DNA from: a virus
Length of the DNA stretch: 64,000 bases
Virus record (IMG/VR): IMGVR_UViG_3300037502_001322
Coordinates: 1-64,000 of that record
Direction: 5' to 3' (one strand)
In this document: piece after piece, positions 1 through 64,000 of the stretch
Numbering within the stretch: position 1 is the first letter of the stretch
Layout: the number at the start of each line of letters is the position of its first letter
The notes under the pieces: model-generated
Databases searched by the model: none
What the model saw: only the letters and a program-made list of their open reading frames with translations
Told to the model about the DNA's origin: nothing
Translations under genes and position numbers: made by a program

Positions 1-242
1 AGAATACTAATCTCTTTGATGCACTTTGTCAATTGTTTCTGAACAAATTCTACATCTTGTTGGGCATAGTTAGTGTCTTCTGGTTGAAATTTAGAAGCTT
101 CACAATAGGCTGAATACATCTTCAACCCTTTCAGTTCACCATTATAAGATGTTATTTGGTTTGAAATTGATTGAATATAGAAAAGGAGAGCTTCACTCCC
201 CAAATCTTTAATATCATTAGTTGATTCTATTTGTTTAATCAT
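1..242 (-). CDS. hypothetical protein, truncated by the window edge (MIKQIESTNDIKDLGSEALLFY...)
   Basis: ATG at 242 overlaps the stop of the upstream ORF; frame is open to position 1. Confidence 0.6.
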   Translation of the reverse strand, partial: MIKQIESTNDIKDLGSEALLFYIQSISNQITSYNGELKGLKMYSAYCEASKFQPEDTNYAQQDVEFVQKQLTKCIKEISI

Positions 243-930
243 TTACGTAAACCTCAGACTCTTTGTATAATTCTCTTACCCAATAATGACCATCGGTTAT
301 CATTTTAAAATAATCATACTCTTCCATGGTTGGCTTCATCCAATCTTTAAAGTAATCTTGTAGGTCATAAGAGTTACCATTCAATATTGCTTTTAAAGTA
401 ATGAAATCAATTATCAAAGGAAAATTCTTATACCTACAAACACCATCTTTAACAAAACCAAGTCCCGTAGAGTAACCTTTACCCGTTAAAACTATTTGTT
501 CAGGGTAATTGTCTTCAATACTAAATACTGCATTTGGTAGTAATCTCGCTATGAAATTTTTGAAATTAAAATTACCAAAATTGAGGCCGCTTTTACTTGG
601 ATAATCTACAAGAATCTTACCGGGAACATTTTTGACACAATTATCTGCTTCTATAGTAGACAAAGAGTTTTTAATATTGCAATCTAAATCTTGGGCGATA
701 TGTGCCCAATGTTCACCCCATTCTTCAAATTCGTTAAATAAGGAGTCTACATCAGATAATTCCTTATCAATACTGCTAATAATAGAATTAGCTTCTGATT
801 CATAATTCTCATCAATAACTTTCATCAGATCTAATAGAGATTGTCTAATAGATCTTACCGTAGCATCTCTCTCAAAACTATCTGGTTTATCAACAACACC
901 AAATCTCTGTTCATCAGTTATCTTCCACAT
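235..930 (-). CDS. hypothetical protein with shared C-terminal YFxDWxxPTxEE module
   Basis: 231 aa ORF, AGGAG SD; contains DYFKDWMKPTMEEYDYFKMITDG near the C-terminus. Confidence 0.8.
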   Translation of the reverse strand: MWKITDEQRFGVVDKPDSFERDATVRSIRQSLLDLMKVIDENYESEANSIISSIDKELSDVDSLFNEFEEWGEHWAHIAQDLDCNIKNSLSTIEADNCVKNVPGKILVDYPSKSGLNFGNFNFKNFIARLLPNAVFSIEDNYPEQIVLTGKGYSTGLGFVKDGVCRYKNFPLIIDFITLKAILNGNSYDLQDYFKDWMKPTMEEYDYFKMITDGHYWVRELYKESEVYVND

Positions 931-941
931 TATTAAACTCC

Positions 942-2111
942 TTAGAAGTTACTTTCATTATCTTTTAGTAGATACTTAGGATCAAACACAGGTTTCTCTT
1001 TATAAAGAGTCTTCTTGCAATCAGGGTCAACCATCTCAAGATAGTCCATTGATACTTCATTCTGAGGAAGAAACAGCCTGAATTCTTTCCAGAAATGATG
1101 GTGTTTGATACTCCAACTTTTACCAAAATCTACTTTAGTAGAACCTTCCATATCTCCTGCCACCATTTCAAAATAGACACAAGAATACTCTAAATCTTCT
1201 TCGTTAGATTTGTTATCGTACCTCTTAAGAACAGTATAAGTCAAATTCTTTTTCTTAGCAGAATCTATTTTAGTTCTAAAATCAGAGAAGTTAGTCCACT
1301 TGACAGTAGTGTTGTCCCTACTATTAGGAAGAAGATTATAACTTGACTCTAATTTACAACTATCAACAACCAAGTCGATTGCTTCTGTTGGGTTAAATTC
1401 CCAACCTTCTCCTAATTTCTTTTCCAGTTGTTCTTTAAGTTTCTTAACTTTTAGACCATACATAGATCCAATGTGTTCTATTAATTTTTCGGAAGAACTT
1501 AAGTCAATCTTTGAAATCTCAGAATATACTTTAAGCTTTTCCGACAGTGGTGCACTGTACCCTCGAAATGAATACTTATCAAGACGCAAGGCGCTCACAA
1601 GAGGGTAATCTGTTCCTTTCCAGAACATCAGTTTACGTTGTCCTAAATGTTTAAAGAAATCCCTATGGTGAACAATAATTTTAGAGTGAAAACTATAGGC
1701 ACACATATTGATTGTAAAGTCAAAAGATTTGAAAATAGACTCACAACTGCTAACCTGATACCAATCAACTAACTCTCTGTCTTTAGGGTGGAACTTATAG
1801 TAAATAAGTTGCAGTATTATTCCTTGACTTTTGATAGTCATTGACTTATCAGTTATGAAATATTGTGCGTCAAAATTACTTGGGAGCGTAAAGATAAATT
1901 TATCTAACATCTCTTTAGATTCGAAATACAAATCAAAATCTGAGATTTCAGAAGAAGAGAAATAACTTGTCATTGCGCCACCAGCAAGAATAGCTTTTGA
2001 GGCAACAAGAGCTTCTTTAACGCTATCACTAAACGTGTTCTCTATCCTTTTAGTGAACTCATTATCTTCCATAATTTCTATGCTTTCTTGATTTTCTTTA
2101 AATTCTACCAT
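942..2111 (-). CDS. nucleotidyltransferase-superfamily protein (poly(A) polymerase/CCA head-like)
   Basis: LAGGA...SDFDLYF (hG[GS]x9-13DhD) and FDFTINM motifs. Confidence 0.65.
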   Translation of the reverse strand: MVEFKENQESIEIMEDNEFTKRIENTFSDSVKEALVASKAILAGGAMTSYFSSSEISDFDLYFESKEMLDKFIFTLPSNFDAQYFITDKSMTIKSQGIILQLIYYKFHPKDRELVDWYQVSSCESIFKSFDFTINMCAYSFHSKIIVHHRDFFKHLGQRKLMFWKGTDYPLVSALRLDKYSFRGYSAPLSEKLKVYSEISKIDLSSSEKLIEHIGSMYGLKVKKLKEQLEKKLGEGWEFNPTEAIDLVVDSCKLESSYNLLPNSRDNTTVKWTNFSDFRTKIDSAKKKNLTYTVLKRYDNKSNEEDLEYSCVYFEMVAGDMEGSTKVDFGKSWSIKHHHFWKEFRLFLPQNEVSMDYLEMVDPDCKKTLYKEKPVFDPKYLLKDNESNF

Positions 2112-2880
2112 TACTATTAAACTCCTTATTGAATTTCTCCACTAATTGATCAAAATAATCATCTCTAATATAGTCTTGAGTGTAGTCTTTATAGTTCGAC
2201 TTGTCAACAAATAAATTTCCTTTATGGAAACACCTTCCGTAAAAACAAATATTGAACAACTCTTTTACCTTTTGTTCGAATATGTTTAACGGACAGTTAA
2301 TAACCTTCTCATTAGCTTCTATTGGATAAATATCAGAGACCATCCACAGATAATCTATTTGATCGGATGATAACACACGACATTCTTCATTACCTTGTTG
2401 CTCTCTGTTTAGGTCAATCATATCGAAGACTGTATAAACATCAAACAGCCCAGCATAAACATTTGGGTTATTGATTAAGGATACCGCCCTACTTTTTACT
2501 TGTTGTGTTTTAGGTAAAACAATTAATTGGAATTGATTTAAATTAAACTGTCTTCTAAACATCACATTAAAATGAGTAGCTGACCCGTAAGGGTTTATAG
2601 AGTGATTGAATACTATCAACGTACCAATAGTTATAGTAGAGTTAGTTGCATAACTCTTTGGATGAAATTTAAAAGAAAAAGAGCCCCTTGATAGGGGCTT
2701 TGCAGTTTCTAACTCAACGTTCATTAATAATCTCCATATACTTTTCTTTAATCTTTTCCTGCTTCTCTTTGTCTTCAATAGATTCACACATGAAGAAATA
2801 ATCCCACTCGTCTGTTGTAGGTTCTGTTTGATTATTAAAATAACTTTTAGCTTGTGTTGCCAAACTGTGTAGACTTTCAA
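2098..2880 (-). CDS. hypothetical protein (true start probably the internal MNVELE, ~2721)
   Basis: ORF; GGAG precedes the internal ATG; 5' part overlaps 2714..3007. Confidence 0.6.
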   Translation of the reverse strand: MKVYTVWQHKLKVILIIKQNLQQTSGIISSCVNLLKTKRSRKRLKKSIWRLLMNVELETAKPLSRGSFSFKFHPKSYATNSTITIGTLIVFNHSINPYGSATHFNVMFRRQFNLNQFQLIVLPKTQQVKSRAVSLINNPNVYAGLFDVYTVFDMIDLNREQQGNEECRVLSSDQIDYLWMVSDIYPIEANEKVINCPLNIFEQKVKELFNICFYGRCFHKGNLFVDKSNYKDYTQDYIRDDYFDQLVEKFNKEFNSNGRI

Positions 2881-3007
2881 TTACAATTAAGTTCCCATCA
2901 GCAAGACCTTCAACCTTAGTTCCAAATAAATCTAATGAGAAATTGTGAGGATTGTAAGATTTACTGATATTTGTCATAATTAATCGCCTTACCGAAAGGA
3001 GCATCAA
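2714..3007 (-). CDS. small protein: tail-tube-like N-terminal fragment + shared C-terminal module
   Basis: SYNPHNFSLDLFGTKVEGLADGNLIVIE followed by SYFNNQTEPTTDEWDYFFM. Confidence 0.6.
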   Translation of the reverse strand: MMLLSVRRLIMTNISKSYNPHNFSLDLFGTKVEGLADGNLIVIESLHSLATQAKSYFNNQTEPTTDEWDYFFMCESIEDKEKQEKIKEKYMEIINER

Positions 3008-4442
3008 AGTTATTATTATCGTTAATGATGAACAATGTCTTTTGAGAATAAGGTTTAAATTTATTCTTTAGTTCTTGATTCATATTAAAGAAACCATCAG
3101 TGAATATAACCAACTGGTCAATCTTCTTGAGTTCTTCCAGTTTAGGGACAATACAACCAAGAGATGTCCCACCGCCTCCTTTCAATTGGAACGATTTCAT
3201 CTTTGTTAGATTAGATTGGTCATAAGTGTAAACATCATAAGCTTTAGTGTCCCAACAGAACACATTAATTTCAAAACAATTATATTGTTTAGTGATACCA
3301 GCAACTTCACTTAGCACTGTGTGCAATGCTTCTTGTGTCACCGACCCTGAACTGTCAACAGCAATAACCACAGAAACAGTTTCTTGTCTTGCTTTAGCTG
3401 GCAACACAATTTGTTGATTATAGTTCAATTGCCCAGACTCTTTCAAGTGTTTTGTCAGTGCAAAAGAACGACGATGGATTCGTTTATAATCGTGGTTGTG
3501 TTTAATCAAAGAAGGAATAACTTTCTTAAGATGCTTCTTCCAATTGATTTTAGGTTTCTTCCACTCCTTCATAATATCACGGATGTGAGAAGGTGTGCTG
3601 TCACCAGCATTCTGAGAAGCCATCTGAATATCAACTTTCATTTTATCAGAGGCTTTCTGATAGTCTTCTTTAGACATCTCAAACTTCTTGCCTGCAAGAG
3701 GATCAAGTCCTAACATCTCTTCCATAGGAGATTGAATAGAAGGTTTGTCTTGTGAGGAAGAAGGCATATGATAAGAACCTTTAGAACTTGCACATTTCCC
3801 GTTGTCCTCTGAATCTTTATTATCTTGTCGTTCTTTCTTCAACAAATCATAGACTTGTTCAGAAGTCAAATCATCATATTGTTCACTGTAGAGTCCTGCT
3901 GCAATAATAGGAGATTTAGTGATAGCTGCATTATAATCACCTTTGTACCAATCTTTCACAATTTGACGGTTAATCTTATAATCCCCAGCTTCATTATAAA
4001 GTTCAGGATCTCTTGTTCCTCGTCTCAGGAAATGTTCATTAACAATATGGTCAATCTCATGCCTGAACACAAACATGATATCATTAACATTGCAACCTTT
4101 CTTTTTAGTTTCAAGAATTTCTTTCAGTTCGTCATATTGTTCTTGTGTGACTCGTTGTTCAGTCAACATATGGTTCAAACGAGAAAGACTTTCATTATAA
4201 CGAACTTCAGGCATACCAGCAACAAATTCAGGATTAAACCAAATAGAGAAACCATCTGTTCCGGCGGTAGGAACAAAAGAATAATCTAACTTTAACTTTT
4301 GGTTCATTGCAAGCTGAGCATAGAAGGGATGTTCTCTAAGCATATCAAGGCGAGCCTTGCGAATCATCTTGATAGCTTTGTCTTCAAGCGCTTTAATAGA
4401 ATCTTTTTCTTCTTGACTCATAAGTTTCATTTTAGTATTCAT
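2961..4442 (-). CDS. metallopeptidase-like + VWA domain protein (DUF2201 type)
   Basis: TAGTDG, HEIDH zinc motif, C-terminal MIDAS DSSGS...GGGT...FTDG. Confidence 0.85.
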   Translation of the reverse strand: MNTKMKLMSQEEKDSIKALEDKAIKMIRKARLDMLREHPFYAQLAMNQKLKLDYSFVPTAGTDGFSIWFNPEFVAGMPEVRYNESLSRLNHMLTEQRVTQEQYDELKEILETKKKGCNVNDIMFVFRHEIDHIVNEHFLRRGTRDPELYNEAGDYKINRQIVKDWYKGDYNAAITKSPIIAAGLYSEQYDDLTSEQVYDLLKKERQDNKDSEDNGKCASSKGSYHMPSSSQDKPSIQSPMEEMLGLDPLAGKKFEMSKEDYQKASDKMKVDIQMASQNAGDSTPSHIRDIMKEWKKPKINWKKHLKKVIPSLIKHNHDYKRIHRRSFALTKHLKESGQLNYNQQIVLPAKARQETVSVVIAVDSSGSVTQEALHTVLSEVAGITKQYNCFEINVFCWDTKAYDVYTYDQSNLTKMKSFQLKGGGGTSLGCIVPKLEELKKIDQLVIFTDGFFNMNQELKNKFKPYSQKTLFIINDNNNFDAPFGKAINYDKYQ

Positions 4443-4828
4443 TACATATTACCCTCAAAATATTCATCACCAAAAGCATAATAACAGTTTTCTTCCGACC
4501 AAGGTAACCTAAAACCTTCTACCATTTCAAGATAATTCTGTTCCTCTTTAGATGGTCTCTTCCAGTTTTTGAAATAAGAAACCCACGAATACATAAGAAT
4601 ATCTTTCCCGTAGACTGTCAAGAAACTTTCGTTGTAAGGATGAACAGTAAACCCGTAAGTAACACCCAGAGCACCCCACGTTTTGTTAATGCCGTTCCAC
4701 CAAGAAGGTTGCCAATGGTCTCTGCGAGGGTGATACATTTCCTTTCTTTCCTCAAAATCGTTATGTTGAAACTTATCCAACCAATTTTTATTCGCTAAAT
4801 AGAAGTCATTGTCAGTTTCTACTATCAT
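4442..4828 (-). CDS. hypothetical protein with shared C-terminal module; paralogue of 5081..5425
   Basis: NKNWLDKFQHNDF N-terminus; SYFKNWKRPSKEEQNYLEMVEGFRLPWSE. Confidence 0.8.
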   Translation of the reverse strand: MIVETDNDFYLANKNWLDKFQHNDFEERKEMYHPRRDHWQPSWWNGINKTWGALGVTYGFTVHPYNESFLTVYGKDILMYSWVSYFKNWKRPSKEEQNYLEMVEGFRLPWSEENCYYAFGDEYFEGNM

Positions 4829-4832
4829 TTTA

Positions 4833-5093
4833 TTAAACTCCTAATATTCCACAAATTAACATAGACCATAGACAAACAATAGCACCAAAGGACATAAGAT
4901 TCAAGTAAACCGAACCATATTTCTCATTCTTAGATTTACAATCTTTATAATTTAGGATTCTAACAAATTCTTTCTGTCCAAGGTAATAATAAAAGAATAC
5001 CAGCCAAACAGATAATTGAGTCCCGACAATAGCAAAAGATTTAGTTAACTCATAAGCAGAAAAGAATTGTTCAATCATTGTTAATCCTCCCAA
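4833..5093 (-). CDS. small membrane protein (2 TM)
   Basis: two hydrophobic segments; GGAGG before MIEQ. Confidence 0.6.
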   Translation of the reverse strand: MGGLTMIEQFFSAYELTKSFAIVGTQLSVWLVFFYYYLGQKEFVRILNYKDCKSKNEKYGSVYLNLMSFGAIVCLWSMLICGILGV

Positions 5094-5425
5094 ATAAAGG
5101 GTTCGTCTTCACTCCAAGGAAGACGATAGCCATTAACTAATTCATAATAACCCATCTCTTCTTTGGTTGGTCTTTTCCAGTTAAGGAAATATTCCTTTAT
5201 GTTATTCTTATCCTCACTCTCCCCATAATTTAACGCTATTAAATTCCCGTTTTTATTAACTTCTAAAGAATATTCATTAGATAATACATACAATTTAGAA
5301 GGGTCTCTGTGTATATAATCAATATTACCGTCCCACCATGCAGGGACATCATCGATTCCATAATCATTGTGTTCAAATTTATCTAGCCAACTCTTATTCA
5401 GTTTTACAAACATATGAACATTCAT
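5081..5425 (-). CDS. hypothetical protein with shared C-terminal module
   Basis: NKSWLDKFEHNDY; EYFLNWKRPTKEEMGYYELVNGYRLPWSE. Confidence 0.8.
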   Translation of the reverse strand: MNVHMFVKLNKSWLDKFEHNDYGIDDVPAWWDGNIDYIHRDPSKLYVLSNEYSLEVNKNGNLIALNYGESEDKNNIKEYFLNWKRPTKEEMGYYELVNGYRLPWSEDEPFIWED

Positions 5426-5479
5426 ATTCTATAATCTCCAATATACATATAACCATAGATTAATCATAACACAAACAAA

Positions 5480-5514
5480 GAAAAAGGCAACCATCTTTTC
5501 AGATAGTCGCCTTA
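5480..5514 (-). terminator. probable intrinsic terminator after the AAA gene
   Basis: aaggcaaccatc/gatagtcgcctt stem with U-tract on the - strand. Confidence 0.5.
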
Positions 5515-5529
5515 AAATTAATATTTTAT

Positions 5530-6681
5530 TTATTCAGAGAAGCAATCTTGAAGACTCATATATTTAACAATAATCTTCTTCATGCTTCCAAGTTGAGCAG
5601 CTTTAGCTGAAAGCATTGTCCTAGTTTTAGCTTCACGTATTGTGTCATTAACTTTACGAACTGTCGCAACGAACATCTCAACTTCTTGCCCAAAAGACTC
5701 AAGTAAGAAGTGGAAGTAGTTATCCAACTTAACCATGAAATCTTCAGTTGGTAGAACATCTTCAGGTTTTTCCATATGCTCTTTAATCAGAGACAAACAA
5801 CCTTGAGTGATCATGTACATATGGGAAGGTTCATAATCGTCTGCTTCATATTTCTTAACTCGACCTTCAAGGATATCAAACGCTGAAGGAAGTTTACCAT
5901 TAAGTTGATAAGAAGCTTTCAGCTCAATCATTGGTGCTGAGCCGACCAAACCTTGAATGCCAATCCAACCAAGACGTTCACTAATCAGTTTCTTATCCAT
6001 CTCATGCAACACACCAGAAACAGCTTCCCAGCTACGGGCAGTGCAGAAAGAAGGTTCATCATTCTGAGGATCTGTGTTAAAGAATTCAGGATTAGAGCGC
6101 AACAGACCTACCACCGCAGGATGAATGTTATTATCTGAAGCATAACCTTCCAACCATCCTTCAACGTCAGGTTTAACTTCAACAATCATTAGACGGTTAG
6201 CCAAAGGACTAAGGAGTTCATAACCTGCACCATTATCGAACACACGGTTAGCAGCAAGAGAAATTCGTGCTTTCTCAGGGAAATGAAACTCACCAATGCG
6301 ACGATCCAAACAAATCTGATAGCAAACATGTTGCATTGCTGGTGTTCCGTGAAGAACCTCATCCAGAAAGATGATGCCCTCCCAATCAGGATCTTTAGGC
6401 CAGAAACTAACAAAAGCATAGACTGTTTCAACTGAACCGTCTTCTTGTGTCACAGGAACTTGAATACCTGAAAGGTCTGTTGGTTCTTTATCTGACACAC
6501 GAACATCAATAATGTTTCCATTATAACGTTCTTGAGCATATTGATTAACAATATGGCTCTTCCCAGACCCTGCTGGACCAAGGACAAGACAAGGACGTTT
6601 AACACGAAACCCCAATTCAATCATTTCAGGAATATCTTCAACACCGATTTGATTAGTGAAAATATAATCTTGTGAACTCAT
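5530..6681 (-). CDS. MoxR-like AAA+ ATPase
   Basis: Walker A GPAGSGKS, Walker B IIFLDE, sensor AANR, LANR arginine finger; near a VWA partner. Confidence 0.9.
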   Translation of the reverse strand: MSSQDYIFTNQIGVEDIPEMIELGFRVKRPCLVLGPAGSGKSHIVNQYAQERYNGNIIDVRVSDKEPTDLSGIQVPVTQEDGSVETVYAFVSFWPKDPDWEGIIFLDEVLHGTPAMQHVCYQICLDRRIGEFHFPEKARISLAANRVFDNGAGYELLSPLANRLMIVEVKPDVEGWLEGYASDNNIHPAVVGLLRSNPEFFNTDPQNDEPSFCTARSWEAVSGVLHEMDKKLISERLGWIGIQGLVGSAPMIELKASYQLNGKLPSAFDILEGRVKKYEADDYEPSHMYMITQGCLSLIKEHMEKPEDVLPTEDFMVKLDNYFHFLLESFGQEVEMFVATVRKVNDTIREAKTRTMLSAKAAQLGSMKKIIVKYMSLQDCFSE

Positions 6682-6711
6682 TAGCTATTCTCCTTTGTTT
6701 AACTTAAACTA

Positions 6712-7254
6712 TTATCTCTTAAGAAATACATGATTGTCAATCTTTTTAACTCTAACCATGCTGTCTGACCACTTCGGTTTCACTTTATAAGGATTGAAAT
6801 AATGGTCAGCATTTCCGACCACATTCTTCCCTTCACCTTTGATAACTTTACTCGCTATTCTGTAAGCTGTCAACCTAGATTTGAATTCTCTCATTTTTAA
6901 ATCTTCAACATCTTGCCAGAAACTAAACTGAGCTTTTTGTTTAACAACCCCAACTATTGTATCAGGCCAATGCTTAGAAACAACCCTATTTTCAATAACA
7001 TTCGCAATAGCATAAAGACCATCAATACTTTCTGACCTACCTTCGTGGTACAGAGTCAATGCTAACATTTCAAGGTCTTGTTGTGGTGATCTTGGAATAT
7101 TAACAGGTTCATAGTAGTAAATCCAGTCTGACGAATAGTTATATTCTGTTTGAACATTAGCAGAAACTAAATTAGAGAAAGCTAATGAAGTTACAAAACC
7201 TACAGATAAAATAAAAGCAGGGATTTTAACCCTGCAAATAAAGTTAGTGTTCAT
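6712..7254 (-). CDS. SleB-like cell wall hydrolase (Hydrolase_2)
   Basis: LALTLYHEGRSE...AIANVIENRV...WPDTI...QFS...HYF...IDNHVF; N-terminal signal. Confidence 0.9.
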   Translation of the reverse strand: MNTNFICRVKIPAFILSVGFVTSLAFSNLVSANVQTEYNYSSDWIYYYEPVNIPRSPQQDLEMLALTLYHEGRSESIDGLYAIANVIENRVVSKHWPDTIVGVVKQKAQFSFWQDVEDLKMREFKSRLTAYRIASKVIKGEGKNVVGNADHYFNPYKVKPKWSDSMVRVKKIDNHVFLKR

Positions 7255-7265
7255 TGTCAGTCCCT

Positions 7266-7547
7266 TTACTGGTTATTAATTTTAATCAGAACTATACAAG
7301 CGGCACGAAGAATATTCTTATCAATATGATAAGTTCCAAGAACAGGTGTTGGTCCGTGATATGCTATAGGATAAACAGAAACACCAGCTTTGAATTCTAA
7401 ACTTATTTGATATTCTTGACACAGCTCAAGAGTTCTCTTCCAATCATTGCACCAATCGACTGGTTTATCTGTTGATTCCACAATATCGTTAACCAGTTCA
7501 TTAATGGTTTTGTCTGAGACATTATTCCAATCTACATTAACTACCAT
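7266..7547 (-). CDS. hypothetical protein (NinX-like)
   Basis: DWCNDW...LRAACIVL pattern; AGGAG SD. Confidence 0.55.
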   Translation of the reverse strand: MVVNVDWNNVSDKTINELVNDIVESTDKPVDWCNDWKRTLELCQEYQISLEFKAGVSVYPIAYHGPTPVLGTYHIDKNILRAACIVLIKINNQ

Positions 7548-7674
7548 TTGTTATACTCCTTTATTATCTGATTACTCAGCCTACACACTTGGTTGCCTAA
7601 ACTATTCACCTAACACCATATTGATATCATCTCTCAAATCTCTGAGACTGTCAAGATCAAAAACACAATTAACT

Positions 7675-7893
7675 TTATAAGGTTTTCCTTGTGCTCCGAC
7701 AAAAAAAGGGAAGTTCTACGTGAGCAACATTATCTTCTTTAGAAGAATCATAATTGTTCACAACACCAGTGAAAGCATCAACCCACTGATAAACTATCTT
7801 CTTATCAACCTTTCTTTTATTATGAAAGTCAACATTAATCACATTAGATTTGTGAATCTTAGTGCGAGGGTCAGTGTAAGTTTCTTGTGTCAT
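7675..7893 (-). CDS. hypothetical protein
   Basis: AAGGAG SD, 72 aa. Confidence 0.55.
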   Translation of the reverse strand: MTQETYTDPRTKIHKSNVINVDFHNKRKVDKKIVYQWVDAFTGVVNNYDSSKEDNVAHVELPFFCRSTRKTL

Positions 7894-7973
7894 TTGTAGT
7901 TCTCCTTATTATCTTGATTTAAAATATTAACATTCATAGTTTATCTTAAATTCATACTGACATACTATAGCAC

Positions 7974-8498
7974 TTAAAATGCCTTGTCAATATCTTTTCT
8001 ATTCTCTACGATAGGGAGTGGCTGACCTTCACTCCAGATCAAATCAATATCAGTTACCATTTTAAAATAATTAAGTTCGTCTCGTGTAGGTCTTGTCCAA
8101 TCTTGAAAATATACAGGAAGATGAATTTCCTCCTGATTTGATGTAATTATTCTGCAATGATTGTTACCATAGTCGTACACCATTCCTTGTTTAATTGAAC
8201 CTCGATCTCCTTGGTACACTGCAAGATAACGTGTAGATTCGTTATGAAAAAGTTCAGGATAAGGCATACCTAATGAGTCAAGAAACCTTACCATCAAAGA
8301 AATAACTTCACCGAACTCTCCTTGCAACATCCATTCATCTCGTGAGTGTAAATGGACACCGAAAGTCTTAACATAGAGGGGTTCATAAGGCTCTAAATTA
8401 ATTTTACTTATAGGTAAATTATCTTCGTGATAATACCTGTTCATCCAACCTTCCGTGAAATTAAACACCTTCATCTGTTCTTCATAACTCATAATCAA
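7974..8498 (-). CDS. hypothetical protein with shared C-terminal module
   Basis: VYFQDWTRPTRDELNYFKMVTDIDLIWSE. Confidence 0.8.
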   Translation of the reverse strand: MIMSYEEQMKVFNFTEGWMNRYYHEDNLPISKINLEPYEPLYVKTFGVHLHSRDEWMLQGEFGEVISLMVRFLDSLGMPYPELFHNESTRYLAVYQGDRGSIKQGMVYDYGNNHCRIITSNQEEIHLPVYFQDWTRPTRDELNYFKMVTDIDLIWSEGQPLPIVENRKDIDKAF

Positions 8499-8600
8499 TT
8501 TCCTTGTTTAATAAATATCACCTATATAAATATGCAACAATCAAAGCATACACTAATCTCCACAGAACGTCAACTTGAAACCGGATTATACTTGTTAAAA

Positions 8601-8682
8601 CACACCTAAAAACGATTTCTAGGTCATACCCCAAGCCTACCTACAGGGGCACTGTTAGAGTCGCTTAGAATACACCAGAATC
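8601..8682 (-). repeat. ~75-bp hairpin leader element, copy 1
   Basis: reverse complement aligns with 62641..62713 and 63161..63250 (tagaaatcgttt core, (a/c)ccct...(a/g)gggt stem). Confidence 0.8.
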
Positions 8683-8727
8683 AGCTAAATTGCCTATACT
8701 TTGTTATAGCTGTGAAGCACTTCTTGG

Positions 8728-8763
8728 ATTTCAGGCAAAAGAAAACCCGGCGCGAGGCCGGGC
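8728..8763 (-). terminator. intrinsic terminator, near-identical to 57164..57200
   Basis: cccggc/gccggg stem + TTTTCTTTT on the - strand. Confidence 0.8.
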
Positions 8764-8797
8764 TTACTAATAACCATTTTTAAACAATAGCATCAAC

Positions 8798-9305
8798 AAG
8801 ACCTTGGGTGGTAAGTTTAACACAGAGACTTGTGCGTTACTTATCCTTCAAGGTCTTTTATCTAATCCACACCTATCTTAGTTATTATACTACCCAACAT
8901 TCAAATAGATGATATCTATAAGAAAGAGATATAACTGTATAATGAAATTAAGATAATTAATCAACATTATTATCATTTATCAGGGACGTAATTTTCTACG
9001 TTTACGGGATACAGTTCAACACTGTATCAGTGGTATGACTTATTATAAAAGATAAATCATCACTCTTTATTAGATCCGTAAGAGAAGGCTCGTGACACCC
9101 TGTAGACCCGGTTATTATGATAGCGACAAAGGTCTTCGTTCCTTTGTTGTGCAAGCTAACATCATTCCCCGGTTTACCACCCGTTCTAACCTGTTTATCC
9201 CTTAAGCATTATTGCAACATATTGTAAGCGTGGTTGGGAAGTCGTCTTGAAAACTCTGATAATAATGGTATTATTGTAGTGATAGTAACCCTAATCACTG
9301 TAGGT
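8798..9305 (+). ncRNA. candidate large structured non-coding RNA or ssDNA element
   Basis: no ORF; 11-bp closing helix 8965-8975/9257-9267 and many internal hairpins, G.U pairs mostly on +. Confidence 0.45.
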
Positions 9306-9359
9306 TATACACCCTCTGGTTGATTATACCTTTTTATCCAAGTTTTGTATTTATCGTGG

Positions 9360-9389
9360 TTGACTTGGTGTAAAACCACGTGGTACAAT
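9360..9389 (+). promoter_or_regulatory. sigma70-like promoter
   Basis: TTGACT-N18-TACAAT with TG extension. Confidence 0.6.
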
Positions 9390-9439
9390 CAATCATAGTC
9401 AAAGTTTATCACTATTTACTATGAAAATCAAGAGGTGTT

Positions 9440-9832
9440 ATGTCTTTGGAATATGAAAGGTACCAATCGTTTAACAAATTCTTAGAAGATAACGGAGATT
9501 GGTGTTTTATGCCTGCAATAGGGTTCAACACGATTTACCCTGTATGTTTTATAAATAAAACAGAAGATTTTATTGTTAGAGTAGAAGCTTTCTCGCTATC
9601 TAACCTTAATAGTATTCTTTGTATAAATGATAGAAATAGCTTACTTATGTTCACTGACACTGAAGGGTGGTCTTCAAAAAGTGTAATCCTTGTAGGAAAA
9701 GACCTTAACAGGGGTACAGATGATGTGTGTAGTATGTTTGAGGATTGGAAGACTCCAACACAAGAAGAGAAAGACTATTTTAAAATGATTTATGGTATGA
9801 CAATACCGTGGAATATTTTTGTCTGTAATTAA
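9440..9832 (+). CDS. hypothetical protein with shared C-terminal module
   Basis: GAGGT SD; MFEDWKTPTQEEKDYFKMIYGMTIPWN. Confidence 0.8.
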   Translation: MSLEYERYQSFNKFLEDNGDWCFMPAIGFNTIYPVCFINKTEDFIVRVEAFSLSNLNSILCINDRNSLLMFTDTEGWSSKSVILVGKDLNRGTDDVCSMFEDWKTPTQEEKDYFKMIYGMTIPWNIFVCN

Positions 9833-9912
9833 ACTGTTTGACTCTGAATTATTACTGTGATAAGGTATAATCATATTGATAATCACTTAGTCGCCTTCTT
9901 GGAGAATCTAAT

Positions 9913-10512
9913 ATGAATGTTAAATACAACACCAACGACTTATCAGAAAGATTACTTTATATCGAGAATCTTGAACACAAGATAAAATGTTTAAAGGGTC
10001 AGATTATTGCTAACAATGAAGGCGAATCTAAAATAAGGGAACATAAAGTCAGGTTGGAACGCTTTCAACAAGAATTAAATAAATTTAAAGGATCTAATAT
10101 GGACAGAATCCCTCTTACAGACAATGACGAGCACCATGATAAAGCCCAAGTCGGTTGTGAATCAGAAATTCCTTTTGATTTGCTTGTTGCAAATAAATAT
10201 AAACAGTTGTATAATTCTGCTATGTCAAGGAAGAAAGAGTTTGCACTGACTCTGAATGATGTTAGCAAGTTGCTCAAACGAAAGACCTGTCAGTATACAG
10301 GAGTTACTTTCGGGGAAGGCGATTTGTGCAGAAGCATAGATAGATTTGATAACAAAATAGGTTACACTAAAGAGAACTGTTTTGCTGTTACTAAACGAGC
10401 TAACGATATTAAGAATCATTTGCTTGAAAGGGAAGATTCTGCATTAGGTTTGAAATTTAAAGAGTTGAAGAGGTTTGTTGAAAGTTTAGATAAACTTGGT
10501 TTTAAAAGTTAA
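9913..10512 (+). CDS. protein with C-terminal HNH-like domain
   Basis: CQYTG...SIDRFDNKIGYTKENC...RAN motif. Confidence 0.7.
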   Translation: MNVKYNTNDLSERLLYIENLEHKIKCLKGQIIANNEGESKIREHKVRLERFQQELNKFKGSNMDRIPLTDNDEHHDKAQVGCESEIPFDLLVANKYKQLYNSAMSRKKEFALTLNDVSKLLKRKTCQYTGVTFGEGDLCRSIDRFDNKIGYTKENCFAVTKRANDIKNHLLEREDSALGLKFKELKRFVESLDKLGFKS

Positions 10513-10535
10513 GTTGATTGAAGGAGAATTGTGTG

Positions 10536-10834
10536 ATGAAAAATCAATATGGGTGGGAAGTTGGAGAGATTGGTATAGTAACTGAAGAAAGTGGATTTTC
10601 TAAAGGAAGTATTGTACAATTCGAAACAGATGACGGGACTGACACCCCCCTTTATGGAAGCTATTGAGTGGTAATTGCGAATATAGATTATCTGAAGGAA
10701 ATCAACCGGGAGCATATTGTTTTTATGATATTGTAATCAACCTATCAGGTTATTTCAAGAATTGGAAAAATCCGACACAAGAAGAAAGAGACTATTTCGA
10801 AATGATTTATGGAATCGATATTAAAGATATTTAA
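10536..10834 (+). pseudogene. frameshifted member of the shared C-terminal module family (shift at C6 tract 10645-10650)
   Basis: AAGGAG SD + ATG 10536; frame stops after DTPLYGSY; -1 frame continues LWKLLSGNCEY...YFKNWKNPTQEERDYFEMIYG. Confidence 0.7.
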
Positions 10835-11306
10835 TAATAGGGGAATATTCATGGCTACGACCACATCTAACAAAGTCAATATATTTATTGGTAAGAATAT
10901 TGAAGAGCTAACCTTTACTAAAGGTGGTTACTCTCAAAAAGAAAAACAAAACCTACCTTTTATTATAGAAGATCATAAGACAATAGTAGTTGATGTGATG
11001 AGTGCAGCTTGGGAATTTCCTGAAGAAAGGAAACACACGCACAAGCTTGCACAAGAATTAGTCAGACAGTTAAAGATGATTGAATATTACGATATTAATA
11101 TTATGACACACTCAAAAACTTGTATTGAAGTGGTCAGTGAGTTTATAGTGCAAGGTAAGTTGAAACCAGAACAAGTTTCTGTAACTATAATTTCTAATGA
11201 TAATAAAAATATTGAGCAAGTTTGCGGTTTTGATAGGGATGGTTGTTTAGAAGAAGGTTGGCCTATTGGCTTCATGAGTGTTGATTGGCAAGAATTAGAA
11301 TTGTGA
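10809..11306 (+). CDS. DUF3696-like protein (degenerate ABC/AAA ATPase C-terminal part); likely start 10851
   Basis: FPEERKH...IMTHS...FDRDGCLEEGWPIGF. Confidence 0.55.
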   Translation: MESILKIFNNRGIFMATTTSNKVNIFIGKNIEELTFTKGGYSQKEKQNLPFIIEDHKTIVVDVMSAAWEFPEERKHTHKLAQELVRQLKMIEYYDINIMTHSKTCIEVVSEFIVQGKLKPEQVSVTIISNDNKNIEQVCGFDRDGCLEEGWPIGFMSVDWQELEL

Positions 11307-11326
11307 CAGAGTAAGAGGAATTACTT

Positions 11327-11740
11327 ATGAGTTATGAAGAGAAACAAGAAATTAAAGATTTTATCGTTAAGATTGAAAATATGTTGAAGACTAAATCTGC
11401 TGATGAAGTTTCTGAAGAGATTTATAAAATTGCAGAGAGTTTAGTAAAAGAACAAGAATTAGCAGCTCAGATAGAACTGCTAAACATAGATCAGTGGTAC
11501 CAACACGAAGGCTTGACATTAACTTCTGCTATTATTAGTATGCTTGAGAAAGAGTTAGGTTATCCTGAAGACAGTTGGGATGAAACTTTTAAACACCAAG
11601 TTTGTCATCCTTCAATCTGGAATGAAAGAACTAATAATTTGTTGAAGAATGCTATTGACAATCTTGCTGAGTTGTACCAAGCTATAGGCGAGTGGGAGGA
11701 AGATTTTGATGATAGTGTTAATAAAGGGGAGTCAGAATGA
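11327..11740 (+). CDS. hypothetical protein
   Basis: GAGGA SD, 137 aa. Confidence 0.75.
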   Translation: MSYEEKQEIKDFIVKIENMLKTKSADEVSEEIYKIAESLVKEQELAAQIELLNIDQWYQHEGLTLTSAIISMLEKELGYPEDSWDETFKHQVCHPSIWNERTNNLLKNAIDNLAELYQAIGEWEEDFDDSVNKGESE

Positions 11741-11979
11741 AAGTTGAACAACGAACAGTCTATATTGCACATGACGGTAAAGAATTTGATTCAGCAGGAG
11801 CTTGTCACGATTATGAAGATTCTTTAGCATTGCAAGATTATTTTGAGGAATCTTGTTACCATTATTACGGTAGGTTGCAGTTGGAAGATGTTCATGCTTT
11901 GAAGGATTTCCTGAAGCAAGGCAAAGAACATATTTTACCTTTTATGGGTTGGAAAGAAATAGAAGCTGATGGTACTTAA
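11737..11979 (+). CDS. hypothetical protein
   Basis: ATGA overlap; YIAHDGKEFDS...C..YE phage motif. Confidence 0.75.
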   Translation: MKVEQRTVYIAHDGKEFDSAGACHDYEDSLALQDYFEESCYHYYGRLQLEDVHALKDFLKQGKEHILPFMGWKEIEADGT

Positions 11980-11990
11980 ATAATAATTAA

Positions 11991-12251
11991 TTGATTAATT
12001 TAGAAAAAGGAGTTGATATGGGTGTTTTAGCTTGCGACAGAAATGGCTGTCATCACATTATGTGTCAATATGTCTCTAACAGTTACGGATATCTCTGTGA
12101 GTATTGTTTTGAAGAATTGAAAAGCAAACCTAACGCAGATATCTATGAGTTCATGAATTCAGAACCTACTCCAGAAGAAAGTAACTACCTATGGACAACT
12201 TTTATTGAATCTGAGTTTAAGGATCGATACTGCGAGGACTTTGATGAATAA
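11991..12251 (+). CDS. Cys-rich hypothetical protein (start likely MGVLAC, 12018)
   Basis: AGGAG SD; CxxxxC...CxxC. Confidence 0.7.
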   Translation: MINLEKGVDMGVLACDRNGCHHIMCQYVSNSYGYLCEYCFEELKSKPNADIYEFMNSEPTPEESNYLWTTFIESEFKDRYCEDFDE

Positions 12252-13536
12252 ACTTACTTATGGAACAACAGAAGATGCGCTTGACTTGATATTGTCAGGA
12301 GAGAACTGTTGCATAACTGGTCCGGGAGGTTCAGGCAAGAGCCATCTTATTGGAACTATTAAAACCTTCTTTGAGAGTGACACAATCTTTGTTGCACCGA
12401 CAGGGTTAGCTGCCCTAAACATTGGTGGGCAGACTTGTCACAGAACCTTTGGATTGGGTTTTGGTGTATATAAACAAGGTCTTCCATTTAAATTGAATAA
12501 GGAACGTAAAGCTGTTCTCTCCTCTAAACAAATTAGTCGCATAGTGATAGACGAAGCTTTCTCTCTTCGTACTGACAAGTTTATTGAAATCATTGATAAA
12601 CTAAAATGGATTAGAAAGATAAAGAAAGGACAGAAGCTTGACTTGCAAGTTATTCTGTTAGGAGACTGTTTACAGATAGGTCCAGTAACATCTCAAAAAG
12701 AATACAAAGAGTTCTATGAGAATTATGACTCACCTTATGTGTTTGATTGTGAAACTTTCAACGAACTTGACTTTAAACGAATTGAGCTAACTAAAATTTA
12801 TCGACAATCAGATGTTGAATTTAAGTCTATTCTGAATAAAGTAAGAAAAGCAGAGGATGTTAGAGAGTGTTGTCATTATCTTAATTCTAAAGTTGTTGGG
12901 AAACCAATAAAACAGAATAGTGTAGTTATCGCCACAACCAATAAGGATGTTGATCGGATAAATAAGACAGCACTAAATAAGATTGAAGGTTTCCATAAAA
13001 CTTTCTATGCAAGTGTTGTTGGTGATTTTAAAGAGCAACCTGCACCACAAACATTAGAGTTGAAAGTCGGTGCTCAGGTTATTATCACTGCCAATTCTGG
13101 TTTGACTGAATTGAAACAAACGTACATTAACGGCAATGTTGGTGTTGTTGAAAAGATAACAAATTATAAAATAGATGTTAGGATAGCTGATGACTCTGAG
13201 TTGAAAGGAGAATTAGTTTCTTTAAGCAAACACACGTGGTACAATGTAGAACAATATGTTTATAAACATCCTAACGGGAGAGAAGAGCTTAAAGAAAGAA
13301 TGATTGGTTCTTATGAACAGTTTCCTGTTAAACTTGGATTTGCCATATCAGCACATAAATCCCAAGGTCAAACCTTCAGTGATGCACATCTTGATTTTGG
13401 TTATCGTTGCTTTGCTCCAAGTCAAGCGTACGTTGCATTGTCAAGGGTTAAATCTGTAGAAGGAATAACCTTTGAAAGACCGATAAAACCTGAAGATATT
13501 TTTGTTGACAGTAAAGCGTTGAGGTATTATAGTTAG
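12205..13536 (+). CDS. Pif1/RecD-like SF1B DNA helicase
   Basis: GPGGSGKS, VAPTGLAA, IDE, GDCLQ, YRQ, HKSQG, QAYVALSR. Confidence 0.93.
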   Translation: MNLSLRIDTARTLMNKLTYGTTEDALDLILSGENCCITGPGGSGKSHLIGTIKTFFESDTIFVAPTGLAALNIGGQTCHRTFGLGFGVYKQGLPFKLNKERKAVLSSKQISRIVIDEAFSLRTDKFIEIIDKLKWIRKIKKGQKLDLQVILLGDCLQIGPVTSQKEYKEFYENYDSPYVFDCETFNELDFKRIELTKIYRQSDVEFKSILNKVRKAEDVRECCHYLNSKVVGKPIKQNSVVIATTNKDVDRINKTALNKIEGFHKTFYASVVGDFKEQPAPQTLELKVGAQVIITANSGLTELKQTYINGNVGVVEKITNYKIDVRIADDSELKGELVSLSKHTWYNVEQYVYKHPNGREELKERMIGSYEQFPVKLGFAISAHKSQGQTFSDAHLDFGYRCFAPSQAYVALSRVKSVEGITFERPIKPEDIFVDSKALRYYS

Positions 13537-13582
13537 GTTGTATTCAGATACACAAGCATTACAACAGATTAGGAGATAACAA

Positions 13583-13777
13583 ATGAAAGATTATTCACAA
13601 ATTAATGTTAAAGATATGACTGACCAAGAACTGAACGGACGACTATGCTTTCTTGCTCGTGAACGACTTTACTTTGAGAAAGAGCTTCTTTTGATTAACG
13701 GTGAAATCTCAGAAGTGTTGGAAGAACAAGGTCAACGTAATTTTAAAAAGAGTATGAGGGGTTCTGAAAATGATTAG
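13583..13777 (+). CDS. hypothetical protein
   Basis: AGGAG SD. Confidence 0.65.
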   Translation: MKDYSQINVKDMTDQELNGRLCFLARERLYFEKELLLINGEISEVLEEQGQRNFKKSMRGSEND

Positions 13778-14090
13778 AATATACAAACGGCTTCTTAAAT
13801 TTTGCAGAAATAAAGTGAGAGAACAACATTTACAGAAATATAACAATGATGTGAAATGTCCAAACTGTAATGATTGGTTTTCTCTGTCTTCGCTAAACTA
13901 TAAACATGAACATGTCACTAATCCTTCATGGGGTTTTCATCTCAAATGTGGGCAGTGTAAACATGAATCTTATTGGAATGCTGAGATAGCTCCCGTTCTA
14001 ATTTTGTGTAATGCTAATGGGATTCCTTTAGAAAAGAATCCTAAAATAGTGACAACAACCAAAGGTTATTTAAATGATGAACAGCTTTGA
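13770..14090 (+). CDS. zinc-ribbon hypothetical protein
   Basis: CPNC...CGQC. Confidence 0.7.
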   Translation: MIRIYKRLLKFCRNKVREQHLQKYNNDVKCPNCNDWFSLSSLNYKHEHVTNPSWGFHLKCGQCKHESYWNAEIAPVLILCNANGIPLEKNPKIVTTTKGYLNDEQL

Positions 14091-14322
14091 TGATTTAATT
14101 CTTGAGTTTGCAAGACAAAACATAGATATCATGCGAGATAAGAGTTATGACTTTTGGGATGTGAATGTAGATCAATTAAATGTTATTGAACGCAGCCTTC
14201 ACGATTGGAATGTTGTATTTTCCTTGAGTTCACGTGATGTTTATGAGATCATTAACAGCGAGACAGTAGAGATTACCTTTGAAGAATTGTTGCTGTGGTT
14301 GTACAACAAAAAGACACAATAA
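14074..14322 (+). CDS. hypothetical protein
   Basis: ORF in operon context. Confidence 0.6.
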   Translation: MMNSFDDLILEFARQNIDIMRDKSYDFWDVNVDQLNVIERSLHDWNVVFSLSSRDVYEIINSETVEITFEELLLWLYNKKTQ

Positions 14323-14339
14323 AAACAAAAGGGTAATTT

Positions 14340-14699
14340 ATGGAAGAATCTAAAATTAAAGATTTGAGTTATATTGTCAGCGACTTTAACGAGGAATACA
14401 TTGGTGTAGACCTTGTAGTTATGTCGGAAGGGAGGCAAGAAGTCTTCACGATTGAAGCTGATTATTCAGTTAAAAACTCAATAGATGAATTGTGTTTCGA
14501 CAGTGTAAATAATCACGTTAGTCTTGTTTCTGACTCTGAACAAGATTGTGAAATAGTTGTTGAGTCTTTTGATGTTTACGACCAGCATGGTCAAATCAGT
14601 TATAAGCTTGATGAGATTTATTCTGAAAATGAATTAGAATCTTTCTTGACAAAATTGATTCATAACCGTATAATGTTTAGTCACGTCATTGATAACTAA
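14340..14699 (+). CDS. acidic hypothetical protein
   Basis: ORF rich in D/E. Confidence 0.7.
   Translation: MEESKIKDLSYIVSDFNEEYIGVDLVVMSEGRQEVFTIEADYSVKNSIDELCFDSVNNHVSLVSDSEQDCEIVVESFDVYDQHGQISYKLDEIYSENELESFLTKLIHNRIMFSHVIDN
14646..14674 (+). promoter_or_regulatory. consensus sigma70 promoter
   Basis: TTGACA-N17-TATAAT. Confidence 0.75.
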
Positions 14700-14716
14700 G
14701 TTGAGAGGAATAGGAA

Positions 14717-15229
14717 ATGAAAGACAATCAAAAAGAACAACAAGAAGTTATTCGCAATGTTCAATCTGCATTGAACCTGCTTGACACTTATATGCAATCA
14801 ACCAATCAAGCTTTCAGGAATGTTCTTATTGCTGGAGTTCAAACAGGAGGATTCAATTCTCTTGAAGTGCAAGTGATTAGCCTTAAGCGATTCATGAATG
14901 CTCTTGGTTATGTGGAAGTCTATGCTGGAGAAGACAACGAGCAAATGACACGAGGATTTATTCTTAAACATCCTTATGTCCATAAAGACTGTTTGCCTGT
15001 CTCTGTTAGTTTTAATGATGCTATTTATCTGCATAACGTTGCTTTCGCTGAAATGAATAATCTGCCTTTTGTGACTATTAAGAAAATTCCTCGTGGATTG
15101 ATTGAAGATGCACGGCACTTCAAGATTGTTCAAACTATCGGACTTCAGGTTGTGAAGCAAACAATGAAACGAAATAATAAACGTGGTTCTGTTATTCGGA
15201 CAACAAAAGAATTTGTTAAGTTTGTTTAA
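14717..15229 (+). CDS. hypothetical protein
   Basis: GAGGA SD, 170 aa. Confidence 0.75.
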   Translation: MKDNQKEQQEVIRNVQSALNLLDTYMQSTNQAFRNVLIAGVQTGGFNSLEVQVISLKRFMNALGYVEVYAGEDNEQMTRGFILKHPYVHKDCLPVSVSFNDAIYLHNVAFAEMNNLPFVTIKKIPRGLIEDARHFKIVQTIGLQVVKQTMKRNNKRGSVIRTTKEFVKFV

Positions 15230-15247
15230 AAATAGTTAACTTATTTA

Positions 15248-17086
15248 TTGGGAGACTATGATTTGAAGGTAGAGAGGTATGGTGTTAGTATTGACTTAAG
15301 CTATGAACATAAAACTGGTTGCCCTAAATGTATATCTCAAGGTAGAGATAAGAAAGGTGAGAACCTTCACGTTTATGGCTTAGGGGACAATAAAAGGCAC
15401 TTAGGTGCTTTTTGTTTTAGTTCTTCTTGTGGGTATACAATACCTTCGGAAGATTGGTTAGAAGAAAACAGACCAATTAAAATAGAAGATATGGAGTATG
15501 AACTATTGAGTACAGAATTTAATAAAGAGGTACACGATGGCATTAAGTCTATTACAACCTTTAATAGCAAAGGTTATCGTGGAATCTCCACGGAAACGTC
15601 TAAGTATTTTGGAGTTAGGTATGAGTGCAGCCAAGAAACTGGAGATGTGGTGGCATCATACTATCCCGTAACTAAAGGGGTTACTGAAGGAATACCTGTA
15701 GGAGATGCCATTACAGGATATAAAATTAGACAGCACCCAAAAAGTTTTAGGGCTGTCGGTGAGGTTGGTAAAGAAAGTGATTTGTTTGGTATGTTTAGGT
15801 TTCAAAGTCACAAAGGTATTCTTGTAATTTGTGGTGGTGAAGTTGATCAATTATCTATGTATCAGGTTTTGAAAGAAGACTATGATAAGAGGGGTAATAC
15901 TAAATATGATGAAGTAGCTGTAGTTAGCCCTACCACAGGTGAGGGAAGTATTTCACAGATCAAGTATCATTATAATTACTTCAAGAACTTTAATAAAATT
16001 ATTATTGCTTACGACAATGACGAGGCAGGAAGAATAGCAACAGAAGCCACCGCCCAGGTTCTTCCAAGAGGTAAGGTTTTTGTTATGCCACTAAGAAATA
16101 AAGATATAAATGAATACATTCAAAAAGGAATGGAAAAACAACTGATATCTGATTTCTGGTCTGCTAAGCCTTGGACTCCAGATGGTGTTAAGAGCAGCTT
16201 TGATGGTTTCTATGATATTGAATCAGAACTTCTTCGTGAAAGAATAACTTTGCCTCCATATATGCACAAACTACAGTACAATATGGGAGGAGGGTTTGTG
16301 CAGGGCGCCACTCACAACATAATTGCCGCTACAGGTGTTAGCAAGACTACCCATGTCAGGCATATGGTTTACCATATGATAATGAACTCTGGACTAAAGC
16401 CTACGATTATTTCATTAGAAGAAACAGCAGTTAAGTATAACTTAGAACTTCTTCAGCTTCATGCAAAAGAAAACTTTATGTTCGGAAAGACAGGTCAAGA
16501 GATAATAGATTACCTTAAAACACCAAGAATGGCCAAACTTCAACAGGAACTTATTATGGATGAAAACGGACAACCAAGATATTATATCCTCGATGAGCGT
16601 TCTGGCAATATCAAGTCAATAGAAGATTTGATTGAAATGCTTCACAAGAAGCATGGCAGTGAGATTTTTATTTGTGATGTTCTTAGCGACCTTCTTCGTG
16701 GCAGTAGTGCAGATTTGGCAGAAGATCATATGGCATTCCAACGCAGAATGAATAAAGAAGGAGTGACATTCTTTAATACTCACCACACAAGAAAGCCTTC
16801 AGCAGACAAGGATGGTAAAGAAAGAAAAACAACAGAATATGATGTACTTGGTACAGGAAGTTTTGTGCAATCAGGGCACACTAATATTGTACTTAACAGG
16901 GACAAGTTAGCACAAAATGGAATAGAACGTAACACTACTCAAGTCAGTATGCCTAAGTGTCGTGGAGGTATAACTGGGGAAGTAACTGGATGGTTTTGGG
17001 ATTTTAATACATTACAGTGTTATGATGTAGAAGATTACAAGAAAGATAATCCTCATTTATTTGTAGGAGAAAGTAATAATGAGTGA
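15248..17086 (+). CDS. T7 gp4-like DNA primase-helicase
   Basis: N-terminal CPKC...C zinc finger, TOPRIM GEVD and YDNDEAG, KDINEY, SF4 helicase motifs (AATGVSKT, SLEE, HHTRK, KCR). Confidence 0.92.
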   Translation: MGDYDLKVERYGVSIDLSYEHKTGCPKCISQGRDKKGENLHVYGLGDNKRHLGAFCFSSSCGYTIPSEDWLEENRPIKIEDMEYELLSTEFNKEVHDGIKSITTFNSKGYRGISTETSKYFGVRYECSQETGDVVASYYPVTKGVTEGIPVGDAITGYKIRQHPKSFRAVGEVGKESDLFGMFRFQSHKGILVICGGEVDQLSMYQVLKEDYDKRGNTKYDEVAVVSPTTGEGSISQIKYHYNYFKNFNKIIIAYDNDEAGRIATEATAQVLPRGKVFVMPLRNKDINEYIQKGMEKQLISDFWSAKPWTPDGVKSSFDGFYDIESELLRERITLPPYMHKLQYNMGGGFVQGATHNIIAATGVSKTTHVRHMVYHMIMNSGLKPTIISLEETAVKYNLELLQLHAKENFMFGKTGQEIIDYLKTPRMAKLQQELIMDENGQPRYYILDERSGNIKSIEDLIEMLHKKHGSEIFICDVLSDLLRGSSADLAEDHMAFQRRMNKEGVTFFNTHHTRKPSADKDGKERKTTEYDVLGTGSFVQSGHTNIVLNRDKLAQNGIERNTTQVSMPKCRGGITGEVTGWFWDFNTLQCYDVEDYKKDNPHLFVGESNNE

Positions 17087-17858
17087 AAATAGTAGATCTA
17101 AAAAGATTATACAAACAAAAGCTAAGAATTATGTAGGAAAGACCTTCAAGGTTAATTGTGGTTGGGTAGGAGAGGTTCTTGAATATAAAGGGAGTAGCGA
17201 CCTTACCGTTAGGTGGCAAGATGGCAGTGTAGAGGATAAAATTTACTCTGCTAATCTTAAATCTGGGTCACACAGGCCAAAAATGTTTCCTGGTGTTGTT
17301 GGAGTAGGGATTTTCGATAAAAGAGGACAAGAGTACTGCAAAGACATATATTGGAAGTGGTCAAGTATGATTAAGAGGTGCTATTGTGAACACTACCTTA
17401 AAGATAAACCTACATACAGAGGAGTCACTGTCTCTGAGGAGTGGAAAGTGTTCAGTAATTTCAGTAAGTGGGCAGAGCAGTTTGGGGATATAAAGAGCCT
17501 TGAGTTGGATAAAGATTTCTTGGGAGACGGGACGCATTATTCAGAGGAAACGTGTTGTTTCATACCAAGCTATATTAATAGTTTAGATATACACAATATC
17601 TATGGCAGTAAGGGAGTAACTTATAATAAGAGGTTAGATAAATGGGAGGCAAGTGTAAGTAACACTCAGTATTGTGGAAGAAGAGAGAATAAATATATAG
17701 GAGTGTACTTTGACAAAGAAGATGCCCACTTGGCTTATATTAGGGCCAAAAAGAATGTAGTTCTTGAAAGACTTGATTGGTACAGAAAAGAAGATTTTTA
17801 TGATAGTAGGGTAGAGGGTACTATACTTAGAAGTAAACTTTTCACAGATTATCAATAA
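17079..17858 (+). CDS. free-standing HNH homing endonuclease with AP2-like domain
   Basis: WSSMIKRCY, ELDKD..G..YSEETCCF, GVTYNKR..KWEA..YIGVYFDKEDAHLAY. Confidence 0.85.
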   Translation: MSENSRSKKIIQTKAKNYVGKTFKVNCGWVGEVLEYKGSSDLTVRWQDGSVEDKIYSANLKSGSHRPKMFPGVVGVGIFDKRGQEYCKDIYWKWSSMIKRCYCEHYLKDKPTYRGVTVSEEWKVFSNFSKWAEQFGDIKSLELDKDFLGDGTHYSEETCCFIPSYINSLDIHNIYGSKGVTYNKRLDKWEASVSNTQYCGRRENKYIGVYFDKEDAHLAYIRAKKNVVLERLDWYRKEDFYDSRVEGTILRSKLFTDYQ

Positions 17859-17916
17859 AAAGATCTTTACTAATCGTTCCCTTCAGTGTACTATATAAAA
17901 ATACAAAGGAGGTTAA

Positions 17917-20073
17917 ATGAAAAAGATATACAATTACAAAAAAGCAACAGTCTTCGATCTTGAAACTGATGGTCTTATAGATACGGTTAGTAAGATTTAT
18001 ATTTGTGGTTACAAAATGTATAACCAAGACAAAGTTAATATCTTTTGGGGAGATAAACAAGAAAACCGTATTCGTGCCATGCTTCAGTGGCATATTGATA
18101 ATAAAATTCCTATGGTGTGTCATAATGGAATAACCTATGACATACCTGTATTAGAGAAAGTTTACAATATAGATCTTTCTGAATTAATGGTTATTGATAC
18201 TTTAGCCTTGTCTTGGTATTTAAATATAGATAAAAAGAAACATTCGTTAGAGGCATTATCTTTTGATTACAATGTTTCTGATAAGTTTCAAGTAGATCAA
18301 GATGATTGGATTAATCTTACTAAAGAGCAGGCTATAAGCCGTGTTACTGCTGACGTAGATATTAACGTGGCTGTTTATAATGATTTTATCGAACGTCTCG
18401 AGGATATGTATTCCTTAGCTAAAGAACAGATAGATTCAGGTAATGTAGGCGGAAAGAGGGTATCTAAGAATGAAGTTATTTATCTTGACAGGTTTGTAGG
18501 TGATAGTGTAGAAGAACATGTAAATAGAATACTTACATTTCTAATGGCTAAGAAGGATGCTCAGGCTTTACAAGAGAAGACAGGTTGGGACGTAGACGTT
18601 CCCTACTTAAAAGAAAACATAAAAAAGCTTGAAGCTTTAGTTGAAGAATCCGCCAAAAATCTTGAGAAAGTTATGCCTCCTATTCCTGAATACAAAGATC
18701 GTCCTGAGCCAAAACTAAAGTTTAAGAAAAATGGAGATTTATCTAAGTCAGGAGAAAATTGGGAAAGGCTTAAAAAAGGACTTTCTGAGAAAAAAGAAGA
18801 TGATTGGGGAAATAAGCTTTTTCTTGTTCGTAAAGAAGGCTACATAACAGAGTTGACAGGCTATAATCAACCTAATATAAACGGACATCAGCAAGTTAAA
18901 GATTTCTTATTTAGGCATGGTTGGAAGCCTAAGACTTTTAAGTATGTTAGAGATGAAGAGGCCTTTGATCTTTGGTTAAAGAACAAGCCAAGGCAGGGGG
19001 CACAGCACTGGGAGTGGAGTTCTTGGAAAGAATCAAAACCTGAGGATAGAGGAATACCTCAAATAAGGATAGAGGGTGGAGATGGTAAAGAGCTTTGTGA
19101 AAGTGTCAGTGAACTTGCTGAAACTGTTCCTGAGATAAAGTATCTTGAAGAGTACAGTGTTATGAAACACAGACTTGATACTATGAAAGGAATATTAAGT
19201 AGGGTAGACAGTAACGGTAAAGTTTATGCCACTTGTCATGGATATACTAACACCCTAAGACTTAAGCATATGGCACCAATAGTAAATCTTCCTGGAGCAA
19301 ACAAGAAGTATGCCGAACCTATTCGTGGGTGTTTGATTGCTAAAGACGGTTACATAAGTTGTGGCTCTGATCTTTCAGCCTTGGAGGATAGAGTAAAGCA
19401 CCATTTTATGATACCCCATGATCCAAACTACGTTAATACAATGATGGACCCGGACTTTGATCCTCATATACTTATGGCGCTGTCTTCTGGAATGATAAGT
19501 GAGAAAGAGTTTAACGATTTTAAAAAAGGAATTAAACCTTTACATGTAATACAGGCCCGTGCGGCAGGAAAGACAACAAATTATGCCTGTGTATATTCCG
19601 CTGGACCTAAGACCATAGCAGAAGGTGCAGGAGTTTCTCTAGAAGAAGGCGAAAAACTTCATAAAGGCTATTGGGAATTAAACTGGTCAGTAAAGGCTAT
19701 AGCAGAAGAGCAAGTTGTTATAACTGATAAGCTAGGAGTTAAGTGGCTTGTCAACCCAATTAACGGACACTGTTACTCAGTTAGGAGTGAGAAAGATTAT
19801 TTCTCAACACTTGCACAAGGAACTGGCAGTTATTTTTTTGATATGTGGGTTGATAAGATAATAGCTAAGCAGAAAAATTTGTGGAGTAAGTGTACCCTAA
19901 CAGCATCTATGCACGATGAAATTGTGTTGGTAGTGAGGGACAATGACAGAATAAAAAACTTGTTTGATAAAATTATTCGTGATAGTATTAAAGAGGTTAG
20001 TGAGGAATTTATGGTAAGACGTGAGCTTGGTTGTGACGTACAATTCAACAAAAGGTACTCAGAAATTCACTAA
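17917..20073 (+). CDS. family A DNA polymerase with 3'-5' exonuclease
   Basis: FDLET, HNG..YD, motif A DLSALEDR, motif B RAAGKTTNY, motif C HDE. Confidence 0.95.
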   Translation: MKKIYNYKKATVFDLETDGLIDTVSKIYICGYKMYNQDKVNIFWGDKQENRIRAMLQWHIDNKIPMVCHNGITYDIPVLEKVYNIDLSELMVIDTLALSWYLNIDKKKHSLEALSFDYNVSDKFQVDQDDWINLTKEQAISRVTADVDINVAVYNDFIERLEDMYSLAKEQIDSGNVGGKRVSKNEVIYLDRFVGDSVEEHVNRILTFLMAKKDAQALQEKTGWDVDVPYLKENIKKLEALVEESAKNLEKVMPPIPEYKDRPEPKLKFKKNGDLSKSGENWERLKKGLSEKKEDDWGNKLFLVRKEGYITELTGYNQPNINGHQQVKDFLFRHGWKPKTFKYVRDEEAFDLWLKNKPRQGAQHWEWSSWKESKPEDRGIPQIRIEGGDGKELCESVSELAETVPEIKYLEEYSVMKHRLDTMKGILSRVDSNGKVYATCHGYTNTLRLKHMAPIVNLPGANKKYAEPIRGCLIAKDGYISCGSDLSALEDRVKHHFMIPHDPNYVNTMMDPDFDPHILMALSSGMISEKEFNDFKKGIKPLHVIQARAAGKTTNYACVYSAGPKTIAEGAGVSLEEGEKLHKGYWELNWSVKAIAEEQVVITDKLGVKWLVNPINGHCYSVRSEKDYFSTLAQGTGSYFFDMWVDKIIAKQKNLWSKCTLTASMHDEIVLVVRDNDRIKNLFDKIIRDSIKEVSEEFMVRRELGCDVQFNKRYSEIH

Positions 20074-20081
20074 AACAATAG

Positions 20082-20109
20082 TTGACATTATTCTGTAAAT
20101 CCTTATAAT
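20082..20109 (+). promoter_or_regulatory. sigma70 promoter
   Basis: TTGACA-N16-TATAAT. Confidence 0.7.
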
Positions 20110-20204
20110 GTCTCTCATTATTGACTCATTAAACAAACGAAGTGTTTAAACAATATATCATTTAACTAACCTATCATTATATAGGCACAAACAACAAAGA
20201 GGAG

Positions 20205-20462
20205 ATGATTAATATGTCAAACCAACAAGTTTCCGATAAATCTAAGACTAAGTTCGTTATTATTTATCGTGACCAAGCAGGTTATGAACACAATAACATT
20301 ATGTACCGTAGTCTGTTTGCTTCAACTAAGATTCTGGAGGCTGGCGACACTATGGAAGAAGTGATGGAAACTGCATCACGGTACAATCTGAAAGACTTTG
20401 AGGCTCTTGAACGAAAAGGTTCTTATCGTGTGAAACCTACAATTAGTTATGAAAAAGTTTAA
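20205..20462 (+). CDS. hypothetical protein
   Basis: GAGGAG SD. Confidence 0.7.
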   Translation: MINMSNQQVSDKSKTKFVIIYRDQAGYEHNNIMYRSLFASTKILEAGDTMEEVMETASRYNLKDFEALERKGSYRVKPTISYEKV

Positions 20463-20510
20463 ACTACGATTAATGTGTAACACTTAACATTCAAATAAGA
20501 GAGGAACAAA

Positions 20511-20843
20511 TTGTCAAAAACTAAAGAATCTATTGAGTCAGTTGAAAACAATAATAATCAAGAACACTCACAAGAAAAGCTGGTTCTTCCAGAGCTAATC
20601 GATGCCCATTACGCAGCATTTGGCATCGTGTATTGTTCACCTAAGTATCACACTAAAGATAAAGAAGGTAATCTATCTTGTGACCACGACAAGCTTGATA
20701 AAGAGTTTGCTAACTTTATCGATTGTGATGTCGAAACAGCCCAAGCTGTTCGAAACAAGATTGCAACTGAGACTCTATTTATAACCGAGTGGGTCACACA
20801 AGATATCAATAAAATTCTTGCAACCATTGGTTCTTTGAAGTAA
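20511..20843 (+). CDS. hypothetical protein
   Basis: GAGGA SD, TTG start. Confidence 0.7.
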   Translation: MSKTKESIESVENNNNQEHSQEKLVLPELIDAHYAAFGIVYCSPKYHTKDKEGNLSCDHDKLDKEFANFIDCDVETAQAVRNKIATETLFITEWVTQDINKILATIGSLK

Positions 20844-20898
20844 GATAAGATTTAAACCAAAAACAAAGTAATTCAGATTAAATAGGAGAATATAATTT

Positions 20899-21606
20899 AT
20901 GAGTAATGAAATCACTGTGAAAGTTGTGCAACAATCTAACCCTGCTAAGAAGCAACCGCAGATTGAACGTCTGGAGAATGTTACACTGATGTACGTGCGA
21001 CTTCAGAAACCGGTTAATAAATTTGAATCGACTGACAAAGAGTTTGTTCTTTCTTTTGTTTGTGATGAAGACACCAGTGACCAATTCAGTGAGAAGTTTC
21101 CTAAAGCTTCAGTGAAGAAAGTTAAAACCGAACAATTCAAAGATAAGCACGGAATTGAACCTCCGTTCCCTAATGACAAGAATCAATATGTGATTAAGAT
21201 GGGTGTTCGTGCTGAAATGAAAGACAAAGAGACTGGTCAGATGATAGAGATTCCTTATTTCTACGACACTCGTCCTAAAGTATATGAACTTTCAGAAGGT
21301 AAAGCTGTTGATGTAACTCTTGATAAGATGGTAGGTAACGGCTCTAAAGGTCATATTCAATATGCTGTAGCTTCGAACTCCTTCGGTCAGTTTTGTTTTC
21401 TTAGGGCAGTTCTGGTCACTGATTTGATTGAGGTGGAGAGTTCCGGCGGTGGTGTTCATAATCCATTTAGTGACCTTGGGCTAGATGTGGTCCCTGCTGA
21501 AGTCAATGAAACCAAACAAGTCAGTAAACCTTCTCAACCTGAGCAGGAAGTGAAACGAGCAGAATCAGACCCTTTCAGTGATATGGCAGAAGAAGGCTTT
21601 AGCTAG
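20899..21606 (+). CDS. probable single-stranded DNA-binding protein (T7 gp2.5-like)
   Basis: RPKV...VGNGSKG...LRAVLVTDLIE, acidic aromatic tail; replication context. Confidence 0.7.
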   Translation: MSNEITVKVVQQSNPAKKQPQIERLENVTLMYVRLQKPVNKFESTDKEFVLSFVCDEDTSDQFSEKFPKASVKKVKTEQFKDKHGIEPPFPNDKNQYVIKMGVRAEMKDKETGQMIEIPYFYDTRPKVYELSEGKAVDVTLDKMVGNGSKGHIQYAVASNSFGQFCFLRAVLVTDLIEVESSGGGVHNPFSDLGLDVVPAEVNETKQVSKPSQPEQEVKRAESDPFSDMAEEGFS

Positions 21607-21657
21607 GACATCCCGTTTTAATTTAACTTGACAAAGACAACTAAATAACTTATTCTA

Positions 21658-21697
21658 AGTGCAGCTTCTTTCATTAGAGGTTGCACTTTTATTTTAA
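21658..21697 (+). terminator. intrinsic terminator
   Basis: agtgcagc/gttgcact stem + TTTTATTTT. Confidence 0.65.
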
Positions 21698-21709
21698 TAG
21701 GAGAATTTT

Positions 21710-22702
21710 ATGAATAAAATTAATAAGGCCAATAACGGCATTATTCAACAACTAGTGTTTCGAAACAAAGCAGATAAAGTGTTTGTTGGTGCCAAGATTA
21801 ACAGTCAATGGTTTGGATTTGGCTTGTTTGAATCTAAAGAAAAGTTCCCACTAACTGAAGGACAAATGATTAGGTTTGAATATACTGTTGGTGAATCTTT
21901 TGGAGAAGTTAATCTTCAAACTGTTCAAGTCAACGCAAACAGCAGTTCTAATGTCGATTCTACTGCGTCTGAAACACACTCCAAGCAATTGGAAGGTCAA
22001 GGAAATGCAAACCCTAAGGGTAGTGATAAGAATGCAAAACAGAGCCAAAACAGCAGCAATAAAGCTAAGGTTAAGCCCAAAGCTAAACTTTATGGGGAAG
22101 TGATTAAATCTAATGAAAGTTCTATGGTTGTAGAGCTAAAAGATGATAAACTTGGTGATGTGTTTGTTGTTCTTGACTCAGAGAAATATGATGAAGTGAA
22201 GAAAGCAGGCTCAGGAGATTGTGTTGGTGCGAGGTTCACCGGGTTTAGTGAATATAATGAAGAAAAGAAAGGCTATGAGATTAAGTCAGGTTTTAAAGTT
22301 TATAAACCTGTTAAAGAAGTGAAACAATCCGAATTAGTAGAGAAGATTAGTCCTGTTCAAGATGCACCATTCAATTCCAAAGAACGGCAGTTTAAAATGA
22401 CTGTTGGCAATCTTATGAATGTTGCTGCTATTGCTTGTAAGTGTGATATAGACGGTTCAGTTGTTCTCGCTAAAGAGTTGTATCCTAAAGTAGAGGAATT
22501 GAGAGTTAAACTTATCACTCAATATAAAGAAGCACGTTCAGATGGGGATATCAGTAGTAAGTTAGGGGACTGTTTGAAACATGCAGCATTCACTGTTTCT
22601 CAACAACAAAATTCAGTCAGTGTAGTTGATGATATTTGTAAACTTGCTGAGGAGTGGGTTCATAAACATATTGAAGTGGAAGATTACTTGAATAACATAT
22701 AA
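21710..22702 (+). CDS. hypothetical protein, possibly OB-fold nucleic-acid binding
   Basis: 330 aa, AGGAG SD, beta-rich segments with low-complexity linker. Confidence 0.7.
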   Translation: MNKINKANNGIIQQLVFRNKADKVFVGAKINSQWFGFGLFESKEKFPLTEGQMIRFEYTVGESFGEVNLQTVQVNANSSSNVDSTASETHSKQLEGQGNANPKGSDKNAKQSQNSSNKAKVKPKAKLYGEVIKSNESSMVVELKDDKLGDVFVVLDSEKYDEVKKAGSGDCVGARFTGFSEYNEEKKGYEIKSGFKVYKPVKEVKQSELVEKISPVQDAPFNSKERQFKMTVGNLMNVAAIACKCDIDGSVVLAKELYPKVEELRVKLITQYKEARSDGDISSKLGDCLKHAAFTVSQQQNSVSVVDDICKLAEEWVHKHIEVEDYLNNI

Positions 22703-22731
22703 TAGATTAAATTAAAGGTAAGAGGTTAAAA

Positions 22732-22959
22732 GTGAATAATAAGAAAGGTGGTTCTAAATATATTTTTGATTGCGACGCAAGTGTGCCTATAGAAGACATA
22801 AAACAAGTTTGGAAAAATAACATAATAAACATTTTAGGTAAAAATGACGTAACTCTAGATGATATTTTTCAACTACTCTACGAAGATTTGATAGAGAACC
22901 CTAAGGATATTAAACCGCTTTCAGTCGAAGAGAATGTTGTGTATGAACATATCGAGTAA
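22732..22959 (+). CDS. hypothetical protein
   Basis: GAGGT SD, GTG start. Confidence 0.6.
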   Translation: MNNKKGGSKYIFDCDASVPIEDIKQVWKNNIINILGKNDVTLDDIFQLLYEDLIENPKDIKPLSVEENVVYEHIE

Positions 22960-22983
22960 TATACCGAACAGGATGAAAGGGGA

Positions 22984-23136
22984 ATGCCGATTCTTTTGAA
23001 TCCAGAAGATTGGATTGGTGCTGAGTTGGTAAATGGTAGGACTCGTTCTTGTTATGCTTATGAAGCTCCTTGGACAGACCCAGAAAACCCAGTTAGATAT
23101 TTTATTGTATACAAGAAGGAAGGAGGGACTGAATGA
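22984..23136 (+). CDS. small hypothetical protein (50 aa, MPILLNPEDW...), in frame with the upstream ORF
   Basis: AAGGGG SD; ATGA overlap with next gene; below ORF-track cutoff. Confidence 0.55.
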   Translation: MPILLNPEDWIGAELVNGRTRSCYAYEAPWTDPENPVRYFIVYKKEGGTE

Positions 23137-23426
23137 ATTCTTCTGATAAATTTAATAAGATTATAAATTTCATTAGTCAGTATGATAACAACCAACTAAG
23201 AAGTGAGTTTAATGAAGTGACAACTATAAGACTAAAGGTTAAATGTAAATCCTCTTTCTCTACACAAACTAATTATGCTTTTTGTGAATGGGTAAGGGGT
23301 GATGTAGACTATTTTATCTACTATCCAATAAGTGGCTACTATTTCACTGATGATATGTTTGAAATGCCAATTAATAGAGAAGACTTTAAAGATAATTTTG
23401 TTATTCTTAAAATGATAAAGATGTAA
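23133..23426 (+). CDS. hypothetical protein
   Basis: GGAGG SD. Confidence 0.65.
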   Translation: MNSSDKFNKIINFISQYDNNQLRSEFNEVTTIRLKVKCKSSFSTQTNYAFCEWVRGDVDYFIYYPISGYYFTDDMFEMPINREDFKDNFVILKMIKM

Positions 23427-23439
23427 GGTTAACATATAG

Positions 23440-23480
23440 AAAGAGCGCCTTGGGTTGATTCCCTTGGCGCTTTTATTTTA
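23440..23480. terminator. bidirectional terminator at the convergence of replication and structural transcription
   Basis: aaagagcgcc...ggcgcttttattt. Confidence 0.75.
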
Positions 23481-23493
23481 ATTACAGTTTAAG

Positions 23494-23844
23494 TTAAGAT
23501 TCAATAATATACCAAGTACCGTCTGGTTTACCAATAGTAATCCAAGTGTAAGGTAAGTCGTCTCGCCTCATTAATTTAGTGTATCTGTTATCTAATATCC
23601 ACCCATCAACAGAGCAAACTAAGTGTCCTTCTCCGTCTTCGGTTAGGCAATATACTAAATCAGAGGGAATACCTTTAGTAGATAGCTCTTGTCTGCACCA
23701 AAGAGCAAAGTCTTCGCAATCTCCAACTAAGTTGATAGTCCAATATTCTGGTATGTTGTATTGAGCTTGATCCGTTATATACTGATGATTATTTAAAGCA
23801 TTAGTCAGTGCGTCTTGGAGCAATTCTTGCAATATCTCTAACAT
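23494..23844 (-). CDS. transglutaminase-like cysteine peptidase (BTLCP / C93)
   Basis: GDCEDFA, GEGHLV, ILDNR catalytic Cys-His-Asp. Confidence 0.88.
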   Translation of the reverse strand: MLEILQELLQDALTNALNNHQYITDQAQYNIPEYWTINLVGDCEDFALWCRQELSTKGIPSDLVYCLTEDGEGHLVCSVDGWILDNRYTKLMRRDDLPYTWITIGKPDGTWYIIES

Positions 23845-23978
23845 TGCCCACCCCTTTTCCTATACTCAATACATCCGTGGGGAGGTAACGCTTCTATGCT
23901 TGTTTCAAAAGGAGTAGGTGGTTGTTGGACGGTACAACCTATTAGCAGTAAGTTAGATAGCAGAAGTATCTTCTTCAA
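23838..23978 (-). CDS. small lipoprotein (46 aa), not in the ORF track
   Basis: TTG start, MKKILLLSNLLLIG-C lipobox; ends PPHGCIEYRKRGGQC; stop overlaps the BTLCP start. Confidence 0.6.
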   Translation of the reverse strand: MKKILLLSNLLLIGCTVQQPPTPFETSIEALPPHGCIEYRKRGGQC

Positions 23979-24249
23979 TAACTGCCCAGTCTTCGGATAA
24001 CCCTTTAACAATTTCATAAGATTCGCTCACCTGATATAAATCTCTAACTTGCTGAGTATTCTGCTCAAGAGTTTTCTCTTCATCATAGGTATATTCAGAA
24101 GAAACATCAACTGAAGTGGTAGTTAGGTTTTCATCGGGATGCTTTCGCCAAGCAAACCAATATTGAGTAGTTCCTACACAACCCTTAGATACCGCCACTT
24201 GTTGACTAAACTCTTGAGCTTCTGGTTCTGTACTAAATAGTATAAACAT
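23953..24249 (-). CDS. hypothetical protein, possible fibre chaperone
   Basis: AGGA SD; directly after the fibre gene. Confidence 0.65.
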   Translation of the reverse strand: MFILFSTEPEAQEFSQQVAVSKGCVGTTQYWFAWRKHPDENLTTTSVDVSSEYTYDEEKTLEQNTQQVRDLYQVSESYEIVKGLSEDWAVIEEDTSAI

Positions 24250-24321
24250 ATTAATTCCTAAAATTAGTGAAAAGAAGGAGCTGCTTTAGTTGACAGCTCA
24301 TGCTGAAATCCCGGCATATCG

Positions 24322-25716
24322 TTAAGGTATATTAAAGTGTGCCATAATGTTCAAATCAATGGCTGTAGTGCCTGCGTGGTTTAAGTTTGGGTAGAGGATG
24401 ACTTCGGATAGGTGGCCGTTGAGAAATGCCGTAGTAGCATTTGATCTAGCTCCCAAGTACAAAGGGAAATTGCCGAAAACTGTACCTGATGGGTTTGTTG
24501 CAGAACTGAACTCGGACAAGTTTGTTCTACTAGAAATATAGGGTGCGCTAGAGAATTTAAATGAATCTGTTTTGATGACACTGACAGGTGCAGCAACCGA
24601 ACCTGTAACTACCGCTGTCGTGGCTGTACCTCGCAGATATGAAGAAAGATTTGGTGACCCGTTTGCATCCACAACCCTCGTATGAAATGTTCCGGCGTTA
24701 GCTGAAAACGAGGAAGAAAACTCTAATATAGATGCTGCTGCGGCATCACTTAACTTTCTCACCGCCGTGTAAACATTAACTTTATCTGTCCCAGTCAAAT
24801 CAATTGTCGGTGTCACCAGCCAATCGTCCACCCCATCAAACTTCGGCGCAGGTCTGTCGTTAATCCGTTGAATCACCCCCGCGAGCACCAGGGCGGGCTG
24901 ACTTGCTGCGGTGGCCTGGGTGGCGTTGAAGCTGTTCCCCGACTGGTCGTATATAGTGGTTACAAAACCACCACCATAAGCATTTGCTTCTGTCTTTTGG
25001 TAGGGTAATGGTTCTGATCCTGCTACTAGTTGATAACCAGTAACTTTGAAAGTTCTGTTGGAGTTACCAGCATATTTATAGACCCCCGTATTGTTAGAGG
25101 TTGCTGATGGTATAAATCGAGTAGCAGAAACCCTATATAAACTACCTGATATATGTTCTACAGTATGTGGTACGACACCGATATTGCCTATATCAAGGGC
25201 AAAATCGCTATCTGCTCCCTCTGCTGTAGCGCCAAAGTTAGGTGCTAATCCGTCGTCCATCTCTACAAAAACAGATAAGGTGGCATTACCCCCTACTAAA
25301 GTGCCGTAATTATGGTTATTCTTTGAAGCGTAAGAAGTAGTTGTCCCATTATAGCCAAAAGCAATACCACCATCATATCCCGTAAATGTGGTAGCAGAGA
25401 TCAAACCACCTCTAACTGGAGCATCAGTGAGACCATTAGGGAACTCGCTTCTCGTCAGCAAATTATGTCCAACAAACTCTGTTAAATCTTCTTCATTCAG
25501 GACTAATTCTTCAAGAATAGGGTCGTACTTATAACCTATATCTAACTCAGTGTTATCATAAGACCTTCGAACCCTGACTAAAGGCCCTTTATAGCCATTT
25601 CTTAATCTTCGGGAAGCGGATAACCCTAATGAAGCACCTTCAGCGAAACTCAGAACTCCTTCTTTAGCTCTTCTATTTGGGTCTAATAGACTTGGAGGTT
25701 TTCTTAATTTTCCCAT
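24322..25716 (-). CDS. tail fibre / receptor-binding protein (LamG/lectin-like domains)
   Basis: RRLRNGYKGPLVRVRRSYDN, YDQSGN..ATQ...QP, FDGVDDWL, LNGHLSEVILY. Confidence 0.75.
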   Translation of the reverse strand: MGKLRKPPSLLDPNRRAKEGVLSFAEGASLGLSASRRLRNGYKGPLVRVRRSYDNTELDIGYKYDPILEELVLNEEDLTEFVGHNLLTRSEFPNGLTDAPVRGGLISATTFTGYDGGIAFGYNGTTTSYASKNNHNYGTLVGGNATLSVFVEMDDGLAPNFGATAEGADSDFALDIGNIGVVPHTVEHISGSLYRVSATRFIPSATSNNTGVYKYAGNSNRTFKVTGYQLVAGSEPLPYQKTEANAYGGGFVTTIYDQSGNSFNATQATAASQPALVLAGVIQRINDRPAPKFDGVDDWLVTPTIDLTGTDKVNVYTAVRKLSDAAAASILEFSSSFSANAGTFHTRVVDANGSPNLSSYLRGTATTAVVTGSVAAPVSVIKTDSFKFSSAPYISSRTNLSEFSSATNPSGTVFGNFPLYLGARSNATTAFLNGHLSEVILYPNLNHAGTTAIDLNIMAHFNIP

Positions 25717-26403
25717 TTAGATAACCCTCCAATTAGCTCCATCAAAAATAACAGTAATAGAGAATGAACTATCAAGGTCTGCCCACAATACGGTTAGACC
25801 ATCGCTATCAATAATATCAATTAAACCATTAGCAGATGCAATATTCTTAATTGCAAAAGTTAAACCATTAACTGTTGTCACAGGAAGAGTCACATTTCTA
25901 TCTGCACCGTTTGGGTCAATGAATTGGTAAACCTGAGAAGATTCTGTGAGTGTGATATTTCCTGTGGCTGTGGTTATGGTCACTTCACTTCTTAGAGAAT
26001 CAACTTGTGCTTCAGCTTCATCAGCGGCGGTCTCAGCCCTAACAAGAGCATCAGCAACAGCAACTGCCGCATCAAATTGAGTTAACACCCAATTAGGATC
26101 ACCAACAGGAGTGGCCCCCATAGGGATAGGGTTCAAACTTGTTGCTGTTGGTGCATAGTAATAGAAACCGTCAGTGAAACGTCTCAATTGGTTAAAGACT
26201 GTCTCATCAAGACCTTGAGTCCAATCAGTAGGAGTCTTGAAATAAAAGTTATCTGTTAATGCTTTCCTGAGAGAATCAACAGGACCAGACTCTGTATTGA
26301 TAGTTGAAGTAGCATCTTCATTCATGATTCGATGTAGTTGATTAGACGAGTCTATAGCTAAGTCAACAGCATCACGATATGTAGTCGCGGGAAATGTCGC
26401 CAT
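25717..26403 (-). CDS. tail fibre/spike attachment protein
   Basis: tailspike-like N-terminus (TESGPVDSLRKAL) and C-terminal VTLP...KN...FDGANW trimer-type domain. Confidence 0.65.
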   Translation of the reverse strand: MATFPATTYRDAVDLAIDSSNQLHRIMNEDATSTINTESGPVDSLRKALTDNFYFKTPTDWTQGLDETVFNQLRRFTDGFYYYAPTATSLNPIPMGATPVGDPNWVLTQFDAAVAVADALVRAETAADEAEAQVDSLRSEVTITTATGNITLTESSQVYQFIDPNGADRNVTLPVTTVNGLTFAIKNIASANGLIDIIDSDGLTVLWADLDSSFSITVIFDGANWRVI

Positions 26404-26420
26404 TTAATATTTCCTCATAA

Positions 26421-26930
26421 TTAGAAATAGTTTATTATAGTAAGGTATAAAATAGTTGTTAACCCCAAACATATTCTTACAGGAGAGTAGATATTAATTT
26501 TAGGGCCATGGTTCACTGAATCTTTTAAATTTATATTAATTAACAGAATGGTTAATAATTCATAGTGCCAGTTAGTTATAAAGTATAACAACCAGTCTTT
26601 GTTGTTTAGGATTTCAACTATGTGGTAAGGTTGAGTATGAATAACAATCGAAGAGAATATGATTGTTAACCCAACAGTAATTAACAGGTTAACATCTTTG
26701 TTATAGTTAATATAAACACTCTGATTCGCTATTAACCTTAAGCATAAAATGAGAACTGAAATATCTAATAAGATTAAGTACTGTTGGTTGTAAAATAAGA
26801 ATTCATAACTTAGTAAATAATCTGTTATAACATAGTACAAACAATAACAAACTAAAATGAATTGATTGAAGTCTTTTCTAATTGTTAATAAACTAACCAC
26901 ACAACAAATACTTAACTGGTAGCTATTCAT
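26421..26930 (-). CDS. multi-pass membrane protein
   Basis: very hydrophobic, AT-rich 169 aa ORF; AGGTG SD. Confidence 0.6.
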   Translation of the reverse strand: MNSYQLSICCVVSLLTIRKDFNQFILVCYCLYYVITDYLLSYEFLFYNQQYLILLDISVLILCLRLIANQSVYINYNKDVNLLITVGLTIIFSSIVIHTQPYHIVEILNNKDWLLYFITNWHYELLTILLININLKDSVNHGPKINIYSPVRICLGLTTILYLTIINYF

Positions 26931-26977
26931 AAGTCACCTATCGGTTATATGGTTAGTTAAATTCATTGGCAGTATAA

Positions 26978-27337
26978 TTAACCGTTATCATTCCATCGAC
27001 GGCTGGTATTATTAACTCTTTCAGTTAATAGTTCTTTTAATGCTTCCATTCTTGAATTCATTTTACTATCAAGAGAATCAAACTTAGATTCCAACCTCGA
27101 TTCAAACTCTTTGAACATATCTTTAAGTTCACCACGGGTCACAGCTTCAGCTTCTAATCTTATAAGCTGTTCTCTTGTTTGATGATAAGAGTCTTTAAGA
27201 TGGTCAAATTCATCAGAGAGTTTATCATGTTTTTTAATGAAACTTTTAAAGTTATGTCCTAACAAAGATGCGAATAAAGAAATACCTATGGTTATGAATG
27301 GTAATATAAATTTTAAGAATATTTCAAATAAGGGCAT
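26978..27337 (-). CDS. membrane-anchored coiled-coil protein (possibly holin-like)
   Basis: N-terminal TM followed by coiled coil. Confidence 0.7.
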   Translation of the reverse strand: MPLFEIFLKFILPFITIGISLFASLLGHNFKSFIKKHDKLSDEFDHLKDSYHQTREQLIRLEAEAVTRGELKDMFKEFESRLESKFDSLDSKMNSRMEALKELLTERVNNTSRRWNDNG

Positions 27338-27349
27338 AAGTTTCTCTAT

Positions 27350-28330
27350 TTAAACACCTATAGCAAACCAATTGATAAAACCACCAGCAACAGTAGTGTC
27401 AAACTCCTTGATAACGGCTATAAAGTTTGTGGTCGAAGGATTTCTGAAGCTGGTAGTAACACCGGGTTGAGTAGTTTCGGCAACAACGCTGACGTGAAAT
27501 ACTACTGTAGTAAAAGATATAGGATATGTAATACTCGTCTCCAAAACACCAGCAATATCAGCGTAGGATACCCTCCCCCATTGAATAAGCAATCCTCCCG
27601 GAAACCTCTGATACCCATTTGGGGTTAAACTGTGATTAGCTCCAGCAAAGAACCCAGTTATATCTAAACTATGAGTATGGCTTGTGCTTGTCACAGAGTT
27701 AGAAGTAGAGTTTGTTATCGTTCCTGGAGTACCTAATGTTAAAGTCCGATTAGTACTCAAATCTCCGCCACCAGTGAGGCCATTTCCGGCAGAAACACTT
27801 CTCCCACTCAAGTCAATTTGATGGTTATGAGTTGAACCTGCATTAGTATTAGTGCTTGATACAGTAATTGTAGAAGGTGTACCTAAAGAAATAGTTCTAT
27901 TAGCACTTAAATCTCCCCCACCCGTAAGACCATTAGTACCAGTAATTGCTCTACCACTCAGATCTATTTGGTGAGTATGTGAAGTGGTGGTAACATTATT
28001 GGTACTTGCAGTAGTTATAGTAGAAGGTGTTCCGAGTGTTAAAGTCACGTCTCCTGCAAGAGAACCGCCTCCAGTAAGACCATTCCCAGCATTAACGTTA
28101 ACATCTCGTGTGGATGAAATGCCTTCAGCAATCTCTTGTTCAAGAAACTCAACCCATTGTCCTACATTATTGAATAACCAATTAAACTCTTCTGCACTTG
28201 GTTCTTGTCCTTTATCAAAACCGATAGTCCGCAAAGTCTCTTTAGGTCTCTGCTTGTTTACATTACCCGTGTTGGGTAGATTAGTGTCTTGAGTTGCCCA
28301 CTCAGGAAAAAACTCCGGTCTTTCTGCCAT
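27350..28330 (-). CDS. tail fibre protein with three ~48-aa repeats and a gp53-like C-terminal domain
   Basis: AEEFNWLFN N-terminus; GNGLTGGG..GTP.TIT..HxH x3; NGYQRFPGGLLIQWG. Confidence 0.85.
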   Translation of the reverse strand: MAERPEFFPEWATQDTNLPNTGNVNKQRPKETLRTIGFDKGQEPSAEEFNWLFNNVGQWVEFLEQEIAEGISSTRDVNVNAGNGLTGGGSLAGDVTLTLGTPSTITTASTNNVTTTSHTHQIDLSGRAITGTNGLTGGGDLSANRTISLGTPSTITVSSTNTNAGSTHNHQIDLSGRSVSAGNGLTGGGDLSTNRTLTLGTPGTITNSTSNSVTSTSHTHSLDITGFFAGANHSLTPNGYQRFPGGLLIQWGRVSYADIAGVLETSITYPISFTTVVFHVSVVAETTQPGVTTSFRNPSTTNFIAVIKEFDTTVAGGFINWFAIGV

Positions 28331-28374
28331 TATCCAGTCCTCTTTATTTAAATCTTATTAGTTTGTATATGATG

Positions 28375-30183
28375 TTAATTAGTTAATACTGTCCAACCAC
28401 GAGAGATAAGAGTATTTTTGTCAGTAGTACCTTGTGCTGAAGGAGCACTATTACCTGTTCCGTCAAGGGTTAACACACATGTCCCATCTGCTGAGGTCCT
28501 GCCACCTTCGACAAAATCAGCAAGCAATTTATCAACAGCACTTTCAGTGAGTAGATTGTTTTGCGCATTAAACTCCCCAAGGGATGGTGCAATCGGCAAC
28601 ACTCCAATCTCGGTATGACTCAAGTACCCAACTATCTTATTATTTGAGACATTCATCGATGTTAAGTTAGTCAGTCTACTTAAATCACAAACATTACCTT
28701 GAATTAGGTTACTGCTTAAATTCACAGTAATTATCCCTGTCATAAATTCAAAGTTAGGGAAATACCCATTCAAACTATTTCCTGAAATATCAAACACAGT
28801 TAGGAGACCGTCCCGATAAGTGTCAAAAGGAATAGTTATAGCAAAAGGTGATGTCAATCCATTAGCGACTAAATCTGTAGTTGTGTTATTTGTAGTAACA
28901 GAATAAGATGCTTCGTTACCACCATAAAAATCAATCTGATAATTACCGTCAACTCTCGTGGTATCAACTCTGTGAAATATTGTAGAATCTGTGGTAGAGC
29001 CTATAAAGATTTGTTTGGGAGTATTAAACATTCTGACGTAAGAATTATACTCCCCAAGTTTAGGTTTACGAGAAAGTACTGCCAACTCTTTTAATTTTAA
29101 GAATGGAGGTGCAACTATTGTTGAGGGCACATCTTGAAGACTTTGAACATTTCCATAGACAGTGTTAACAATAAAAGTCCCGTTTTCAAAAGGAGTTAAT
29201 CCTGACACACTTAACTCATCATCAACCAAATCAAAAGTCATGGATATATCATTTATATCTAATTGTGGTTGCAAACTATTTGTGTTTTGTACAAAGTGGA
29301 AACCGCCTACTTGATCAAACCACTCAACAACAAAAGCATCACTAACACCAACAAAATCTATAATATCTTGACCATCAATCTGATTGTTAATAGAACCTAT
29401 TGTCAATGTAGTGTCGTCAGAACTTCTTCTAATCTTTATGAAACTTCCATCTGAATCTCTCGTTAATTTATCAGATGTACCAAAACCAGATGTTGTTTCT
29501 TTGAATCTGTCAACCACACCAGTATAAGGGAATTCAGTAATATAAGAGTCTGCTGAACTAACTAATGAACCTATTTTGGAGAATTCTTCTGTTAAGTTAG
29601 GCACTTCGTCAAACACACTCCCTAAACCAGTGTCTTCTCGTTGTAATGCGGGAACTATTTCAGAATTAAATAAAAGAGGATTGCCAAATCTATCTATGAT
29701 CCGATAACTGGTAAGAATAGGTAAAGTCTCTATTAATTCATCAACTACCACTTGGGTATCAAAACAAGCCAAGAACAAACTTAAATCTGAACTCTTCTGA
29801 ATACCGCTATACGTGACGATATTATCTAACTCTCCACCAACAATGCGGGAGATAATATTTATTAGTTCAGGTCGTGTGCCAGTGTTTCTTGCTTTGTAAG
29901 AAGTTAATTGAAGAAAAACTCGGTAAGTGTTATCGTCTTGACCTAACCTAGGTATTCCTAATTCTTCGCCTATAATGTCTAATTGTTGCCCTGACGCTAA
30001 ATCTAATAAGAACGCTTCAGCAAGGACAACAGCTTCATCATACAAAGATTGCTTCAATGAAGCTACAGTTTTAATTATAGCTTCAATAACAGGACGTTCT
30101 TCGAATTGTTTTAAATCAAGAAATAAGGATTCCTCTGTAACATCCTTACTCTTTATGAAATTTATATCTCTAGGAGTTGTCAC
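28375..30183 (-). CDS. baseplate wedge protein (DUF2612-like) extended by lectin-like and LRR domains
   Basis: ASGQQLDIIGEELGIPR..DDNTYR N-terminus; LxxLxLSxNxL repeats. Confidence 0.75.
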   Translation of the reverse strand: MTTPRDINFIKSKDVTEESLFLDLKQFEERPVIEAIIKTVASLKQSLYDEAVVLAEAFLLDLASGQQLDIIGEELGIPRLGQDDNTYRVFLQLTSYKARNTGTRPELINIISRIVGGELDNIVTYSGIQKSSDLSLFLACFDTQVVVDELIETLPILTSYRIIDRFGNPLLFNSEIVPALQREDTGLGSVFDEVPNLTEEFSKIGSLVSSADSYITEFPYTGVVDRFKETTSGFGTSDKLTRDSDGSFIKIRRSSDDTTLTIGSINNQIDGQDIIDFVGVSDAFVVEWFDQVGGFHFVQNTNSLQPQLDINDISMTFDLVDDELSVSGLTPFENGTFIVNTVYGNVQSLQDVPSTIVAPPFLKLKELAVLSRKPKLGEYNSYVRMFNTPKQIFIGSTTDSTIFHRVDTTRVDGNYQIDFYGGNEASYSVTTNNTTTDLVANGLTSPFAITIPFDTYRDGLLTVFDISGNSLNGYFPNFEFMTGIITVNLSSNLIQGNVCDLSRLTNLTSMNVSNNKIVGYLSHTEIGVLPIAPSLGEFNAQNNLLTESAVDKLLADFVEGGRTSADGTCVLTLDGTGNSAPSAQGTTDKNTLISRGWTVLTN

Positions 30184-30207
30184 AAGAGTTATCTCCTTTA
30201 TTCAAAA

Positions 30208-31704
30208 TTAAACAACTTGGTTATAAACAATGTTGTCTTCAATCAAAACAGCAATTTGGTCAAACTCCACAGTAATGTCACTAGTGGTATAATCAATTTC
30301 TGCCTGCTCTACATATTTAATCTCTACAGTAAGAGACGCTAATCTGCCGACAACCAAAGAACTGAGGATAGCTGCCTGCAATTGTAAAACAGTAACAGTT
30401 CCACCTATAATATAAGAGTCAGACAAACTCACCAGAGATTCATTTATATTAGAAATTTCTGTTGAATTTAAAGGAAGTGTATCGGATGTAGAATAGGTGA
30501 TTCTAACATTTATCTGTTTAACTGTTGCTGGAGTATATCGTATAATCTCTGTTGAACTATCTTCATATGTAAACGTAGTAGATTGAGTTCCAAAGGTCAG
30601 AGTGTTGATCGGCTTTTTAATAGCAATGGTTTCGAATATTTCAGAAGGAGTTCCGCCATAGACTATAGTGTTGAAACTGTAAGCGTCAACTTCGGGCAAA
30701 TCCACTGATGTTGGATTATCATAAATCCTGACTTTATTAACACCTGAAAGGTCTGATATAGCTTTTATAATTGCAGGTTTAGTTGAAGCCAAAGCCTCTT
30801 CGGCAAGAGAAGCTCCTCTGGTTCTGTACTCAGCATCAGTTTCTACTTCAGATCCCGGATTAAATTCTTTGTAGTTATAAGTAGAAACATATCCAGTGAA
30901 AGGAGGAGTTAACTGAGTAATACCTCCGACCTGAACAGGAAACACACCAGCTTCAGTACAAATAACTTCAAATATAGACCACTTAGTGCCAATGTTAAAA
31001 TCTGCATAAAAGAAAATAGAACTATCAAGACCTGTAGGGGTTGATAAAGACCCTATATTAAATCCAACATAAACAGTATCTGAACCCGAATCTACAAAGA
31101 CTTTAGATGTGTCCGCAGGGTTTATGTTAGCTTGAATGAATGTAACTAAGTCAGCAGAAAAATTAATAGAAGATGTTGTGAAAGCTTGACTAACTAAATC
31201 ACCACTGGTAAAATTACGGATAGTAAAGGTAATAGTGGGTGCAATAGCGACAGCATTACTACGAATTACCCTGTAAGCGAAGATATTATCTCTGAACTGA
31301 GTAACAGAACGAGGGGTATAAGTTTTACCATTATTTGATGTAAATTGTGTAGTCAAAGATAGAGTGTTTAACCAAGGAGCAAATCTATCCGTTTGGACTA
31401 CAACTTCACCTGTTCCTGGTTCAGCATTCCTACGGAAAATACCTCTACGGGAGAGAATATCGTCCAAATACTTACCTTCAGCACCACTCAAGGTTCTTGA
31501 GTTATAAACTGCTTCCATCAACCCCCAAAGCTGGGAATCTTGATATGCAAATATTTTAAATAAAGTCCCTAATCTTGAATTATCTCCAAGATTGGTGAAT
31601 TGCCCATAATTTTCTCTTGCTGTGATATTGTACTCGTTTATAATATCATTAAGAGAGGGTCGGACAAACCCATAAGGCTGTACACCGAAATCCTCTAAAG
31701 CCAA
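30208..31704 (-). CDS. baseplate J-like wedge protein
   Basis: AEGKYLDD, GSEVETDAEYRTR motifs; GGAGG SD + TTG. Confidence 0.9.
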   Translation of the reverse strand: MALEDFGVQPYGFVRPSLNDIINEYNITARENYGQFTNLGDNSRLGTLFKIFAYQDSQLWGLMEAVYNSRTLSGAEGKYLDDILSRRGIFRRNAEPGTGEVVVQTDRFAPWLNTLSLTTQFTSNNGKTYTPRSVTQFRDNIFAYRVIRSNAVAIAPTITFTIRNFTSGDLVSQAFTTSSINFSADLVTFIQANINPADTSKVFVDSGSDTVYVGFNIGSLSTPTGLDSSIFFYADFNIGTKWSIFEVICTEAGVFPVQVGGITQLTPPFTGYVSTYNYKEFNPGSEVETDAEYRTRGASLAEEALASTKPAIIKAISDLSGVNKVRIYDNPTSVDLPEVDAYSFNTIVYGGTPSEIFETIAIKKPINTLTFGTQSTTFTYEDSSTEIIRYTPATVKQINVRITYSTSDTLPLNSTEISNINESLVSLSDSYIIGGTVTVLQLQAAILSSLVVGRLASLTVEIKYVEQAEIDYTTSDITVEFDQIAVLIEDNIVYNQVV

Positions 31705-31750
31705 TATTCCTCCAAAGCTTACAAATTGTTATTAATCAAAAACTTAATAA

Positions 31751-31779
31751 AGTTTAACACAATAGGTGTTTAAAATCAA
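31751..31779 (-). promoter_or_regulatory. structural-region promoter TTGAWW-N17-TAAACT (also 39984, 44260, 52163, 57974)
   Basis: five copies of the motif with identical spacing upstream of late genes. Confidence 0.6.
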
Positions 31780-31800
31780 TTTAACCTATTGTTTATTAAA

Positions 31801-32091
31801 TCATTGTTCGTTTAGAACATCTAACAGGATATCAACTTTAGTATTGTTTCGTTCTTTGCATTCGTGGTATTGAGCAGACCATTCTCTTGCCATTCTAAGC
31901 CAAGCTTCTCCATCTTTATTGTCTACTGAAGGTAATTCTTCTTCACATTTAACGAGCAAGTTCGCTTGTCTTATTTGGTTTGCCTGATCCGTACTGATTG
32001 AGTATTGACAACCCATCATCATCGATACAGACGTTACGATAAACAGGACGCTCAATAACTTCCCTTTCTTTTGTATGAATAATTCTTTCAT
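31801..32091 (-). CDS. o-spanin (Rz1-like lipoprotein)
   Basis: lipobox-like MMG-C, C..LP...W..QYHEC..R; overlaps the i-spanin out of frame. Confidence 0.8.
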   Translation of the reverse strand: MKELFIQKKGKLLSVLFIVTSVSMMMGCQYSISTDQANQIRQANLLVKCEEELPSVDNKDGEAWLRMAREWSAQYHECKERNNTKVDILLDVLNEQ

Positions 32092-32308
32092 TAGCTTTCA
32101 ACTCTTTTAGTTTTTCTTCCAAACGGATAGCAGCATCTAACTGCTTATCTTGTTGCTCTTTGAAAAATTCATCCAACTTCTTTTTAATTTCAAGTTCATT
32201 AGAATCTCTTTTCCAATCATTGATAACATAACCTGAAGTTATTCCAGCAAAGAAAACGCTAAGTGTTAAGATTAACTTTAATTTAAAACTCATAGTTCCT
32301 CTAATCAT
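31949..32308 (-). CDS. i-spanin (Rz-like); start likely 32293
   Basis: N-terminal TM, coiled coil, PVYRNVCIDDDGL. Confidence 0.85.
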   Translation of the reverse strand: MIRGTMSFKLKLILTLSVFFAGITSGYVINDWKRDSNELEIKKKLDEFFKEQQDKQLDAAIRLEEKLKELKANERIIHTKEREVIERPVYRNVCIDDDGLSILNQYGSGKPNKTSELAR

Positions 32309-32540
32309 TCTTTGATTTAGGAGATAATCCCCACTTAAGGTGAGTCAGCTTAGTTATCAAATTGGGAGCAACTACAACCACAGCATACAAATATCCATAC
32401 CATTCAGGCAATGACTCTGTTAGTGTAAAGTTAATGAAAGCGGCAGTCATAATAGAACAACCAATAGTGTGCCAAAACTTCTGATGACTTACTTTCCCAT
32501 CATCACCCACAAACAATGCTCCGAACCATTTCATTATCAC
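32301..32540 (-). CDS. putative holin
   Basis: DGKVSHQKFW + 2 TM, between endolysin and spanins. Confidence 0.7.
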   Translation of the reverse strand: MIMKWFGALFVGDDGKVSHQKFWHTIGCSIMTAAFINFTLTESLPEWYGYLYAVVVVAPNLITKLTHLKWGLSPKSKND

Positions 32541-32546
32541 TCCAGA

Positions 32547-33107
32547 TTAAGCAGTAAGAAATACATCTTCATAATAACAAACAATAGAATCAAAATAAGA
32601 CTTCACTAACATGTCCTGACTTTCTTTTTTCAGCATCCTGTGTAGTTCGGTGTCATTACTAATGAAGAAAGGTTCAGTGATGATGGTGGGCATTTTTGTA
32701 TTCTTAAGTAAATACCCGCCACGAGAATTATCACTTAAAGGTTTAACTCCCCTGTCCCTAAGTTTCAGGTTTCGAGAAACATTGACCTGAAAATATGATG
32801 CTAACTCCAAACCTTTCAATGAAGATTTCCAATATAACATCTCACAACCATGAGCTAATTTATTTTCGGCAGCATTTAAATGAAACTCTACCGCAATATC
32901 ACAAAAAGTTTCATTTACTTTCTGTGGAAGTCTAGAATAAGAATCCCTATAAACAATAACAGACTCAATCTCAGGATATTCAGAACTGATTTTATGAGCT
33001 AGCTTGTTAACCAGTTCTTTATTATAACTAAACTCATTTATGTTGTAAGTGGAGTTATAAGCTCCACCATCTTTCTCTGAATGTCCTACAATAAGAGAAA
33101 CTTTCAT
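32547..33107 (-). CDS. endolysin, N-acetylmuramoyl-L-alanine amidase (Amidase_3)
   Basis: GH, E, FHLNA, RDRGVK, EPFFISN. Confidence 0.92.
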   Translation of the reverse strand: MKVSLIVGHSEKDGGAYNSTYNINEFSYNKELVNKLAHKISSEYPEIESVIVYRDSYSRLPQKVNETFCDIAVEFHLNAAENKLAHGCEMLYWKSSLKGLELASYFQVNVSRNLKLRDRGVKPLSDNSRGGYLLKNTKMPTIITEPFFISNDTELHRMLKKESQDMLVKSYFDSIVCYYEDVFLTA

Positions 33108-33137
33108 ATTTAAGATACCTCTAAAATTTATTAATAT

Positions 33138-33662
33138 TTAACTCCAAGTGGATTGCCATGTAAATTCTTGAAGCGCCAATTCAAAGTTAATGTGTTCATA
33201 CAAATCATTAGTAGCAGTAAAGTCAATAGCATCGGAACAATTCTCAACAGAAGAACTATCAGATGGTGTTGGATAATTAAATTCTTGATAAGGGTCAAGA
33301 TTAAAATCAATCCTCAAATCACCTTCAGGAGTAGACACTACAAAATCCAAATGGTAGAATCTTGTCAGGCCATCAAAAATAGAATTGAATGACCTTAATG
33401 TTTGGTCAGCAGCTAATTCTCTATTTATGATAGATAGCAATATAGCGTCAACTTCTGTTTTAGATTTAGCAATCCCTATGATTGCCTGTTTGTATGGAAC
33501 ACCAAAGGAAGTGTTAATGAACCACTCCTCCCTGAAAGTTCTAAGAACAATTCCTAATCGTTGTCTTAGACCTTCTTGTCTTGTCTGAGTGAAAACTAAA
33601 TCACCTGTTTCGTCAAGAACAAGGTCATTAGTTTCTTGATCTAATAGAAAATCAAATAACAT
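33138..33662 (-). CDS. baseplate wedge / sheath initiator (gp25-like)
   Basis: RQRLGIVLRTFREEWFINTSFGVPY. Confidence 0.8.
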   Translation of the reverse strand: MLFDFLLDQETNDLVLDETGDLVFTQTRQEGLRQRLGIVLRTFREEWFINTSFGVPYKQAIIGIAKSKTEVDAILLSIINRELAADQTLRSFNSIFDGLTRFYHLDFVVSTPEGDLRIDFNLDPYQEFNYPTPSDSSSVENCSDAIDFTATNDLYEHINFELALQEFTWQSTWS

Positions 33663-33677
33663 TATACATCCTATTTA

Positions 33678-34499
33678 TTAAACCGGAGGTCCACTATTAT
33701 CTCCGCCAGCTTGAACTCCACTATGAACATGAGTATTAAGATTAACTCCAGCGGCAGTAATGATATTGCCATCAGATGTTATTGTTAAGCCGTTCATAGT
33801 TATGGTACCATCTGTTGCTGTGGTGATACTCGCACCAGCCCCTACAAGACTCATAGAGCCGTCTGGTGATAACGTTATACTACCGTTAGCATTACTTATT
33901 GAAACGCTTCCAGATTCGTCTACGACCGTCTGAGCGTTAGTGTTTACTTGAGTTATCGTCCCATCTTCAGCAAGAGTGACTGTACCTTGTCCATTAGTGA
34001 TATTTACGCTATTAGGTGTGATATTAATCTTAACCAGATCGTTTTCAATCACTATATCTGTAGGACTAAAAGCTTTTGCTCTTGGTAAGGTAGATGTAGT
34101 AGACCAGCCAATGGGATACATACCTAAGACTTTGCTAAAGTCACTAACCGTGGGAGAACTTCCGTCACTCTCTAATGCAGACGCAGGGTCTCTTTCACTA
34201 AAGTGAATGACGACTGTCGCACCAACCTTAATTGGCATTGTTACAAAAGCATCAAATCCGTCATTAAGGAATAGCGGTGGTATGTCTCCAATAGAAGGGT
34301 ATTCGATAAATTTGCTGAGACTGTAACGAGCCTTAAGAAGGGGTTTTGCTTGAATGTACCCTGTATCATAATTCACTGCCTCAACAACAGCAGGAATAGC
34401 TACATGAATATCTTCTAACCTCTTTTCCAATAGAGACTCAATAGCTGTGCTAAATCTATTAGTTGGGTTAGCCACTTGCACCTCCATTATTAACAGCAA
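33678..34499 (-). CDS. baseplate central spike (Gp138-like)
   Basis: HVAIPAVV, FSERD, beta-helix repeats, terminal HVHSGV. Confidence 0.88.
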   Translation of the reverse strand: MLLIMEVQVANPTNRFSTAIESLLEKRLEDIHVAIPAVVEAVNYDTGYIQAKPLLKARYSLSKFIEYPSIGDIPPLFLNDGFDAFVTMPIKVGATVVIHFSERDPASALESDGSSPTVSDFSKVLGMYPIGWSTTSTLPRAKAFSPTDIVIENDLVKINITPNSVNITNGQGTVTLAEDGTITQVNTNAQTVVDESGSVSISNANGSITLSPDGSMSLVGAGASITTATDGTITMNGLTITSDGNIITAAGVNLNTHVHSGVQAGGDNSGPPV

Positions 34500-35346
34500 C
34501 AGAACCCGGAGTTTCTATAGCCTCTACATTACTCTCCCAGTTTGAACCTTCGTATTCTCCTTTGTGTGTAACTTTAGTCACTTTATAAGCACCATCATAC
34601 TTACGACTTTTTACATACACAGTAGAGCCCGGTTTTATTGCACCATCCAACAAACACCTAAACCTAATCCCTTTAACTGGGGCATCATCTGTCTGTGCTT
34701 TCCCTTCAGATTGGGATAGTGGTTCAGGAGATCCTAACAAACCTGATGTCTCTGAAATATAAGCAACTCTTTGTCGAAGCAATCCGTTATATTTGATAAT
34801 ATAGACCTGACCATCTTGAATAGAATAATCAGCTTCCAATTCCTTGGACAGTTCTTTGAGAATGGAACTGGATTTACCCATCCAAGAGTAAGATTTTCTG
34901 GTCATCTTAGAATCATCTATTGTTTCCATATTGCCTACAGATAATCCCATATCTTTAGTCAAATCTCTAAGTACGGTTTTAACTGGTGTGCCTGAAGGAT
35001 AGTAACGAGAACTTAAAGCTTCTCGAATATTAACAGAAGCATCCCCTAATATTAGTTTAGTTTGCCTTGTTTCTTTATCAAACACATCTTCAATTCGTTC
35101 TACATTTCCTTTGAAGATAGTTTTCAACTGCCCACCGTAATCTTCAGAATAACCGGCCTCCAATATAACAGCAACAGAGTTACCGGAATTTGCTTCTAAG
35201 TAGTCTACAATATCATCTGATGTGTTTGTGATGGTTATAAACCCTTTGTTGGCTTTGTCAGAATCATCTTTATTTATCTCAAAAGATATATTACTCTCAG
35301 TTATTAAAAAACCAGTTCTACTATTGTTTCTGGCTTCTTGGTTCAC
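34468..35346 (-). CDS. baseplate hub protein (frame open upstream to ~35454)
   Basis: LEAGY, IFKG, YSIQDG, SETSGLLGSP, YKVTKVTHKG. Confidence 0.85.
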   Translation of the reverse strand: MNQEARNNSRTGFLITESNISFEINKDDSDKANKGFITITNTSDDIVDYLEANSGNSVAVILEAGYSEDYGGQLKTIFKGNVERIEDVFDKETRQTKLILGDASVNIREALSSRYYPSGTPVKTVLRDLTKDMGLSVGNMETIDDSKMTRKSYSWMGKSSSILKELSKELEADYSIQDGQVYIIKYNGLLRQRVAYISETSGLLGSPEPLSQSEGKAQTDDAPVKGIRFRCLLDGAIKPGSTVYVKSRKYDGAYKVTKVTHKGEYEGSNWESNVEAIETPGSVAVNNGGASG

Positions 35347-35441
35347 AAAGTTTTCAGCATCAGTATTTTCTGTGAAACTTTCAGTAGTATTTAATTTATT
35401 TCCTACTTTAATAGGTAGTCCAAAAAGAAGCCTATATTTTC

Positions 35442-35801
35442 TTATGAAAGAGATACTGCCCCCTTTTCTTCATCAGTTGCGTCTGTTGTAAGATAAACCA
35501 ACCTAAATCTTTTATTTTGACCAAAATTATCTTTATCTATTCTTCCATAGTTCTTAACCATATCCCTAACATACAAAAAACCTTTAGGAACATTCTCCAT
35601 ATAATTAAATGGAAGAAGCAGATTTTGCCCAACAGACAACATGAAACTAACAACAGGGTCTTCTCCTGTTACTCCAATATAACACATCCATGTCTCAGAA
35701 TATGTATTCCATCTTATTCTGAAGTCATAGACTTGTCCTTCTAACTCAACTCGGTAAGTTGAATCAACACTCTTACCACAAGGGATAGAAAACATTGCCA
35801 T
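35442..35801 (-). CDS. baseplate/virion protein
   Basis: YRVELEGQVYDFRIRWN family pattern; position in tail module. Confidence 0.75.
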   Translation of the reverse strand: MAMFSIPCGKSVDSTYRVELEGQVYDFRIRWNTYSETWMCYIGVTGEDPVVSFMLSVGQNLLLPFNYMENVPKGFLYVRDMVKNYGRIDKDNFGQNKRFRLVYLTTDATDEEKGAVSLS

Positions 35802-36451
35802 TAAAATCCCCCTATTCTCTCAGCTTGTTGTGCTCTTGTGCGCTCAACATGAGACTGTTTCTGAGAAGCGCCATCTGATTTATTTTCAGTTCCGTCTATG
35901 TTAGCATTAGAGGATTGTGTAGAAGACCCATTAGCTGTTTGAGAAACAGGTTGAGATGTTCCTTCTAACGTAACAGATTGTGCAGTTACAAATCGAACTC
36001 TCTCTATTCCTATCCTAAACACTAATTGGTCTGCTTCTTGTGCATTAACGTTATAATCTAAAGATGTCACTACACAATCATCGAATATCTCAAATTCAGT
36101 TATAAGAGTGAAAATAACTTTTGATTCTTTTAATGTTCTTAAATAATCTACAGCTTTCTGTGTACGTTTAACATCTAAATTATATTCAACAATATTACCT
36201 TGATATGGTTGGATAGGGGTGTTAGTCACAACCCCTATAACTTCGAACTTATCGTTATTACTATAAATATGATCAGCGATATCTTGTTTTGATTCCACAG
36301 GATGCAGTGTTAAATTATTAGTCAGATTGACATTAACGTTTGTGACTGCATCAAATATCAGCGTGGAAAAATCAGCGGCTGAAGCACCGCTGACATATGG
36401 TAATTGTTTACCAAAAGATGTACCACCGGCCACTATAACATTAGTTGCCAC
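35801..36451 (-). CDS. tail tube initiator / Dit-like protein
   Basis: FDAV...TLHPVESKQDIADH motif, directly after the tape measure gene. Confidence 0.8.
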   Translation of the reverse strand: MATNVIVAGGTSFGKQLPYVSGASAADFSTLIFDAVTNVNVNLTNNLTLHPVESKQDIADHIYSNNDKFEVIGVVTNTPIQPYQGNIVEYNLDVKRTQKAVDYLRTLKESKVIFTLITEFEIFDDCVVTSLDYNVNAQEADQLVFRIGIERVRFVTAQSVTLEGTSQPVSQTANGSSTQSSNANIDGTENKSDGASQKQSHVERTRAQQAERIGGF

Positions 36452-36462
36452 TAAGCCTCCTT

Positions 36463-39400
36463 TTAATCTTCAGAAATATCATGAACTACGGTGCTTCTCC
36501 AACCTTGTAGATTAGCTTCAACTCTTGTATCAACAAACTTTTCAGCACCATTGCTCGGATTGAAGATAACTTTGATTTCCCCTTTCTCTTGGTCAGTAAC
36601 CGATTTAGTTACCTTCAGTTCTGTAGGTTGGTTGTTAGACTTATTGACAGATGTGGCTGAATCAGATACAGTTGGAGGTACAAACATGTTGTACGGATTT
36701 AACCTGTCACCTGTTTCTTTAATAAATTTATCTCTTTCTTGAGAGGATTGAATCAAGCTTGTTTTGTTAGATAAATCATTAAATAAGTTTTCAAGTTTAT
36801 GACGAAGACCTTCAAAGAATGCGCCTATTTTATCAAAGAATGGTTTTGCTTTCTCATACATAGACTTAGCCCACTCTGTTGCACCTAAAGCATGGAGAAG
36901 TTCTCCTACCATAATAAGTGTACCAACAAAAGGAATAAATCTGCCAAAAAGCAAACCTAAACTTCCTGCAACTCTACCGACTCCTCCTGCTGCACCAGAT
37001 AAAGATCTTGCTCCGAAAGCAGTGGCGAAGATGCCCCCAGCCTTACCGAAAGGTAGAAGCTTAGAACCTAACCACATTAACGAGCTTCCAAACAGCTTCA
37101 TAATTTTGAACAATGACAAGAATATAAATGCTGCTGGAGCTATTGCTGCGAGCCACATTGCAATATTAGCACCATTAGATTTCATGCTCTCTTCTGTGAT
37201 ACCTAACCAGTTAGCAAAGTCTGCCATGTAGGCGACTGCAAGTTCTATAGGTGTTACTACTAACCACAATGCTCTATGAAACACACCAGATAAGAAATTA
37301 GCAACTGGTTGTAACATGAACATTAAGTTTTCTAATGCACCGAATAGAAATTGCAACCCTGGTCCTAACCCTGCATCAAAAGATTCTCTCTTAAAATCAT
37401 TAAACGTATTGATTAATCTGTTAAGGTCAGCATTGAAGTTTTTAGTCATAGTATCAAGTTCACCAGACACTTTCTTTCTCATTAATGCTGCCAATTTAGG
37501 TAATGCTTCCAAGGGAAACATCAACCCATTTTCCATATCTTTACGGAGTTGTTTGGTGGATATTCCCATTGCCTCAGCCATTAAGGCTACGGCACCGGGC
37601 CGTTGTGTTCAGTTAAGCTCGCAAAACTTAACCCGCACCATTATGTGCAGCTACATATCTCTATGCAGACCAGATCATATCATTATCCTTAACTAAGGAT
37701 ATCTACCACTTCGAATGCCCTTAGCTTGCACCCTACGCCTTTCGGCTGATCGTTGAACGTTCATCTTATTTGTTAAAGATGATTCGCTGCTGATTGTCTT
37801 TATTGTAATGATTATTAGGGTTCGTTAAATATCACTACTTAATATCCTACATTACACTTAACAAGAGTTTCCAGCAATTCAATAGATTATTCGATACACA
37901 TTACTGTGTAAAGGGACTTTTCCAAATCCTGTCACCTAGTTGGTTATTTAATTCTTCCCAGACGTTCAGTTAAGTTCGCAACACTTAACCCGCACCATTA
38001 CGTGCTGCTTATAGTTTCCCCATAAGAGCAGACCATATCATCATCCCGTTAATCGGGGTTGCCTCCTGTTTGGAGTGCCATTAGCTTGCACCCTACTCGG
38101 TTACATTCATCACCGATGGTCGTTGAACCTTCTTTCTCATTGGTTTTATTAGATATTGATTAGATATATGTTTCCAAGATATACCGGATCTTATTTTAGT
38201 TGCTTGTTGTTTAGATATCCCAAATTCAATAACAGCTTCTTTTGGAGAACCACCTTCTTCGAAGAACTTACAAACTTTATGGACAACTTCTTCCGTCAGC
38301 TTAGATCTTCCATTAAGTTCTCCTTTCAAAGACGGAATTAATCCATCTTCCCACGCCTGTATAGTATTAGAGAATAAATCGCACCACTCTAAGTTATTTA
38401 CGTTGTTATTCAATTTATCATTATCTAAATGTTTTACTAAAACCTCACCCCAATGTTCTTTGGAACATTTCTCTACTAATTCTTGAGATGGACTATTAAG
38501 AAAAAGTTCAGCTACAAGCCTGTGAATCTTTAAAGTTTTTACATGACCATTTATAGTGACTTGTGTAATGCGATAGCCTTGTTTATTGATTCTAGTGTAT
38601 CTGACCTTTTTGTTTTTATAATTCCTAACTTCTCCGAGATTGGAGATCTCTAACATGGTGTAGATAGGATGACGTTTGTACTCAATGAGAAAACTTGGCT
38701 GCTGATTGCCCATTATTGACTCCTTAATTTAAAAAGAGTATTATACGCTAAACGTACATAATTGTCAATAATTAGGGTGTCCCAGCAATTAAAGAGGTTT
38801 TACATGGCCCAAGAATTAAGCCATGATTTGGTTTTTAGAGAACATTTGTTCGAGGGCTTTAAATATCCCATCCATTTCATCAGGAGTGTTACCAAAAGCG
38901 ACACCTGCTTCCATGAAAGAACTAAATATCTCGTTAACTTGTTCTAAAGGAGCTCCTGCTGAATTAGCAGCAAATGCAAATTTAGCAAAAGATTTAGCAG
39001 AATCAAGATAGGTCACACCTAACCTTTCTGCCTCTTTTCTTAAATACTCCATCTGGGAAGTTGCTTCATCCCCGAATACAACTCTCATCATCGATTCCAT
39101 TCTTTGGAATTGACTTCCTATAGTTGCCACACTCATAACAGCGCTAAACGCCGTAAATGAGGCTGTGCCTGCAACCATAGCACTTCTAAGACCTTTATAC
39201 TGGTCAGACAATCCTTTGACTGAAGCCGAATGCCTTCTCATATCAGAATTAAGGATGTTCAACCTTATTCTATAAGTAGAAGCTGTAATTGAACCAATTT
39301 TTAATTCATTATTGAGGTCATTCAATCTATCCCAATACTGTTTTATCTCAGCAGGTCTAAAAGATCCTCCTCTTAATCTTAAAGTATCTTTGAATCTTTC

Positions 39401-39916
39401 AGCACCAACTCCAGCTAACTCACCTCGCCTTAGTTGTTCTCTTGCCCGCATTCTTCGTTGTTTGTTTAACTCTTTTCTTAAGTTAATCGCATTTCGAACT
39501 TTCTGTTTATGCTCAGCAGCTTCTTGTTTAACCCTCGCGTCATGAGCTTTTCTATCAGCATCTATTTTTCTTTTATCTGCTTGGTCAAAAAGCTTTTGAA
39601 AATCAGATTGTCTTTTTAACTCAGACTTCCACCAATATTCATAGTTCTTGTCTAAAACTCTCTTCTGTGCAGTGTGGTCTAAATTAACACCGCCTTTCTT
39701 GGCCATTTTAGCTCTTTCACGGGACTCTTTCTTTATTCCATCCACAACCTTTCTTTGTTGTTGGACTTGTGTTTTTGCTACTCTGATTGGATTAGAGACT
39801 TTATCCATCATCTTCTTTAATCTATAGATCTCTTGTTTTGCTTTCTTAAAACTTGACCTATCAATCTGAGCAACAACTTTATTAATTAGCTTGCTGGCTA
39901 TTAATGTCTTTGCCAT
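36463..39916 (-). CDS. tape measure protein, spliced: exons 38819..39916, 37926..37957, 36463..37600 (755 aa)
   Basis: joining restores the tape-measure motif KALEQMFSKNQIMA|EELNNQLGDR|MPGAVALMAEAMG. Confidence 0.9.
37601..37925 (-). mobile_element. group I intron TMP-2 (325 nt, ORF-less)
   Basis: GGAU/GUCC P1 with U.G, AAUCAGCAG, P7 GAUCA/UGAUC, terminal G. Confidence 0.9.
37958..38818 (-). mobile_element. group I intron TMP-1 (861 nt) carrying an HNH endonuclease
   Basis: CAUGGCU/GGCCAUG P1, AAUCAGCAG, P7 GACCA/UGGUC, terminal G. Confidence 0.92.
38093..38713 (-). CDS. intron-encoded HNH homing endonuclease (NUMOD4-like/HNH/HTH)
   Basis: EISNLGEVR, KIHRLVAELF, HLDNDKLNNNVNNLEW; AGGAG SD. 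Confidence 0.9.
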   Translation of the reverse strand: MGNQQPSFLIEYKRHPIYTMLEISNLGEVRNYKNKKVRYTRINKQGYRITQVTINGHVKTLKIHRLVAELFLNSPSQELVEKCSKEHWGEVLVKHLDNDKLNNNVNNLEWCDLFSNTIQAWEDGLIPSLKGELNGRSKLTEEVVHKVCKFFEEGGSPKEAVIEFGISKQQATKIRSGISWKHISNQYLIKPMRKKVQRPSVMNVTE

Positions 39917-40105
39917 TTAGCTAACCTCCATTGTTTTTATAAGTAAATGATAACAATAATGATTATTGTTTATGACTTGCTATAGTTTATAACAAAACCC
40001 TTTTAATATCAATTCCATAACATTCTTAGGATATTTCGTAAACTATAGATAAAAGAAAAGCCCCACCTTAAAGATGGAGCGTTATATGGGGTCACGTTTT
40101 ATATT

Positions 40106-40324
40106 TTAAACGAAAGGCAGTTTTCCTTTCTGATTCTTATTGTTCTCTGCTTGTTTGCTCTGCTTTTCTGATTCTTTATGTTGGACTTCCTGAATATAAT
40201 CTTGAATATCCAGAAACTCATTCAACTTAAACAAGTACTCCATATCGTACATATTAAGACTATACCTTGTCTCTGATACTCGTTTATCTGTTATTACACG
40301 CAACAATAGAGAATCTAACCACAT
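40106..40324 (-). CDS. tail assembly chaperone, -1 frameshift extension (gpT-like)
   Basis: frame open back to slippery T TTT TTC at 40441-40447. Confidence 0.75.
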   Translation of the reverse strand: MWLDSLLLRVITDKRVSETRYSLNMYDMEYLFKLNEFLDIQDYIQEVQHKESEKQSKQAENNKNQKGKLPFV

Positions 40325-40362
40325 TAATGAGTTATGTGTGTTAACGTAAGTTAGTGCGTTCT

Positions 40363-40932
40363 TTAACCCTCGGGAAAGAGTTGTTTCAAGTGTCCCATTG
40401 GAAGTGCTGTTTTGAGAAGGCCGAACAAACCTTTTCTCTTGAAAAAAGGGCCGTAGTTCACCTCCAGAACTTTAACCGCAAGGTCGATCATTAGGTAAGG
40501 CTCACGACCGAACACTTCATTGATTCTATCACCAACAGCAACAGCAGTATTACCCTGAGCATAGGTAGTGGAGAACAGAATAGAGAAGAACCGATTAATA
40601 TCTTCTTCCTGCATAGTCTCAAACAATGTTATGATTGCCATCGGAAGAGATTCTGACAGATTGACAGAAGATGCTGCTTTCTCCAGTTGGTCAATAGAGG
40701 CACCCTTCAATTCACTAACAGCAGAGCCAAGAAGAATAGAAATAGGGGTAATAATAAATTTACCAATGATGGGCATATTGGACCAAAAACGATCTGGACC
40801 CCAGTGGTTAATAGTAAACATTTTCTTTCCGTCTTCAAACTCAATATCAATATTGGTTTGTTTCATAGAAAGAATGCCTTGAGGCGGGGATTGCATTTGA
40901 TTATAATTCTGATTGGAACCTAAAAGACTCAT
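40363..40932 (-). CDS. tail assembly chaperone (gpG-like)
   Basis: between tube and tape measure; VLEVNYGPFF. Confidence 0.8.
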   Translation of the reverse strand: MSLLGSNQNYNQMQSPPQGILSMKQTNIDIEFEDGKKMFTINHWGPDRFWSNMPIIGKFIITPISILLGSAVSELKGASIDQLEKAASSVNLSESLPMAIITLFETMQEEDINRFFSILFSTTYAQGNTAVAVGDRINEVFGREPYLMIDLAVKVLEVNYGPFFKRKGLFGLLKTALPMGHLKQLFPEG

Positions 40933-41119
40933 GCGTTCACTCCTGTGAAATATGAATAGTTTGTTTAAATACGTTTATAATTTAAAGACTAAATTAACCT
41001 ACATTATGATAATCTATTTTAACTTTAAAGTCAATGCTTAGTCACTACCCTTTTAAATAAAGAGATGCACTTCCTTGTGCCGCATTAACCTTTCAGTTAA
41101 TGAAAATCAGATATTGAAA

Positions 41120-41611
41120 TTAACCAAGAGAGTTGGGGGTGATTGAACCGAGAGCACCAAGACCTGCACCAATAGCAGATTGACCCATAGATGCATTAGA
41201 TACCCAAATAGTCCATTCAATTACAGGAATACCATCACCATCTACAGTATAGTCACCTTGTTGCATAACGATACCTACAGGAGAGATAAGACTCAAACCA
41301 GTCGGGTCTTCAAAGTAAACAGGGAAACCTACCAAACGGGAAGCTTTAGAAGCAGTTACCCATGAAGCAAGAATAGCATTAGTTTCTTTCGCAGTTTCTT
41401 GGATTTGAATAGTGATAGTGCCGGATTCATTTCGGTTAATACCAACCGAGAATTCACCATCAGCACCAACCATAGTGTTGAAATGATCTTCGTTTCGAGA
41501 AATAGTTATCTTAGAACCTTCTGCGAAACCATAAGGTTGCCACCCACCAAGCAACAACTTGCAGGATGCTGAGTCGTACGCACGAGGAAGTGTCAGATAC
41601 GGATTAGCCAT
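41120..41611 (-). CDS. tail tube protein (DUF3277-like)
   Basis: YD....LGG...GFAEGSKITI...VGADGE...SGTITIQ. Confidence 0.85.
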   Translation of the reverse strand: MANPYLTLPRAYDSASCKLLLGGWQPYGFAEGSKITISRNEDHFNTMVGADGEFSVGINRNESGTITIQIQETAKETNAILASWVTASKASRLVGFPVYFEDPTGLSLISPVGIVMQQGDYTVDGDGIPVIEWTIWVSNASMGQSAIGAGLGALGSITPNSLG

Positions 41612-41630
41612 ATTATTTAAAACTCCATAA

Positions 41631-41660
41631 TAAAAGGTTGCTGTCTAAGAGCAACCTTGT
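41631..41660 (-). terminator. probable terminator after the sheath gene
   Basis: aaggttgct/agcaacctt stem + U-tract. Confidence 0.55.
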
Positions 41661-41690
41661 TAATCTAAATTTATTTAATTAAACTGACTC

Positions 41691-43055
41691 TTAGCGGTCG
41701 AGAATAACACCAGCACGAATCTTGATGTAATGTACAGGAGTGCGATAAACTACTTCAACAAGCAGGTCGCGCCAAGTACGATTAGCCAGATCATCAGCAG
41801 TGATTTGAGAACGGTCGGGGATGATAATCTTAGGACGCAGGTCAGAAGAGCTTCCATCACTATTTTGAATAAGGCCATTCTTATCACCAAAGATTGCACC
41901 GTTAGCGATATCCCGATTCAAGGGATTATCATACAGAGCTTGAGCAATCAGGGCTGCACCATCTTCATCCATAGTAACCTTGGAAAGGATATCAGACTTA
42001 CGTTTCAGCAGACCAAACAGAGACTCTTCAACACGAGAAGCGAAGTACAGAGCATAGTGCATATAGTCAAGAAATACACCAGAAGCCATACGACCGTCAC
42101 GGTAGAAACCAACACCCTTATCCCGCAGGTACAAGTTACCATTCCAAGTTACGATATTAACTTTCTGGGAGTCACTCAGTTTATTAGGAGTAATACCAAC
42201 AAGAGTTTTACCGTGCATAGTGGAAGTGCCGGGGATAGTAGAAGCATATGCACCAATTACAGCAGCTTCAGGAACAGTAGTATCCGCATCTGGTGCCCAC
42301 ATTGCAAAACAAGTGTTATTATAAGCCAGTTCAGCAACTTTCTGAAGAGTGTTGTTAAGGGTATTATCTCTAATACCAGTGTCTTGAGAAGACCAAACAA
42401 AAATCTTACGATTGGTTTCAGCCCAAGCAGCGGCGGCAAGGACATCAACTTCAGTGTGACTATCCTGAGCTACCCAGAAGAAAGCATTGGTCTCTTCCAG
42501 AATATCATTCAGTGCAGTAGTCACACTCTCAAGAGTAGATGTTACACTCATGTTAGCGGTAACAGAAACAGTGAAAGTTGCATCAGGAGTAACAGTCAGG
42601 GTCAGGGTGCTAATACTTACAACAGCAGTAACTTGTGCAGCAAAAGCAGAAGCATCAATCTGATCTTTGATTTCACCAAGAATAGTCGCTTCATCTTCAA
42701 TGGTCGCTGTGAAAGTGAAGTCAGTATCTACAGCACCATCAGTGAAGGTCACAGTATAAGTTTCAGCAGCGGCAGTAGGAAGAGTAATAACCCATTCATC
42801 AACAGACCGTTTACCTACATAAATTTGAGAGGGTTTAGCAACACCGTTGAACATGTGGGTAGCTGCTTGATAAACAACACCGTTTACATCAAAACCGTCA
42901 TCCTCAAGAGCAGCAGTGGATGTGTAAACACGATAACGTTCAGAGAAATTATTATGAGAGGAGAGGAACAAAGGAATGTCGAATTGAGCACCTTCAATTG
43001 CTGTTGCTCCAAGAAGCAACTGGACGTCAATTACATTAGGTTCAAAAGTAGCCAT
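41691..43055 (-). CDS. tail sheath protein (DUF3383-like)
   Basis: FDIPLFL, PGTSTMHGKTLVGI, DGRMASGVFLD, DLANR; highly expressed codon bias. Confidence 0.9.
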   Translation of the reverse strand: MATFEPNVIDVQLLLGATAIEGAQFDIPLFLSSHNNFSERYRVYTSTAALEDDGFDVNGVVYQAATHMFNGVAKPSQIYVGKRSVDEWVITLPTAAAETYTVTFTDGAVDTDFTFTATIEDEATILGEIKDQIDASAFAAQVTAVVSISTLTLTVTPDATFTVSVTANMSVTSTLESVTTALNDILEETNAFFWVAQDSHTEVDVLAAAAWAETNRKIFVWSSQDTGIRDNTLNNTLQKVAELAYNNTCFAMWAPDADTTVPEAAVIGAYASTIPGTSTMHGKTLVGITPNKLSDSQKVNIVTWNGNLYLRDKGVGFYRDGRMASGVFLDYMHYALYFASRVEESLFGLLKRKSDILSKVTMDEDGAALIAQALYDNPLNRDIANGAIFGDKNGLIQNSDGSSSDLRPKIIIPDRSQITADDLANRTWRDLLVEVVYRTPVHYIKIRAGVILDR

Positions 43056-43101
43056 TATTTATAGGACTCCTTAATTAAAAAGATAAAATTGTGTAAGTAT
43101 T

Positions 43102-43776
43102 TTAAACCCACGTAGCTTCCCAAGTACCATCTAAGGGAAGTTCATAGTTAATATGTTCATAAACAAGATTACTGTAGGTAATTACCTCCGAAGTGACCCA
43201 ATATATCCATGATGGGTTCACCGTAAAATTTAAAGGATAATTACCTCCTTCTTCTGTTGTTTTAACATTTACAAAAAGTTTTTCAGCAATTACGGAAGGA
43301 ATTGGGTCAGCATCTGAAACACCTATATTAAGAACAACCGTCATTCTTGCTCTTAACTCTTTTTCAGCACCATCAAGAACAGTATCAGCTTTTGCTACAG
43401 AGGATACTTGTGAAACCCCTATCCCAAAATCAAGAAGATGTTTTCTCTTCAAATTGATGTGCTCAAAAGAATGAGTTATCTGCATTAATCTTGAAGTAGG
43501 TCTTCCTCTGAAGCTCATTACCTCTAAAAGGACTTCATACCAATTTATCGCAATCTGCCTATCCTGCGTATCCAATTGGTCAGGATAAAAAGACCTTCCT
43601 GTACGATTAATATTAGTAACTTGAAGTCCTACATACTCTTCTTCGATTCGAGGCCAATCTCTGTCTAACAAGAACATCTTAACACCGGAAGGTGTCTCAT
43701 CTGATATTGTTGCTTCTTTTATAAACAAACCCATTTGATTAAGTATGGTATCTTCTATATTATAAAATTCAGCCAT
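43102..43776 (-). CDS. tail terminator / neck protein
   Basis: position before sheath; E.RARM motif. Confidence 0.7.
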   Translation of the reverse strand: MAEFYNIEDTILNQMGLFIKEATISDETPSGVKMFLLDRDWPRIEEEYVGLQVTNINRTGRSFYPDQLDTQDRQIAINWYEVLLEVMSFRGRPTSRLMQITHSFEHINLKRKHLLDFGIGVSQVSSVAKADTVLDGAEKELRARMTVVLNIGVSDADPIPSVIAEKLFVNVKTTEEGGNYPLNFTVNPSWIYWVTSEVITYSNLVYEHINYELPLDGTWEATWV

Positions 43777-43785
43777 AATTAATCC

Positions 43786-44187
43786 TTATTCATTATTAGG
43801 GTCTTTGACAACAACAGCATGATAATGCGGTATTAGCTGATTGTTCCATTTCTTAACACTAATGACTGTGAATAGGGAAACACCATTGACACCATCTATT
43901 TCCAACTGGTCAGAGATTTGATTTGTCCCTTCAACTGCAACAGTTATTGGAGTATTGGTAAAAACGTTATATGCTTCTTTTGCACGTAACCCCTCATCTA
44001 ATACTTGTAACTGTTGTCCAGTTAGAGGTTGTACCGTGCAGCGTAATGCAGCAAAAGGTGTGGATGTTGTGCTCTCTAAGTCATTCTCAAAAACACCACC
44101 GGTTTCTTTTACAACAAACCTGTGATATCCTTGAAGTGTTATTCTTGGGATGAATCCGGAATTGCGGAGATAAGTGAATTGCAACAA
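43786..44187 (-). CDS. head closure / head-tail joining protein
   Basis: VQPL...L.VLDEGLR...HYHAVVV; GGAGG + TTG. Confidence 0.75.
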   Translation of the reverse strand: MLQFTYLRNSGFIPRITLQGYHRFVVKETGGVFENDLESTTSTPFAALRCTVQPLTGQQLQVLDEGLRAKEAYNVFTNTPITVAVEGTNQISDQLEIDGVNGVSLFTVISVKKWNNQLIPHYHAVVVKDPNNE

Positions 44188-44292
44188 ACCTCCTAAAAGA
44201 TTTCTAAAGATTTATTAAATTGATTATTGACTTATAATCTCAGGATATTAACTTAACTAAGTTTAACACAATAGTTAAACAAATTCAACAAT

Positions 44293-44847
44293 TTACCTTT
44301 TCTTCTTAAAAGGATTGGATGTAAATGTATACTTATAAGGAGTATTCTTTGTGTAGCCGTAAGTTTTAGCATCATATCTCATTTTCCACCCGAGCCTAAA
44401 CTTAAGACATTTTCCGGGTAAGGTTTTTATGAATGCCCTTATTTGGTAGTAATGTGTTCCCTTAATATACGTAAAAGACCACCCTGCTTTATAAGGGTCG
44501 TCGTTGCTGTCTAAGTCCCCCTTAACCACAATAGTTTCACCTTGTTCTATATGACAAGCTAAAACACTCCACGAGAAACCATAAGCAGGATTGCGGATCA
44601 ACCACAGCATCCTACGGATATATTTAGGCCATCTTAGACTAACTACATTAACAAACCCGGAATCTCCATCTAAAGGAGCGTCCGGCGTTTGAAACCAAGA
44701 TAAATAAGTGGGCAGTTTATCTTTACCTATAGCAAACAAAGGTAAGATTGGGCTGAGTAAGTAACACAAGAATATCACAGTTAAGTGTATGGGTAGAATT
44801 ATTATTGATAAAATAAACCCCCAAACAAGTTTAATTGATTGTTTCAT
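44293..44847 (-). CDS. membrane-associated phage protein
   Basis: N-terminal TM; LPTYLSWFQTPDAPLDGD, WLIRNPAYGF. Confidence 0.75.
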   Translation of the reverse strand: MKQSIKLVWGFILSIIILPIHLTVIFLCYLLSPILPLFAIGKDKLPTYLSWFQTPDAPLDGDSGFVNVVSLRWPKYIRRMLWLIRNPAYGFSWSVLACHIEQGETIVVKGDLDSNDDPYKAGWSFTYIKGTHYYQIRAFIKTLPGKCLKFRLGWKMRYDAKTYGYTKNTPYKYTFTSNPFKKKR

Positions 44848-44849
44848 AA

Positions 44850-45320
44850 TTATTCCCCATCACCTTCATCCTTTCCAACTTTAAACTTAGAATCATTTCT
44901 TAATTGTTTTGTGTCAACAAGAATAGTGTCATGTCCTTTCTTAGCCACTGTCTCAGGTTTCAAAGGAATGAAGTCTTGACTGTCAATGGACTCTGCTATA
45001 GCCTTCTGTCCTAATTTGCCAATTTTGGTGTATGCGACATTGGGTTTGATTCCTAAAGCAATAGCATCACCTATAACATCTGCAATACGGATATCACCGT
45101 ACATATTATTACCAGCCATGGTCATAAAAGGACGAGAAGGAATATTATTTTTAGTAGAACCAAATTCATGAATAGCAGCTAAGTCGCTCATAGCTAATCC
45201 GGAAGATTCGTGAGTGTGTTCTTCGAAATATCCTATTTCAACACAGTTTTCTTCAAGTTCTTTTAGGTTATCAAATATCTCATCCCATCTATCAAATTCA
45301 AAATAAGAGCTACCTTTCAT
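44850..45320 (-). CDS. neck / tail completion protein
   Basis: AAIHEFGS...IPSRPFM...PLKPETVAKKG...LVDT. Confidence 0.85.
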   Translation of the reverse strand: MKGSSYFEFDRWDEIFDNLKELEENCVEIGYFEEHTHESSGLAMSDLAAIHEFGSTKNNIPSRPFMTMAGNNMYGDIRIADVIGDAIALGIKPNVAYTKIGKLGQKAIAESIDSQDFIPLKPETVAKKGHDTILVDTKQLRNDSKFKVGKDEGDGE

Positions 45321-45333
45321 AATAGCCTCTTAA

Positions 45334-46182
45334 TTAGAATCCAGCGGGAAGAGGAAGATCAGGGTTTCCTTCATACCATGTAATATAAGCAGAGACTTGT
45401 TGAGATTGTGTGTCTATACCAACAGAGCTGAAACGCAGGAGATATGATGTGTTAGGTCTCATTATCCGTTCTTTACCAACATCACCAGAACCACCAGTAG
45501 CTTGGTTTTGAGATGAACCAAAGAAGAAATCATCAGCGAATATTTTAGTTCCTACAGCAGTCACTGTTGGTGCAGACAGTAGAGTAACTGTACTGACTTG
45601 TGGATTAATATCATTATGGTTTTGGAAGGGGTCTGAAACACCTCCAGTGTAAGTTGGAGAACGTCTGATCTGAGCAACAAGACCTACACCACTATAACTG
45701 AATGACCTTTCTTTAAGAATAACAGGTTTACTTCCAGTAACAAAGATAGAATCTATATTACCTGAGCCCGGAAGAGTTATCAAACGAGAGGCTTCAAATT
45801 GCAGCCCATTTTTGATGTTAGACTCAATATAAAACTGGACATTCATGGCTCTGTTACCATTATATATCCCTGCCGGGGCTGGTTCACTTCCTATATAATC
45901 ATCAAGACGTTGAACACTAACTTTACAACCAATATTCTGTGCTTTAAGATAAACTCCTTTAGTCTCAGGAGATACAGGGAATGTGTGGTTTACACCAGAC
46001 CCATAAGGAGATAGAACAATACCACCAACATCTTCAGCTTGAGGTGCGATATCTGAGATATATACAGAAAGATAACCAGAACCTTTATTTTGGATAATTA
46101 AAGGAAGTCCTTGTGGAAAACCTGTGACTTGATAAACATCAACCCATTGATTAACACCAACAGATATATCTAAAGTCGCCAT
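45334..46182 (-). CDS. virion structural protein
   Basis: ESNIKNGLQFE...GKERIMRPNTSYLLR...ITWYEG; head module context. Confidence 0.7.
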   Translation of the reverse strand: MATLDISVGVNQWVDVYQVTGFPQGLPLIIQNKGSGYLSVYISDIAPQAEDVGGIVLSPYGSGVNHTFPVSPETKGVYLKAQNIGCKVSVQRLDDYIGSEPAPAGIYNGNRAMNVQFYIESNIKNGLQFEASRLITLPGSGNIDSIFVTGSKPVILKERSFSYSGVGLVAQIRRSPTYTGGVSDPFQNHNDINPQVSTVTLLSAPTVTAVGTKIFADDFFFGSSQNQATGGSGDVGKERIMRPNTSYLLRFSSVGIDTQSQQVSAYITWYEGNPDLPLPAGF

Positions 46183-46200
46183 AATGTGTTATCCTTATTG

Positions 46201-46719
46201 TTAGTTATAGAATCGACGACGAGGTGATTTAAAGTTTGAACTATAAATGTTATCTGGACAAAACTCGTCAGAGTAGAACTCTCCTAATGAATATCCGTTG
46301 CCACGAGAGTCAAAGTCATTCTTAACGCGAGCAACTTCTTCTTGTGAAACACCACCAACGATAATGTTATTGAATGTGGATTTAGTTAGCGATGGGTCAA
46401 CAATGTTAGGGTTAGCTAAAAGGTACTCTAAGAACTTACGATAACCAGTTGAAGGGTCTGCATCAGTCCTATCAATCTGAAGTTGTCCTTCCATCTCATA
46501 GTGCCTACCAGAGATAGCTTGTGTGGATAGTTGAAGAATAGTCCAGTTGAGTGTGTCAACCATTGCATTATAAATGACGATATAATCATTATCTGGGGTT
46601 GACGCCAACTGAGTTTCCCAACGAATGACAAATAAGTTAATCATTGTGTCAGGAATCAGGACTGTGTCAGGAAGAAAGAGTCGAATATAATCAACTTTCT
46701 CTTGTGTGGTGAGAGCCAT
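46201..46719 (-). CDS. head-tail adaptor
   Basis: position after the capsid gene; IIVGGVS.EE..RV..D motif. Confidence 0.7.
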   Translation of the reverse strand: MALTTQEKVDYIRLFLPDTVLIPDTMINLFVIRWETQLASTPDNDYIVIYNAMVDTLNWTILQLSTQAISGRHYEMEGQLQIDRTDADPSTGYRKFLEYLLANPNIVDPSLTKSTFNNIIVGGVSQEEVARVKNDFDSRGNGYSLGEFYSDEFCPDNIYSSNFKSPRRRFYN

Positions 46720-46963
46720 TATTAACTCCTTGTTTAATAAGAGAGATTATCATTTGATTTGTTATTTAAACAAACATAGTTTAACATATTCTTAAACCAA
46801 AAGAAATAAAACACAAAACAATCTGAGGATTGGTTAATGAAATATATTGACTTTCATTTGGATTTGATATAAAAGAAAACCATCTATCGGTTAGGACAGA
46901 TGGTTAAGAATGGCAATATAAATTATAGTGTAAATTATAATATTAACTACTGATAGTTTATTA

Positions 46964-48313
46964 TTACTCTTTATATTTGTAGTCCTCTGGATTCAAACCG
47001 TAGTTAGTTTTAATATAGTCGAGAATCTTGGGTAAATTTTTGACTTGAGTTGTTTCTGTGTACCCATCAGGCATTGTATTTTTAGTTACAAACTTAGTAC
47101 CTACCAACTTCTTAATCTCACTCTCCAACTCTCGTATAAATCTTCCATCTGAAGATTTAAACTCATACAATATCCTTGGAACATATTTAGTGTACCTTCT
47201 CTGGTATGAAACCCTACCATTAACATCAAGGTTAGTTATTCCGTATTTTAAGAATGATAAGTTATCTTTATTCCACACAACTAAGTACAACGAACCCGGT
47301 TTTATATTATTAAACCCTGCTTTTGCATGATTTGGACAGCCACTACCGTTCAAATGAGATGTAGCGGACTGTACAAAATATTCTGAACAAACTTTACAGT
47401 AAATCTCTACTTTATATTTAGCTTGTACGTATATTGTATTTGAGTAATCATACTCGTTATCTGGATGTACTTTCTTAGCTTTCATTATAAACTCTTCGAT
47501 ATTACTAAGAACTTGTTTCCTTTTAAATTCCTTTAAGCACAACGGGCAGCCTCCATTACCGCTAAGATGAAGGTGAGGTAGTTGCTCAAACTCATGGGAA
47601 TGTTTATTACATATAATTTTAACTTTTGTCTTTGTATTAAGATATATAGCATTTCTATAATCATATTTATCACCGTGCATCTTTACAGCACGACTAATAA
47701 AAGACTCGATGTTTCCTCTACAAGAATCTTTTGCACATAAAGGACAGCCTGAACCAAGCAAGTGTTTATTGGGAGTCTGTAGGAATTCTCCGTGCAATTT
47801 ACAAACTATAGCTACTTTAGTTGATACGTTTTTATAATCAACTTTAGAATAGTCATATTTGTTATTGTGTATCACTGTAGCATCATTTGTAAAAGATTCT
47901 GCACTTCTTTTCTTACCGCAAGGATGGCACTTTTTATGATTTGCTCCTTTCAAATGAGAATTAGGAGTTTGCTCAAAATGTTCTTTACATTTATTACACC
48001 AAATAGTAACTTTTGTTCTGGTATTTTTATAGATCACTTCAGAATAATCATATTTACTCCCATGCTTTTTCTTTGCTTCCTCTATAAAACTTTCCTTATC
48101 TACAGCTTTGTACACGTCTCCACAGAGACGACAGCCACTCTTCCCATAAATGTGGCTTGAAGGTGTCTTCTCAAAGATAATATTGTGTTCAGGACATATT
48201 ATTTTTACTTTAGTTATATTATTTTTGTACTCTACCAATGAGTAATCATACTTTCCTTTACCGTGAACTTCCTCGGCGTGTTTGATAAATTCTTCTTTTG
48301 TTTTTCTTGTCAC
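46964..48313 (-). CDS. free-standing homing endonuclease: five DUF723-like zinc-finger repeats + GIY-YIG-like domain
   Basis: YDY....Y....KV.I.C..F.....H..G..C x5; GSLYLV...LKYGITN...R; AGGAG SD + GTG. Confidence 0.82.
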   Translation of the reverse strand: MTRKTKEEFIKHAEEVHGKGKYDYSLVEYKNNITKVKIICPEHNIIFEKTPSSHIYGKSGCRLCGDVYKAVDKESFIEEAKKKHGSKYDYSEVIYKNTRTKVTIWCNKCKEHFEQTPNSHLKGANHKKCHPCGKKRSAESFTNDATVIHNNKYDYSKVDYKNVSTKVAIVCKLHGEFLQTPNKHLLGSGCPLCAKDSCRGNIESFISRAVKMHGDKYDYRNAIYLNTKTKVKIICNKHSHEFEQLPHLHLSGNGGCPLCLKEFKRKQVLSNIEEFIMKAKKVHPDNEYDYSNTIYVQAKYKVEIYCKVCSEYFVQSATSHLNGSGCPNHAKAGFNNIKPGSLYLVVWNKDNLSFLKYGITNLDVNGRVSYQRRYTKYVPRILYEFKSSDGRFIRELESEIKKLVGTKFVTKNTMPDGYTETTQVKNLPKILDYIKTNYGLNPEDYKYKE

Positions 48314-48329
48314 ACTTTTCTCCTGATAT

Positions 48330-48375
48330 AAAATAACCCTATCCAGAATTATATCTGGATAGGGTTTAATGTCAA
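48330..48375 (-). terminator. capsid-gene terminator hairpin overlapping the endonuclease promoter
   Basis: 13-bp stem 48335-47/48354-66 + U-tract; TTGACA-N16-TATAAT with the -10 forming the loop. Confidence 0.7.
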
Positions 48376-48400
48376 GAGTTAAATTGTAATTTCGAAACTA

Positions 48401-49700
48401 TTACACGAGCACTGCGGTACTGTGTACGATAACCTCCGGCTTCACAGGAACAGCAAGAACGGAAGTTTCGCTCTCCAGTCGGTAAGAACGGTTAAAACTA
48501 TCTTCCTTATAAAGGAGAGTCAATTCTTGACCGGGCTGGTTAGCCATAGCAGCGTCATCTGCTGGAGCAAAGTACAGACGGAACATATCATCGTTAGAGG
48601 AAACCCAAGGCATAACTACGGCCTTATCAGCATCCAAATAATCGTTGATAACTTCAATTATAAACAGACCTTTGTGGCTGAAAGTACGGTTGATAGCGTT
48701 ACCACCCAGTCGCTTACGCAGAGGGTCTTGTTCACTGGAGTAATACTGGTATGCGGCCTGCACGATAGGATGCTGAATGAGCTTACTAAAGTAAGATTTA
48801 CCAGCAAACATAACCAGTTGGTACTCAGTCATCATATCCTGAGCATTTACAGCAATGTGCTGACGAGCTTCTTCCAAAGTCTCAAAGGGGTCAGTGGTTG
48901 CATCAGTCAGATCAACACCAACCTGCTTCTTAGTAACACCAAAAGCGGTGTAGTAATCGTATGCAGGTGTCACACCCTCACCTTCATAGGAAGTACCGTT
49001 GAAGATACAAGCAGACAGTACGCGCTCTTTCAGTTGAGCGTGCATACGGGTAATACGTTGCATGATGCGGATAACTTCATCTTGCAGGGTTTTGGACTCA
49101 TCACCAGAACCATACTTGCGAAAGTTCTGAATGTCTTCAGGTCGAATGTTACGCCTTTTATTCGAGTAAAGTCGCTACACTTTACCCCGTTCTCTTATGA
49201 ACTGCTTATAGTTTCCTATAAGAGTAGACTATATCACGGTCTTCGATTAAAATCGTTAAGACCCCTACCACTTCGAACACCAATCGCTTGTGTTCTACTC
49301 CCACTCACGGGATAGTCGTTGAACCTTCTTCTCTGTGAGAAGCTTGGCTGCTGATTGCCCTCGTCTTGACCGATACGTTAGGGGTTTCCAGCAATTCAAT
49401 AGGTTTTCACTTAATCATTTCTGATAAAGGGGACTGCATTCAATCCAGAGGGAAAAACGGAACGTTGAAGTTCACAGTTTGCGCGGTTTCAGAAGAAACG
49501 AAATTGCGCTCGCCGCCCCTACTACGTGCAGCAAACAAACCGTTAACTTCTTGAACACGTTCTACTTGGGCGACAGTAGTAGAAATATTATGAACACTGA
49601 ACATATCCATACCGGTCAGCAGGGACCAAGTACGTGGCAGTAAATTGATCTCCGAACTATAATCCAAGAGCAGGAAATCGGATGCGCGGGTAGTTGCCAT
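48401..49700 (-). CDS. major capsid protein, spliced: exons 49443..49700 and 48401..49153 (336 aa)
   Basis: junction FNVPFFPLD|RNIRPEDIQNFRKY; major capsid E-like sequence; strong codon bias. Confidence 0.92.
49154..49442 (-). mobile_element. group I intron MCP (289 nt, ORF-less)
   Basis: GGAU/GUCC P1, AAUCAGCAG, GUUCAACGACUA, GAUAUAGUCU, terminal G. Confidence 0.92.
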
Positions 49701-49776
49701 TATTTAAAACTCCTAAATGAGAAAAGTTTATCTATTGTAGATATCTATTATTGAAATAAAATGCTGTTAATAACTG

Positions 49777-50202
49777 TTAAGCTTCAACGGCGGCGGCAGT
49801 GCCAAACACTTTATCAGTAACTTTGTTAGCACCAGCAGCTTCAAAAGCAGCGATAGCGGTAGCAGAAGCAGCTTTAGCAGCACCAGTAGTGCCGTCAGCC
49901 ATCTTCACGTAGTTCTTATTCACGGTAACACCACGCTTAGCAACAACCAGAACATGATCCCCAGCAGCCAGACCGTCACCTTGGTCAACACGAACGTCAA
50001 CCAGAACAGCAACAGCGTCAGCTTCAGTGGTAGAGGCGCCATCTACTACGTTAATCAGTTTAGTACCGGAGACTTCCAGCAGCATACCAGCGGTAGAAGC
50101 GGCAGTAACGGTCACAGTAGCTTCTTCGAAAGACCAGCCCAAATCGCTTGACTGAACACCACCGAGAACTACATCACTATAAAATTTTTCAAGAGTAGCC
50201 AT
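49777..50202 (-). CDS. head decoration protein
   Basis: Ala/Val-rich, immediately upstream of the capsid gene. Confidence 0.78.
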   Translation of the reverse strand: MATLEKFYSDVVLGGVQSSDLGWSFEEATVTVTAASTAGMLLEVSGTKLINVVDGASTTEADAVAVLVDVRVDQGDGLAAGDHVLVVAKRGVTVNKNYVKMADGTTGAAKAASATAIAAFEAAGANKVTDKVFGTAAAVEA

Positions 50203-50265
50203 TTAATTAATTTCCTTTATTAACGTTAATATTAGTTTTTTGTTTGACAGGTTTAACCTAAACGA

Positions 50266-51396
50266 TTAAAGCCATTCTTTCTGACCAAACTTAGCGGTGA
50301 TTCGCTCAGCAAGGCTTGATTTCTTAATAGCGGTTTGGTCTTCTTCTTTAGATTCTTCAGCACCAACTTCCGCACCCGGATTAGCAATAGCAAACTCTTC
50401 TTTTGCTTTATTCAGTTCTTCTTGAGCTTTCTGGAGCAGACCAACCAGAGTGTCCACAACGGGATTGTCAACGTTTTCCATCAGACCTTTAACCAGTTCA
50501 TCTTTTTGTTCATCAGCAACAAAGGTCAGAGATTTGGTCAGGGATTGGAAGGACTTTTCCAGATTAGCTTTTTGAGCTTTTTCAAGTTCCTCAGCACGAG
50601 CTGCTTTCTTTTCCAGCTCTTCCATTCGCTTCAGAAGTTCCATATATTCAGCAGATTTGGTGACATCGGAAACAGGAGCTTCTGTTTTCTCTACTTCAAC
50701 CTTTTCGGCATCAACTTGAACATCTGCTTTTTCAAGCTCTTGTTCTTGCTTAACTTCAGTTTCAGAACTCATTGAGTTATCATCCTCTTGTTTTTGAATT
50801 TCTTTCTTGGGTTTAGGTTTGTTTGAATAAGATTTAGGTTTCTTAGATTTTTCAATCTCTTCGATTGATTCTTGAATCTTCAGACCTTGTTCAAACTTGA
50901 TTTGAGTTTTAAGAATCTCAAGATATTCTTTAGGGTCAACACCATTAAAGTCTTTGAATGCTTCAAGAGATTTCATAAGTTTGATATGAGAAACTTTTTC
51001 GTCCAGATATTCCCGATGTTGTTCAGGAGTATGTTCGTAGTGATTCTCTTCTTCATATTCTTCTTGTTCTTTCAGGTAATACTCAAACTCGGTTTCCATT
51101 CCAAGAAGGTGAGTCAGCTTTTCAGCATCACTCCAATAAAGACCAAAGAAACGAACAAGGAACTCTTCCATTGAAAGTTCGACAGTGACTTGAGACAAAG
51201 CTTTAAGAATATCAGCGTTAACCTCAATATCCTCTGACTTCATAAGCAGTGCAATATCTTTCCAACCATTAGCACCATGACCTTGTGCTCGGTGGCACAC
51301 AGCCAGATGGGAACCTTCGTGGTCAAAACTCACATCGGTGATTTCACTAAAATTCTCAAGGTCTTTAAGAATCTTACCTTTATTTTTGATTGCCAT
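50266..51396 (-). CDS. capsid scaffold / head maturation protein
   Basis: E/K-rich coiled coil, repeated LxKS/EKA putative cleavage motifs. Confidence 0.78.
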   Translation of the reverse strand: MAIKNKGKILKDLENFSEITDVSFDHEGSHLAVCHRAQGHGANGWKDIALLMKSEDIEVNADILKALSQVTVELSMEEFLVRFFGLYWSDAEKLTHLLGMETEFEYYLKEQEEYEEENHYEHTPEQHREYLDEKVSHIKLMKSLEAFKDFNGVDPKEYLEILKTQIKFEQGLKIQESIEEIEKSKKPKSYSNKPKPKKEIQKQEDDNSMSSETEVKQEQELEKADVQVDAEKVEVEKTEAPVSDVTKSAEYMELLKRMEELEKKAARAEELEKAQKANLEKSFQSLTKSLTFVADEQKDELVKGLMENVDNPVVDTLVGLLQKAQEELNKAKEEFAIANPGAEVGAEESKEEDQTAIKKSSLAERITAKFGQKEWL

Positions 51397-51416
51397 TATT
51401 TATCCTCTTAACTTAG

Positions 51417-52172
51417 TTATTCTTTGTTATCCTGATTAACTTCAGCACGAGGTTTATGAACAATGCCTTTAGCTCCAATGCTTAAACCCCCAACCACACC
51501 AGCTTTGCGAAGCAACCACAGAGTTTTATCAAGATATTTAATCTCAGCAACCCAAGTTCCTTCTGAAACAGTGATAGGGTTATCTTCAGTTCCAAAAGTC
51601 ATTTCTTCATCAATCACATAAGTCTTAAGGATTTGAATCTGGTCTGGGGCATTCTGTAAATGGAATAGATTAGGTTGAACTATCCCTTTCTGGAGATTGT
51701 AGTTGAAGTTCTCACAAGCTTTAAGGATAGTTTCTTCACTCATCCATTCACCATGAGCATCAGGCTTGTAAGGTTCATAAACCACTTCAAGTGTTATCTG
51801 TTCTTCGTGGTTAACCGCTTTGAATAGATTTAAGTCAGAGGAAAAGCTATTAGATTTAGAATCTTTCTCGTGTTTGATTATTAAACTTTCATCTTGAGCA
51901 GATTGCTCTTGTGAACCATCTTTAATAGCACCGAAGTGATTATCTAAAAAGCTCTCAAACATTTTCAAAAGAGAACCTTTATCATTAACCACTTCATTAT
52001 CATTAGTGTTTATAACTTTTGTCTGTGCTTGTTCTATTTCTTTCTTCTTTAGAAGATTAAGATATTCAATAGATGAAAGTTTGTTATTAGGAGAATCCAA
52101 CAAACCTCCATTAAATGTTATATTATTGATATTTATAACTATATCGCTTTTCAACTTTACTAAGTTTAACAT
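51417..52172 (-). CDS. XkdF-like prohead serine protease (true start probably further downstream)
   Basis: VYEP..PDAHGEWMS...NLFH...GTWV...GGLSIGA; annotated ATG lies inside the promoter motif. Confidence 0.85.
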   Translation of the reverse strand: MLNLVKLKSDIVININNITFNGGLLDSPNNKLSSIEYLNLLKKKEIEQAQTKVINTNDNEVVNDKGSLLKMFESFLDNHFGAIKDGSQEQSAQDESLIIKHEKDSKSNSFSSDLNLFKAVNHEEQITLEVVYEPYKPDAHGEWMSEETILKACENFNYNLQKGIVQPNLFHLQNAPDQIQILKTYVIDEEMTFGTEDNPITVSEGTWVAEIKYLDKTLWLLRKAGVVGGLSIGAKGIVHKPRAEVNQDNKE

Positions 52173-52232
52173 AATGGAAAAGTAAAATCAACAACTTATC
52201 AAATTGTCAACTAATTTTCCATTATTTTATTA

Positions 52233-53828
52233 TTAACTTTCTAAATTAGCGGCATCGTTATCTTGTCCAGAGTTAGCTGAACCCGTCCCTGACGGCAGAC
52301 CCTCACTCATTCCATCACCAGAGCGTGATGTCTTTTCGGGAAGAATTGCATCAAGTTCTTCAGGACTCATATCATCAGGAATGCGATATTTAAAGTCCAA
52401 CCCTTCAAGAACTTCATTAATAAGTTCAGGAACACGGGGCAGGAAACCAACAGCAGCAACACGCTGAACAGCTTTAGATGTGTTATCGATATCCAAGTCA
52501 TCCACAAGTCCGGGAAGAATCTTAGGCATATCTGAATCTTTAAGCTTAATTCCATTAAGTGCCAATAGTTGAGGAATCAGTTCACGGTTAAAGACTTCAG
52601 CGTAGTACTCAATTTTATTCAGAATGATTTGACCATATAATCCTTTCTGCAAATCACCGAGAGCATATGAGCCACCTGAACCATTCTGGCCCAGCATAAT
52701 AAAGCCAGCTCCAAAGCAGTTAAGAATAGCCTTGTGGCGTTGCTCAATCAATTGTGTGGTGTCGAACTGCTTGCCTGCACCTTCTACGCCCAAGAACTTA
52801 ATCTCGTACTCTTTAGCGGTTGTAGAGCCTTCCTGAACGTCTGAAGGGAGCATCATATAGGCTTGTTCACCAGCGTGAAGGTTAGCCACATTCTGTTGCA
52901 GCTTCATCAAAGACTTGGCTTCAGGGCCATTAGGATTAGTCACAGCAGCATCGAAGATAGCTTTAGGTGCATGAATAACAGGAACACCAGACATATCTTT
53001 AGAAACACCAACAACTTCCAAGTCCTCAATAAGGACAATCTCACGCCAAGGTTTATAGGCACCAACTAAAGAGGAACGACCTAAAGGATTACCATTAGTT
53101 GAACCGGGAGCAAACAGAAGGAACTTATTTCGAGGAATAAAAATGTCTGTGGGATTCTCCACTTGAGTTTCAAAGAAAAGATTTGACAAAGCATTCAGAT
53201 TCTTAGTAGACTGGCGACAGCCTAAAATAGTGCGTGTGTCATCATCAAACTTAAAAGGCTTAGTTTCAGATAAACTCTTTTGTGCCCTTGGTGACAATCG
53301 TTTCAGCTTATAAGGAAACTCAGGATATTCACCAGAAACATTAGCTTCATAAGCTTTAACCAGAATAGAGAATCCATATTTCTCCGCAGTCTGAGCTTCG
53401 CGAACAGCCGCTCTCATTGATGTTTCCATATTATTGAGACACCAACTAACAAACTCTGTTGCTTTCTTTGACTCTTCAGACTCAGGATTACCAACGACTT
53501 TATATTGACTGAAAGCTTTTTCAATCATAACACGTTGAACTTCAAGAGCAACCCATACTGAAGGGTGGTAGTGCATAGCATCGAAGGTTTTAAGACATTG
53601 GGGCCAACGAAGGTCAGCCTTCATTTCTTCATTAACAATATCGTTAACAGCTTTGAGACCAAGATACCCAATGTCACCAATACGCAAACGAGAGGTTGCT
53701 ACGCTCATGCTGTTAAGTTTTTCAATTTGACGCTTTACTTCTCGTTGTTGCTTCTCTTCTTCGGATAGAGGCGGTCTCCCACGCCCCCGTTTCTTGGTTG
53801 TTTTATTAACTTCGGTTTCGGAATTCAT
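52233..53828 (-). CDS. portal protein
   Basis: 531 aa after terminase; GNPLGRSSL, GVSKDMSGVP, GSYALG. Confidence 0.88.
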   Translation of the reverse strand: MNSETEVNKTTKKRGRGRPPLSEEEKQQREVKRQIEKLNSMSVATSRLRIGDIGYLGLKAVNDIVNEEMKADLRWPQCLKTFDAMHYHPSVWVALEVQRVMIEKAFSQYKVVGNPESEESKKATEFVSWCLNNMETSMRAAVREAQTAEKYGFSILVKAYEANVSGEYPEFPYKLKRLSPRAQKSLSETKPFKFDDDTRTILGCRQSTKNLNALSNLFFETQVENPTDIFIPRNKFLLFAPGSTNGNPLGRSSLVGAYKPWREIVLIEDLEVVGVSKDMSGVPVIHAPKAIFDAAVTNPNGPEAKSLMKLQQNVANLHAGEQAYMMLPSDVQEGSTTAKEYEIKFLGVEGAGKQFDTTQLIEQRHKAILNCFGAGFIMLGQNGSGGSYALGDLQKGLYGQIILNKIEYYAEVFNRELIPQLLALNGIKLKDSDMPKILPGLVDDLDIDNTSKAVQRVAAVGFLPRVPELINEVLEGLDFKYRIPDDMSPEELDAILPEKTSRSGDGMSEGLPSGTGSANSGQDNDAANLES

Positions 53829-53895
53829 TGAGTTTTACTCTCCGTTTGATATAATGGTTTTCAGATACGGTTGTTTGGGTATCAGAATTTACTGA

Positions 53896-53961
53896 CTTTG
53901 TTGGACAACTATAATCAGGTTATTAGAAGCTGCTCAACTTTGTCGGGCAGCTATAATCCGG
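53896..53961 (-). repeat. synonymously recoded 24-nt duplication of the terL 3' end
   Basis: PDYSCPTK encoded at 53938-53961 and again in frame at 53896-53919. Confidence 0.75.
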
Positions 53962-55951
53962 AATAGCTAAGGCAGTGTGAACTTTAGATGCTGCAAGGAA
54001 GTTGAATGCTGAAGCCACAGCATCGGCCCAGTCATCGTGACGATGTGTTGAAGATCTTTCACCATCGAATGCTTCCAATTCTTTCATTAAGGCTTCATAG
54101 GTTTTAGGAGAAAATGTAGATTTAACTATTCTAACAAAACCTTGTTCTGCTGCACTTGCGAACGGTTCAAATCTCTTAAGTTTGGATTTGTTACCGGGGG
54201 TTGGGTCTTTCTTTACTGTATAACCTGTCTCTATTAAAGGTTTAGCAGAATTCTGAAACTCAGATAATCCAGAAGCACCGGGATCTACAGGAAACACTAC
54301 AACAGTGTCTGAACCATCATATTCAGCTTGCTTCCTAATAGTGACATCCCTTTCCCCTACTGATTTGCAGAATCTACCTCCTGTTTCAGTAACATCGTCA
54401 TAATTGTCTGGGTGATGGTCGCCTGTAATATAATAGAAACCATCCCGGCATTTATACATCTTACAAGAAGCTGTGAAGTCTGGGTTTTTATAAGAGACTG
54501 TTCGTTCTTTGCCAGCTTTATCCCATGCCCTTACTGATTTACAATGAAGAGGAACTTTATCTACTTCTTTAAGAAATTCTCGTTTGAAATATTTAGCACC
54601 TTTAGGTCTTGCATCCCAATTACCAAAAAGCAACTGAGCTTTATCTACTGGGTTAAGACCTTCAAGAAATGCAAGATAATCAGGATTGCTTTCAAGCATT
54701 GGAGGATTATCATATATAAGAGCAGAAATAAACTGAAAGGATATAGGTCGGACATTATCACCGAATTTCTCTTTCAATTCTTCCGAAGAGTTACCCCAGA
54801 AAAACTCGCCATCTCTTGTTATAAACCATCTAACCTTTCCATCACGTTCTGGGTCAGGGAACCCTTCATCATCCAGATACCAATCAATCAGTTCTCGTAT
54901 TTTATGATCTGGATCCGGGTTACAAGTTATAACCATGCGTGAAGGGTATTTAGAGTTGGACCTCAAGCGAGACATCATATATTCTACATTGTGTTCATGA
55001 GTGGGCGCTACACCACTCACCGGGATAGACCCAGCTACATGTTTCCATATAGATCAGACTATATCATCACCTTCAGCACTATCTGTTCAGGTGTCGTGCG
55101 CTTCGAGTGTCAATCGCTTACACTCTACTCCCTTTCGGGATAGTCGTTGAACGTTCTTCTTAAATTAAGAAGCTTCGCTGCTGATTGCCTTCGTTTATCA
55201 ACGTTAAGGTTTTCCAGCAATTCACACGATTTTCAATAACACATTTCTGTATTATGCAGCTAGTTTTAACTGAGACCACTCAAACTGAGTACCTTCATCT
55301 ACACCTATCAATGAAAACTGGGCACCTTGTATGTTATACTTATCAGACTCCCTCTCCATATGACTAAACTTTTGTTTAGCCCCAGATGGCCATATAAACT
55401 CAAGAGCTTTTTCTCTAGCTCTTGGTCTTTGGTTTAGAGGTAACTGCATATAAATACTTTTAGCTGTATCCCATATCCCTCCTCCAGATGTAATTTGAGG
55501 TGTTGTCCTGCGAAACATTATAATGTTAGTGTTAGGGTCATCTACTATAAAAAGAGGTAAAAGTTGTAGCAAGTAGGATTTACCTGACAGATGTTCAGAT
55601 TGAGTCGTTAATTCAACCCCGCACCTTTATGTGCTGCTATGCATTTCTGCACAGTTCAGACTATATCATCAACCTAAACTGAGGTTGCCTCCCGTTTCGA
55701 ATTCACTTGAACCCTACACCTTACGGTTAGTCGTTGAACCTTCTTCTCATAGAGAAGCTTGGCTGCTGATCGGCTTAGCTTAAGTTATTAAACCTTAGCG
55801 TTCCAGCAATTAAAGAGGTTATTCAATCAGTGTCACCACTGAAGGCGGCCCGTTAACCGGCGGCACCACCTGCTACAAGTATTTGTGCTGTAGAATTAAG
55901 AATCATTTCCTGCTTCTTGGAAGCAGGGGCAAATAAAGGTTGATTACTCAT
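53923..55951 (-). CDS. terL: terminase large subunit, spliced: exons 55856..55951, 55269..55587, 53923..54986 (492 aa)
   Basis: joining restores Walker A GGAAG|SGKS and DEGTQFEWSQ|LEYMMSRLRS; TCNP; nuclease RAWD...HDDWADA. Confidence 0.93.
54987..55268 (-). mobile_element. group I intron terL-2 (282 nt, ORF-less)
   Basis: CAGU/GCUG P1, AAUCAGCAG, GUUCAACGACUA, GAUAUAGUCU, terminal G. Confidence 0.92.
55588..55855 (-). mobile_element. group I intron terL-1 (268 nt, ORF-less) inside Walker A
   Basis: CGGU/GCCG P1, GAUCAGCAG, GUUCAACGACUA, GAUAUAGUCU, terminal G. Confidence 0.92.
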
Positions 55952-56249
55952 CAAACCTCTCTAATAAATTGTCAAAAGTTTCTTCTGAATCAAAACCAAT
56001 CAAAACAGAGCCTCCTAAGTTTCTTCTTATCAACTTTTCAGTTAAACCTAAGAATATTTCAAATTATTCTAAATAATTTCATTAAAATATAATTTAACTT
56101 TCTAATAAATATTATATCAGCAAAACCTTTCAAAATCAACCTTTAACAAGAATCATTAACATCTTCTTTCCATTATCTTACCTATTAATTTCAGATAAAA
56201 TAAAAGCACCAACCCGTTAAGGAAGGTGCTTCTTATCAACATATCTTAC

Positions 56250-56531
56250 TTATTTCTTATTAAGTTCACGAACAATTCGTTCAAACTGTTCGTTATTAAC
56301 CCAAACAACCTTATCTTGGTTGTTATCAAGACCTTTAAGCTTAACCAATTTAATTGGTCGAGCGAAGTACATCACCACAAGAATGAAACAGACTGGCCAT
56401 ACCAAAAGAGTCCACAAAAGATACCAACCCCAATGTGAACCATTGTTCTCTTCACTAATCACTTCATAGCTCTCGTATGAACTAAGAACCAGATCTTCAG
56501 CTTTAACAACTTCGCGCTTTTTGAAAAACAT
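56250..56531 (-). CDS. small membrane protein
   Basis: AGGAG SD; central TM. Confidence 0.7.
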   Translation of the reverse strand: MFFKKREVVKAEDLVLSSYESYEVISEENNGSHWGWYLLWTLLVWPVCFILVVMYFARPIKLVKLKGLDNNQDKVVWVNNEQFERIVRELNKK

Positions 56532-56594
56532 AATTTATTCTCCTTTGTTTATTTGACTTCTATTTAATCCACTAACACTTAATCTTCAATAATC

Positions 56595-56873
56595 TTAACA
56601 GCTCTTGAATCGATTTACAACCACTACTTTCACTATTTTCTTATGATATTTATCTTTATAAGTGCAAGTCTTAGTTGTTCCTTGTGTCTCAATATAAACC
56701 TTTCCATCCTTCAACTGCTTACTTGAAGTTGATTTAGCTTGTGCTTCAGAGCTAAACGCTGTTGCTATCAGTAACAATGATAGCAGAACAATAACCAACT
56801 GCAAAGCCCTTTTTACTCTTGGTGTTAGAACATATGTAACTTTTCTTTTATCATAAACCTTATGACCTTTCAT
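56595..56873 (-). CDS. small membrane/secreted protein
   Basis: AGGAG SD; hydrophobic segment + AQA. Confidence 0.7.
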   Translation of the reverse strand: MKGHKVYDKRKVTYVLTPRVKRALQLVIVLLSLLLIATAFSSEAQAKSTSSKQLKDGKVYIETQGTTKTCTYKDKYHKKIVKVVVVNRFKSC

Positions 56874-56889
56874 GAGTGTCTCCTATATT

Positions 56890-57072
56890 TTACTTTGCAA
56901 TAGCTTCCTTAACTATGCGGTAAATGCAGTATACCCCAAACCCATACCAAAACCACTCAGAAGTTAACATCTCTGCTATATAGTAAAGATAGCTAACCGG
57001 TTCACTGAAGTCTATAATATTGACGTCTTCAACCATATCTTGGAATAGCTTAACAAGTTTTTCTTCTATCAT
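56890..57072 (-). CDS. small membrane protein
   Basis: AAGGAG SD; C-terminal TM. Confidence 0.6.
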   Translation of the reverse strand: MIEEKLVKLFQDMVEDVNIIDFSEPVSYLYYIAEMLTSEWFWYGFGVYCIYRIVKEAIAK

Positions 57073-57102
57073 GTCAGGTTCTCCTTTTGTCTAACTGGAC
57101 TA

Positions 57103-57131
57103 ATTATAGAACATTGCCAAGAGACTGTCAA
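57103..57131 (-). promoter_or_regulatory. consensus sigma70 promoter
   Basis: TTGACA-N17-TATAAT. Confidence 0.75.
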
Positions 57132-57163
57132 CACTTAAAACGCTATTTTGATAAATTTAGTGA

Positions 57164-57200
57164 ATTTCAGGCAAAAGAAAACCCGGCACTGAGGCCGGGC
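57164..57200 (-). terminator. intrinsic terminator of the tRNA region
   Basis: GC stem + U-tract; near-identical to 8728..8763. Confidence 0.8.
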
Positions 57201-57235
57201 GAATAAACATAGGAGAATGTTATGAATGTAAGATA

Positions 57236-57280
57236 TAAGAGATTTAGATAAAGATTTAGATAAAGATTTATATGAAGATA
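57236..57280. repeat. 12-bp tandem repeat (agatttagataa, about 3 copies)
   Basis: direct reading. Confidence 0.7.
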
Positions 57281-57463
57281 ATCATCAGCATTGCACTGAC
57301 TTGTTGAGAATGATGATTGTTATTATGAGAGAGGTTTATTATTATTATTTATTATCTTAAATAACTTAAACACATTTCAGTTAGTGTAGAGGTAGCGAAC
57401 CAACTAACCGGAGTAAGTGCGACTCCCACCGTAACATAACGGTCCACGGTGAATTCTTTTATA

Positions 57464-57539
57464 TGGTGCAGGCAAAAGGCCTCGAACCCTTGACATCCAC
57501 ATTACAAGTGTGGCGCTCTACCGACTGAGCTATACCTGC
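57464..57539 (-). tRNA. tRNA-Thr(UGU)
   Basis: cloverleaf, CCACA-CTTGTAA-TGTGG, TTCGA, encoded CCA. Confidence 0.93.
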
Positions 57540-57549
57540 TTATCTATTT

Positions 57550-57625
57550 TAGATATCGTTGAATCTATATCAACTAACGTTGGATTTTACAGCTAACGCT
57601 GAATCTGTACCAACTAACGTTGGAT
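57550..57625 (-). repeat. ~20-bp-period repeat of the last codons of gene 57614..57928
   Basis: ATYCARCGTTAGYTG x3 plus one degenerate copy. Confidence 0.7.
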
Positions 57626-57928
57626 AGCAACTTTAGAAATCAAAGGAATAGATTCATTAAGAGCAGGAGTTTCAGAATCTTCTTCCTCTTGCATCATCTC
57701 TTCCAGAATCTTATTTCCACGTTCAATGATAAACTTGAATGCTTGTTGTCGTGTGGCGTGTGTTGCATCTTTATCTGTCATCAAATCAACCATTCCTTGA
57801 ATGGCATTAAGATAATGAGCAACAATCATTTCATCACCTTGAAGAATAGCTTCCTGAGCTTGACGTTCAAGAGACTCTACTCGTGAAGGACGTCCACGGC
57901 CTTTCTTTTTCTTTGTGTAAATTCCCAT
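57614..57928 (-). CDS. hypothetical protein with N-terminal AT-hook; candidate terminase small subunit
   Basis: KKKGRGRPSR, helical body, late-type promoter at 57974. Confidence 0.55.
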   Translation of the reverse strand: MGIYTKKKKGRGRPSRVESLERQAQEAILQGDEMIVAHYLNAIQGMVDLMTDKDATHATRQQAFKFIIERGNKILEEMMQEEEDSETPALNESIPLISKVAIQR

Positions 57929-58017
57929 AAAGACTTAAACCTTTAATTTTAATTATAAACTCTAACTGAATAAAGTTTATCATAAATAAAGTTTAAAATC
58001 AATATTTTAGAATTAGG

Positions 58018-58159
58018 AAAGAATGTTGTTGGAAGTTTCTTTACAACTCCTCGCATACCGAGGGACCTATTACTTGAGACCTACATTGCCGCTTTTCTTC
58101 TTAGTAACGGTTGCATCTTCAAAACCACTTAGCAGTGCACAGACTTGACAACATTCTTT
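58018..58159 (-). ncRNA. candidate ~140-nt structured RNA in the tRNA cluster
   Basis: perfect 12-bp terminal helix plus three internal stems. Confidence 0.45.
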
Positions 58160-58206
58160 ATTAAATATTAAGATATTAAGTAGGTATAATATCTTTTTGA
58201 ATTATT

Positions 58207-58292
58207 TGGTGGCTCGTGAGAGATTCCAACTCTCAATCCCATAGGGCGTTTGGGCTTAAACCAAATGTGTATCGCAGTTCCACCAACGAGCC
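58207..58292 (-). tRNA. tRNA-Leu(UAA), atypical D/T loops
   Basis: GGCTCGT/ACGAGCC acceptor, TTTGG-TTTAAGC-CCAAA, long variable arm, CCA. Confidence 0.85.
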
Positions 58293-58308
58293 GATAATCT
58301 TTTACAGT

Positions 58309-58385
58309 TGGTCCACCACGCAGGACTCGAACCTTCAACTGTCCGCTTAGAAGGCGGATGCTCTATCCTATTGAACTAGTGGTGG
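58309..58385 (-). tRNA. tRNA-Arg(UCU)
   Basis: TCCGC-CTTCTAA-GCGGA, TTCGA, CCA. Confidence 0.92.
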
Positions 58386-58396
58386 TAATAAAACTT

Positions 58397-58424
58397 ATTA
58401 TACAGAAATCCTTTTCAATGTCAA
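58397..58424 (-). promoter_or_regulatory. tRNA cluster promoter
   Basis: TTGACA-N16-TATAAT just upstream of tRNA-Arg. Confidence 0.75.
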
Positions 58425-58433
58425 CATCCTATA

Positions 58434-58601
58434 TTATTTATTTTCTTCTTTGCTTGCCTCAATAGCACGACCTTGTTCAAGAGCTTTCTTTCTTGCACGT
58501 TCTATTGATTCTTTATTTCCTTGCTCGAAAATGTAACAAAATCCCTCAGGCCCCCATTTGAATCCGGGTTTGCCATCTTTCTGACAATTTTGAATTGGCA
58601 T
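58434..58601 (-). CDS. small hypothetical protein (55 aa, MPIQNCQKDGKPGFKWG...)
   Basis: GGAGG SD, overlap with upstream stop; below ORF-track cutoff. Confidence 0.7.
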   Translation of the reverse strand: MPIQNCQKDGKPGFKWGPEGFCYIFEQGNKESIERARKKALEQGRAIEASKEENK

Positions 58602-58798
58602 TATTTGTCCTCCTCTTTTTCGTAATAACCTGTTTCCATTCTAACCTTCTCCTGTAAAGATTTCAATACTTCAAACATTTCTTCTTTAGTCATTTCTTTA
58701 GTTAATGTAGAACCTAAATCTGTTTTAGATTGTCCTCGGCTAAGAAGAACTTCATCCATTCGTTGTTTGTAGTCTTCCCATTCTTCAAGCATTTGCAA
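58601..58798 (-). CDS. hypothetical protein
   Basis: overlapping operon ORF. Confidence 0.6.
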   Translation of the reverse strand: MQMLEEWEDYKQRMDEVLLSRGQSKTDLGSTLTKEMTKEEMFEVLKSLQEKVRMETGYYEKEEDK

Positions 58799-58982
58799 CG
58801 CCTACTGTATAAGTATCTCCATTAAATTCAATAGAACCTTTTACAAAAACTTTAACAGGAAGTTTACTTACATTCGTTTTAAAAGTTCTAACTTCTTTTG
58901 TTCCGCTTAAAATAACTTCCATAAGCTCGTGAGGCTTAGCTTTAATAATTTCTTTGAATCTTTTGCTTGTGTAAGGTTTCAT
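58785..58982 (-). CDS. hypothetical protein
   Basis: AAGGA SD. Confidence 0.6.
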   Translation of the reverse strand: MKPYTSKRFKEIIKAKPHELMEVILSGTKEVRTFKTNVSKLPVKVFVKGSIEFNGDTYTVGVANA

Positions 58983-58990
58983 AATATTCC

Positions 58991-59233
58991 TTATTTATTC
59001 TTGTTAACACCAAACTTAGTTTTCTTGCTGCGACCGAGAAGTTCAAGCAGACTTGCAACAATCAACACCCCGAACATAAATCCAATAACTACCAAGAGAG
59101 GTCCATACAGTGGTAGCGAAACAATCCACCAGCTCCAAGTGATATGACCTGTCAATTTCAGTGTCATAAAAATCAGAAACATTGCTAAAAAGAACCAAGA
59201 GCCTGCGCTATTTGTTTGTTTAACTTTAACCAT
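58991..59233 (-). CDS. small membrane protein
   Basis: LIFMTLKLTGHITWSWWIVSLPL motif. Confidence 0.8.
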   Translation of the reverse strand: MVKVKQTNSAGSWFFLAMFLIFMTLKLTGHITWSWWIVSLPLYGPLLVVIGFMFGVLIVASLLELLGRSKKTKFGVNKNK

Positions 59234-59298
59234 TATATTTATTCTCCTATAGGTTTAGATGTGACCTTATAATACGTATATAGCAATACTCTGTAAAA

Positions 59299-59748
59299 TT
59301 ACTTTTTATACCTAAACCTATTAGCGCAACTGATTGAACAGAAAGGGCCATTATTACTTCTAGAATATTTTTGGTCCTTACTTAGTACAAATTCTTTTCC
59401 ACAATAACAACAAGGTTTGATTACATCAGGACTTCTTTTTCTGACCCGCTTAGAACCCTTTGATATATAAAAAAGACACTGGTCTTTTTTAGAAACTACT
59501 TTTAAATTCTGAATATCGAAATTATCTAAATTTCCATCAAGATGCACCACACCTTCACTGTTTTTAAGTTTTCTTTGTAAGAAACTTTCTACTATAGCTT
59601 TAGAATAGGACACCTGTTTATTCTTCTTAGGGGAAGAATAAAGGTATACATAAACCCAACCATCAGACCTTTTATAGGGACCGCTTACAGATTTATATTC
59701 AGGCCACAGCTCTAAAAGGTCTTCAACTATAACCAGATTTTCCATCAC
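59299..59748 (-). CDS. HNH endonuclease with C-terminal zinc finger
   Basis: VVHLDGNLDNFDIQNL; CCYCGKEF...FCSISC. Confidence 0.78.
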   Translation of the reverse strand: MMENLVIVEDLLELWPEYKSVSGPYKRSDGWVYVYLYSSPKKNKQVSYSKAIVESFLQRKLKNSEGVVHLDGNLDNFDIQNLKVVSKKDQCLFYISKGSKRVRKRSPDVIKPCCYCGKEFVLSKDQKYSRSNNGPFCSISCANRFRYKK

Positions 59749-60107
59749 TATTCTCCTATATCTTTAAGGTTAGAATGTTCATCCCAAGAATTAGCACCAC
59801 TATCATCACAAAGATTCCCGTGAACATATTCAGGTTGGTAGGTTGTATCATAAGCAGCACTCAAACAACCTGAACATAAGTCTTCACCTAATTGTGCCAC
59901 AACAAATCGTTTACCGCAAGCCTGACAACTAAAATAAAACCCATTCTTTTCTTTGTTAGATTCGTGCTTGTACTTAATTGTTAGACCACGTTCTTTAGTT
60001 CGTTTGCTAATCTTAGGTTCAATCACAACTTCATCATCAATATAATCATTAATTGTTTCATTACCAATATCTACTATTTCTTTAACTTGTTTTTCATTAT
60101 CTTGCAT
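59748..60107 (-). CDS. zinc-finger hypothetical protein
   Basis: CQAC...CSGC. Confidence 0.65.
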   Translation of the reverse strand: MQDNEKQVKEIVDIGNETINDYIDDEVVIEPKISKRTKERGLTIKYKHESNKEKNGFYFSCQACGKRFVVAQLGEDLCSGCLSAAYDTTYQPEYVHGNLCDDSGANSWDEHSNLKDIGE

Positions 60108-60195
60108 CAGTCCCTTCTTTAAAATTAGTTGATTAATTTAACATATGTTTAATCTATCATAGAAGAATTCAAAATGCAAGATAAATATTCAATTA

Positions 60196-60660
60196 TCAGT
60201 TAAATTTGAAATCTTCGCATGTGTAACAAGCTGCTAAGTTATCACCCTTCTTGCATTTAGCTCTTGCTTCTCTCCATTTAGATTTCTGTTCGTACTCGTA
60301 GTCATGAACTTTCTTATAGTTCTCTTCGAAATTACCTAACATTGTTTCATCTAAATTATACCTGTTACCTTCATTTATTTTCTCAATAAGATCTTTAAAC
60401 TTTTTAGTGTTATATTTGTACCAAGTATTCTTACCCTTAACTCTCCACTTACCTTTCGGTGTGATTATAAACTTATCAAACAGTACAAACTGATTAGGCA
60501 CTGTGTACTCACAGACGTTTTCAGGTTTAACACCACACAGTAAGCTGAGAATCTTAATACTCTCAGTTCGAACGTAAGACACATCTTTATCGAAGTAATG
60601 TTCTTCTAAATAAATTTGATGTTTCACATATTTAGTTACCATTCTCTCTAATTCAGTCAT
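60196..60660 (-). CDS. hypothetical protein
   Basis: AGGAG SD; KGKWRVKGKNTWY. Confidence 0.7.
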   Translation of the reverse strand: MTELERMVTKYVKHQIYLEEHYFDKDVSYVRTESIKILSLLCGVKPENVCEYTVPNQFVLFDKFIITPKGKWRVKGKNTWYKYNTKKFKDLIEKINEGNRYNLDETMLGNFEENYKKVHDYEYEQKSKWREARAKCKKGDNLAACYTCEDFKFN

Positions 60661-60676
60661 ATCATTTAATCTCCTT

Positions 60677-62035
60677 TTAATGCTTCTTGTCTATTTTGCA
60701 ATTCTTATCTGTCTTTAGAACATCTTTATAAGCTTCTCGCATTGTTTCACGGAGCATATCTTCGAGGTGTGCTTTGACCACGAAACTATCATGCCAAGGA
60801 AGGCATATTTCATTTTCCCACAAAAATTTATCCATAATGATTTCAGCAATTTTGCTGTCTATCATCTGAAATTTAACACCAACATCCTCAAAGAAGTAAT
60901 CAGAGATCCTATAATTCAAATCCATAAGCTCTTGACAAATTCTTTTAGTTGATATAGGCCCATCTATCCCATAATACCAACAATTTTCAAGATCCTTCCT
61001 ATTCCCAGAAATCCATTTAGATTTTCTTTCTTTGCCTATTTCAAACCCTAATGCTCCTGCTGCTTGCTCAATACTTCCGCTATTGAAACAACACAACAAT
61101 GCAAACTTACATACATTCCTGAAAGGATCGTAATTAGGTTGGTTAAATTCTTTTCTGAAACTATTAACCTTATTTTCATCAATGGGTATCAATGATTTGT
61201 TAGTAAGACTGTAAGGTTTAAACCCGTCAGGCATTTTATACCCAATCAACTCATAAGCAATACTAGCATGTAAAGATGAATAGTCAAGTTCAACAGTAGG
61301 TTCATCATCAATCTTAATTAATGGTCTAACTAAAGAACTTATAGTTTGAAGCTTCCCTGTGGTATCATAGAACCTACCACCTTTGGTAATATCTTCAGTA
61401 AACACACGCTTGTATGAAAGAAGAGGAAGTGTATGTTCACCAAGAGAAATCTTAGTATGCATTAGTTGTTCATTCTGTTTATCTACCACTCTACGAATCT
61501 CCTCTATACCCTTAACACCTTTGGTGGATTTATTAACTTTAGTTTTTCTTTCCCTAATCTCTACACTTTCTATACCTTCAAGAAGGTTAACTTTACCTTG
61601 TTTAAGATTATCCCATAGTGCTATATACGATTCATTCATTACTGTTACACTGGGTTTAAACTTAATTGCTCTACCCTTAGCATTGTACTCTACAACACCA
61701 CCTTTTTCAATAGTAACATAGCCTATATCCTCAAGAATATCTAAGAGAGCTACCATTCTACTATAAGCTAATCCTTGTTTGTTGTGACTATATTTATTCT
61801 TCATTAAAGGGATAATCAAAGATTTAGCATTACCTTTTAATGCTCTTGCTGTGTTAGTTACTAAAGACCTTACTTCTTTCTCATACTTCTTACTTGAAAC
61901 AGAAATAAGGTGCATAACTACACTCTCATACCATCTACTCTTATTGTAGAATAAATTAAAGTGAGTAGAATAAAAGAACATATAACTATAATTATCTTCA
62001 AACTCTATCTTATCTTTGTTTATATTCACATTCAA
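60677..62035 (-). CDS. family A / T7-RNAP-fold polymerase-like protein
   Basis: GGRFY, VELDYSSLH (motif A), RNVCK (motif B), Q.IDS, LPWHDSF (motif C). Confidence 0.7.
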   Translation of the reverse strand: MNVNINKDKIEFEDNYSYMFFYSTHFNLFYNKSRWYESVVMHLISVSSKKYEKEVRSLVTNTARALKGNAKSLIIPLMKNKYSHNKQGLAYSRMVALLDILEDIGYVTIEKGGVVEYNAKGRAIKFKPSVTVMNESYIALWDNLKQGKVNLLEGIESVEIRERKTKVNKSTKGVKGIEEIRRVVDKQNEQLMHTKISLGEHTLPLLSYKRVFTEDITKGGRFYDTTGKLQTISSLVRPLIKIDDEPTVELDYSSLHASIAYELIGYKMPDGFKPYSLTNKSLIPIDENKVNSFRKEFNQPNYDPFRNVCKFALLCCFNSGSIEQAAGALGFEIGKERKSKWISGNRKDLENCWYYGIDGPISTKRICQELMDLNYRISDYFFEDVGVKFQMIDSKIAEIIMDKFLWENEICLPWHDSFVVKAHLEDMLRETMREAYKDVLKTDKNCKIDKKH

Positions 62036-62208
62036 TATAACTCCTATAATCTATCTAATAATATAATCTAATATACCAAAAATATAACACACTACCATAG
62101 TAATTAGTACACCTACATCGCGTAAACGTATGATACATAAAGGAAAAACACGATTTGATAGGGGGTTATTCTCCTAAAAACAACTCCCATTAAAGGCTCA
62201 TCTAACGT

Positions 62209-62442
62209 TCAAGCCGTATCTTCTTTATACTCAAGAATTACGTCTTCTACAGTCAGGTTTAGCTTACCAAGATACTCCTCCAACTTATCTACACTGACTC
62301 CTTTACCTTCGGTTTGAAACAGAGCGTAAATCTGTTGCCTATAGGTGACTCCGATCAGTTCACCGAACTTAGCTTGTGACATACCGAGACGATCCATTTC
62401 ATCCTTCAGTTTACTTACGATAATTTTCTTAATATTGCTCAA
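62209..62442 (-). CDS. XRE-family helix-turn-helix protein
   Basis: GMSQAKFGELIGV..QQIY; GGAGG + TTG. Confidence 0.8.
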   Translation of the reverse strand: MSNIKKIIVSKLKDEMDRLGMSQAKFGELIGVTYRQQIYALFQTEGKGVSVDKLEEYLGKLNLTVEDVILEYKEDTA

Positions 62443-62576
62443 ACTTCCTCCAAAACATTAGGTACACACAGTTTATAACAAAACAGGTACAATGTAAAGT
62501 ATTTTATATGTCAACCTTTAGATTGACTTGATTTAGTCTACAACTAACAACAAGCACAGTCAAGCCAAATTTCTTG

Positions 62577-62604
62577 TTGACACTAAAACAGGTTGCGCTA
62601 TCTT
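62577..62604 (+). promoter_or_regulatory. sigma70-like promoter upstream of leader element copy 2
   Basis: TTGACA-N16-TATCTT. Confidence 0.6.
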
Positions 62605-62640
62605 AAGATAAGTTTCTATAACGATAATATGAAGCGATAT

Positions 62641-62713
62641 GACGCATTCTGAGAGATTCTAACAGCAACCCTATAGGTAGGCTTAGGGTAGGGCATAGAA
62701 ATCGTTTATGGTG
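62641..62713 (+). repeat. ~75-bp hairpin leader element, copy 2
   Basis: matches the reverse complement of 8601..8682. Confidence 0.8.
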
Positions 62714-62757
62714 CTGTATAACACGCTTAGTCTTAGCTTAAGGAGAAGGTCTAAGGT

Positions 62758-63111
62758 ATGTTCTATGAAGAGTTTTATGAACCAAACAGAGTGTGGTTGG
62801 ATAGTGCAACTTCAGAGAAGGTTTCTAAAGGTGCTTACTTTACTGAGTGGAAGTTCTTGACTGAAGGTAGTGATGCAATTTTCCATGTTTCTCACAGTCC
62901 TGCTACGGTAGTCATAGATTTTGAGAACAACGGTAAATATGGTAGGTTTGTGGCTTGTAATTTCAGAGAAGACCCTACTAACAGAAAACTACTTGCATTG
63001 CAATACTTTGAAGACTGGACTAAACCAACTGAACAAGAGAAAGATTACTTTGAGATGATTTATGGTGTTAGAATTCCTTGGAGTGTTGACACACCTTTTG
63101 TTATGATGTAG
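62758..63111 (+). CDS. hypothetical protein with shared C-terminal module
   Basis: QYFEDWTKPTEQEKDYFEMIYGVRIPWS. Confidence 0.8.
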   Translation: MFYEEFYEPNRVWLDSATSEKVSKGAYFTEWKFLTEGSDAIFHVSHSPATVVIDFENNGKYGRFVACNFREDPTNRKLLALQYFEDWTKPTEQEKDYFEMIYGVRIPWSVDTPFVMM

Positions 63112-63160
63112 AGTATTGTAGATGTTGTGGCACGTTACCGTGTAGTATAGTAATTTACAG

Positions 63161-63250
63161 TGCGTTTTAAGAGCTTCTAACGAGTTACAAAGTATACCCT
63201 GTGGGGTTGGGTAGGGTAACAATTAGAAATCGTTTTTAGGTTCATTTTAG
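63161..63250 (+). repeat. hairpin leader element, copy 3 (more diverged)
   Basis: taccct...agggta stem and tagaaatcgtttttagg shared with copy 1. Confidence 0.7.
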
Positions 63251-63322
63251 CCTGAACAAATGCACGCCAATCTGACGTTTAGGTCAGACTCTGGATAATA
63301 TCCTCATAATTAGGAGACAACT

Positions 63323-63517
63323 ATGGATTTTTATGATAGAAAGAAAATACGAACAGAATATTATTTTAAATTTGTTTACAAGTGGAAACTAAAAGAATGT
63401 GTTGCATGTAATGGTTCTGGATGGTACGATAGTTGTGATAAATACGGTGATAGCATTCCCTGCGGAGCTTGTGAAGGGACAGGCAAAGAGAGATATAAAC
63501 CGAGTGAGGAGAAATAA
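63323..63517 (+). CDS. DnaJ-type zinc-finger small protein
   Basis: CVACNGSG...CGACEGTG. Confidence 0.75.
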   Translation: MDFYDRKKIRTEYYFKFVYKWKLKECVACNGSGWYDSCDKYGDSIPCGACEGTGKERYKPSEEK

Positions 63518-64000
63518 TGACAACAGTAATTATTGATACTAAACGTAAGACTATTTACACTGACTCTCAAGCAACAAACCAAAATGGAAGAAAAGAGCAG
63601 GTCAACAAGGTTGTTAATTTTCACAATATTGCTGTAACCGGTGCAGGTGACTTGAAAGATTTGCATAATGTAGCAGAAACAATCCGTAGAAGTTCATTTA
63701 GGGTTAGTGATTTTACAGAGCTGTATGAACCTTTTAAATTTAAACCTTTCTTTAACAGTATGAGTAGTATATTCGTAGTGCAAAGGTTAAGTGAAGATTG
63801 TTTTAAGTATTATATCGTACAGCAGGAAGTGAAGAAAACTTGGTACGGTAAACGTAAACCAGTTGTTACCTTGAAGAAAATAGGTCAAACTTGGTCTTGT
63901 GCTTACAATGGTTACTATATAACCGGCTCTGGTGCGAGTTATGCGATTCCTTTGTTGGTTGCAACAGGTTCACCCAAAACAACAATTCGCGTGATTTCTA
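63517..64000 (+). CDS. Ntn-hydrolase / HslV-like peptidase, truncated by the window edge
   Basis: MTTVI...TDSQAT...IAVTGAGD...ITGSGASYA. Confidence 0.75.
   Translation, partial: MTTVIIDTKRKTIYTDSQATNQNGRKEQVNKVVNFHNIAVTGAGDLKDLHNVAETIRRSSFRVSDFTELYEPFKFKPFFNSMSSIFVVQRLSEDCFKYYIVQQEVKKTWYGKRKPVVTLKKIGQTWSCAYNGYYITGSGASYAIPLLVATGSPKTTIRVIS

Follow-up and report, generated by a model that had tools for sequence, protein, structure and literature searches.

A conserved module of about 30 residues in a proposed superfamily of small, acidic, aromatic-rich phage proteins

An uncultured phage with a 103,675-bp genome carries 16 copies of a module of about 30 residues (consensus YFxDWxxPTxEExDYFxMIxGxxIPW) in 15 genes that are small, acidic and sited in accessory-gene regions, and we take this module to be the best-conserved part of a hitherto undescribed superfamily of phage proteins that are small, acidic and rich in aromatic residues. 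We lean, without great confidence, towards the reading that these accessory-region genes encode binder proteins of one diversified family, with the module as their constant part, either structural or for docking. A preliminary description, made from the window (the whole stretch of DNA that was analyzed, 64,000 nucleotides), had noted the module in eight genes and taken it for a portable tag or adaptor onto which varied domains are shuffled. Its observation is partly confirmed by our analysis, and its interpretation is partly supported.

Copies of the module and the genes that carry them

When the window was translated in six frames, a strict regular expression matched it eight times, whereas the mean number expected from 200 first-order Markov shuffles of the window was 0.000 (maximum, 0). 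All of the copies given in the preliminary description were present at their reported positions, on both strands as claimed, and each in the open frame. The same description had proposed that an HMM of the module be built. When an HMM of the eight window copies alone was searched against 1,948 six-frame segments, seven further ORFs were found at 88,804-93,985, beyond the window, with E values of 9e-10 to 4e-4. In these 88-94 kb genes the module is central, and in one of them it is doubled, so that the earlier description of a C-terminal module does not extend to them. Across the genes the module is C-terminal or central but never N-terminal; it is non-terminal in half of the genes, and 11-50 further residues follow the conserved segment. 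Echoes of its second half had also been suspected in two other window ORFs, neither of which held up against the 1,948 segments: 942..2111 scored a non-significant E of 0.98, and 2098..2880 was not reported at E<=10. The eight window proteins all have a pI of 4.3-5.0, and their aromaticity is 0.10-0.22 (genome median, 0.10), while the lengths of the module proteins span 87 to 288 aa.

Repetition itself, and nothing more, speaks for conservation at the level of DNA or RNA, in which a repeat, a recombination site or a regulatory signal would be translated by chance. The module copies have a nucleotide identity of 65%, and of the degenerate residues that are identical among the eight window copies, only 49% have their codon in common; proline is written CCA, CCT, CCG or CCC, and threonine ACC, ACA or ACT. 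Because synonymous codons are scrambled, selection acts at the protein level, and what is conserved is no DNA repeat. Together with the fact that copies on both strands always lie in the open frame, the codon analysis refutes a DNA or RNA element for practical purposes.

Strong σ70-like sites were found in the intergenic DNA ahead of the genes starting at 9440, 5081, 7974 and 88804, consistent with the earlier remark that several copies are the first gene after a promoter; the promoter scan as a whole was not enriched (50 sites versus 49.8 in shuffles). The accessory regions that hold the module genes are probably expressed early. Genes 4442 and 5081 sit between the MoxR gene at 5530..6681 and the VWA-metallopeptidase gene at 2961..4442, and the 88-94 kb cluster begins directly after a gene for one of the two HslV-like peptidases that the phage encodes.

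The T1 family and other architectures

Five of the eight window genes (4442, 5081, 7974, 9440 and 62758) are full-length paralogues, here called T1, which consist of an N-terminal helix with the motif F-x-E-x-N-K-x-W-L, a hypervariable, β-rich middle of 50-100 residues and the C-terminal module. An HMM of the N motif, built from non-window homologues only, ranked these five genes as the top 5 of the 1,948 segments, each with an N-terminal match, and W12 of the motif is invariant in 32 sequences. The combination of N motif and module was not found in 235, 2714, 10536 or the 88-94 kb genes. The window genes are as follows.

Gene A, 235..930, minus strand: 231 aa, pI 4.6; module at 259-372 (variant tail, G-H-Y-W-V-R-E-L); N-terminal ~190 aa unrelated to T1; orthologue, P0037.
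Gene B, 2714..2977, minus strand: 87 aa with ATG 2977 as start; degenerate module at 2747-2860, with W replaced by Q and no G..PW tail; directly downstream of a VWA/DUF2201 gene; MTNISK... and DYFFMCESI in common with its relative P0044.
Gene C, 4442..4828, minus strand: T1, 128 aa; N motif at ~4754-4804 (E 1.4e-6), module at 4481-4594; between a small membrane ORF and the VWA gene.
Gene D, 5081..5425, minus strand: T1, 114 aa; N motif at ~5360-5410 (E 1.7e-7), module at 5096-5209; first gene past a hairpin resembling a terminator and a promoter-like site, both of which lie downstream of the MoxR gene.
Gene E, 7974..8498, minus strand: T1, 172-174 aa with a longer middle; N motif at ~8418-8465 (E 0.031, rank 4 of 1,948), module at 8016-8129; upstream, a promoter-like site at 8573-8545 and a conserved leader element at 8627-8648.
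Gene F, 9440..9832, plus strand: T1, 130 aa; N motif at ~9470-9508 (E 0.083, rank 5 of 1,948), module at 9716-9829; first gene after TTGACT-18-TACAAT at 9360-9389.
Gene G, 10536..10834, plus strand: a third architecture, with the β-rich N-terminus YGWEVGEIGIV...; module at 10733-10831, no PW tail; unbroken relatives, P0013 and P0046.
Gene H, 62758..63111, plus strand: T1, 117 aa; N motif at ~62761-62805 (E 2.6e-4), module at 62986-63099; preceded by a second copy of the leader element at 62669-62690.

An Rfam search of the leader region gave no match. Two of the gene extents given previously had to be revised. For the gene first drawn as 2714..3007, the ATG at 2977 is the likelier start, as in the database gene call P0023 (87 aa); a start at 3007 would use TTG. 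The stretch 10536..10834 is not one ORF; it comprises two frames, 10536-10664 and 10643-10831, which align to residues 1-42 and 40-96 of P0013, and the break is a −1 frameshift at a C6 run (10645-10650). A further candidate, that gene B is a fragment of a tail-tube gene, was rejected, as BLASTP gave no alignment with the product of 41120-41611 (minus strand).

Mean pairwise identity within T1 is 26% in the N motif, 7% in the middle and 48% in the module, and the corresponding values for gene D and P0016 are 77%, 11% and 75%; gap columns were scored as mismatches in these figures, and in part it is this alignment procedure that makes identity in the middle so low. The preliminary description had called the N-terminal parts unrelated except in the 4442/5081 pair. 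This is wrong for five of the eight genes, which have a second, N-terminal motif in common, and stands for 235, 2714 and 10536, the flanks of which, like those of the 88-94 kb genes, show no detectable relation. A single full-length paralogous family, the outcome that it had set against its own reading, was found for those five of the eight window genes only; since they are full-length paralogues, no shuffling is needed to account for them. The varied architectures that it described do not apply to these plain paralogues, but the module does occur in several architectures whose other parts show no detectable relation: comparison of flank profiles among seven subfamilies gave hhalign probabilities that were all <1%, although the subfamily alignments are shallow (2-32 sequences) and undetected N-terminal homology is therefore weak evidence of non-homology.

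AlphaFold2 models were made for T1 (the gene D protein; pTM 0.71 and overall pLDDT 80, the latter rising to nearly 90 in the N helix and the module and falling to about 65 in the middle) and for a second subfamily, T2 (pLDDT 88, pTM 0.78), which is predicted to have a β-hairpin ahead of the module and a long helix behind it. T1 lacks this post-module helix, and T2 lacks the helix that T1 has before its sheet. The local structure of the module is alike in both models, a turn-loop-helix in which a short turn (x-Y-F) and a loop (D-W-x-x-P) lead into an α-helix bearing a Y-F-x-M-I hydrophobic face, followed in many members by a G-x-x-I-P-W-S-E tail. The predicted helix opens with Thr-x-x-Glu, for which a helix N-cap and capping box are the established structural reading, and the invariant E and near-invariant P-T of the module alignment fit this assignment. 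Both models suggest that the module is a folded element of strand, turn and helix, with a helix capping box, and not a loose tag. Joint conservation and model confidence suggest that the N helix may touch the module.

Relatives of the module

As the preliminary description had supposed, the module corresponds to no named family, with no Pfam, PDB sequence or fold match. Pfam hmmscan of the eight window proteins and two neighbours, judged by gathering score, found nothing on the module, the best unrelated matches (E>=0.015) being far below the cut-offs, and a Pfam search of four module proteins from Certrevirus likewise gave no match. Comparison of the module profile with PDB sequences returned chance ferritin matches only (E~1). 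The best fold matches were Foldseek E 0.6 and VIA-align Z 3.1 for the T1 model, and Foldseek E 0.9 and VIA-align Z 3.7 for the T2 model; because the queries were predicted models with pLDDT 80 and 88, the missing fold match is no proof of a new fold. A literature search did not find the module motif described.

No match was obtained by megablast of the first 12 kb, or by tblastn of gene H, against 50,697 phage records, and pattern scans based on the T1 alignment confirmed no relative in IMG/VR, JGI metagenome contigs or GTDB genomes. When DNA polymerase was used to pick the five closest phages (Vibrio 1.170.O, helene 12B3, vB_CoeS_P1, Pseudomonas PPSC2 and Klebsiella 05F01), none of them had a module match, whereas the phage's own genome, searched as a positive control, did. 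The module is carried by about 40 further cluster representatives, all of them small and without names, and those that were looked up came from sequencing-run assemblies and one JGI metagenome record. P0048 lies on a 77 kb assembly and P0011 on a 9.5 kb assembly; P0044 and P0050 are each assigned to a contig of 27,897 bp, and the two contigs are probably identical. In related uncultured phages, the identical stretch PTEQEKDYFEMIYGVRIPWS is joined to different N-termini. Among 5.8 billion proteins, no form that fused the module to a named domain was found, all matches being <=232 aa and without a Pfam domain.

A weaker form of the module occurs in the Certrevirus phages CR3, phiTE, CB7 and PcCB7V, where phrog_12463, phrog_12009, phrog_12410 and phrog_12113 (all "unknown function") each hold one recognisable copy, for example HFECWATPTEEEIELFDVLHPGANW and MFDDPWRPTFEELDMFQMLYG. 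There are four copies per genome in PcCB7V, CR3 and phiTE, compared with sixteen in the present phage, and PHROGs leaves the four families unlinked to each other. The phrog_12463 and phrog_12009 profiles match the window copies exactly at the module position, and the likeness is limited to the module and, for gene A, to ~40 residues ahead of it; the T1 N-terminal motif was absent from Certrevirus. Only positions ~153-250 of the phrog_12463 profile (279 positions, from 280-aa proteins) match, in three genes of this genome (E 1.7e-4 to 4e-3), and gene A aligns with a true phrog_12463 member over 77 residues (E 0.002), a partial match that indicates a shared module and not family membership. Gene A is distantly related to phrog_12463 and phrog_12113 proteins in their C-terminal region, with BLASTP E values of 0.002 and 3e-4 against PcCB7V proteins. 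A possible nucleotidyltransferase synteny was discarded, since the product of 942..2111 and the PcCB7V enzyme encoded beside a module gene are dissimilar (E 0.21). In the CB7 paper (PMC7344957), which found 26 proteins in the virion, the module protein CB7_123, a phrog_12463 member, belongs to region 3 and to a stretch of short ORFs that is called likely early; virion-morphogenesis ORFs are placed mainly in gene region 1, with CB7_55 in region 2 as the exception, and CB7_251 is called a structural protein.

Possible roles of the module proteins

The constant ends and hypervariable middle of T1 suggest an arms-race binder family. The constant parts, N helix and module, would make up a small frame or a docking surface that all have in common, the variable part would give each paralogue a target of its own, and the set of paralogues would be a diversified binder repertoire for host take-over or counter-defence; in the other genes, the same module would be combined with different flanks. 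Early expression, binding and the division of roles between the two halves are what we infer. Clusters of small early host-takeover genes are known from SPO1 (its host-takeover module) and from T4 (its hyperplastic regions), and the module genes resemble them as runs of small, fast-evolving genes with apparently host-type promoters, mostly of no known function. To our knowledge, neither a common folded module nor a layout of constant ends and hypervariable middle has been reported for those clusters. Poxvirus ankyrin/PRANC (F-box-like) proteins, like other viral adaptor families, have many paralogues per genome, with a short constant C-terminal docking module of ~30-40 residues and a variable remainder. 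The likeness to them is one of layout only: sequence and fold are not similar, the phage proteins have no Pfam match and their variable part is no repeat domain.

The same observations might instead reflect a portable docking unit that has been recombined onto unrelated cargo and is recognized by one partner handling all of it, the candidate partners being a hub protein of the host or, on the phage side, either the two HslV-like peptidases or the MoxR ATPase together with the VWA-metallopeptidase. There are at least six architectures whose flanks show no detectable relation, the module is variously C-terminal, central or doubled, four separate PHROGs hold it in Certrevirus, and an exact stretch of it recurs on different N-termini; genes C and D lie between the MoxR and VWA genes, and an HslV-like gene stands immediately ahead of the 88-94 kb cluster. 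We nevertheless consider a portable unit rather unlikely, because the five T1 genes in the window are paralogous over their full length, the models predict a folded core element and no free tail for the module, and the 5.8 billion proteins include no named-domain fusion. Moreover, MoxR homologues are common in phages that lack the module, such as KB57 and rV5, and a single-sequence search without a positive control found no HslV-like homologue in module-bearing Certrevirus, nor in rV5 or KB57. The degron and tether peptides of AAA+ machines (ssrA, the SspB XB tail, and the NorD tail on the NorQ MoxR ring) are short, unstructured and at the extreme terminus; the module has ~30 residues, is predicted to be folded (pLDDT above 90) and has 11-50 residues after it. 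There is only a slim chance that the T1 frame hands bound host or defence proteins to a shared phage machine, such as the MoxR/VWA-metallopeptidase pair or the HslV-like peptidases. If so, host proteins would be removed in a targeted manner by interchangeable adaptors with a cassette-like hypervariable middle.

All members could also belong to one fast-evolving paralogous family with one fold, of which only the helix region is still recognisable. Consistent with such a family, a β-rich stretch lies ahead of the module in every member, the T1 middle diverges to 11% identity even between otherwise close orthologues, and the members are all small, those in the window also acidic. This seems improbable to us, given that the T1 N-terminal motif is missing from non-T1 members, that T1 and T2 each lack a helix of the other, that lengths range from 87 to 288 aa and that the flank profiles stay below 1% probability. 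Still less probable, indeed very unlikely, is a packaging or virion-targeting signal like the capsid targeting sequence of T4 internal proteins, which would rest on the general analogy of a short segment common to otherwise unlike small phage proteins. The T4 sequence is ~10 residues long, N-terminal and cleaved in the prohead, whereas the module has ~30 residues, is predicted to be folded, and is C-terminal or central, never N-terminal. The module is also non-terminal in half of the genes; the genes lie in small-ORF accessory regions, which are probably early, some behind σ70-like promoters and far from structural genes; the Certrevirus relative CB7_123 is in region 3, outside the regions that PMC7344957 gives to virion proteins.

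The small genes of accessory and early regions make up the largest share of phage genomes that still lacks an explanation, and here a single conserved segment, apparently folded, links fifteen such genes in one genome. A module profile would join four currently unconnected PHROGs. As the weaker form of the module is present in cultured, tractable Certrevirus phages of Pectobacterium and Cronobacter (phiTE, CB7 and CR3), any binding partner can be tested for at the bench.

Copies of the module and their genomic setting

The 64-kb window is the first part of one virus contig of 103,675 bp (G+C 36%) that IMG/VR classes as linear and ~74% complete. All eight copies of the ~30-residue module listed in the preliminary description are present in it. 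The strict module pattern matched eight times in six-frame translation against a mean of 0.000 and a maximum of 0 in 200 Markov shuffles. As that description had suggested, we built an HMM of the module; trained on the eight window copies alone, it found seven more ORFs at genome positions 88,804-93,985, of which 92070..92606 (178 aa), unlike the other six, carried two module copies as a tandem double unit. The further echoes that had been suggested were not significant (E 0.98 for 942..2111, and 2098..2880 was not reported by the HMM). Searched against the whole genome, a 16-copy profile recovered those 16 copies; the sole addition was a weak match at 64344-64397 (E 0.003), which may be due to chance. 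This match, GQEAIDYLKMVLSNTIPEEV, lies just outside the window, towards the N-terminal end of the 403-aa product of ORF 64233..65441. The eight module proteins of the window are all acidic (pI 4.3-5.0) and aromatic-rich.

Features near the module genes (window coordinates unless marked as genome)
942-2111, minus strand: nucleotidyltransferase-like protein, 389 aa, with a GG...DxD nucleotidyltransferase-type N-terminus
2961..4442, leftward array: DUF2201 metallopeptidase-VWA protein
4833-5093, minus strand: small ORF, 86 aa, with two hydrophobic stretches
5530..6681, leftward array: MoxR-type ATPase
6712-7254, minus strand: SleB-type cell-wall hydrolase (Pfam Hydrolase_2, E 1e-24)
8627-8648 (minus strand) and 62669-62690 (plus strand): conserved non-coding element CCCTRTAGGTAGGCTTRGGGTA...TAGAAATCGTT, within ~80-nt conserved blocks
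genome 87501..88571: HslV-like (Ntn/proteasome-type) gene (Pfam E 9e-4)
genome 88,804-93,985 (locus L001 4804-9985; outside the window): second module cluster, seven genes, found by HMM

Module genes 7974, 5081, 4442, 2714 and 235, named by their first coordinates, belong to a long leftward array on the minus strand, which also holds the MoxR-type ATPase and DUF2201-VWA genes, the 86-aa ORF and the nucleotidyltransferase-like gene. The SleB-type hydrolase, which has a hydrophobic N-terminus, is located in the same array, away from the structural genes. The 86-aa ORF, probably a small membrane protein, sits between 5081 and 4442, the most alike of the module genes, and likewise between the VWA and MoxR genes. 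The product of 942-2111, located between module genes 2714 and 235, matched phrog_18122 (E 5e-42) and, less strongly, phrog_1614 ('nucleotidyltransferase'), and had no Pfam match. The second module cluster begins just after the HslV-like gene.

Good σ70-like sites were present in the intergenic DNA before 9440 (TTGACT-18-TACAAT), 5081, 7974 and 88804 (TTGACA-17-TATAAT); the promoter scan overall was not enriched over shuffles, and these sites are therefore plausible by position only. The two copies of the non-coding element, with zero expected by chance, lie 70-130 nt upstream of genes 7974 and 62758. The element had no match in an Rfam search and may be a common leader or regulatory site for these two genes.

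The T1 family and other architectures

When the parts preceding the module were compared pairwise (105 pairs), only the 4442/5081 pair was detected (z 9.1; next best 4.3). Searching 1.84 billion cluster representatives with a profile yielded ~40 further proteins, all of 56-232 aa, whose alignment revealed a second, N-terminal conserved block, F-x-E-x-N-K-x-W-L, with a Trp that is invariant in 32 sequences. An HMM of this N block, built solely from sequences outside this genome, placed 5081, 4442, 62758, 7974 and 9440 in the first five ranks among 1,948 six-frame segments, every match being N-terminal (E 1.7e-7 to 0.083), indicating that these five genes belong to one full-length family, which we named T1. 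The earlier view that the N-terminal parts look unrelated apart from the 4442/5081 pair thus fails for the T1 genes. In 235, 2714 and 10536, as in the seven genes at 88-94 kb, the N block is absent.

T1 proteins have constant ends around a hypervariable middle. Pairwise identity averaged 26% in the N block, 7% in the middle and 48% in the module, and 77%, 11% and 75%, respectively, between 5081 and its database relative P0016, the T1 middle value being a lower bound because gap columns count as mismatches.

The module had been described as C-terminal, which does not extend to the 88-94 kb genes, where it is central and followed by 16-50 residues. Several of these genes form a second recognisable subfamily, T2, with a beta-hairpin, the module and then a long helix; its members are 92070 (the tandem double unit), 92639 and 93701, together with metagenomic relatives. 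Whether the module marks one family or is shuffled has both answers, for different subsets.

Two gene models required correction. Gene 10536..10834 spans two frames, with the shift within a C6 run (10645-10650): 10536-10664 aligned to residues 1-42 (E 3e-15) and 10643-10831 to residues 40-96 (E 1e-25) of its relative P0013, which, like a second relative, P0046, is unbroken. This one-base frame change may be a homopolymer assembly error, or may mark a pseudogene or programmed frameshifting; the gene also stops short of the usual PW tail. Gene 2714 probably starts at 2977.

Predicted structure of T1 and T2 proteins

The AlphaFold2 model of 5081, obtained from a 32-sequence alignment (pLDDT 80, pTM 0.71), begins with an N-terminal helix (2-13) and continues through four strands; a brief turn at E-Y-F and a loop then lead into a helix (87-97) formed by the T-K-E-E-M-G-Y-Y-E-L-V part, and the chain ends in an extended tail. 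Local confidence is ~90 in the N helix and module and ~65 in the middle. The model of the T2 protein 92639, from 10 sequences (pLDDT 88, pTM 0.78), shows a hairpin, the same turn-loop-helix as in 5081 (helix 51-61) and a long helix (63-88). By the general rules of helix capping, applied to the module alignment, the invariant Glu and near-invariant Pro-Thr are as expected for a helix N-cap that has a Thr-x-x-Glu capping box, and the Y-F-x-M-I residues make up the hydrophobic face of the module helix. The T1 N helix may contact the module. Neither model matched a solved structure (best Foldseek E 0.6 and VIA-align Z 3.1 for T1; 0.9 and 3.7 for T2). The weak top matches in a viral model library came, among others, from Erwinia phage Hena1 (an uncharacterised protein of 276 aa) and Pectobacterium phage phiTE (also uncharacterised).

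Relatives in Certrevirus phages and possible roles

The module, which the preliminary description did not recognise as a named family, had no Pfam match and no PDB sequence match, and no description of it was found in Pfam, the PDB or the literature searched. Close relatives of the module proteins were singletons, and the fifteen whose source was looked up came from sequencing-run assemblies (14) and a JGI metagenome record (one). Pattern scans of IMG/VR, JGI contigs and GTDB genomes found no close relative, and none was found in the five nearest phages by DNA polymerase. Weak PHROG matches on the module led to Certrevirus phages. In Pectobacterium phage PcCB7V the module can be recognised in four proteins (E 1e-4 to 2.5e-3 per genome), which fall in four PHROGs (12463, 12009, 12410 and 12113), all of unknown function and with no Pfam domain; PHROGs has no connection between the module-carrying families. 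CR3 and phiTE gave four matches each, and rV5 and KB57 none. Gene 235 aligned with two Certrevirus proteins across the module and the residues before it (E 0.002 and 3e-4), and all three have the tail variant H-Y/F-x-W-V/L-R-x-L. All 24 records with phrog_12463 are from Certrevirus-type phages, and each is annotated as hypothetical. According to the CB7 paper (PMC7344957), the phrog_12463 gene of Certrevirus CB7, CB7_123, sits in gene region 3 (CB7_104-143); σ70-like promoters are concentrated among many short hypothetical ORFs, called the likely early region; virion-morphogenesis ORFs are placed chiefly in region 1, the exception named being CB7_55 in region 2; CB7_251 is also termed a structural protein.

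We consider it moderately probable that the module proteins are small binders of a diversified family, produced early in infection; their constant parts would form a frame or common docking surface, and each protein's target would be set by its variable part. The starting facts are the confidently predicted conserved turn-loop-helix, the second constant helix and hypervariable middle of T1, the acidity, the many copies per genome, the small-ORF accessory position and the location of some genes behind host-type promoters. A binder family is the simplest reading of these facts; that the proteins bind, and which part does what, we infer.

For the non-T1 architectures, the portable adaptor of the preliminary description, appended to unrelated small proteins, is possible but doubtful. 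Its proposed link to the MoxR/VWA pair is weakened by the occurrence of MoxR homologues in 735 phage records, some of them from phages that lack the module, and a link to the HslV-like peptidases by a single-sequence search that found no homologue in the module-carrying Certrevirus phages. Homology of all members over their full length is unlikely; profile-profile comparison of the flanks of seven subfamilies gave probabilities all below 1%, which, since the alignments are shallow, is weak evidence of non-homology. A packaging signal is very improbable. Least credible is a nucleic-acid element: module copies share 65% nucleotide identity and use the same codon at only 49% of identical degenerate residues, so that selection acts on the peptide rather than on the DNA or RNA.

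In kind, the module proteins are familiar: small accessory proteins of a phage, in an expanded family that evolves fast. What deserves follow-up is the T1 layout of constant ends around a hypervariable middle, and the reuse of one predicted folded segment in six or more architectures and across two distant phage lineages.

Follow-up and report, generated by a model that had tools for sequence, protein, structure and literature searches.

Phages and prophages encode large ornate RNAs such as GOLLD (RF01998) and ROOL (RF03087; Weinberg et al., 2017, PMC5737381; Kretsch et al., 2024, bioRxiv 10.1101/2024.12.08.627333), and the most abundant transcript of the Vibrio phage ICP1 is an ~800-nt non-coding RNA (ncRNA) that comes from a ~1-kb ORF-less gap flanked by gp139 and gp140 (Barth et al., 2020, PMC7567579). 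These large structured phage RNAs are abundant, their functions are unknown, and each unrelated, well-bounded example offers a new route into them. In an uncultivated subsurface phage, the candidate presented here sits between two early promoters and heads the replication operon. It is a real, orphan and unusually structured non-coding insert, for which the best reading, although we place it somewhat short of an even chance, is an independent structured ncRNA of ~580 nt transcribed leftward.

The sequence belongs to a 103,675-bp IMG/VR virus contig (74% complete according to CheckV), of which bases 1–64,000 make up the stretch of DNA analyzed in this work (hereafter, the window). Identical sequence occurs in sequencing runs of a single subsurface-metagenome study, specifically in three DNA contig sets, all of which run unbroken and without variants through the element, and no RNA run is listed as containing it. 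Searches with the portal and the helicase indicate a myovirus, its size put at ~140 kb, that is a distant relative (~40–46% amino acid identity) of rV5-like and related myoviruses such as Aeromonas Plateaulakevirus, Klebsiella phages, and Vibrio ICP1. It carries four group I introns detectable with Rfam and three tRNAs. Two divergent early gene blocks meet at the locus, a leftward one (genes 1–8498) with a MoxR-like ATPase, a cell-wall hydrolase and small ORFs, and a rightward one (genes 9440–22702) in which small ORFs are followed by a PIF1/RecD-like helicase, a Toprim-DnaB primase-helicase and a family A DNA polymerase. They are separated by a 941-nt ORF-free gap, the largest divergent gap of the contig, inside which the structured segment occupies 8766–9330 (~560 nt). 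An earlier note, made from the letters of this DNA, had pointed to an ORF-free element of ~500 nt at the strand switch, and this was borne out: there is no ORF of at least 60 aa in the segment, and the four of 34–50 aa all lack ribosome-binding sites. The features of the locus are the following.

8765–8733, − strand: intrinsic terminator, with a 9-bp stem (8765–8743, six G-C pairs), a 5-nt loop and the tail TTTTCTTTTGCC
8798–8857: long, imperfect hairpin whose 19-nt arms include three G.U pairs when read on the + strand; TTTTAT comes next on that strand
8882, 8967, 9040, and 9112 (+ strand) and 9259 (− strand): five dispersed TTATTAT heptamers, spaced by 85, 73, 72, and 147 nt
8965–9267: multibranch core of 303 nt, closed by an 11-bp helix; fold z-score −3.83 (+) and −2.95 (−)
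8986–90/8997–9001: helix acgta/tacgt
9002–9081: three-way junction predicted on both strands, formed by its closing helix, an 8-bp hairpin (9008–28) and a hairpin at 9029–64
9002–07/9076–81: helix ttacgg/ccgtaa, which closes the junction
9008–15/9021–28: helix gatacagt/actgtatc
9102–9177: long bulged hairpin, with its apical stem at 9125–32/9141–48
9125–32/9141–48: helix gacaaagg/cctttgtt
9184–9239, + strand: hairpin ttctaacctgtttat/gtaagcgtggttggga with an inner gca/tgc stem, its outer part on the + strand only
9247–9274, + strand: promoter-like TTGAAA-16-(TGg)TATTAT, overlapping the 3′ arm of the closing helix
9278–9299: 6-bp hairpin agtgat/atcact (arms 9278–83/9294–99) with a 10-nt loop
9329–9322, − strand: octamer GTATAATC containing a perfect −10 hexamer (9328–9323), with a weak −35 (AATACA); candidate promoter with a start near 9316
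9360–9389, + strand: sigma-70-type promoter TTGACT-18-(TGg)TACAAT, serving the rightward replication operon (ORF 9440 onward); right bound of the element

The perfect 11-bp helix named in the earlier note is present as an inverted repeat (8965–75/9257–67), and the other helices that it named were all recovered with small shifts in coordinates. By itself the 11-bp helix counts for little, since 19 of 300 shuffles contain a perfect inverted repeat of at least 11 bp. The helices are all unlike one another in sequence, which fits pairing, and not protein recognition, being what matters. The TTATTAT words, with five copies in 384 nt where the genome density of 0.67 per kb predicts ~0.26, make the element one of the two densest loci of the contig, and being AU-rich they permit several alternative pairings and are promiscuous.

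The excess of structure is real and unusual. The earlier note had allowed that folding might turn out no better than that of dinucleotide shuffles, and the element beats them on both strands, with MFE z-scores of −5.04 (+) and −3.18 (−) for 8735–9314 and of −4.95 (+) and −3.45 (−) for 8798–9305. Values of −4.73 (+) and −2.70 (−) were obtained when 50-nt blocks were shuffled, which keeps the local composition, and the terminator was excluded, and within the core the 200-nt window at 9000–9199 gives −3.76 (+) and −2.75 (−). With DNA folding parameters the z-score is still −4.05. For comparison, 40 coding windows of 508 nt each from the same genome range from +3.2 to −2.8, and 10 of the 12 other gap windows from +1.9 to −2.0, the exceptions lying at 96.65–97.7 kb. 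The three regions with the genome's group I introns give −4.26, −1.64, and −3.65, and the expressed ICP1 ncRNA −2.85 by the same measure. The element is thus on a par with, or above, the group I introns of its own genome.

No relative of the element was found in any of the collections searched. The comparison against Rfam by Infernal, proposed in the earlier note, gave no match in the gap: cmscan retrieved nothing at the gathering score at this locus and nothing at E up to 10 over 8400–9500. Searches with blastn of 8500–9450 and 8766–9330 against 50,697 phage records gave nothing meaningful even at an E of 5, and neither the scan of JGI metagenomes nor the search of IMG/VR with a 22-nt terminator word (0 matches) detected a relative; the leader motif used as bait in IMG/VR gave 10 matches, by chance. 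Among the proteins around the gap, the flanking ORFs, the helicase and the ATPase had no match in IMG/VR (a two-sequence helicase profile was likewise blank), ORF 9440 matches only itself among 5.8 billion proteins, and for the helicase a single relative came up, P0003 (62% identity), which is encoded on a Logan contig of 27.9 kb. Within the 103.7-kb contig there is no second copy of the element body, and tandem repeats, tRNA and tmRNA are absent from the element. A pseudogene or decayed paralogue was rejected, as tblastx against the whole contig and the Aeromonas and ICP1 loci was blank, and so was a group I intron (RF00028), given that the four introns lie elsewhere in the window and none in 8400–9500. 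A comparison was possible with the Aeromonas phage 2L372D, a distant syntenic relative with the same gene order (on the left arm the ATPase and small genes; on the right arm small genes, then the helicase, primase-helicase and polymerase), in which the gap at the strand switch measures 143 nt versus 941 nt here. The same order around so short a gap indicates that ~0.6–0.7 kb between the divergent promoter regions is a lineage-specific addition.

With GOLLD and ROOL the element shares the ~0.5–0.8 kb size class, a densely branched predicted fold, a phage-borne location and an unknown function. It differs from them in that neither covariance model matches it, whether at the gathering score over the whole window or at E up to 10 over 8400–9500, and in having no family of relatives, and, while they often adjoin tRNAs, it lies 48 kb from the tRNAs of this phage (57.4–58.4 kb). 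The ColE1-type RNA II primer with its antisense RNA I is another structured RNA of ~550 nt located beside replication functions; the likeness, which extends to the possible antisense partner, may be drawn as an analogy only.

The leftward end of the structured part is marked by the intrinsic terminator, which follows it directly, and there is no − strand ORF between this terminator and the rightward promoter. The earlier note had already seen a − strand terminator here, at 8728–63; its presence held and its exact limits changed, with the stem at 8765–8743 and the tail reaching 8733. A copy of 37 nt, 94.6% identical and including the stem, is found at 57164–57200, at the end of a tRNA-Thr/ncRNA unit. 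The tail TTTTCTTTTRCCTGAAAT (window 8733–8750 and 57169–57186) appears exactly in 56 IMG/VR loci (L019–L074), mostly behind unrelated GC-rich hairpins; it is seen after RNA genes as well as after protein genes, which many of the copies follow, and none of these 56 loci has a related body. It is the mark of a genuine terminator and not of an RNA family, and its use as a hallmark of an ncRNA family was rejected because protein genes carry it too. Close variants of the tail occur in ICP1, 11895-B1, and Shewanella phage 1/4; the tail is conserved with covarying stems, and the conservation extends past the T-run.

The ICP1 ncRNA also occupies a large (~1 kb) ORF-less gap, in an rV5-like myovirus distantly related to this phage, and shares with the element a hairpin terminator with the tail TTTTCTTTT(A/G)CCTG, followed by the promoter of the next gene, together with the absence of an Rfam match. 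The terminator tail, being widespread and present behind protein genes too, is not diagnostic. The body is dissimilar (blastn and nhmmer of 8499–9439 against the ICP1 gap and four related gaps match the terminator tail only), the ICP1 RNA lies between co-oriented genes whereas the element is at a strand switch, and expression has been demonstrated for the former while the RNA of the latter is predicted from sequence. Moreover, the 5′ hairpin of ICP1 (loop GACCGTTATGTT) is absent from the element and occurs at 57.44 kb, by the tRNA-Thr. The loop of this hairpin is conserved, its stem changes from CCTT/AAGG to CCGT/ACGG, and the TCGCTACC block that follows is conserved. Blocks of the ICP1 gap recur as a patchwork in gaps of other Vibrio and Shewanella myoviruses, and one of these gaps immediately follows tRNAs.

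The region at 57165–57463 (− strand), 300 nt from the tRNA-Thr to the terminator, starts with a GACCGTTATGTT-loop hairpin at 57444, immediately 3′ of the tRNA. The loop and the flanks, AAAGAATTCACC and TCGCTACC, have their counterparts at the 5′ end of the ICP1 gp139–gp140 gap and in Vibrio phage 11895-B1, with a compensatory change in the stem; the fold z-score is −2.62. Given the ICP1-type hairpin and the TCGCTACC block, the unit that shares the terminator of the element is probably homologous to a known expressed phage ncRNA, specifically as a shortened homologue of the abundantly expressed ICP1 RNA, whose family is absent from Rfam. In Vibrio phage 11895-B1 (L015:1-1912) an HNH endonuclease ORF (462–1010) lies between the ICP1-type 5′ hairpin motif (1–100) and the remaining ICP1-block gap, and the ncRNA gene of that phage may be interrupted by a mobile endonuclease.

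At the other end of the element, the − strand TATAAT of the earlier note exists, its position being 9328–9323 rather than ~9323. The octamer that contains it, GTATAATC, is also found 93 nt before ORF 8498 (at 8591, − strand) and 48 nt before ORF 9913 (at 9865, + strand), and of its nine copies in the genome three are both intergenic and correctly oriented. The candidate − strand start and the rightward start stand back to back, 82 nt apart, a normal geometry for divergent promoters. The strongest units of this phage, tRNA operon included, have perfect TTGACA-17-TATAAT promoters, and there is none at the element.

In the reading that we prefer, the lineage-specific insert would form its own non-coding transcription unit. 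From a start near 9316, set by the GTATAATC −10 box and back to back with the rightward early promoter, transcription would proceed leftward across the hairpins and the 303-nt multibranch core as far as the terminator, giving an RNA of ~580 nt; the leftward genes would then restart from their own promoter region (8545–8600). Like GOLLD, ROOL, and the ICP1 ncRNA, this would be a stable, ornate phage RNA that acts through its fold and not by coding. Besides the excess of structure, the place of the terminator, the insert status, the unlike sequences of the helices, the lack of a pseudogene trace and the ICP1 precedent, two observations argue for this: the stem-identical copy of the terminator ends an RNA-only unit (the tRNA-Thr plus the 300-nt region), and the octamer recurs before two neighboring genes. 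Against it are the lack of a homologue in the collections searched, the poor −35 of the candidate promoter, the better folding and more numerous G.U pairs of the + strand, a closing helix that is within chance, and the promiscuous pairing of the TTATTAT repeats. As regards the inference of the earlier note, an unrecognized large phage ncRNA or else a structured origin or genome-end signal, what stood is that the element is ORF-free, unusually structured and absent from Rfam, in keeping with the ncRNA, and the origin and genome-end alternatives gained little.

The functional strand could instead be the + strand, with a long structured leader or a separate RNA running rightward from weak promoters (8938, 9092, or 9247) into the replication operon, perhaps with an antisense partner on the − strand, a possibility that we regard as improbable. 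Its z-scores are the better ones under both shuffle models, promoter-like sites are present at 9092 and 9247 (10 of 12 matches), and the + strand TATAAT reported at 8938 in the earlier note is indeed there (8938–43). That note had also maintained that most wobble pairs are G.U on the + strand, which is only mildly true, with 18 G.U pairs in the + strand MFE structure versus 11 in that of the − strand; the three G.U pairs of hairpin 8798–8857 become A.C mismatches on the − strand. However, the native MFEs of 8766–9330 are almost equal on the two strands (−140.0 versus −139.4), and the z advantage of the + strand comes largely from the weaker random folding of this C- and A-richer strand (shuffle means −109 for the + strand versus −120 for the − strand). 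The energy of the mirrored structure was uninformative as an indicator of strand. A rightward RNA would also have no terminator before ORF 9440, the best + strand promoter (9360–9389) is downstream of the structure, and the − strand terminator would be left unexplained. Altogether, transcription signals favor the − strand and thermodynamics mildly favor the + strand, and we rank the − strand first because only a leftward RNA accounts for the terminator and for a structured region with defined ends.

Two other explanations were considered. The element could work at the DNA level, as a protein-binding or replication-initiation region heading the helicase/primase/polymerase operon, with phased TTATTAT sites and extrudable hairpins (one version being a transcription-primed origin). 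The structure signal on both strands and with DNA parameters, the position directly upstream of the replication module, a local minimum of the cumulative GC skew at ~9.3 kb, and the spacings of the TTATTAT sites, which are near whole helical turns, are all in agreement with this. But the phasing was noticed post hoc, GC skew tracks gene orientation across the whole contig, and there are neither tandem iterons nor an AT-rich unwinding tract (GC 0.33–0.41 versus 0.36 for the genome). A DnaA-box origin was rejected for lack of enrichment, TTATNCACA with at most one mismatch being found 98 times in the window against 93 expected, two of them in the element. A much more origin-like array, eight AACAAAT in 320 nt beside GC-rich palindromes with z-scores of −6 to −8.5, is located at 96.5 kb (see below), and we consider a DNA-level role of the element doubtful. 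A functionless insert, the remnant of a mobile or recombined piece with a copied terminator and hairpins with no selected role, seems to us unlikely, yet it carries appreciable weight. The sequence is an orphan found in a single genome, its terminator is a copied module, and the 11-bp terminal inverted repeat resembles the end of a MITE. Nevertheless, z-scores like that of the element occur in none of the coding windows and in just one other gap of this genome, no trace of a pseudogene was seen, and it is rare for the genome of a lytic phage to retain 0.5 kb of junk. A MITE-like mobile element, specifically, was rejected, since the inverted repeat has no flanking target-site duplication and the body no second copy in the contig.

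It is conceivable, though on balance unlikely, that the segment encodes a previously unseen class of large (~0.55–0.6 kb) ornate RNA, a new family beside GOLLD, ROOL, and the ICP1 ncRNA, which a lytic myovirus would make from its early divergent promoter region and which would possibly act on replication or on early/late switching. If the candidate RNA is confirmed, it would show that RNAs of this sort keep arising, in the form of moron-like cassettes (morons being phage inserts that are transcribed independently). If not, it would be a warning that fold z-scores by themselves over-call RNA genes.

Several other features of this genome were recorded. There are seven perfect TTGACA-16/17-TATAAT promoters (window 14646, 20082, 38768, 48375, 57131, and 58424; contig 88759), each oriented with the local genes and two of them flanking tRNA/ncRNA units, and a late-promoter system based on TATAAATA was considered and rejected. 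An element of ~75 nt is present in three copies, at window 8600–8690 (−), 62645–62715 (+), and 63175–63245 (+), each upstream of the next gene and in the same orientation. It consists of a hairpin CCCTRTAGGTAGGCTTRGGG, with changes that preserve pairing, and an invariant TAGAAATCGTTT, and a diverged fourth copy is located on an 8.9-kb contig of the same depth and source run. A tRNA-Leu(UAA) at window 58207–58292 (−) was detected by ARAGORN and missed by Rfam at the gathering score, and the adjoining 57935–58206 has a fold z-score of −2.75. On the same strand, 60677–62035 contains a 452-aa ORF for which Pfam gave nothing at E up to 0.01. At 96530–97700 of the contig (G000:C1:96530-97700), beyond the window, GC-rich palindromes follow a run of ~320 nt with eight AACAAAT or TAACAAA repeats. 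The 520 nt at 96652–97171, in a 2.1-kb convergent gap, have the most extreme fold z-scores of the contig (−6.0 on the + strand and −8.5 on the − strand), and the region is the best candidate for an origin, or else is another RNA.

Follow-up and report, generated by a model that had tools for sequence, protein, structure and literature searches.

Why should a phage carry introns in the genes for its terminase, its major capsid protein and its tape measure protein? The question arises from a window of 64,000 nucleotides (positions 1 to 64,000 of the 103,675-bp IMG/VR record IMGVR_UViG_3300037502_001322). Judging by its sequence, this metagenomic phage is an rV5-like myovirus, related to the Vequintavirinae, with group I introns in three essential late genes. 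We propose, with a probability of about 0.85, that five IA2-like self-splicing introns are selfish mobile DNA that homes into conserved motifs of these genes.

Identification of the introns

The original prediction placed two group I introns in the terminase gene (terL), one in the major capsid gene and two in the tape measure gene, and suggested a search with group I covariance models. That search, with the Rfam model RF00028 (gathering score 50 bits), gave 68-103 bits for four of the five introns: terL intron 2 (match at 55035-55278, 103.4 bits), terL intron 1 (55637-55869, 92.8 bits), the capsid intron (49205-49451, 88.9 bits) and tape measure intron 2 (37651-37935, 68.1 bits). Tape measure intron 1 was not reported as a whole element by RF00028, because a gene for a putative HNH homing endonuclease of 206 amino acids occupies its P6a loop; its 3' half alone gave a truncated match (15 bits, E = 0.095). 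An nhmmer profile of the other four introns recovered this fifth intron as two pieces (38140-37964, E = 1.4e-28; 38807-38681, E = 2.2e-9) and had no further match at E <= 10 in the whole record. Furthermore, four 9-nt core words occur in identical order in all five introns (five exact matches each, versus 0.3 expected). All five introns are thus present at the coordinates first proposed. They lie on the minus strand, as do all of the exons, the two endonuclease genes and the promoter described below. Some 500-600 phage records have introns of the same family, and these are located in nrdE, lysK, DNA polymerase, terL, portal and capsid genes.

Conserved structure and splice sites

Each intron was predicted to have a P1 helix ended by a U.G pair and a terminal G, and we found both in all five: a U in the exon, able to form a U.G wobble with a G of P1, precedes every intron, and the terminal (omega) G is at every 3' end. 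The P1 pairings (hyphens mark splice sites here and below) are CGGU/GCCG in terL intron 1, with just 4 contiguous base pairs; CAGU-UA/UAGCUG in terL intron 2; GGAU-UG/CAGUCC in the capsid intron; AUGGCU/GGCCAU in tape measure intron 1; and GGAU-U/AGUCC in tape measure intron 2.

P7 forms all five of its pairs in each intron, and two distinct double (compensatory) changes occur among the introns. The variants are those that had been listed as covarying: GACUA/UAGUC in three introns, GACCA/UGGUC in one, and GAUCA/UGAUC in tape measure intron 2. Other helices covary too. Indeed, every intron has complete pairing in P3, P4, P6, P7, P7.1, P7.2, P8, P9, P9.1 and P9.2, and P2 is paired where present (with one bulged U in the capsid intron). 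Because the intron sequences differ while the helices stay paired, the changes are compensatory. The helices P7.1/P7.2, which separate P7 from P3', and P9.1/P9.2, which follow P9, are present, paired and covarying in all five introns, and we take these extra helices to be marks of subgroup IA2 in the Michel-Westhof classes. The introns appear to belong to subgroup IA and to be IA2-like, an assignment made by inspecting the helices and not by a classifier.

An in-frame stop codon lies 0-8 codons into every intron, and unspliced reading would yield only 32 amino acids of TerL, 86 of the capsid protein and 366 of the tape measure protein. Once the exons are joined, the frames stay open for 492, 336 and 755 amino acids, respectively. 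As anticipated, removing the introns restores the frame and the conserved motifs, and the three products align gaplessly to intact homologs from the phages GAP31, PVP-SE1 and Hena1. This is strong reason to infer, as the original prediction did, that the full-length virion proteins would depend on splicing.

The interrupted genes

The first exon of terL (55856-55951, 32 codons) starts with the ATG at 55951 and ends with ...AGGAAG, the first half of Walker A. Intron 1 (55588-55855, 268 nt, no ORF) lies inside Walker A, and its first codon is an in-frame TAA. Exon 2 (55269-55587, 106 codons plus 1 nt) encodes SGKSY...DEGTQFEWSQ, matches Pfam Terminase_6N and is 67% identical to the TerL of Seunavirus. 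Intron 2 (54987-55268, 282 nt, no ORF) is six codons past Walker B (DEG), and exon 3 (53923-54986) encodes the nuclease domain (Pfam Terminase_6C and Terminase_6N). The joined TerL aligns without gaps over both junctions to the TerL of GAP31 (63% identity). Joining exons 1 and 2 gives GGAAGSGKS, just as in GAP31; the second junction, WSQ-LEYMMSR, is likewise gapless; and GGAAGSGKSYLLQL of the joined protein is identical in GAP31.

In the major capsid gene, exon 1 (49443-49700, 86 codons) matches positions 8-76 of the Pfam Phage_cap_E profile and exon 2 (48401-49153) matches positions 108-328. The intron between them (49154-49442, 289 nt, no ORF) is inserted at FFPLD-R and begins with the codon TGA. 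The joined protein aligns without gaps to the major capsid protein of PVP-SE1 (46% identity), with PFFPLDR conserved and no gap at the junction FFPLD-RNIRPEDIQNF.

The tape measure gene has its two introns just 32 nt apart, in the conserved core of TMP_3. Exon 1 (38819-39916, 366 codons) matches positions 2-106 of the Pfam TMP_3 profile, and exon 3 (36463-37600) matches positions 125-189 weakly. Intron 1 (37958-38818, 861 nt) lacks P2; its helices P1 and P3-P9.2 all pair, and its first codon is TAA. Intron 2 (37601-37925, 325 nt) has an enlarged P5 region and no ORF. Between them is a micro-exon of 32 nt (37926-37957) that encodes EELNNQLGDR plus 2 nt, keeps the joined frame open, and aligns gaplessly to AEELKGQLAEALPG of the Hena1 tape measure protein. 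The joined protein as a whole also aligns to that of Hena1 without gaps, and QIMAEEL..QL....PG is conserved.

The replication genes that had been described as intron-free are single uninterrupted ORFs: the DNA polymerase (17917-20073), the primase/helicase (15248-17086) and the Dda-like helicase (12205-13536). The introns are confined to terL, the major capsid gene and the tape measure gene, which agrees with the claim that all five sit in late virion genes. Pure selfishness does not predict this distribution. The bias towards late genes may reflect genes that are shared with co-infecting relatives.

Endonucleases and probable mobility

The ORF in tape measure intron 1 (38093-38713, 206 amino acids) begins in the 3' strand of P5 and spans P4', P6, P7 and P7.1. 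Its product, of a putative HNH/NUMOD4 type, matches an HNH endonuclease family (phrog_59, E = 8e-30) and holds the motif KHLDNDKLNNNVNNLEW (HLDND...NNLEW); the Pfam matches are below the cut-offs (HNH_3, 20.5 bits versus 24.8; NUMOD4, 19 bits versus 23.4). It is also similar to PDB 1U3E (E = 2e-5), which was deposited as 'HNH homing endonuclease' and which we take to be I-HmuI. The product is thus a putative homing endonuclease related to the I-HmuI type. In the P5 loop of the same intron, we identified a predicted sigma-70 promoter (38740-38768) that matches the consensus TTGACA-17-TATAAT at 12 of 12 positions. It is 27 nt upstream of the endonuclease's ATG and is followed by a ribosome-binding site (AAGGAG). 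The other four introns have no endonuclease gene.

The capsid gene is followed, after 88 nt, by a second, free-standing endonuclease gene (46964-48313), which encodes a protein of 449 amino acids with zinc-finger repeats and a T5orf172-like C-terminus (phrog_681 endonuclease, E = 1.6e-100). This protein is 28% identical to an endonuclease encoded right beside an intron in phage nepoznato. From this context, it is possible that the protein mobilizes the ORF-less capsid intron in trans.

An intron-borne endonuclease with a consensus promoter, together with the free-standing endonuclease by the capsid gene, indicates selfish mobility. In relatives (JEP1, KIL1 and Acinetobacter phage YMC13/03/R2096), terL is interrupted by introns at other conserved sites, as expected of independent homing events. 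Furthermore, many other contigs from the same metagenomes match the intron cores alone, which implies that donor and recipient genomes coexist. Intron-less alleles of this phage were absent from the metagenomic sequences matched to this stretch, so we infer mobility from these features.

We envision that during late transcription, each intron would excise itself after folding its P3-P9 core and binding guanosine, and this would join the exons into mRNAs for the 492-amino-acid TerL, the 336-amino-acid capsid protein and the 755-amino-acid tape measure protein. The stop codons at or just inside the 5' splice sites would bar ribosomes from the ribozyme. The putative HNH endonuclease, for which intron 1 offers a predicted promoter and a ribosome-binding site, would cut the tape measure genes of co-infecting relatives that lack the intron, and co-conversion would carry the neighboring ORF-less intron 2 with it. 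The remaining ORF-less introns might be degenerate descendants of introns that once carried endonucleases, or might have moved in trans, for instance by the action of the endonuclease beside the capsid gene.

Alternative explanations

The introns might instead be kept because they protect the phage or help it compete: ORF-less introns would break the sites of competitors' homing endonucleases, and the endonuclease-bearing intron would give marker exclusion in mixed infections. Such a role would benefit the phage in phage-phage conflict and would be compatible with selfish introns. The insertions are exactly at the most conserved motifs (Walker A, just after Walker B, FFPLD of the capsid protein and the TMP_3 core), as this explanation would have it. 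Free-standing endonucleases that target an intron's insertion site were reportedly described by Zeng et al. in 2009 and by Bonocora and Shub in 2009; here, such a gene adjoins the capsid gene, and its homolog in nepoznato is next to an intron. Nevertheless, the metagenomic sequences matched to this stretch included neither intron-less nor competitor alleles, and we consider this explanation unlikely.

The regulatory gate suggested in the original prediction seems very unlikely. Under this hypothesis, GTP, Mg2+ or the state of translation would tune splicing and so couple the virion proteins to the physiology of the cell, and the introns would be retained for timing or dosage. The placement of the introns in late genes and not in replication genes would suit such a gate, and the micro-exon makes the output of tape measure protein hinge on two adjacent splicing events. 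Also, one article (PMC10914365) cites Sandegren and Sjoberg (2007) and Belfort (2017) for reports that splicing of T4 introns depends on translation and on the growth state of the host, and that environmental cues alter splicing efficiency. However, we found no regulation-specific sequence feature, and the close homologs in GAP31, PVP-SE1 and Hena1 are the same genes without introns. The introns of related phages differ in both site and gene, which fits opportunistic insertion, and one of the introns here encodes a putative homing endonuclease with a consensus promoter of its own.

It is highly improbable that the introns are dead and that the separate fragments assemble, as is reported for the NrdA of Aeh1, which is split by mobE. 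[quoted passage not shown] Here, however, the catalytic-core elements are all intact and score far above the Rfam threshold; the fragments include pieces of 32 and 106 amino acids and the 11-amino-acid micro-exon, which lack start codons or ribosome-binding sites; and Walker A would be divided between two peptides.

Finally, it is barely credible that intron-like repeats caused a misassembly that placed introns inside these genes. Copies of the intron cores do recur in the sample, and contigs aligned to this stretch have many chimeric-looking joints between intron copies. However, the exons are colinear, keep the reading frame and meet at exact junctions. A Logan contig of 98,735 nt, from a second assembly of the source run, matches the entire 19.6-kb stretch but for one difference, and the capsid intron/exon boundary is also found in a relative from a soil metagenome of another study (8 differences in 479 nt), with 225 nt of the intron and the 3' junction.

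Comparison with known systems

The original prediction presented introns in late genes as a departure from what is known. This does not hold, as introns in terL, capsid, tape measure and tail genes have been published, some with splicing shown. terL introns are described for LL-H, Moonbeam (PMC4299906), Escherichia phage rV5, whose terL has two introns and so three segments (PMC3606486), and Pectobacterium phage CB7, with splicing shown by RT-PCR (PMC7344957). Cluster J mycobacteriophages have introns in capsid and tail genes that are efficiently spliced in late expression, and their capsid intron carries a homing endonuclease (PMC3706429). An intron in the capsid gene of Tuc2009 is cited in PMC3706429 (as 'major head protein' in PMC2504315). 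Prophages of the Bacillus cereus group have introns in tape measure (TMP-IVS1/2/3), terL (term-IVS1/2) and tail-tube genes, and Tourasse and Kolsto (2008, PMC2504315) considered these to be phage-borne and mobile.

The closest known counterparts are the terL introns of rV5, JEP1 (MT740314) and CB7, phages of the same lineage with RF00028-type introns, two of them in terL at conserved motifs. (The TerL of our phage is 49-63% identical to those of rV5-like phages in the aligned parts.) In JEP1, terL is cut after DEG (DEG-TQF) and after FISA.I, while in our phage the cuts fall within Walker A and six codons past DEG. Neither of our terL introns has an ORF, and capsid or tape measure introns are not reported for rV5, JEP1 or CB7. 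KIL1 (a Pseudomonas phage; NC_030934, Flaumdravirus) and Acinetobacter phage YMC13/03/R2096 (NC_027332) are of distant lineages, and they also have several RF00028 introns in the packaging/head module and Gram-negative hosts. KIL1 has a terL intron and, between terL and a portal gene annotated as a joined CDS, another RF00028 element; in YMC13/03/R2096, introns interrupt the first ~55 codons of terL twice, first near Walker A, right after ...TVYGG. In the stretches examined, neither has capsid or tape measure introns.

The B. cereus-group prophages resemble our phage in that a single prophage has a terL intron as well as several IA-type introns in its tape measure gene. They differ in being temperate, siphovirus-type and from Firmicutes, no capsid intron is described for them in PMC2504315, and our phage has its two tape measure introns just 32 nt apart. 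Cluster J phages and Tuc2009 share a group I intron in the major capsid gene (and Cluster J also in tail genes), but they are of other phage types with other hosts, and have one or two introns per genome versus five here. The introns themselves resemble those of subgroup IA2 (T4 td/nrdB/sunY, the SPO1 DNA polymerase intron with I-HmuI, Twort nrdE/orf142 and Kayvirus lysK) in P7.1/P7.2, P9.1/P9.2 and the core words, and core segments have 70-83% nucleotide identity to introns of Staphylococcus, Bacillus and other phages. Unlike the introns here, those classic examples are mostly in genes for nucleotide metabolism, replication or lysis. This five-intron phage is a clean and fairly dense example of a phenomenon already on record for many phages, not a new kind of regulation.

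Five group I introns in three late genes

The source record of this phage, of which we analyzed the first 64 kb, is 103,675 bp long, is estimated to be 74% complete, and comes from a subsurface metagenome run. Its minus-strand late region is ordered as in rV5-like myoviruses: terL (terminase large subunit), portal (52233-53828), a protease-like gene (51417-52172), head decoration (49777-50202), major capsid, an endonuclease gene, sheath (41691-43055), a structural protein in the tail-tube position (41120-41611), tail chaperone (40363-40932), and tape measure. Exon 2 of TerL is 67% identical to Seunavirus terminases. No close relative at the DNA level was found in the phage collection, and megablast of the 19.6-kb stretch that carries the introns (about 36400-56000) gave short intron-core matches only. 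A query of IMG/VR with capsid exon 2 found only relatives of 30-35% identity, and a search for protein homologues returned only the window's own protein. Just upstream of terL are two tRNA genes on the minus strand (57467-57539 and 58312-58385; 67 and 56 bits); likewise, rV5-like phages such as JEP1 have a tRNA cluster before terL.

The original prediction was that five group I introns interrupt terL, the capsid gene, and the tape measure gene, and this was confirmed in full; all five are on the minus strand. Four of the five matched RF00028, the Rfam model for group I introns (gathering score 50), over its full length: terL intron 2 (54987-55268; match at 55035-55278, 103.4 bits), terL intron 1 (55588-55855; match at 55637-55869, 92.8 bits), the capsid intron (49154-49442; match at 49205-49451, 88.9 bits), and tape measure intron 2 (37601-37925; match at 37651-37935, 68.1 bits). 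Tape measure intron 1 (37958-38818) was not reported by the model because of a 621-nt ORF in its P6a loop. It contains the core words AATTGCTGG, ATCAGCAGC, GTTCAACGA, and GATAT(G)GTC in the same order as in the other introns, and two of these four words had exactly 5 occurrences in the window, as compared to 0.3 expected from a shuffle test. Its 3' half alone gave a 5'-truncated match to RF00028 (15 bits, E = 0.095), and an nhmmer profile built from the other four introns recovered it in two pieces (E = 1.4e-28 and 2.2e-9). At E ≤ 10, the same profile had no further match anywhere in the record, so the number of copies is exactly five, and all of them lie in the late module. (Weak Rfam matches to S15 leader, ES173, and RF_site8 were far below thresholds and were dismissed as chance.)

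The late genes had also been contrasted with intron-free replication genes, and this is correct for this record: the DNA polymerase (17917-20073), the primase/helicase (15248-17086), and a Dda-like helicase (12205-13536) are each a single ORF with a full-length family match.

Secondary structure and family

A whole-intron consensus from MAFFT and RNAalifold misaligned the intron that lacks P2. We replaced it with helix-by-helix checking, in which each helix was defined in each intron, its complementarity was checked, and the 3' domains were aligned. All five introns have complete pairing in P3, P4, P6, P7, P7.1, P7.2, P8, P9, P9.1, and P9.2, and four have a P2 (with one bulged U in the capsid intron). 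P4 is invariant, and every other helix varies in sequence among the introns while pairing is kept. For example, the variants of P3 include CCUCUU/GGGAGG, UCGUGUG/CGCACGA, and UCUAUUG/UGGUAGA, and those of P7.2 include GAGUGU/ACACUC, GAACAC/GUGUUC, and GGGUGC/GCACUC. The covariation originally described for P7 was also found. By the Michel-Westhof scheme, P7.1/P7.2 together with P9.1/P9.2 would place the introns in subgroup IA, and they appear IA2-like.

The five introns are 70-80% identical to each other, which is about as similar as they are to introns of other phages. This implies that they belong to one family and are not recent duplicates. The family has matches in about 500-600 phage records, in many classes of genes.

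Splice junctions and coding frames

The exon nucleotide before every intron is a U, and it pairs with a G of the internal guide sequence; the last nucleotide of every intron is G. The P1 helices are CGGU/GCCG, CAGU|UA/UAGCUG, GGAU|UG/CAGUCC, AUGGCU/GGCCAU, and GGAU|U/AGUCC. When the exons were joined by a script, we obtained open frames for a TerL of 492 amino acids, a capsid protein of 336 amino acids, and a tape measure protein of 755 amino acids. This TerL is 63% identical to the uninterrupted TerL of phage GAP31, and both junctions are ungapped in the alignment (GGAAGSGKSYLLQL is identical, and DEGTQFEWSQLEYMMSRLRS aligns with DEGTQFEWSQIEYLMSRLRS). The capsid protein is 46% identical to the major capsid protein of phage PVP-SE1, with NFNVPFFPLDRNIRPEDIQNFRKY opposite NFNIPFFPLDRQITPADVQNFRKY. 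In the tape measure protein, KNQIMAEELNNQLGDRMPGAV lies opposite KGQIMAEELKGQLAEALPGSM of the homologue from phage Hena1, which validates both tape measure junctions as well as the 32-nt micro-exon between them (37926-37957). Thus, as had been claimed, removal of the introns restores the frames.

If the genes are read without splicing, the first intron codon is a stop in three introns (TAA, TGA, and TAA), and the remaining two introns have stops after 5 and 8 codons. The predicted products would be just 32 amino acids of TerL, 86 of the capsid protein, and 366 of the tape measure protein. ORF callers give three essential genes as fragments: the start of TerL comes out as 32 amino acids, the capsid gene looks "truncated", and the 11-codon micro-exon is invisible. 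The exact junctions repair this annotation.

Predicted endonucleases within and beside the introns

The ORF within tape measure intron 1 (38093-38713, minus strand) encodes a predicted HNH/NUMOD4 endonuclease of 206 amino acids. It matches phrog_59 (E = 8e-30) and PDB 1U3E (E = 2e-5), which we take to be I-HmuI; its Pfam matches are just under the cut-offs. From its start within the 3' strand of P5, the ORF continues to its stop through the core helices P4', P6, P7, and P7.1, which it overlaps. In the P5 loop, just upstream of the ATG, are a perfect match to the σ70 consensus promoter (38740-38768, minus strand; TTGACA-17-TATAAT, 12 of 12 positions) and an AAGGAG site. These signals suggest that the endonuclease could be expressed independently of the late tape measure transcript. 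Tape measure intron 2 has no ORF and is 32 nt away, a distance that a plausible co-conversion tract would easily span; it could therefore be carried along with intron 1.

A free-standing endonuclease of 449 amino acids (46964-48313, minus strand; phrog_681, E = 1.6e-100) is encoded 88 nt downstream of the capsid gene. Its treble-clef zinc fingers are repeated, its C-terminus is T5orf172-like, and it is 28% identical to an "endonuclease" that, in Escherichia phage nepoznato, is encoded directly next to a group I intron without an ORF. The 449-amino-acid protein may mobilize the capsid intron in trans. Outside of the late module, a 493-amino-acid protein (2961-4442, minus strand) matches phrog_1314 ("HNH endonuclease", E = 3e-96) and is likely another free-standing nuclease.

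Selfish introns or regulatory elements?

The best-supported explanation, with a probability of roughly 85%, is that all five are selfish mobile introns of the IA2 type whose splicing is required for production of the virion proteins. Splicing, homing, and activity of the promoter are predicted from the sequence. A search for sequencing runs that contain the stretch listed no RNA run. We also compared contigs from four DNA runs to 36400-56000 to look for intron-less alleles. Among the joints listed, none was at a predicted exon-exon junction; those listed connect different intron copies or the introns of other organisms, and are uninformative about alleles. Dozens of other contigs, from the source metagenome and from a second run of that study, match the intron cores only (49300-49360 and 55030-55220) and then continue into unrelated sequence. 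The summed word depth at these positions is about 100-2800, as compared to 24 for the phage, so related introns seem to be abundant in other genomes of the community.

A role in protection against, or competition with, the homing endonucleases of other phages is possible but rather unlikely; it is compatible with the evidence and does not exclude that the introns are selfish. We consider it quite improbable that selection, rather than neutral parasitism, explains why the introns are confined to three late genes of critical stoichiometry, with a 32-nt micro-exon that depends on two coordinated splicing events. In this case, splicing would be a checkpoint by which the output of virion proteins follows the GTP or translation state of the host, or it would provide immunity to competitors' homing endonucleases. 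Slightly less probable still is the GTP- and magnesium-dependent timing gate of the original prediction: there is general precedent, as a passage in PMC10914365 describes splicing of T4 introns whose efficiency depends on translation and growth state, but the sequence here gives no support, and all three genes have homologues that are free of introns. That the inserts no longer splice and the gene fragments act separately is very hard to reconcile with the intact catalytic cores and with fragments that are too small to work alone. Misassembly is the least credible explanation, as the stretch recurs, with one difference, in a second assembly of the source run, and the capsid intron/exon boundary is also present in a relative (8 differences over 479 nt) that comes from another study, in a soil metagenome.

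Comparison with known late-gene introns

Although the introns, the covariation, and the contrast with the replication genes held up, the premise that introns in late genes are unusual is contradicted by published introns in terL, capsid, tape measure, and tail genes. The terL gene of rV5 itself consists of three segments and has a homing endonuclease (PMC3606486); splicing of the terL intron of CB7 was demonstrated by RT-PCR (PMC7344957); and Moonbeam has two terL introns (PMC4299906). Passages in these papers also cite terL introns in LL-H and K1E. Cluster J mycobacteriophages have introns in capsid and tail genes that splice efficiently during late expression, and a passage in the same paper mentions an intron in the capsid gene of Tuc2009 (PMC3706429). 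Prophages of the B. cereus group have introns at three tape measure sites as well as in terL and tail-tube genes, with at most three per prophage (PMC2504315).

The category is therefore not new. Of modest interest are the micro-exon of 32 nt and the position, within a ribozyme, of an endonuclease gene and its consensus promoter. The locus also extends capsid and tape measure introns to the rV5-like lineage, where the literature that we found reports terL introns only; these are the first that we could find there. Furthermore, the locus makes a compact test bed for co-conversion, for trans-mobilization, and for the cost or benefit of late-gene introns to the phage: of two introns separated by 32 nt, only one has a homing endonuclease, and another intron, which lacks an ORF, lies beside a free-standing endonuclease.

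Other phages have similar arrangements. The terL of JEP1 has two RF00028 matches, at DEG|TQF and FISA.I, which differ from the terL sites here. Pseudomonas phage KIL1 (NC_030934.1) has RF00028 matches inside terL (2474-2725) and in the interval between terL and an HNH gene (3362-3584), upstream of the portal gene, and its terL and portal coding sequences are both annotated as joined; it is another phage of Gram-negative bacteria with several introns in head and packaging genes. In Acinetobacter phage YMC13/03/R2096 (NC_027332.1), the first ~55 codons of terL contain two unannotated tandem group I introns (2083-2352 and 2468-2690, plus strand; 78.8 and 96.6 bits). The upstream one apparently follows directly after ...TVYGG in the Walker A region, and the annotated terL begins only past both introns. 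In nepoznato (a Phapecoctavirus; NC_052658.1), an unannotated RF00028 match (1929-2197, minus strand; 92.9 bits) is directly upstream of the annotated tape measure gene and is flanked on its other side by an ORF for a 438-amino-acid CapR/DUF723/T5orf172 "endonuclease". The tape measure gene of nepoznato may be split by an intron and mis-annotated; tblastn of our tape measure protein against this locus gave no match. Where they could be compared, the insertion sites in these phages differ from those that we describe here, as expected for independent homing into conserved motifs.

Follow-up and report, generated by a model that had tools for sequence, protein, structure and literature searches.

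A 32-nt exon between two predicted group I introns in the tape measure gene of a contractile-tailed phage

A gene that is interrupted twice within 32 nucleotides raises the question of whether the small segment between the interruptions is coding, and whether removal of the sequences around it regulates the gene product. We considered this question for the phage represented by IMGVR_UViG_3300037502_001322, an IMG/VR virus sequence of 103,675 nt with a completeness estimate of 74%; positions 1 to 64,000 of the record were analyzed and are referred to here as the window. The interrupted gene codes for the tape measure protein of a contractile-tailed phage (myovirus), and PHROG profiles identify its upstream neighbours as a tail sheath gene, a gene for a tube-like virion protein and a tail assembly chaperone gene. 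The tape measure protein is essential for a contractile tail, and few copies of it are needed per tail. A first-pass annotation of this DNA had placed a micro-exon between two self-splicing introns in the gene and had proposed that splicing order and exon skipping could control the amount of full-length protein.

All parts of the gene lie on the minus strand. Exon 1 (38819-39916) contributes 366 codons and ends in ...QIMA, the last codon being GCT. Its 3' end reads ...AAC CAA ATC ATG GCT, directly followed by TAA at 38818-38816; the exon 1 ORF accordingly spans 38816-39916, and its stop codon consists of the first three bases of group I intron 1. This intron (37958-38818, 861 nt) begins with the in-frame TAA, lacks P2, carries a putative homing endonuclease gene in P6 and has a terminal G. 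The micro-exon follows at 37926-37957. The reverse complement of these positions, GAAGAATTAAATAACCAACTAGGTGACAGGAT, runs from GAA GAA TTA to GAC AGG AT and encodes EELNNQLGDR plus two nucleotides of a Met codon. Group I intron 2 (37601-37925, 325 nt) lacks an ORF and ends in a G at 37601. Exon 3 (36463-37600) supplies the G of the split ATG codon and continues for 378 codons to the stop. When exon 1, the 32 nt and exon 3 were joined by script, a 2268-nt open frame of 755 codons resulted. The predicted junctions are ATGGCT/GAAGAA and AGGAT/GCCCGG, and the predicted protein reads ...KNQIMA EELNNQLGDR M PGAVALMAEAMG..., with ...QIMAEELNNQLGDRMPGAV... as the peptide spanning the micro-exon. Elsewhere in the window, Rfam locates three further group I introns, at about 49.2, 55.0 and 55.6 kb.

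The protein encoded across the two junctions shows that the 32 nt belong to the gene. Exon 1 matches the Pfam family TMP_3 (PF20155) at profile positions 2-106 with 43.9 bits (cut-off 41), and exon 3 matches positions 119-189 of the same profile. In the tape measure family phrog_2335 the two exons align at 448-594 and 607-849, and in a second tape measure family, phrog_18891, at 252-371 and 383-452. The profile gap between exons 1 and 3 is 11-12 positions wide in Pfam TMP_3 and PHROG, which is the size of the 11 residues of the micro-exon (EELNNQLGDR and the Met). A 63-aa peptide over both junctions covers TMP_3 positions 88-143 unbroken, with 43.7 bits and an E value of 3.4e-11. We also collected homologues in which a single BLASTP alignment crosses the junction with at least 8 residues on either side of the micro-exon. 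There were 119 such uninterrupted proteins, and a gap was present in only one of them. In these 119 homologues the columns corresponding to the micro-exon are occupied by E (99%), E (100%), L (89%), R (73%), G (65%), Q (100%), L (81%), G (85%), E (77%; D 21%), R (73%) and L (69%; M 8%); a gapless example is the spliced protein AEELNNQLGDRMPGA against AEELRGQLGDRLPGA of homologue P0003. Since the 32 nt encode the best-conserved motif of the TMP_3 domain, a chance origin of this reading is excluded. The frame, the profile gap, the homologue alignment and the RNA structures described below all confirm the proposed 32-nt exon between two introns. Its reading as EELNNQLGDR also proved correct, as it fills the profile gap and is the sole open frame of the segment. 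Removal of positions 38818-37601 as one large intron was considered as well and was rejected; the frame would be shifted and 11 invariant or nearly invariant residues would be lost.

Intron 2 is readily recognized as a ribozyme. Against the Rfam model RF00028 it scores 68.1 bits (threshold 50; E value 3.7e-15) over the full model, positions 1-253. In the CM alignment the conserved U.G pair of P1 falls at GGAU/UU, where bases 37929-37926 pair with GUCC at 37917-37914 and the pair at the 5' splice site is formed by U(37926) and G(37917). The 3' end, ..ACAACG, is in the same register as in the paralogues. P1 of this intron comprises 4+2 bp only, and a computation of pairing energies revealed no convincing P10. 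A shift of both junctions by 1 nt would also leave the gene in frame, with a 33-nt exon and Ile in place of Met; this variant was ruled out solely by the U.G rule.

Intron 1 was less easily recognized by the same model. Its halves score 15.5 and 14.7 bits, below the RF00028 gathering threshold of 50, because about 550 nt of ORF lie within P6 and the model allows no such insertion. When the P6 loop was replaced by script, intron 1 aligned end to end with six other group I introns. The resulting alignment of seven introns combines all five of the window with two of Vibrio phage ICP1, and four of the window introns in it are Rfam-positive. RNAalifold predicted 53 consensus pairs for the seven introns, 36 of them compensatory, and 95.9% of the cells were canonical. 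By this comparison intron 1 is a group I intron, with its predicted core helices P3 to P9 intact.

The splice sites of intron 1 are defined by two pairings. The last seven bases of exon 1, CAUGGCU (38825-38819), form a P1 of 7 bp (-10.6 kcal) with GGGCCAUG at 38810-38803, and the terminal exon U lies in the U.G pair of this helix at the 5' splice site. The P10 strand consists of the first eight intron bases, UAAUUCUU (38811-38818, minus strand), which are the complement of micro-exon positions +2 to +9. This strand forms eight contiguous Watson-Crick pairs with AAGAAUUA (37956-37949) at -6.5 kcal; against exon 3 the same strand remains unpaired (+1.1 kcal). The intron ends in ..CUGG at 37958, and the 8-bp P10 fixes the 3' splice site independently after this sequence. 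The claim that two group I introns interrupt the tape measure gene is thus supported by Rfam for intron 2 and by covariation together with P1 and P10 for intron 1, splicing itself being a prediction.

The P6 insertion of intron 1 contains a putative HNH/NUMOD4-type homing endonuclease gene of 206 aa (38093-38713, minus strand). The protein matches the HNH endonuclease family phrog_59 with an E value of 8e-30 and scores below the Pfam cut-offs for HNH_3 (20.5 against 24.8) and NUMOD4 (19 against 23.4). It also shares 33% identity over 124 aa (E value 7e-13) with the HNH gene carried by the tape-measure intron of Vibrio phage 166E36-1. The start of the ORF overlaps P5'/P4'/P6, and its end overlaps P6'/P7/P7.1. 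Within the intron, upstream of the gene, a sigma-70 consensus promoter (TTGACA-17-TATAAT, 38740-38768, minus strand) matches the consensus at 12 of 12 positions and is the sole such site in 36300-40400; AAGGAG is located 7 nt before the endonuclease ATG.

The two introns of the gene are related to each other, with 63% identity overall and 72% in the 3' half, which includes P9-P9.2. P3 and P7 differ between them by compensatory changes. The cognate P3 helices were computed at -6.5 and -4.5 kcal and the cognate P7 helices at -6.8 and -4.8 kcal, whereas the 5' strands of intron 1 combined with the 3' strands of intron 2 gave only -1.6 kcal for P3 and -0.1 kcal for P7. A hybrid ribozyme built from the 5' half of intron 1 and the 3' half of intron 2 was tried as the main splicing pathway and was rejected on the lack of cross-pairing in P3 and P7. 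As the P3 and P7 strands of the two introns are mutually incompatible, such a hybrid is disfavoured.

Taken from the sequence, these observations make it very probable that two mobile group I introns, related to each other but independent, sit at homing sites separated by 32 bp in the AEEL..QLG.R.PGA motif of the TMP_3 domain and splice independently to yield a 755-aa protein. The 32-nt exon would be no more than the stretch of gene between the two homing sites. The 7-bp P1 of intron 1 would bind the end of exon 1 and its 8-bp P10 the beginning of the micro-exon, and the P1 of intron 2 would bind GGAU, the four bases with which the micro-exon ends. The two introns thus contact the micro-exon at different ends, and their P3 and P7 strands do not cross-pair; on these grounds they are expected to be removed independently and in either order, and the product of splicing would be the 755-aa tape measure protein. 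The TAA at the start of intron 1 and the stop codon that lies 9 codons into a retained intron 2 would halt ribosomes before they reach the ribozyme cores, a feature shared with many other phage introns. Intron 1 would be mobile by means of its own HNH endonuclease, which appears to have its own promoter and ribosome-binding site. Intron 2 has no ORF; at a distance of only 32 bp it would be co-converted with intron 1 when the endonuclease drives homing. RNA that is skipped or left unspliced would give a truncated product of 366-375 aa, most likely a tolerated by-product, given the low number of tape measure copies that a tail requires.

The regulatory role that had been suggested for this arrangement fared less well than the arrangement itself. 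Two of its premises hold. Skipping of the micro-exon does shift the frame, with a stop after 9 more codons, and an unspliced intron 1 does give a 366-aa product that ends with the TAA at the splice site. It is conceivable that programmed control is built on these properties, such that splicing order or competition between the ribozymes tunes full splicing against skipping and retention and thereby sets the tape measure level or supplies a useful N-terminal fragment of 366-375 aa. The shifted frame and the stop located exactly at the splice site of intron 1 would suit such a device, as would the 72% identity of the intron 3' halves, and skipping between similar adjoining introns has been reported for Twort orf142 (PMC3073962) and SIOphi (PMC11878797). 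However, a stop codon at the beginning of the intron is a frequent feature in phages and prophages (PMC2504315). Moreover, the P10 strand of intron 1 forms 8 bp with the micro-exon and none with exon 3, and the P3 and P7 cross-pairs (-1.6 and -0.1 kcal) are far weaker than the cognate ones of intron 1 (-6.5 and -6.8 kcal). Since the micro-exon is contacted at one end by P10 of intron 1 and at the other by P1 of intron 2, no obligatory order of splicing is expected. In related phages, one to three introns occur at varying sites of a 33-nt stretch, which is the pattern of selfish insertions and not of a conserved device.

The modelled pairing energies therefore argue against efficient skipping. 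Some skipped by-product is nevertheless possible by analogy, because skipping is documented for Twort orf142 and SIOphi. Control of the amount of full-length tape measure protein by splicing order or exon skipping thus received no support from the computations, and part of the evidence (P10, P3 and P7) speaks against it; we regard programmed control as unlikely. Equally improbable, in our estimate, is the wider form of this idea, in which incomplete or alternative splicing would throttle the low-copy tape measure protein against the sheath and tube genes that share its late transcript, or would yield the 366-375-aa N-terminal fragment as a product with its own role in tail assembly, while the ORF-less intron at the second site is kept by hitch-hiking on the neighbouring endonuclease. 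Two selfish introns at neighbouring homing sites are the simpler reading.

A permanently split or decaying gene, with at least one intron dead for splicing and the fragments persisting as separate proteins or pseudogenes, is the least probable explanation, for although the whole of intron 1 falls below the Rfam threshold, the endonuclease ORF overlaps core helices and many tape-measure fragments of about 300 aa that start at the motif are found in databases, the core helices of both introns are intact by the covariation over seven introns, the exons remain exactly in frame and retain the invariant residues of the motif, no separate ribosome-binding context precedes exon 3 at the junction and a contractile tail requires the tape measure.

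The reading as two independent mobile introns can be compared with the situation in other phages, for which we designate the insertion site of intron 1 as site A and that of intron 2, located at A+32 nt, as site B. The tape measure gene is frequently interrupted, and in Vibrio phage ICP1 its mRNA was resolved by RNA-seq and RT-PCR into four exons separated by three introns (Barth et al. 2023, PMC10448857). Like the gene in the window, the ICP1 tape measure gene (gp81/gp79) belongs to the TMP_3 family by tblastn and carries several group I introns in the same motif, one of them with an HNH-3 type endonuclease. The first ICP1 intron resembles intron 1 of the window in that it occupies the identical site A, lacks P2 and matches it at about 37 of the first 40 nt. 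At this site ICP1 reads ..CAAGTCATGGCT before the junction and TAATTTCTTGGGTCATGTAAAATCTCTTTAATTGCTGG.. after it, i.e. ..ATGGCT/TAA... From the ICP1 sequence we derived, by the rules applied to the window, two internal exons, GAAGAACU (8 nt) and AAAAGGUCAACUGGGU (16 nt), sizes that are ours and not those of the paper; the spliced frame obtained with them is open over 677 codons and reads ..NQVMAEELKGQLGEVMPNA...

The two genomes differ in which sites are filled. ICP1 has three introns, at A, A+8 and A+24, whereas the window has two, at A and A+32; A+8 and A+24 are empty in the window, and A+32 is empty in ICP1. The endonuclease gene lies in the first intron in the window and, according to PMC10448857, in the isolate ICP1 M4, but otherwise in the middle ICP1 intron. 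Overall identity between the ICP1 and window introns is only about 67%. Pseudoalteromonas phage PH357 contains a single intron, at site A, and reads without interruption downstream of it (GAAGAACTTAAGAATCAATTGGGCGATTCTTTGCCCGGTGCA), site B included. Vibrio phage 166E36-1 contains one HNH-bearing intron, at A+8. The 33 nt that encode EEL..QLG.R(L/M) therefore hold four insertion sites or more (A, A+8, A+24 and A+32), and their combinations vary among phages. No intron at A+32 was seen in ICP1, PH357 or 166E36-1.

Searches for closer relatives gave protein matches only. Megablast of the locus against GenBank phages returned no match to the DNA of close relatives; scans of IMG/VR and JGI metagenomes with peptide patterns (from the exon 3 protein P0002 and from an alignment) and an exact search of IMG/VR with the shared 3' intron block also returned none. 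The closest relatives at the protein level, P0014 (96% identity) and P0015 (42%), have their first residues close to the boundary of exon 3, and their sources are mostly Logan assemblies. The first 12 residues of P0014, which directly follow site B, include 7 that differ from the window, and the remainder is nearly the same, a pattern that lends weak support to a recombination event that may have occurred near site B.

Several features of the locus have counterparts outside this group of phages. In prophages of the Bacillus cereus group, the introns TMP-IVS1/2/3 are likewise several related group I introns (IA-type) in one tape measure gene, according to Tourasse and Kolsto (2008, PMC2504315). 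These are homologous introns with P1 and P10 re-tuned for different sites; a stop codon lies at the start of the intron or close to it, and an ORF is absent from most copies. They differ from the introns in the window in residing in prophages of Gram-positive hosts and in a different, much larger tape measure family, and a micro-exon is not described in the available part of that article. Two or three adjoining group I introns with small internal exons, in which exon skipping has been seen, are described for orf142 of Staphylococcus phage Twort (PMC3073962) and for Bacillus phages SIOphi and phiNIT1 (PMC11878797). Skipping in Twort orf142 is attributed to similar neighbouring group I introns in a review (PMC3073962), and for the SIOphi gene more than 47% of the transcripts were found to have the exon skipped (PMC11878797). 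The genes concerned are those of the tail tube, of a terminase/polymerase and of a ribonucleotide reductase and thus differ from that of the window, and it is in those genes that skipping has been measured. Very short exons between organellar group I introns, overlooked by annotation, are also reported, for example from placozoan and fungal cox1 (PMC5436844 and PMC12308204); these are mitochondrial genes of eukaryotes and not of phages, and many of their introns are protein-dependent.

The arrangement itself is already known, the tape measure gene of ICP1 being the closest case; the TMP-IVS introns of the B. cereus prophages and the multi-intron genes of Twort and the Bastillevirinae are further close cases. 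What is new is the site A+32, paired here with an endonuclease-bearing intron at A. It constitutes a new insertion site 32 nt from the widely used site A, and it adds one more data point to the picture in which group I introns and HNH endonucleases of phages that infect aquatic Gammaproteobacteria have a hot spot in the TMP_3 motif AEEL..QLG.R.PGA. The main value of the locus is in annotation, as gene callers yield two tape-measure fragments and an endonuclease in place of one 755-aa protein, and the most conserved motif of the tape measure protein is encoded by an exon too short for them. Our comparisons suggest that split genes of this kind may be widely mis-annotated, introns being a possible cause of the fragments held in protein databases. 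Numerous deposited proteins with a length of about 300 aa start inside the EEL..QLG.R motif, and the PHROG families 9766 and 35923 end exactly at the end of exon 1.

Three more group I introns in the window, none carrying an ORF, belong to the family of the two tape measure introns; all are on the minus strand (49154-49442, 54987-55268 and 55588-55855). They interrupt genes that the first-pass annotation named capsid and large terminase, a naming made from sequence only. The three can be aligned readily with the tape measure pair, at 59-66% identity, so by sequence comparison all five form a single family, which has come to occupy five positions in the phage's late genes. In a blastn search of GenBank phages with intron 2, the core of the intron family matched 334 phage records, at intergenic or split-gene regions. 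Among them are the terminase genes of rV5-like coliphages; other matches are in phages of Pseudoalteromonas, Vibrio and Campylobacter, in phiNIT1-like Bacillus phages and in phiKZ-like Pseudomonas phages. Most of the 334 records carry no annotation at the position of the match.

The tape measure locus of Vibrio phage ICP1 (L006, MW794166.1) was examined at positions 1680-3473, and exon and intron limits were derived from the sequence. The derived internal exons are 8 nt (2010-2017) and 16 nt (3130-3145) long, the introns are 330, 1112 and 328 nt, and splicing at these junctions gives an open frame of 677 codons. In GenBank, the annotation of this record is limited to two fragments and the endonuclease. 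It seems common for split tape measure genes to be annotated as separate proteins. The profiles of the two PHROG families matched by the exon 1 product P0001, 9766 (342 positions) and 35923 (347 positions), end exactly at the end of exon 1, and dozens of database proteins of about 300 aa start within the EEL..QLG.R.PGA motif.

The endonuclease ORF of intron 1 (38093-38713, minus strand) overlaps strands of the ribozyme core, its start lying over P5'/P4'/P6 and its end over P6'/P7/P7.1, with the stop codon inside the conserved GAGUAGGGUG block. Because of this overlap, endonuclease translation and intron 1 folding should be mutually exclusive. A sigma-70 consensus promoter (TTGACA-17-TATAAT, a 12/12 match; 38740-38768, minus strand) lies in the L5 region of the same intron; the ATG of the endonuclease gene, which has an AAGGAG ribosome-binding site, comes about 27 nt further downstream. 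RNA initiated at this promoter would be without the 5' half of intron 1 but would include the micro-exon as well as intron 2 and exon 3. Two minus-strand features separate the tape measure start codon from the tail chaperone genes: a terminator-like hairpin with a T-run after it (40060-40080) and a weak promoter-like site (39984-40012). They hint at a possibly weaker transcription of the tape measure gene than of the tail genes that precede it.

P0014, a Logan contig protein 96% identical to the exon 3 product, was compared over window positions 37500-37570. Its first 12 residues (MEMETKDFLKAM vs MGISTKQLRKDM in the window) differ at 7 of 12 positions, whereas the following ~355 residues are nearly identical. 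The divergent stretch is similar to another lineage (P0037), and the pattern has the look of a boundary left by recombination or co-conversion immediately downstream of the intron 2 site.
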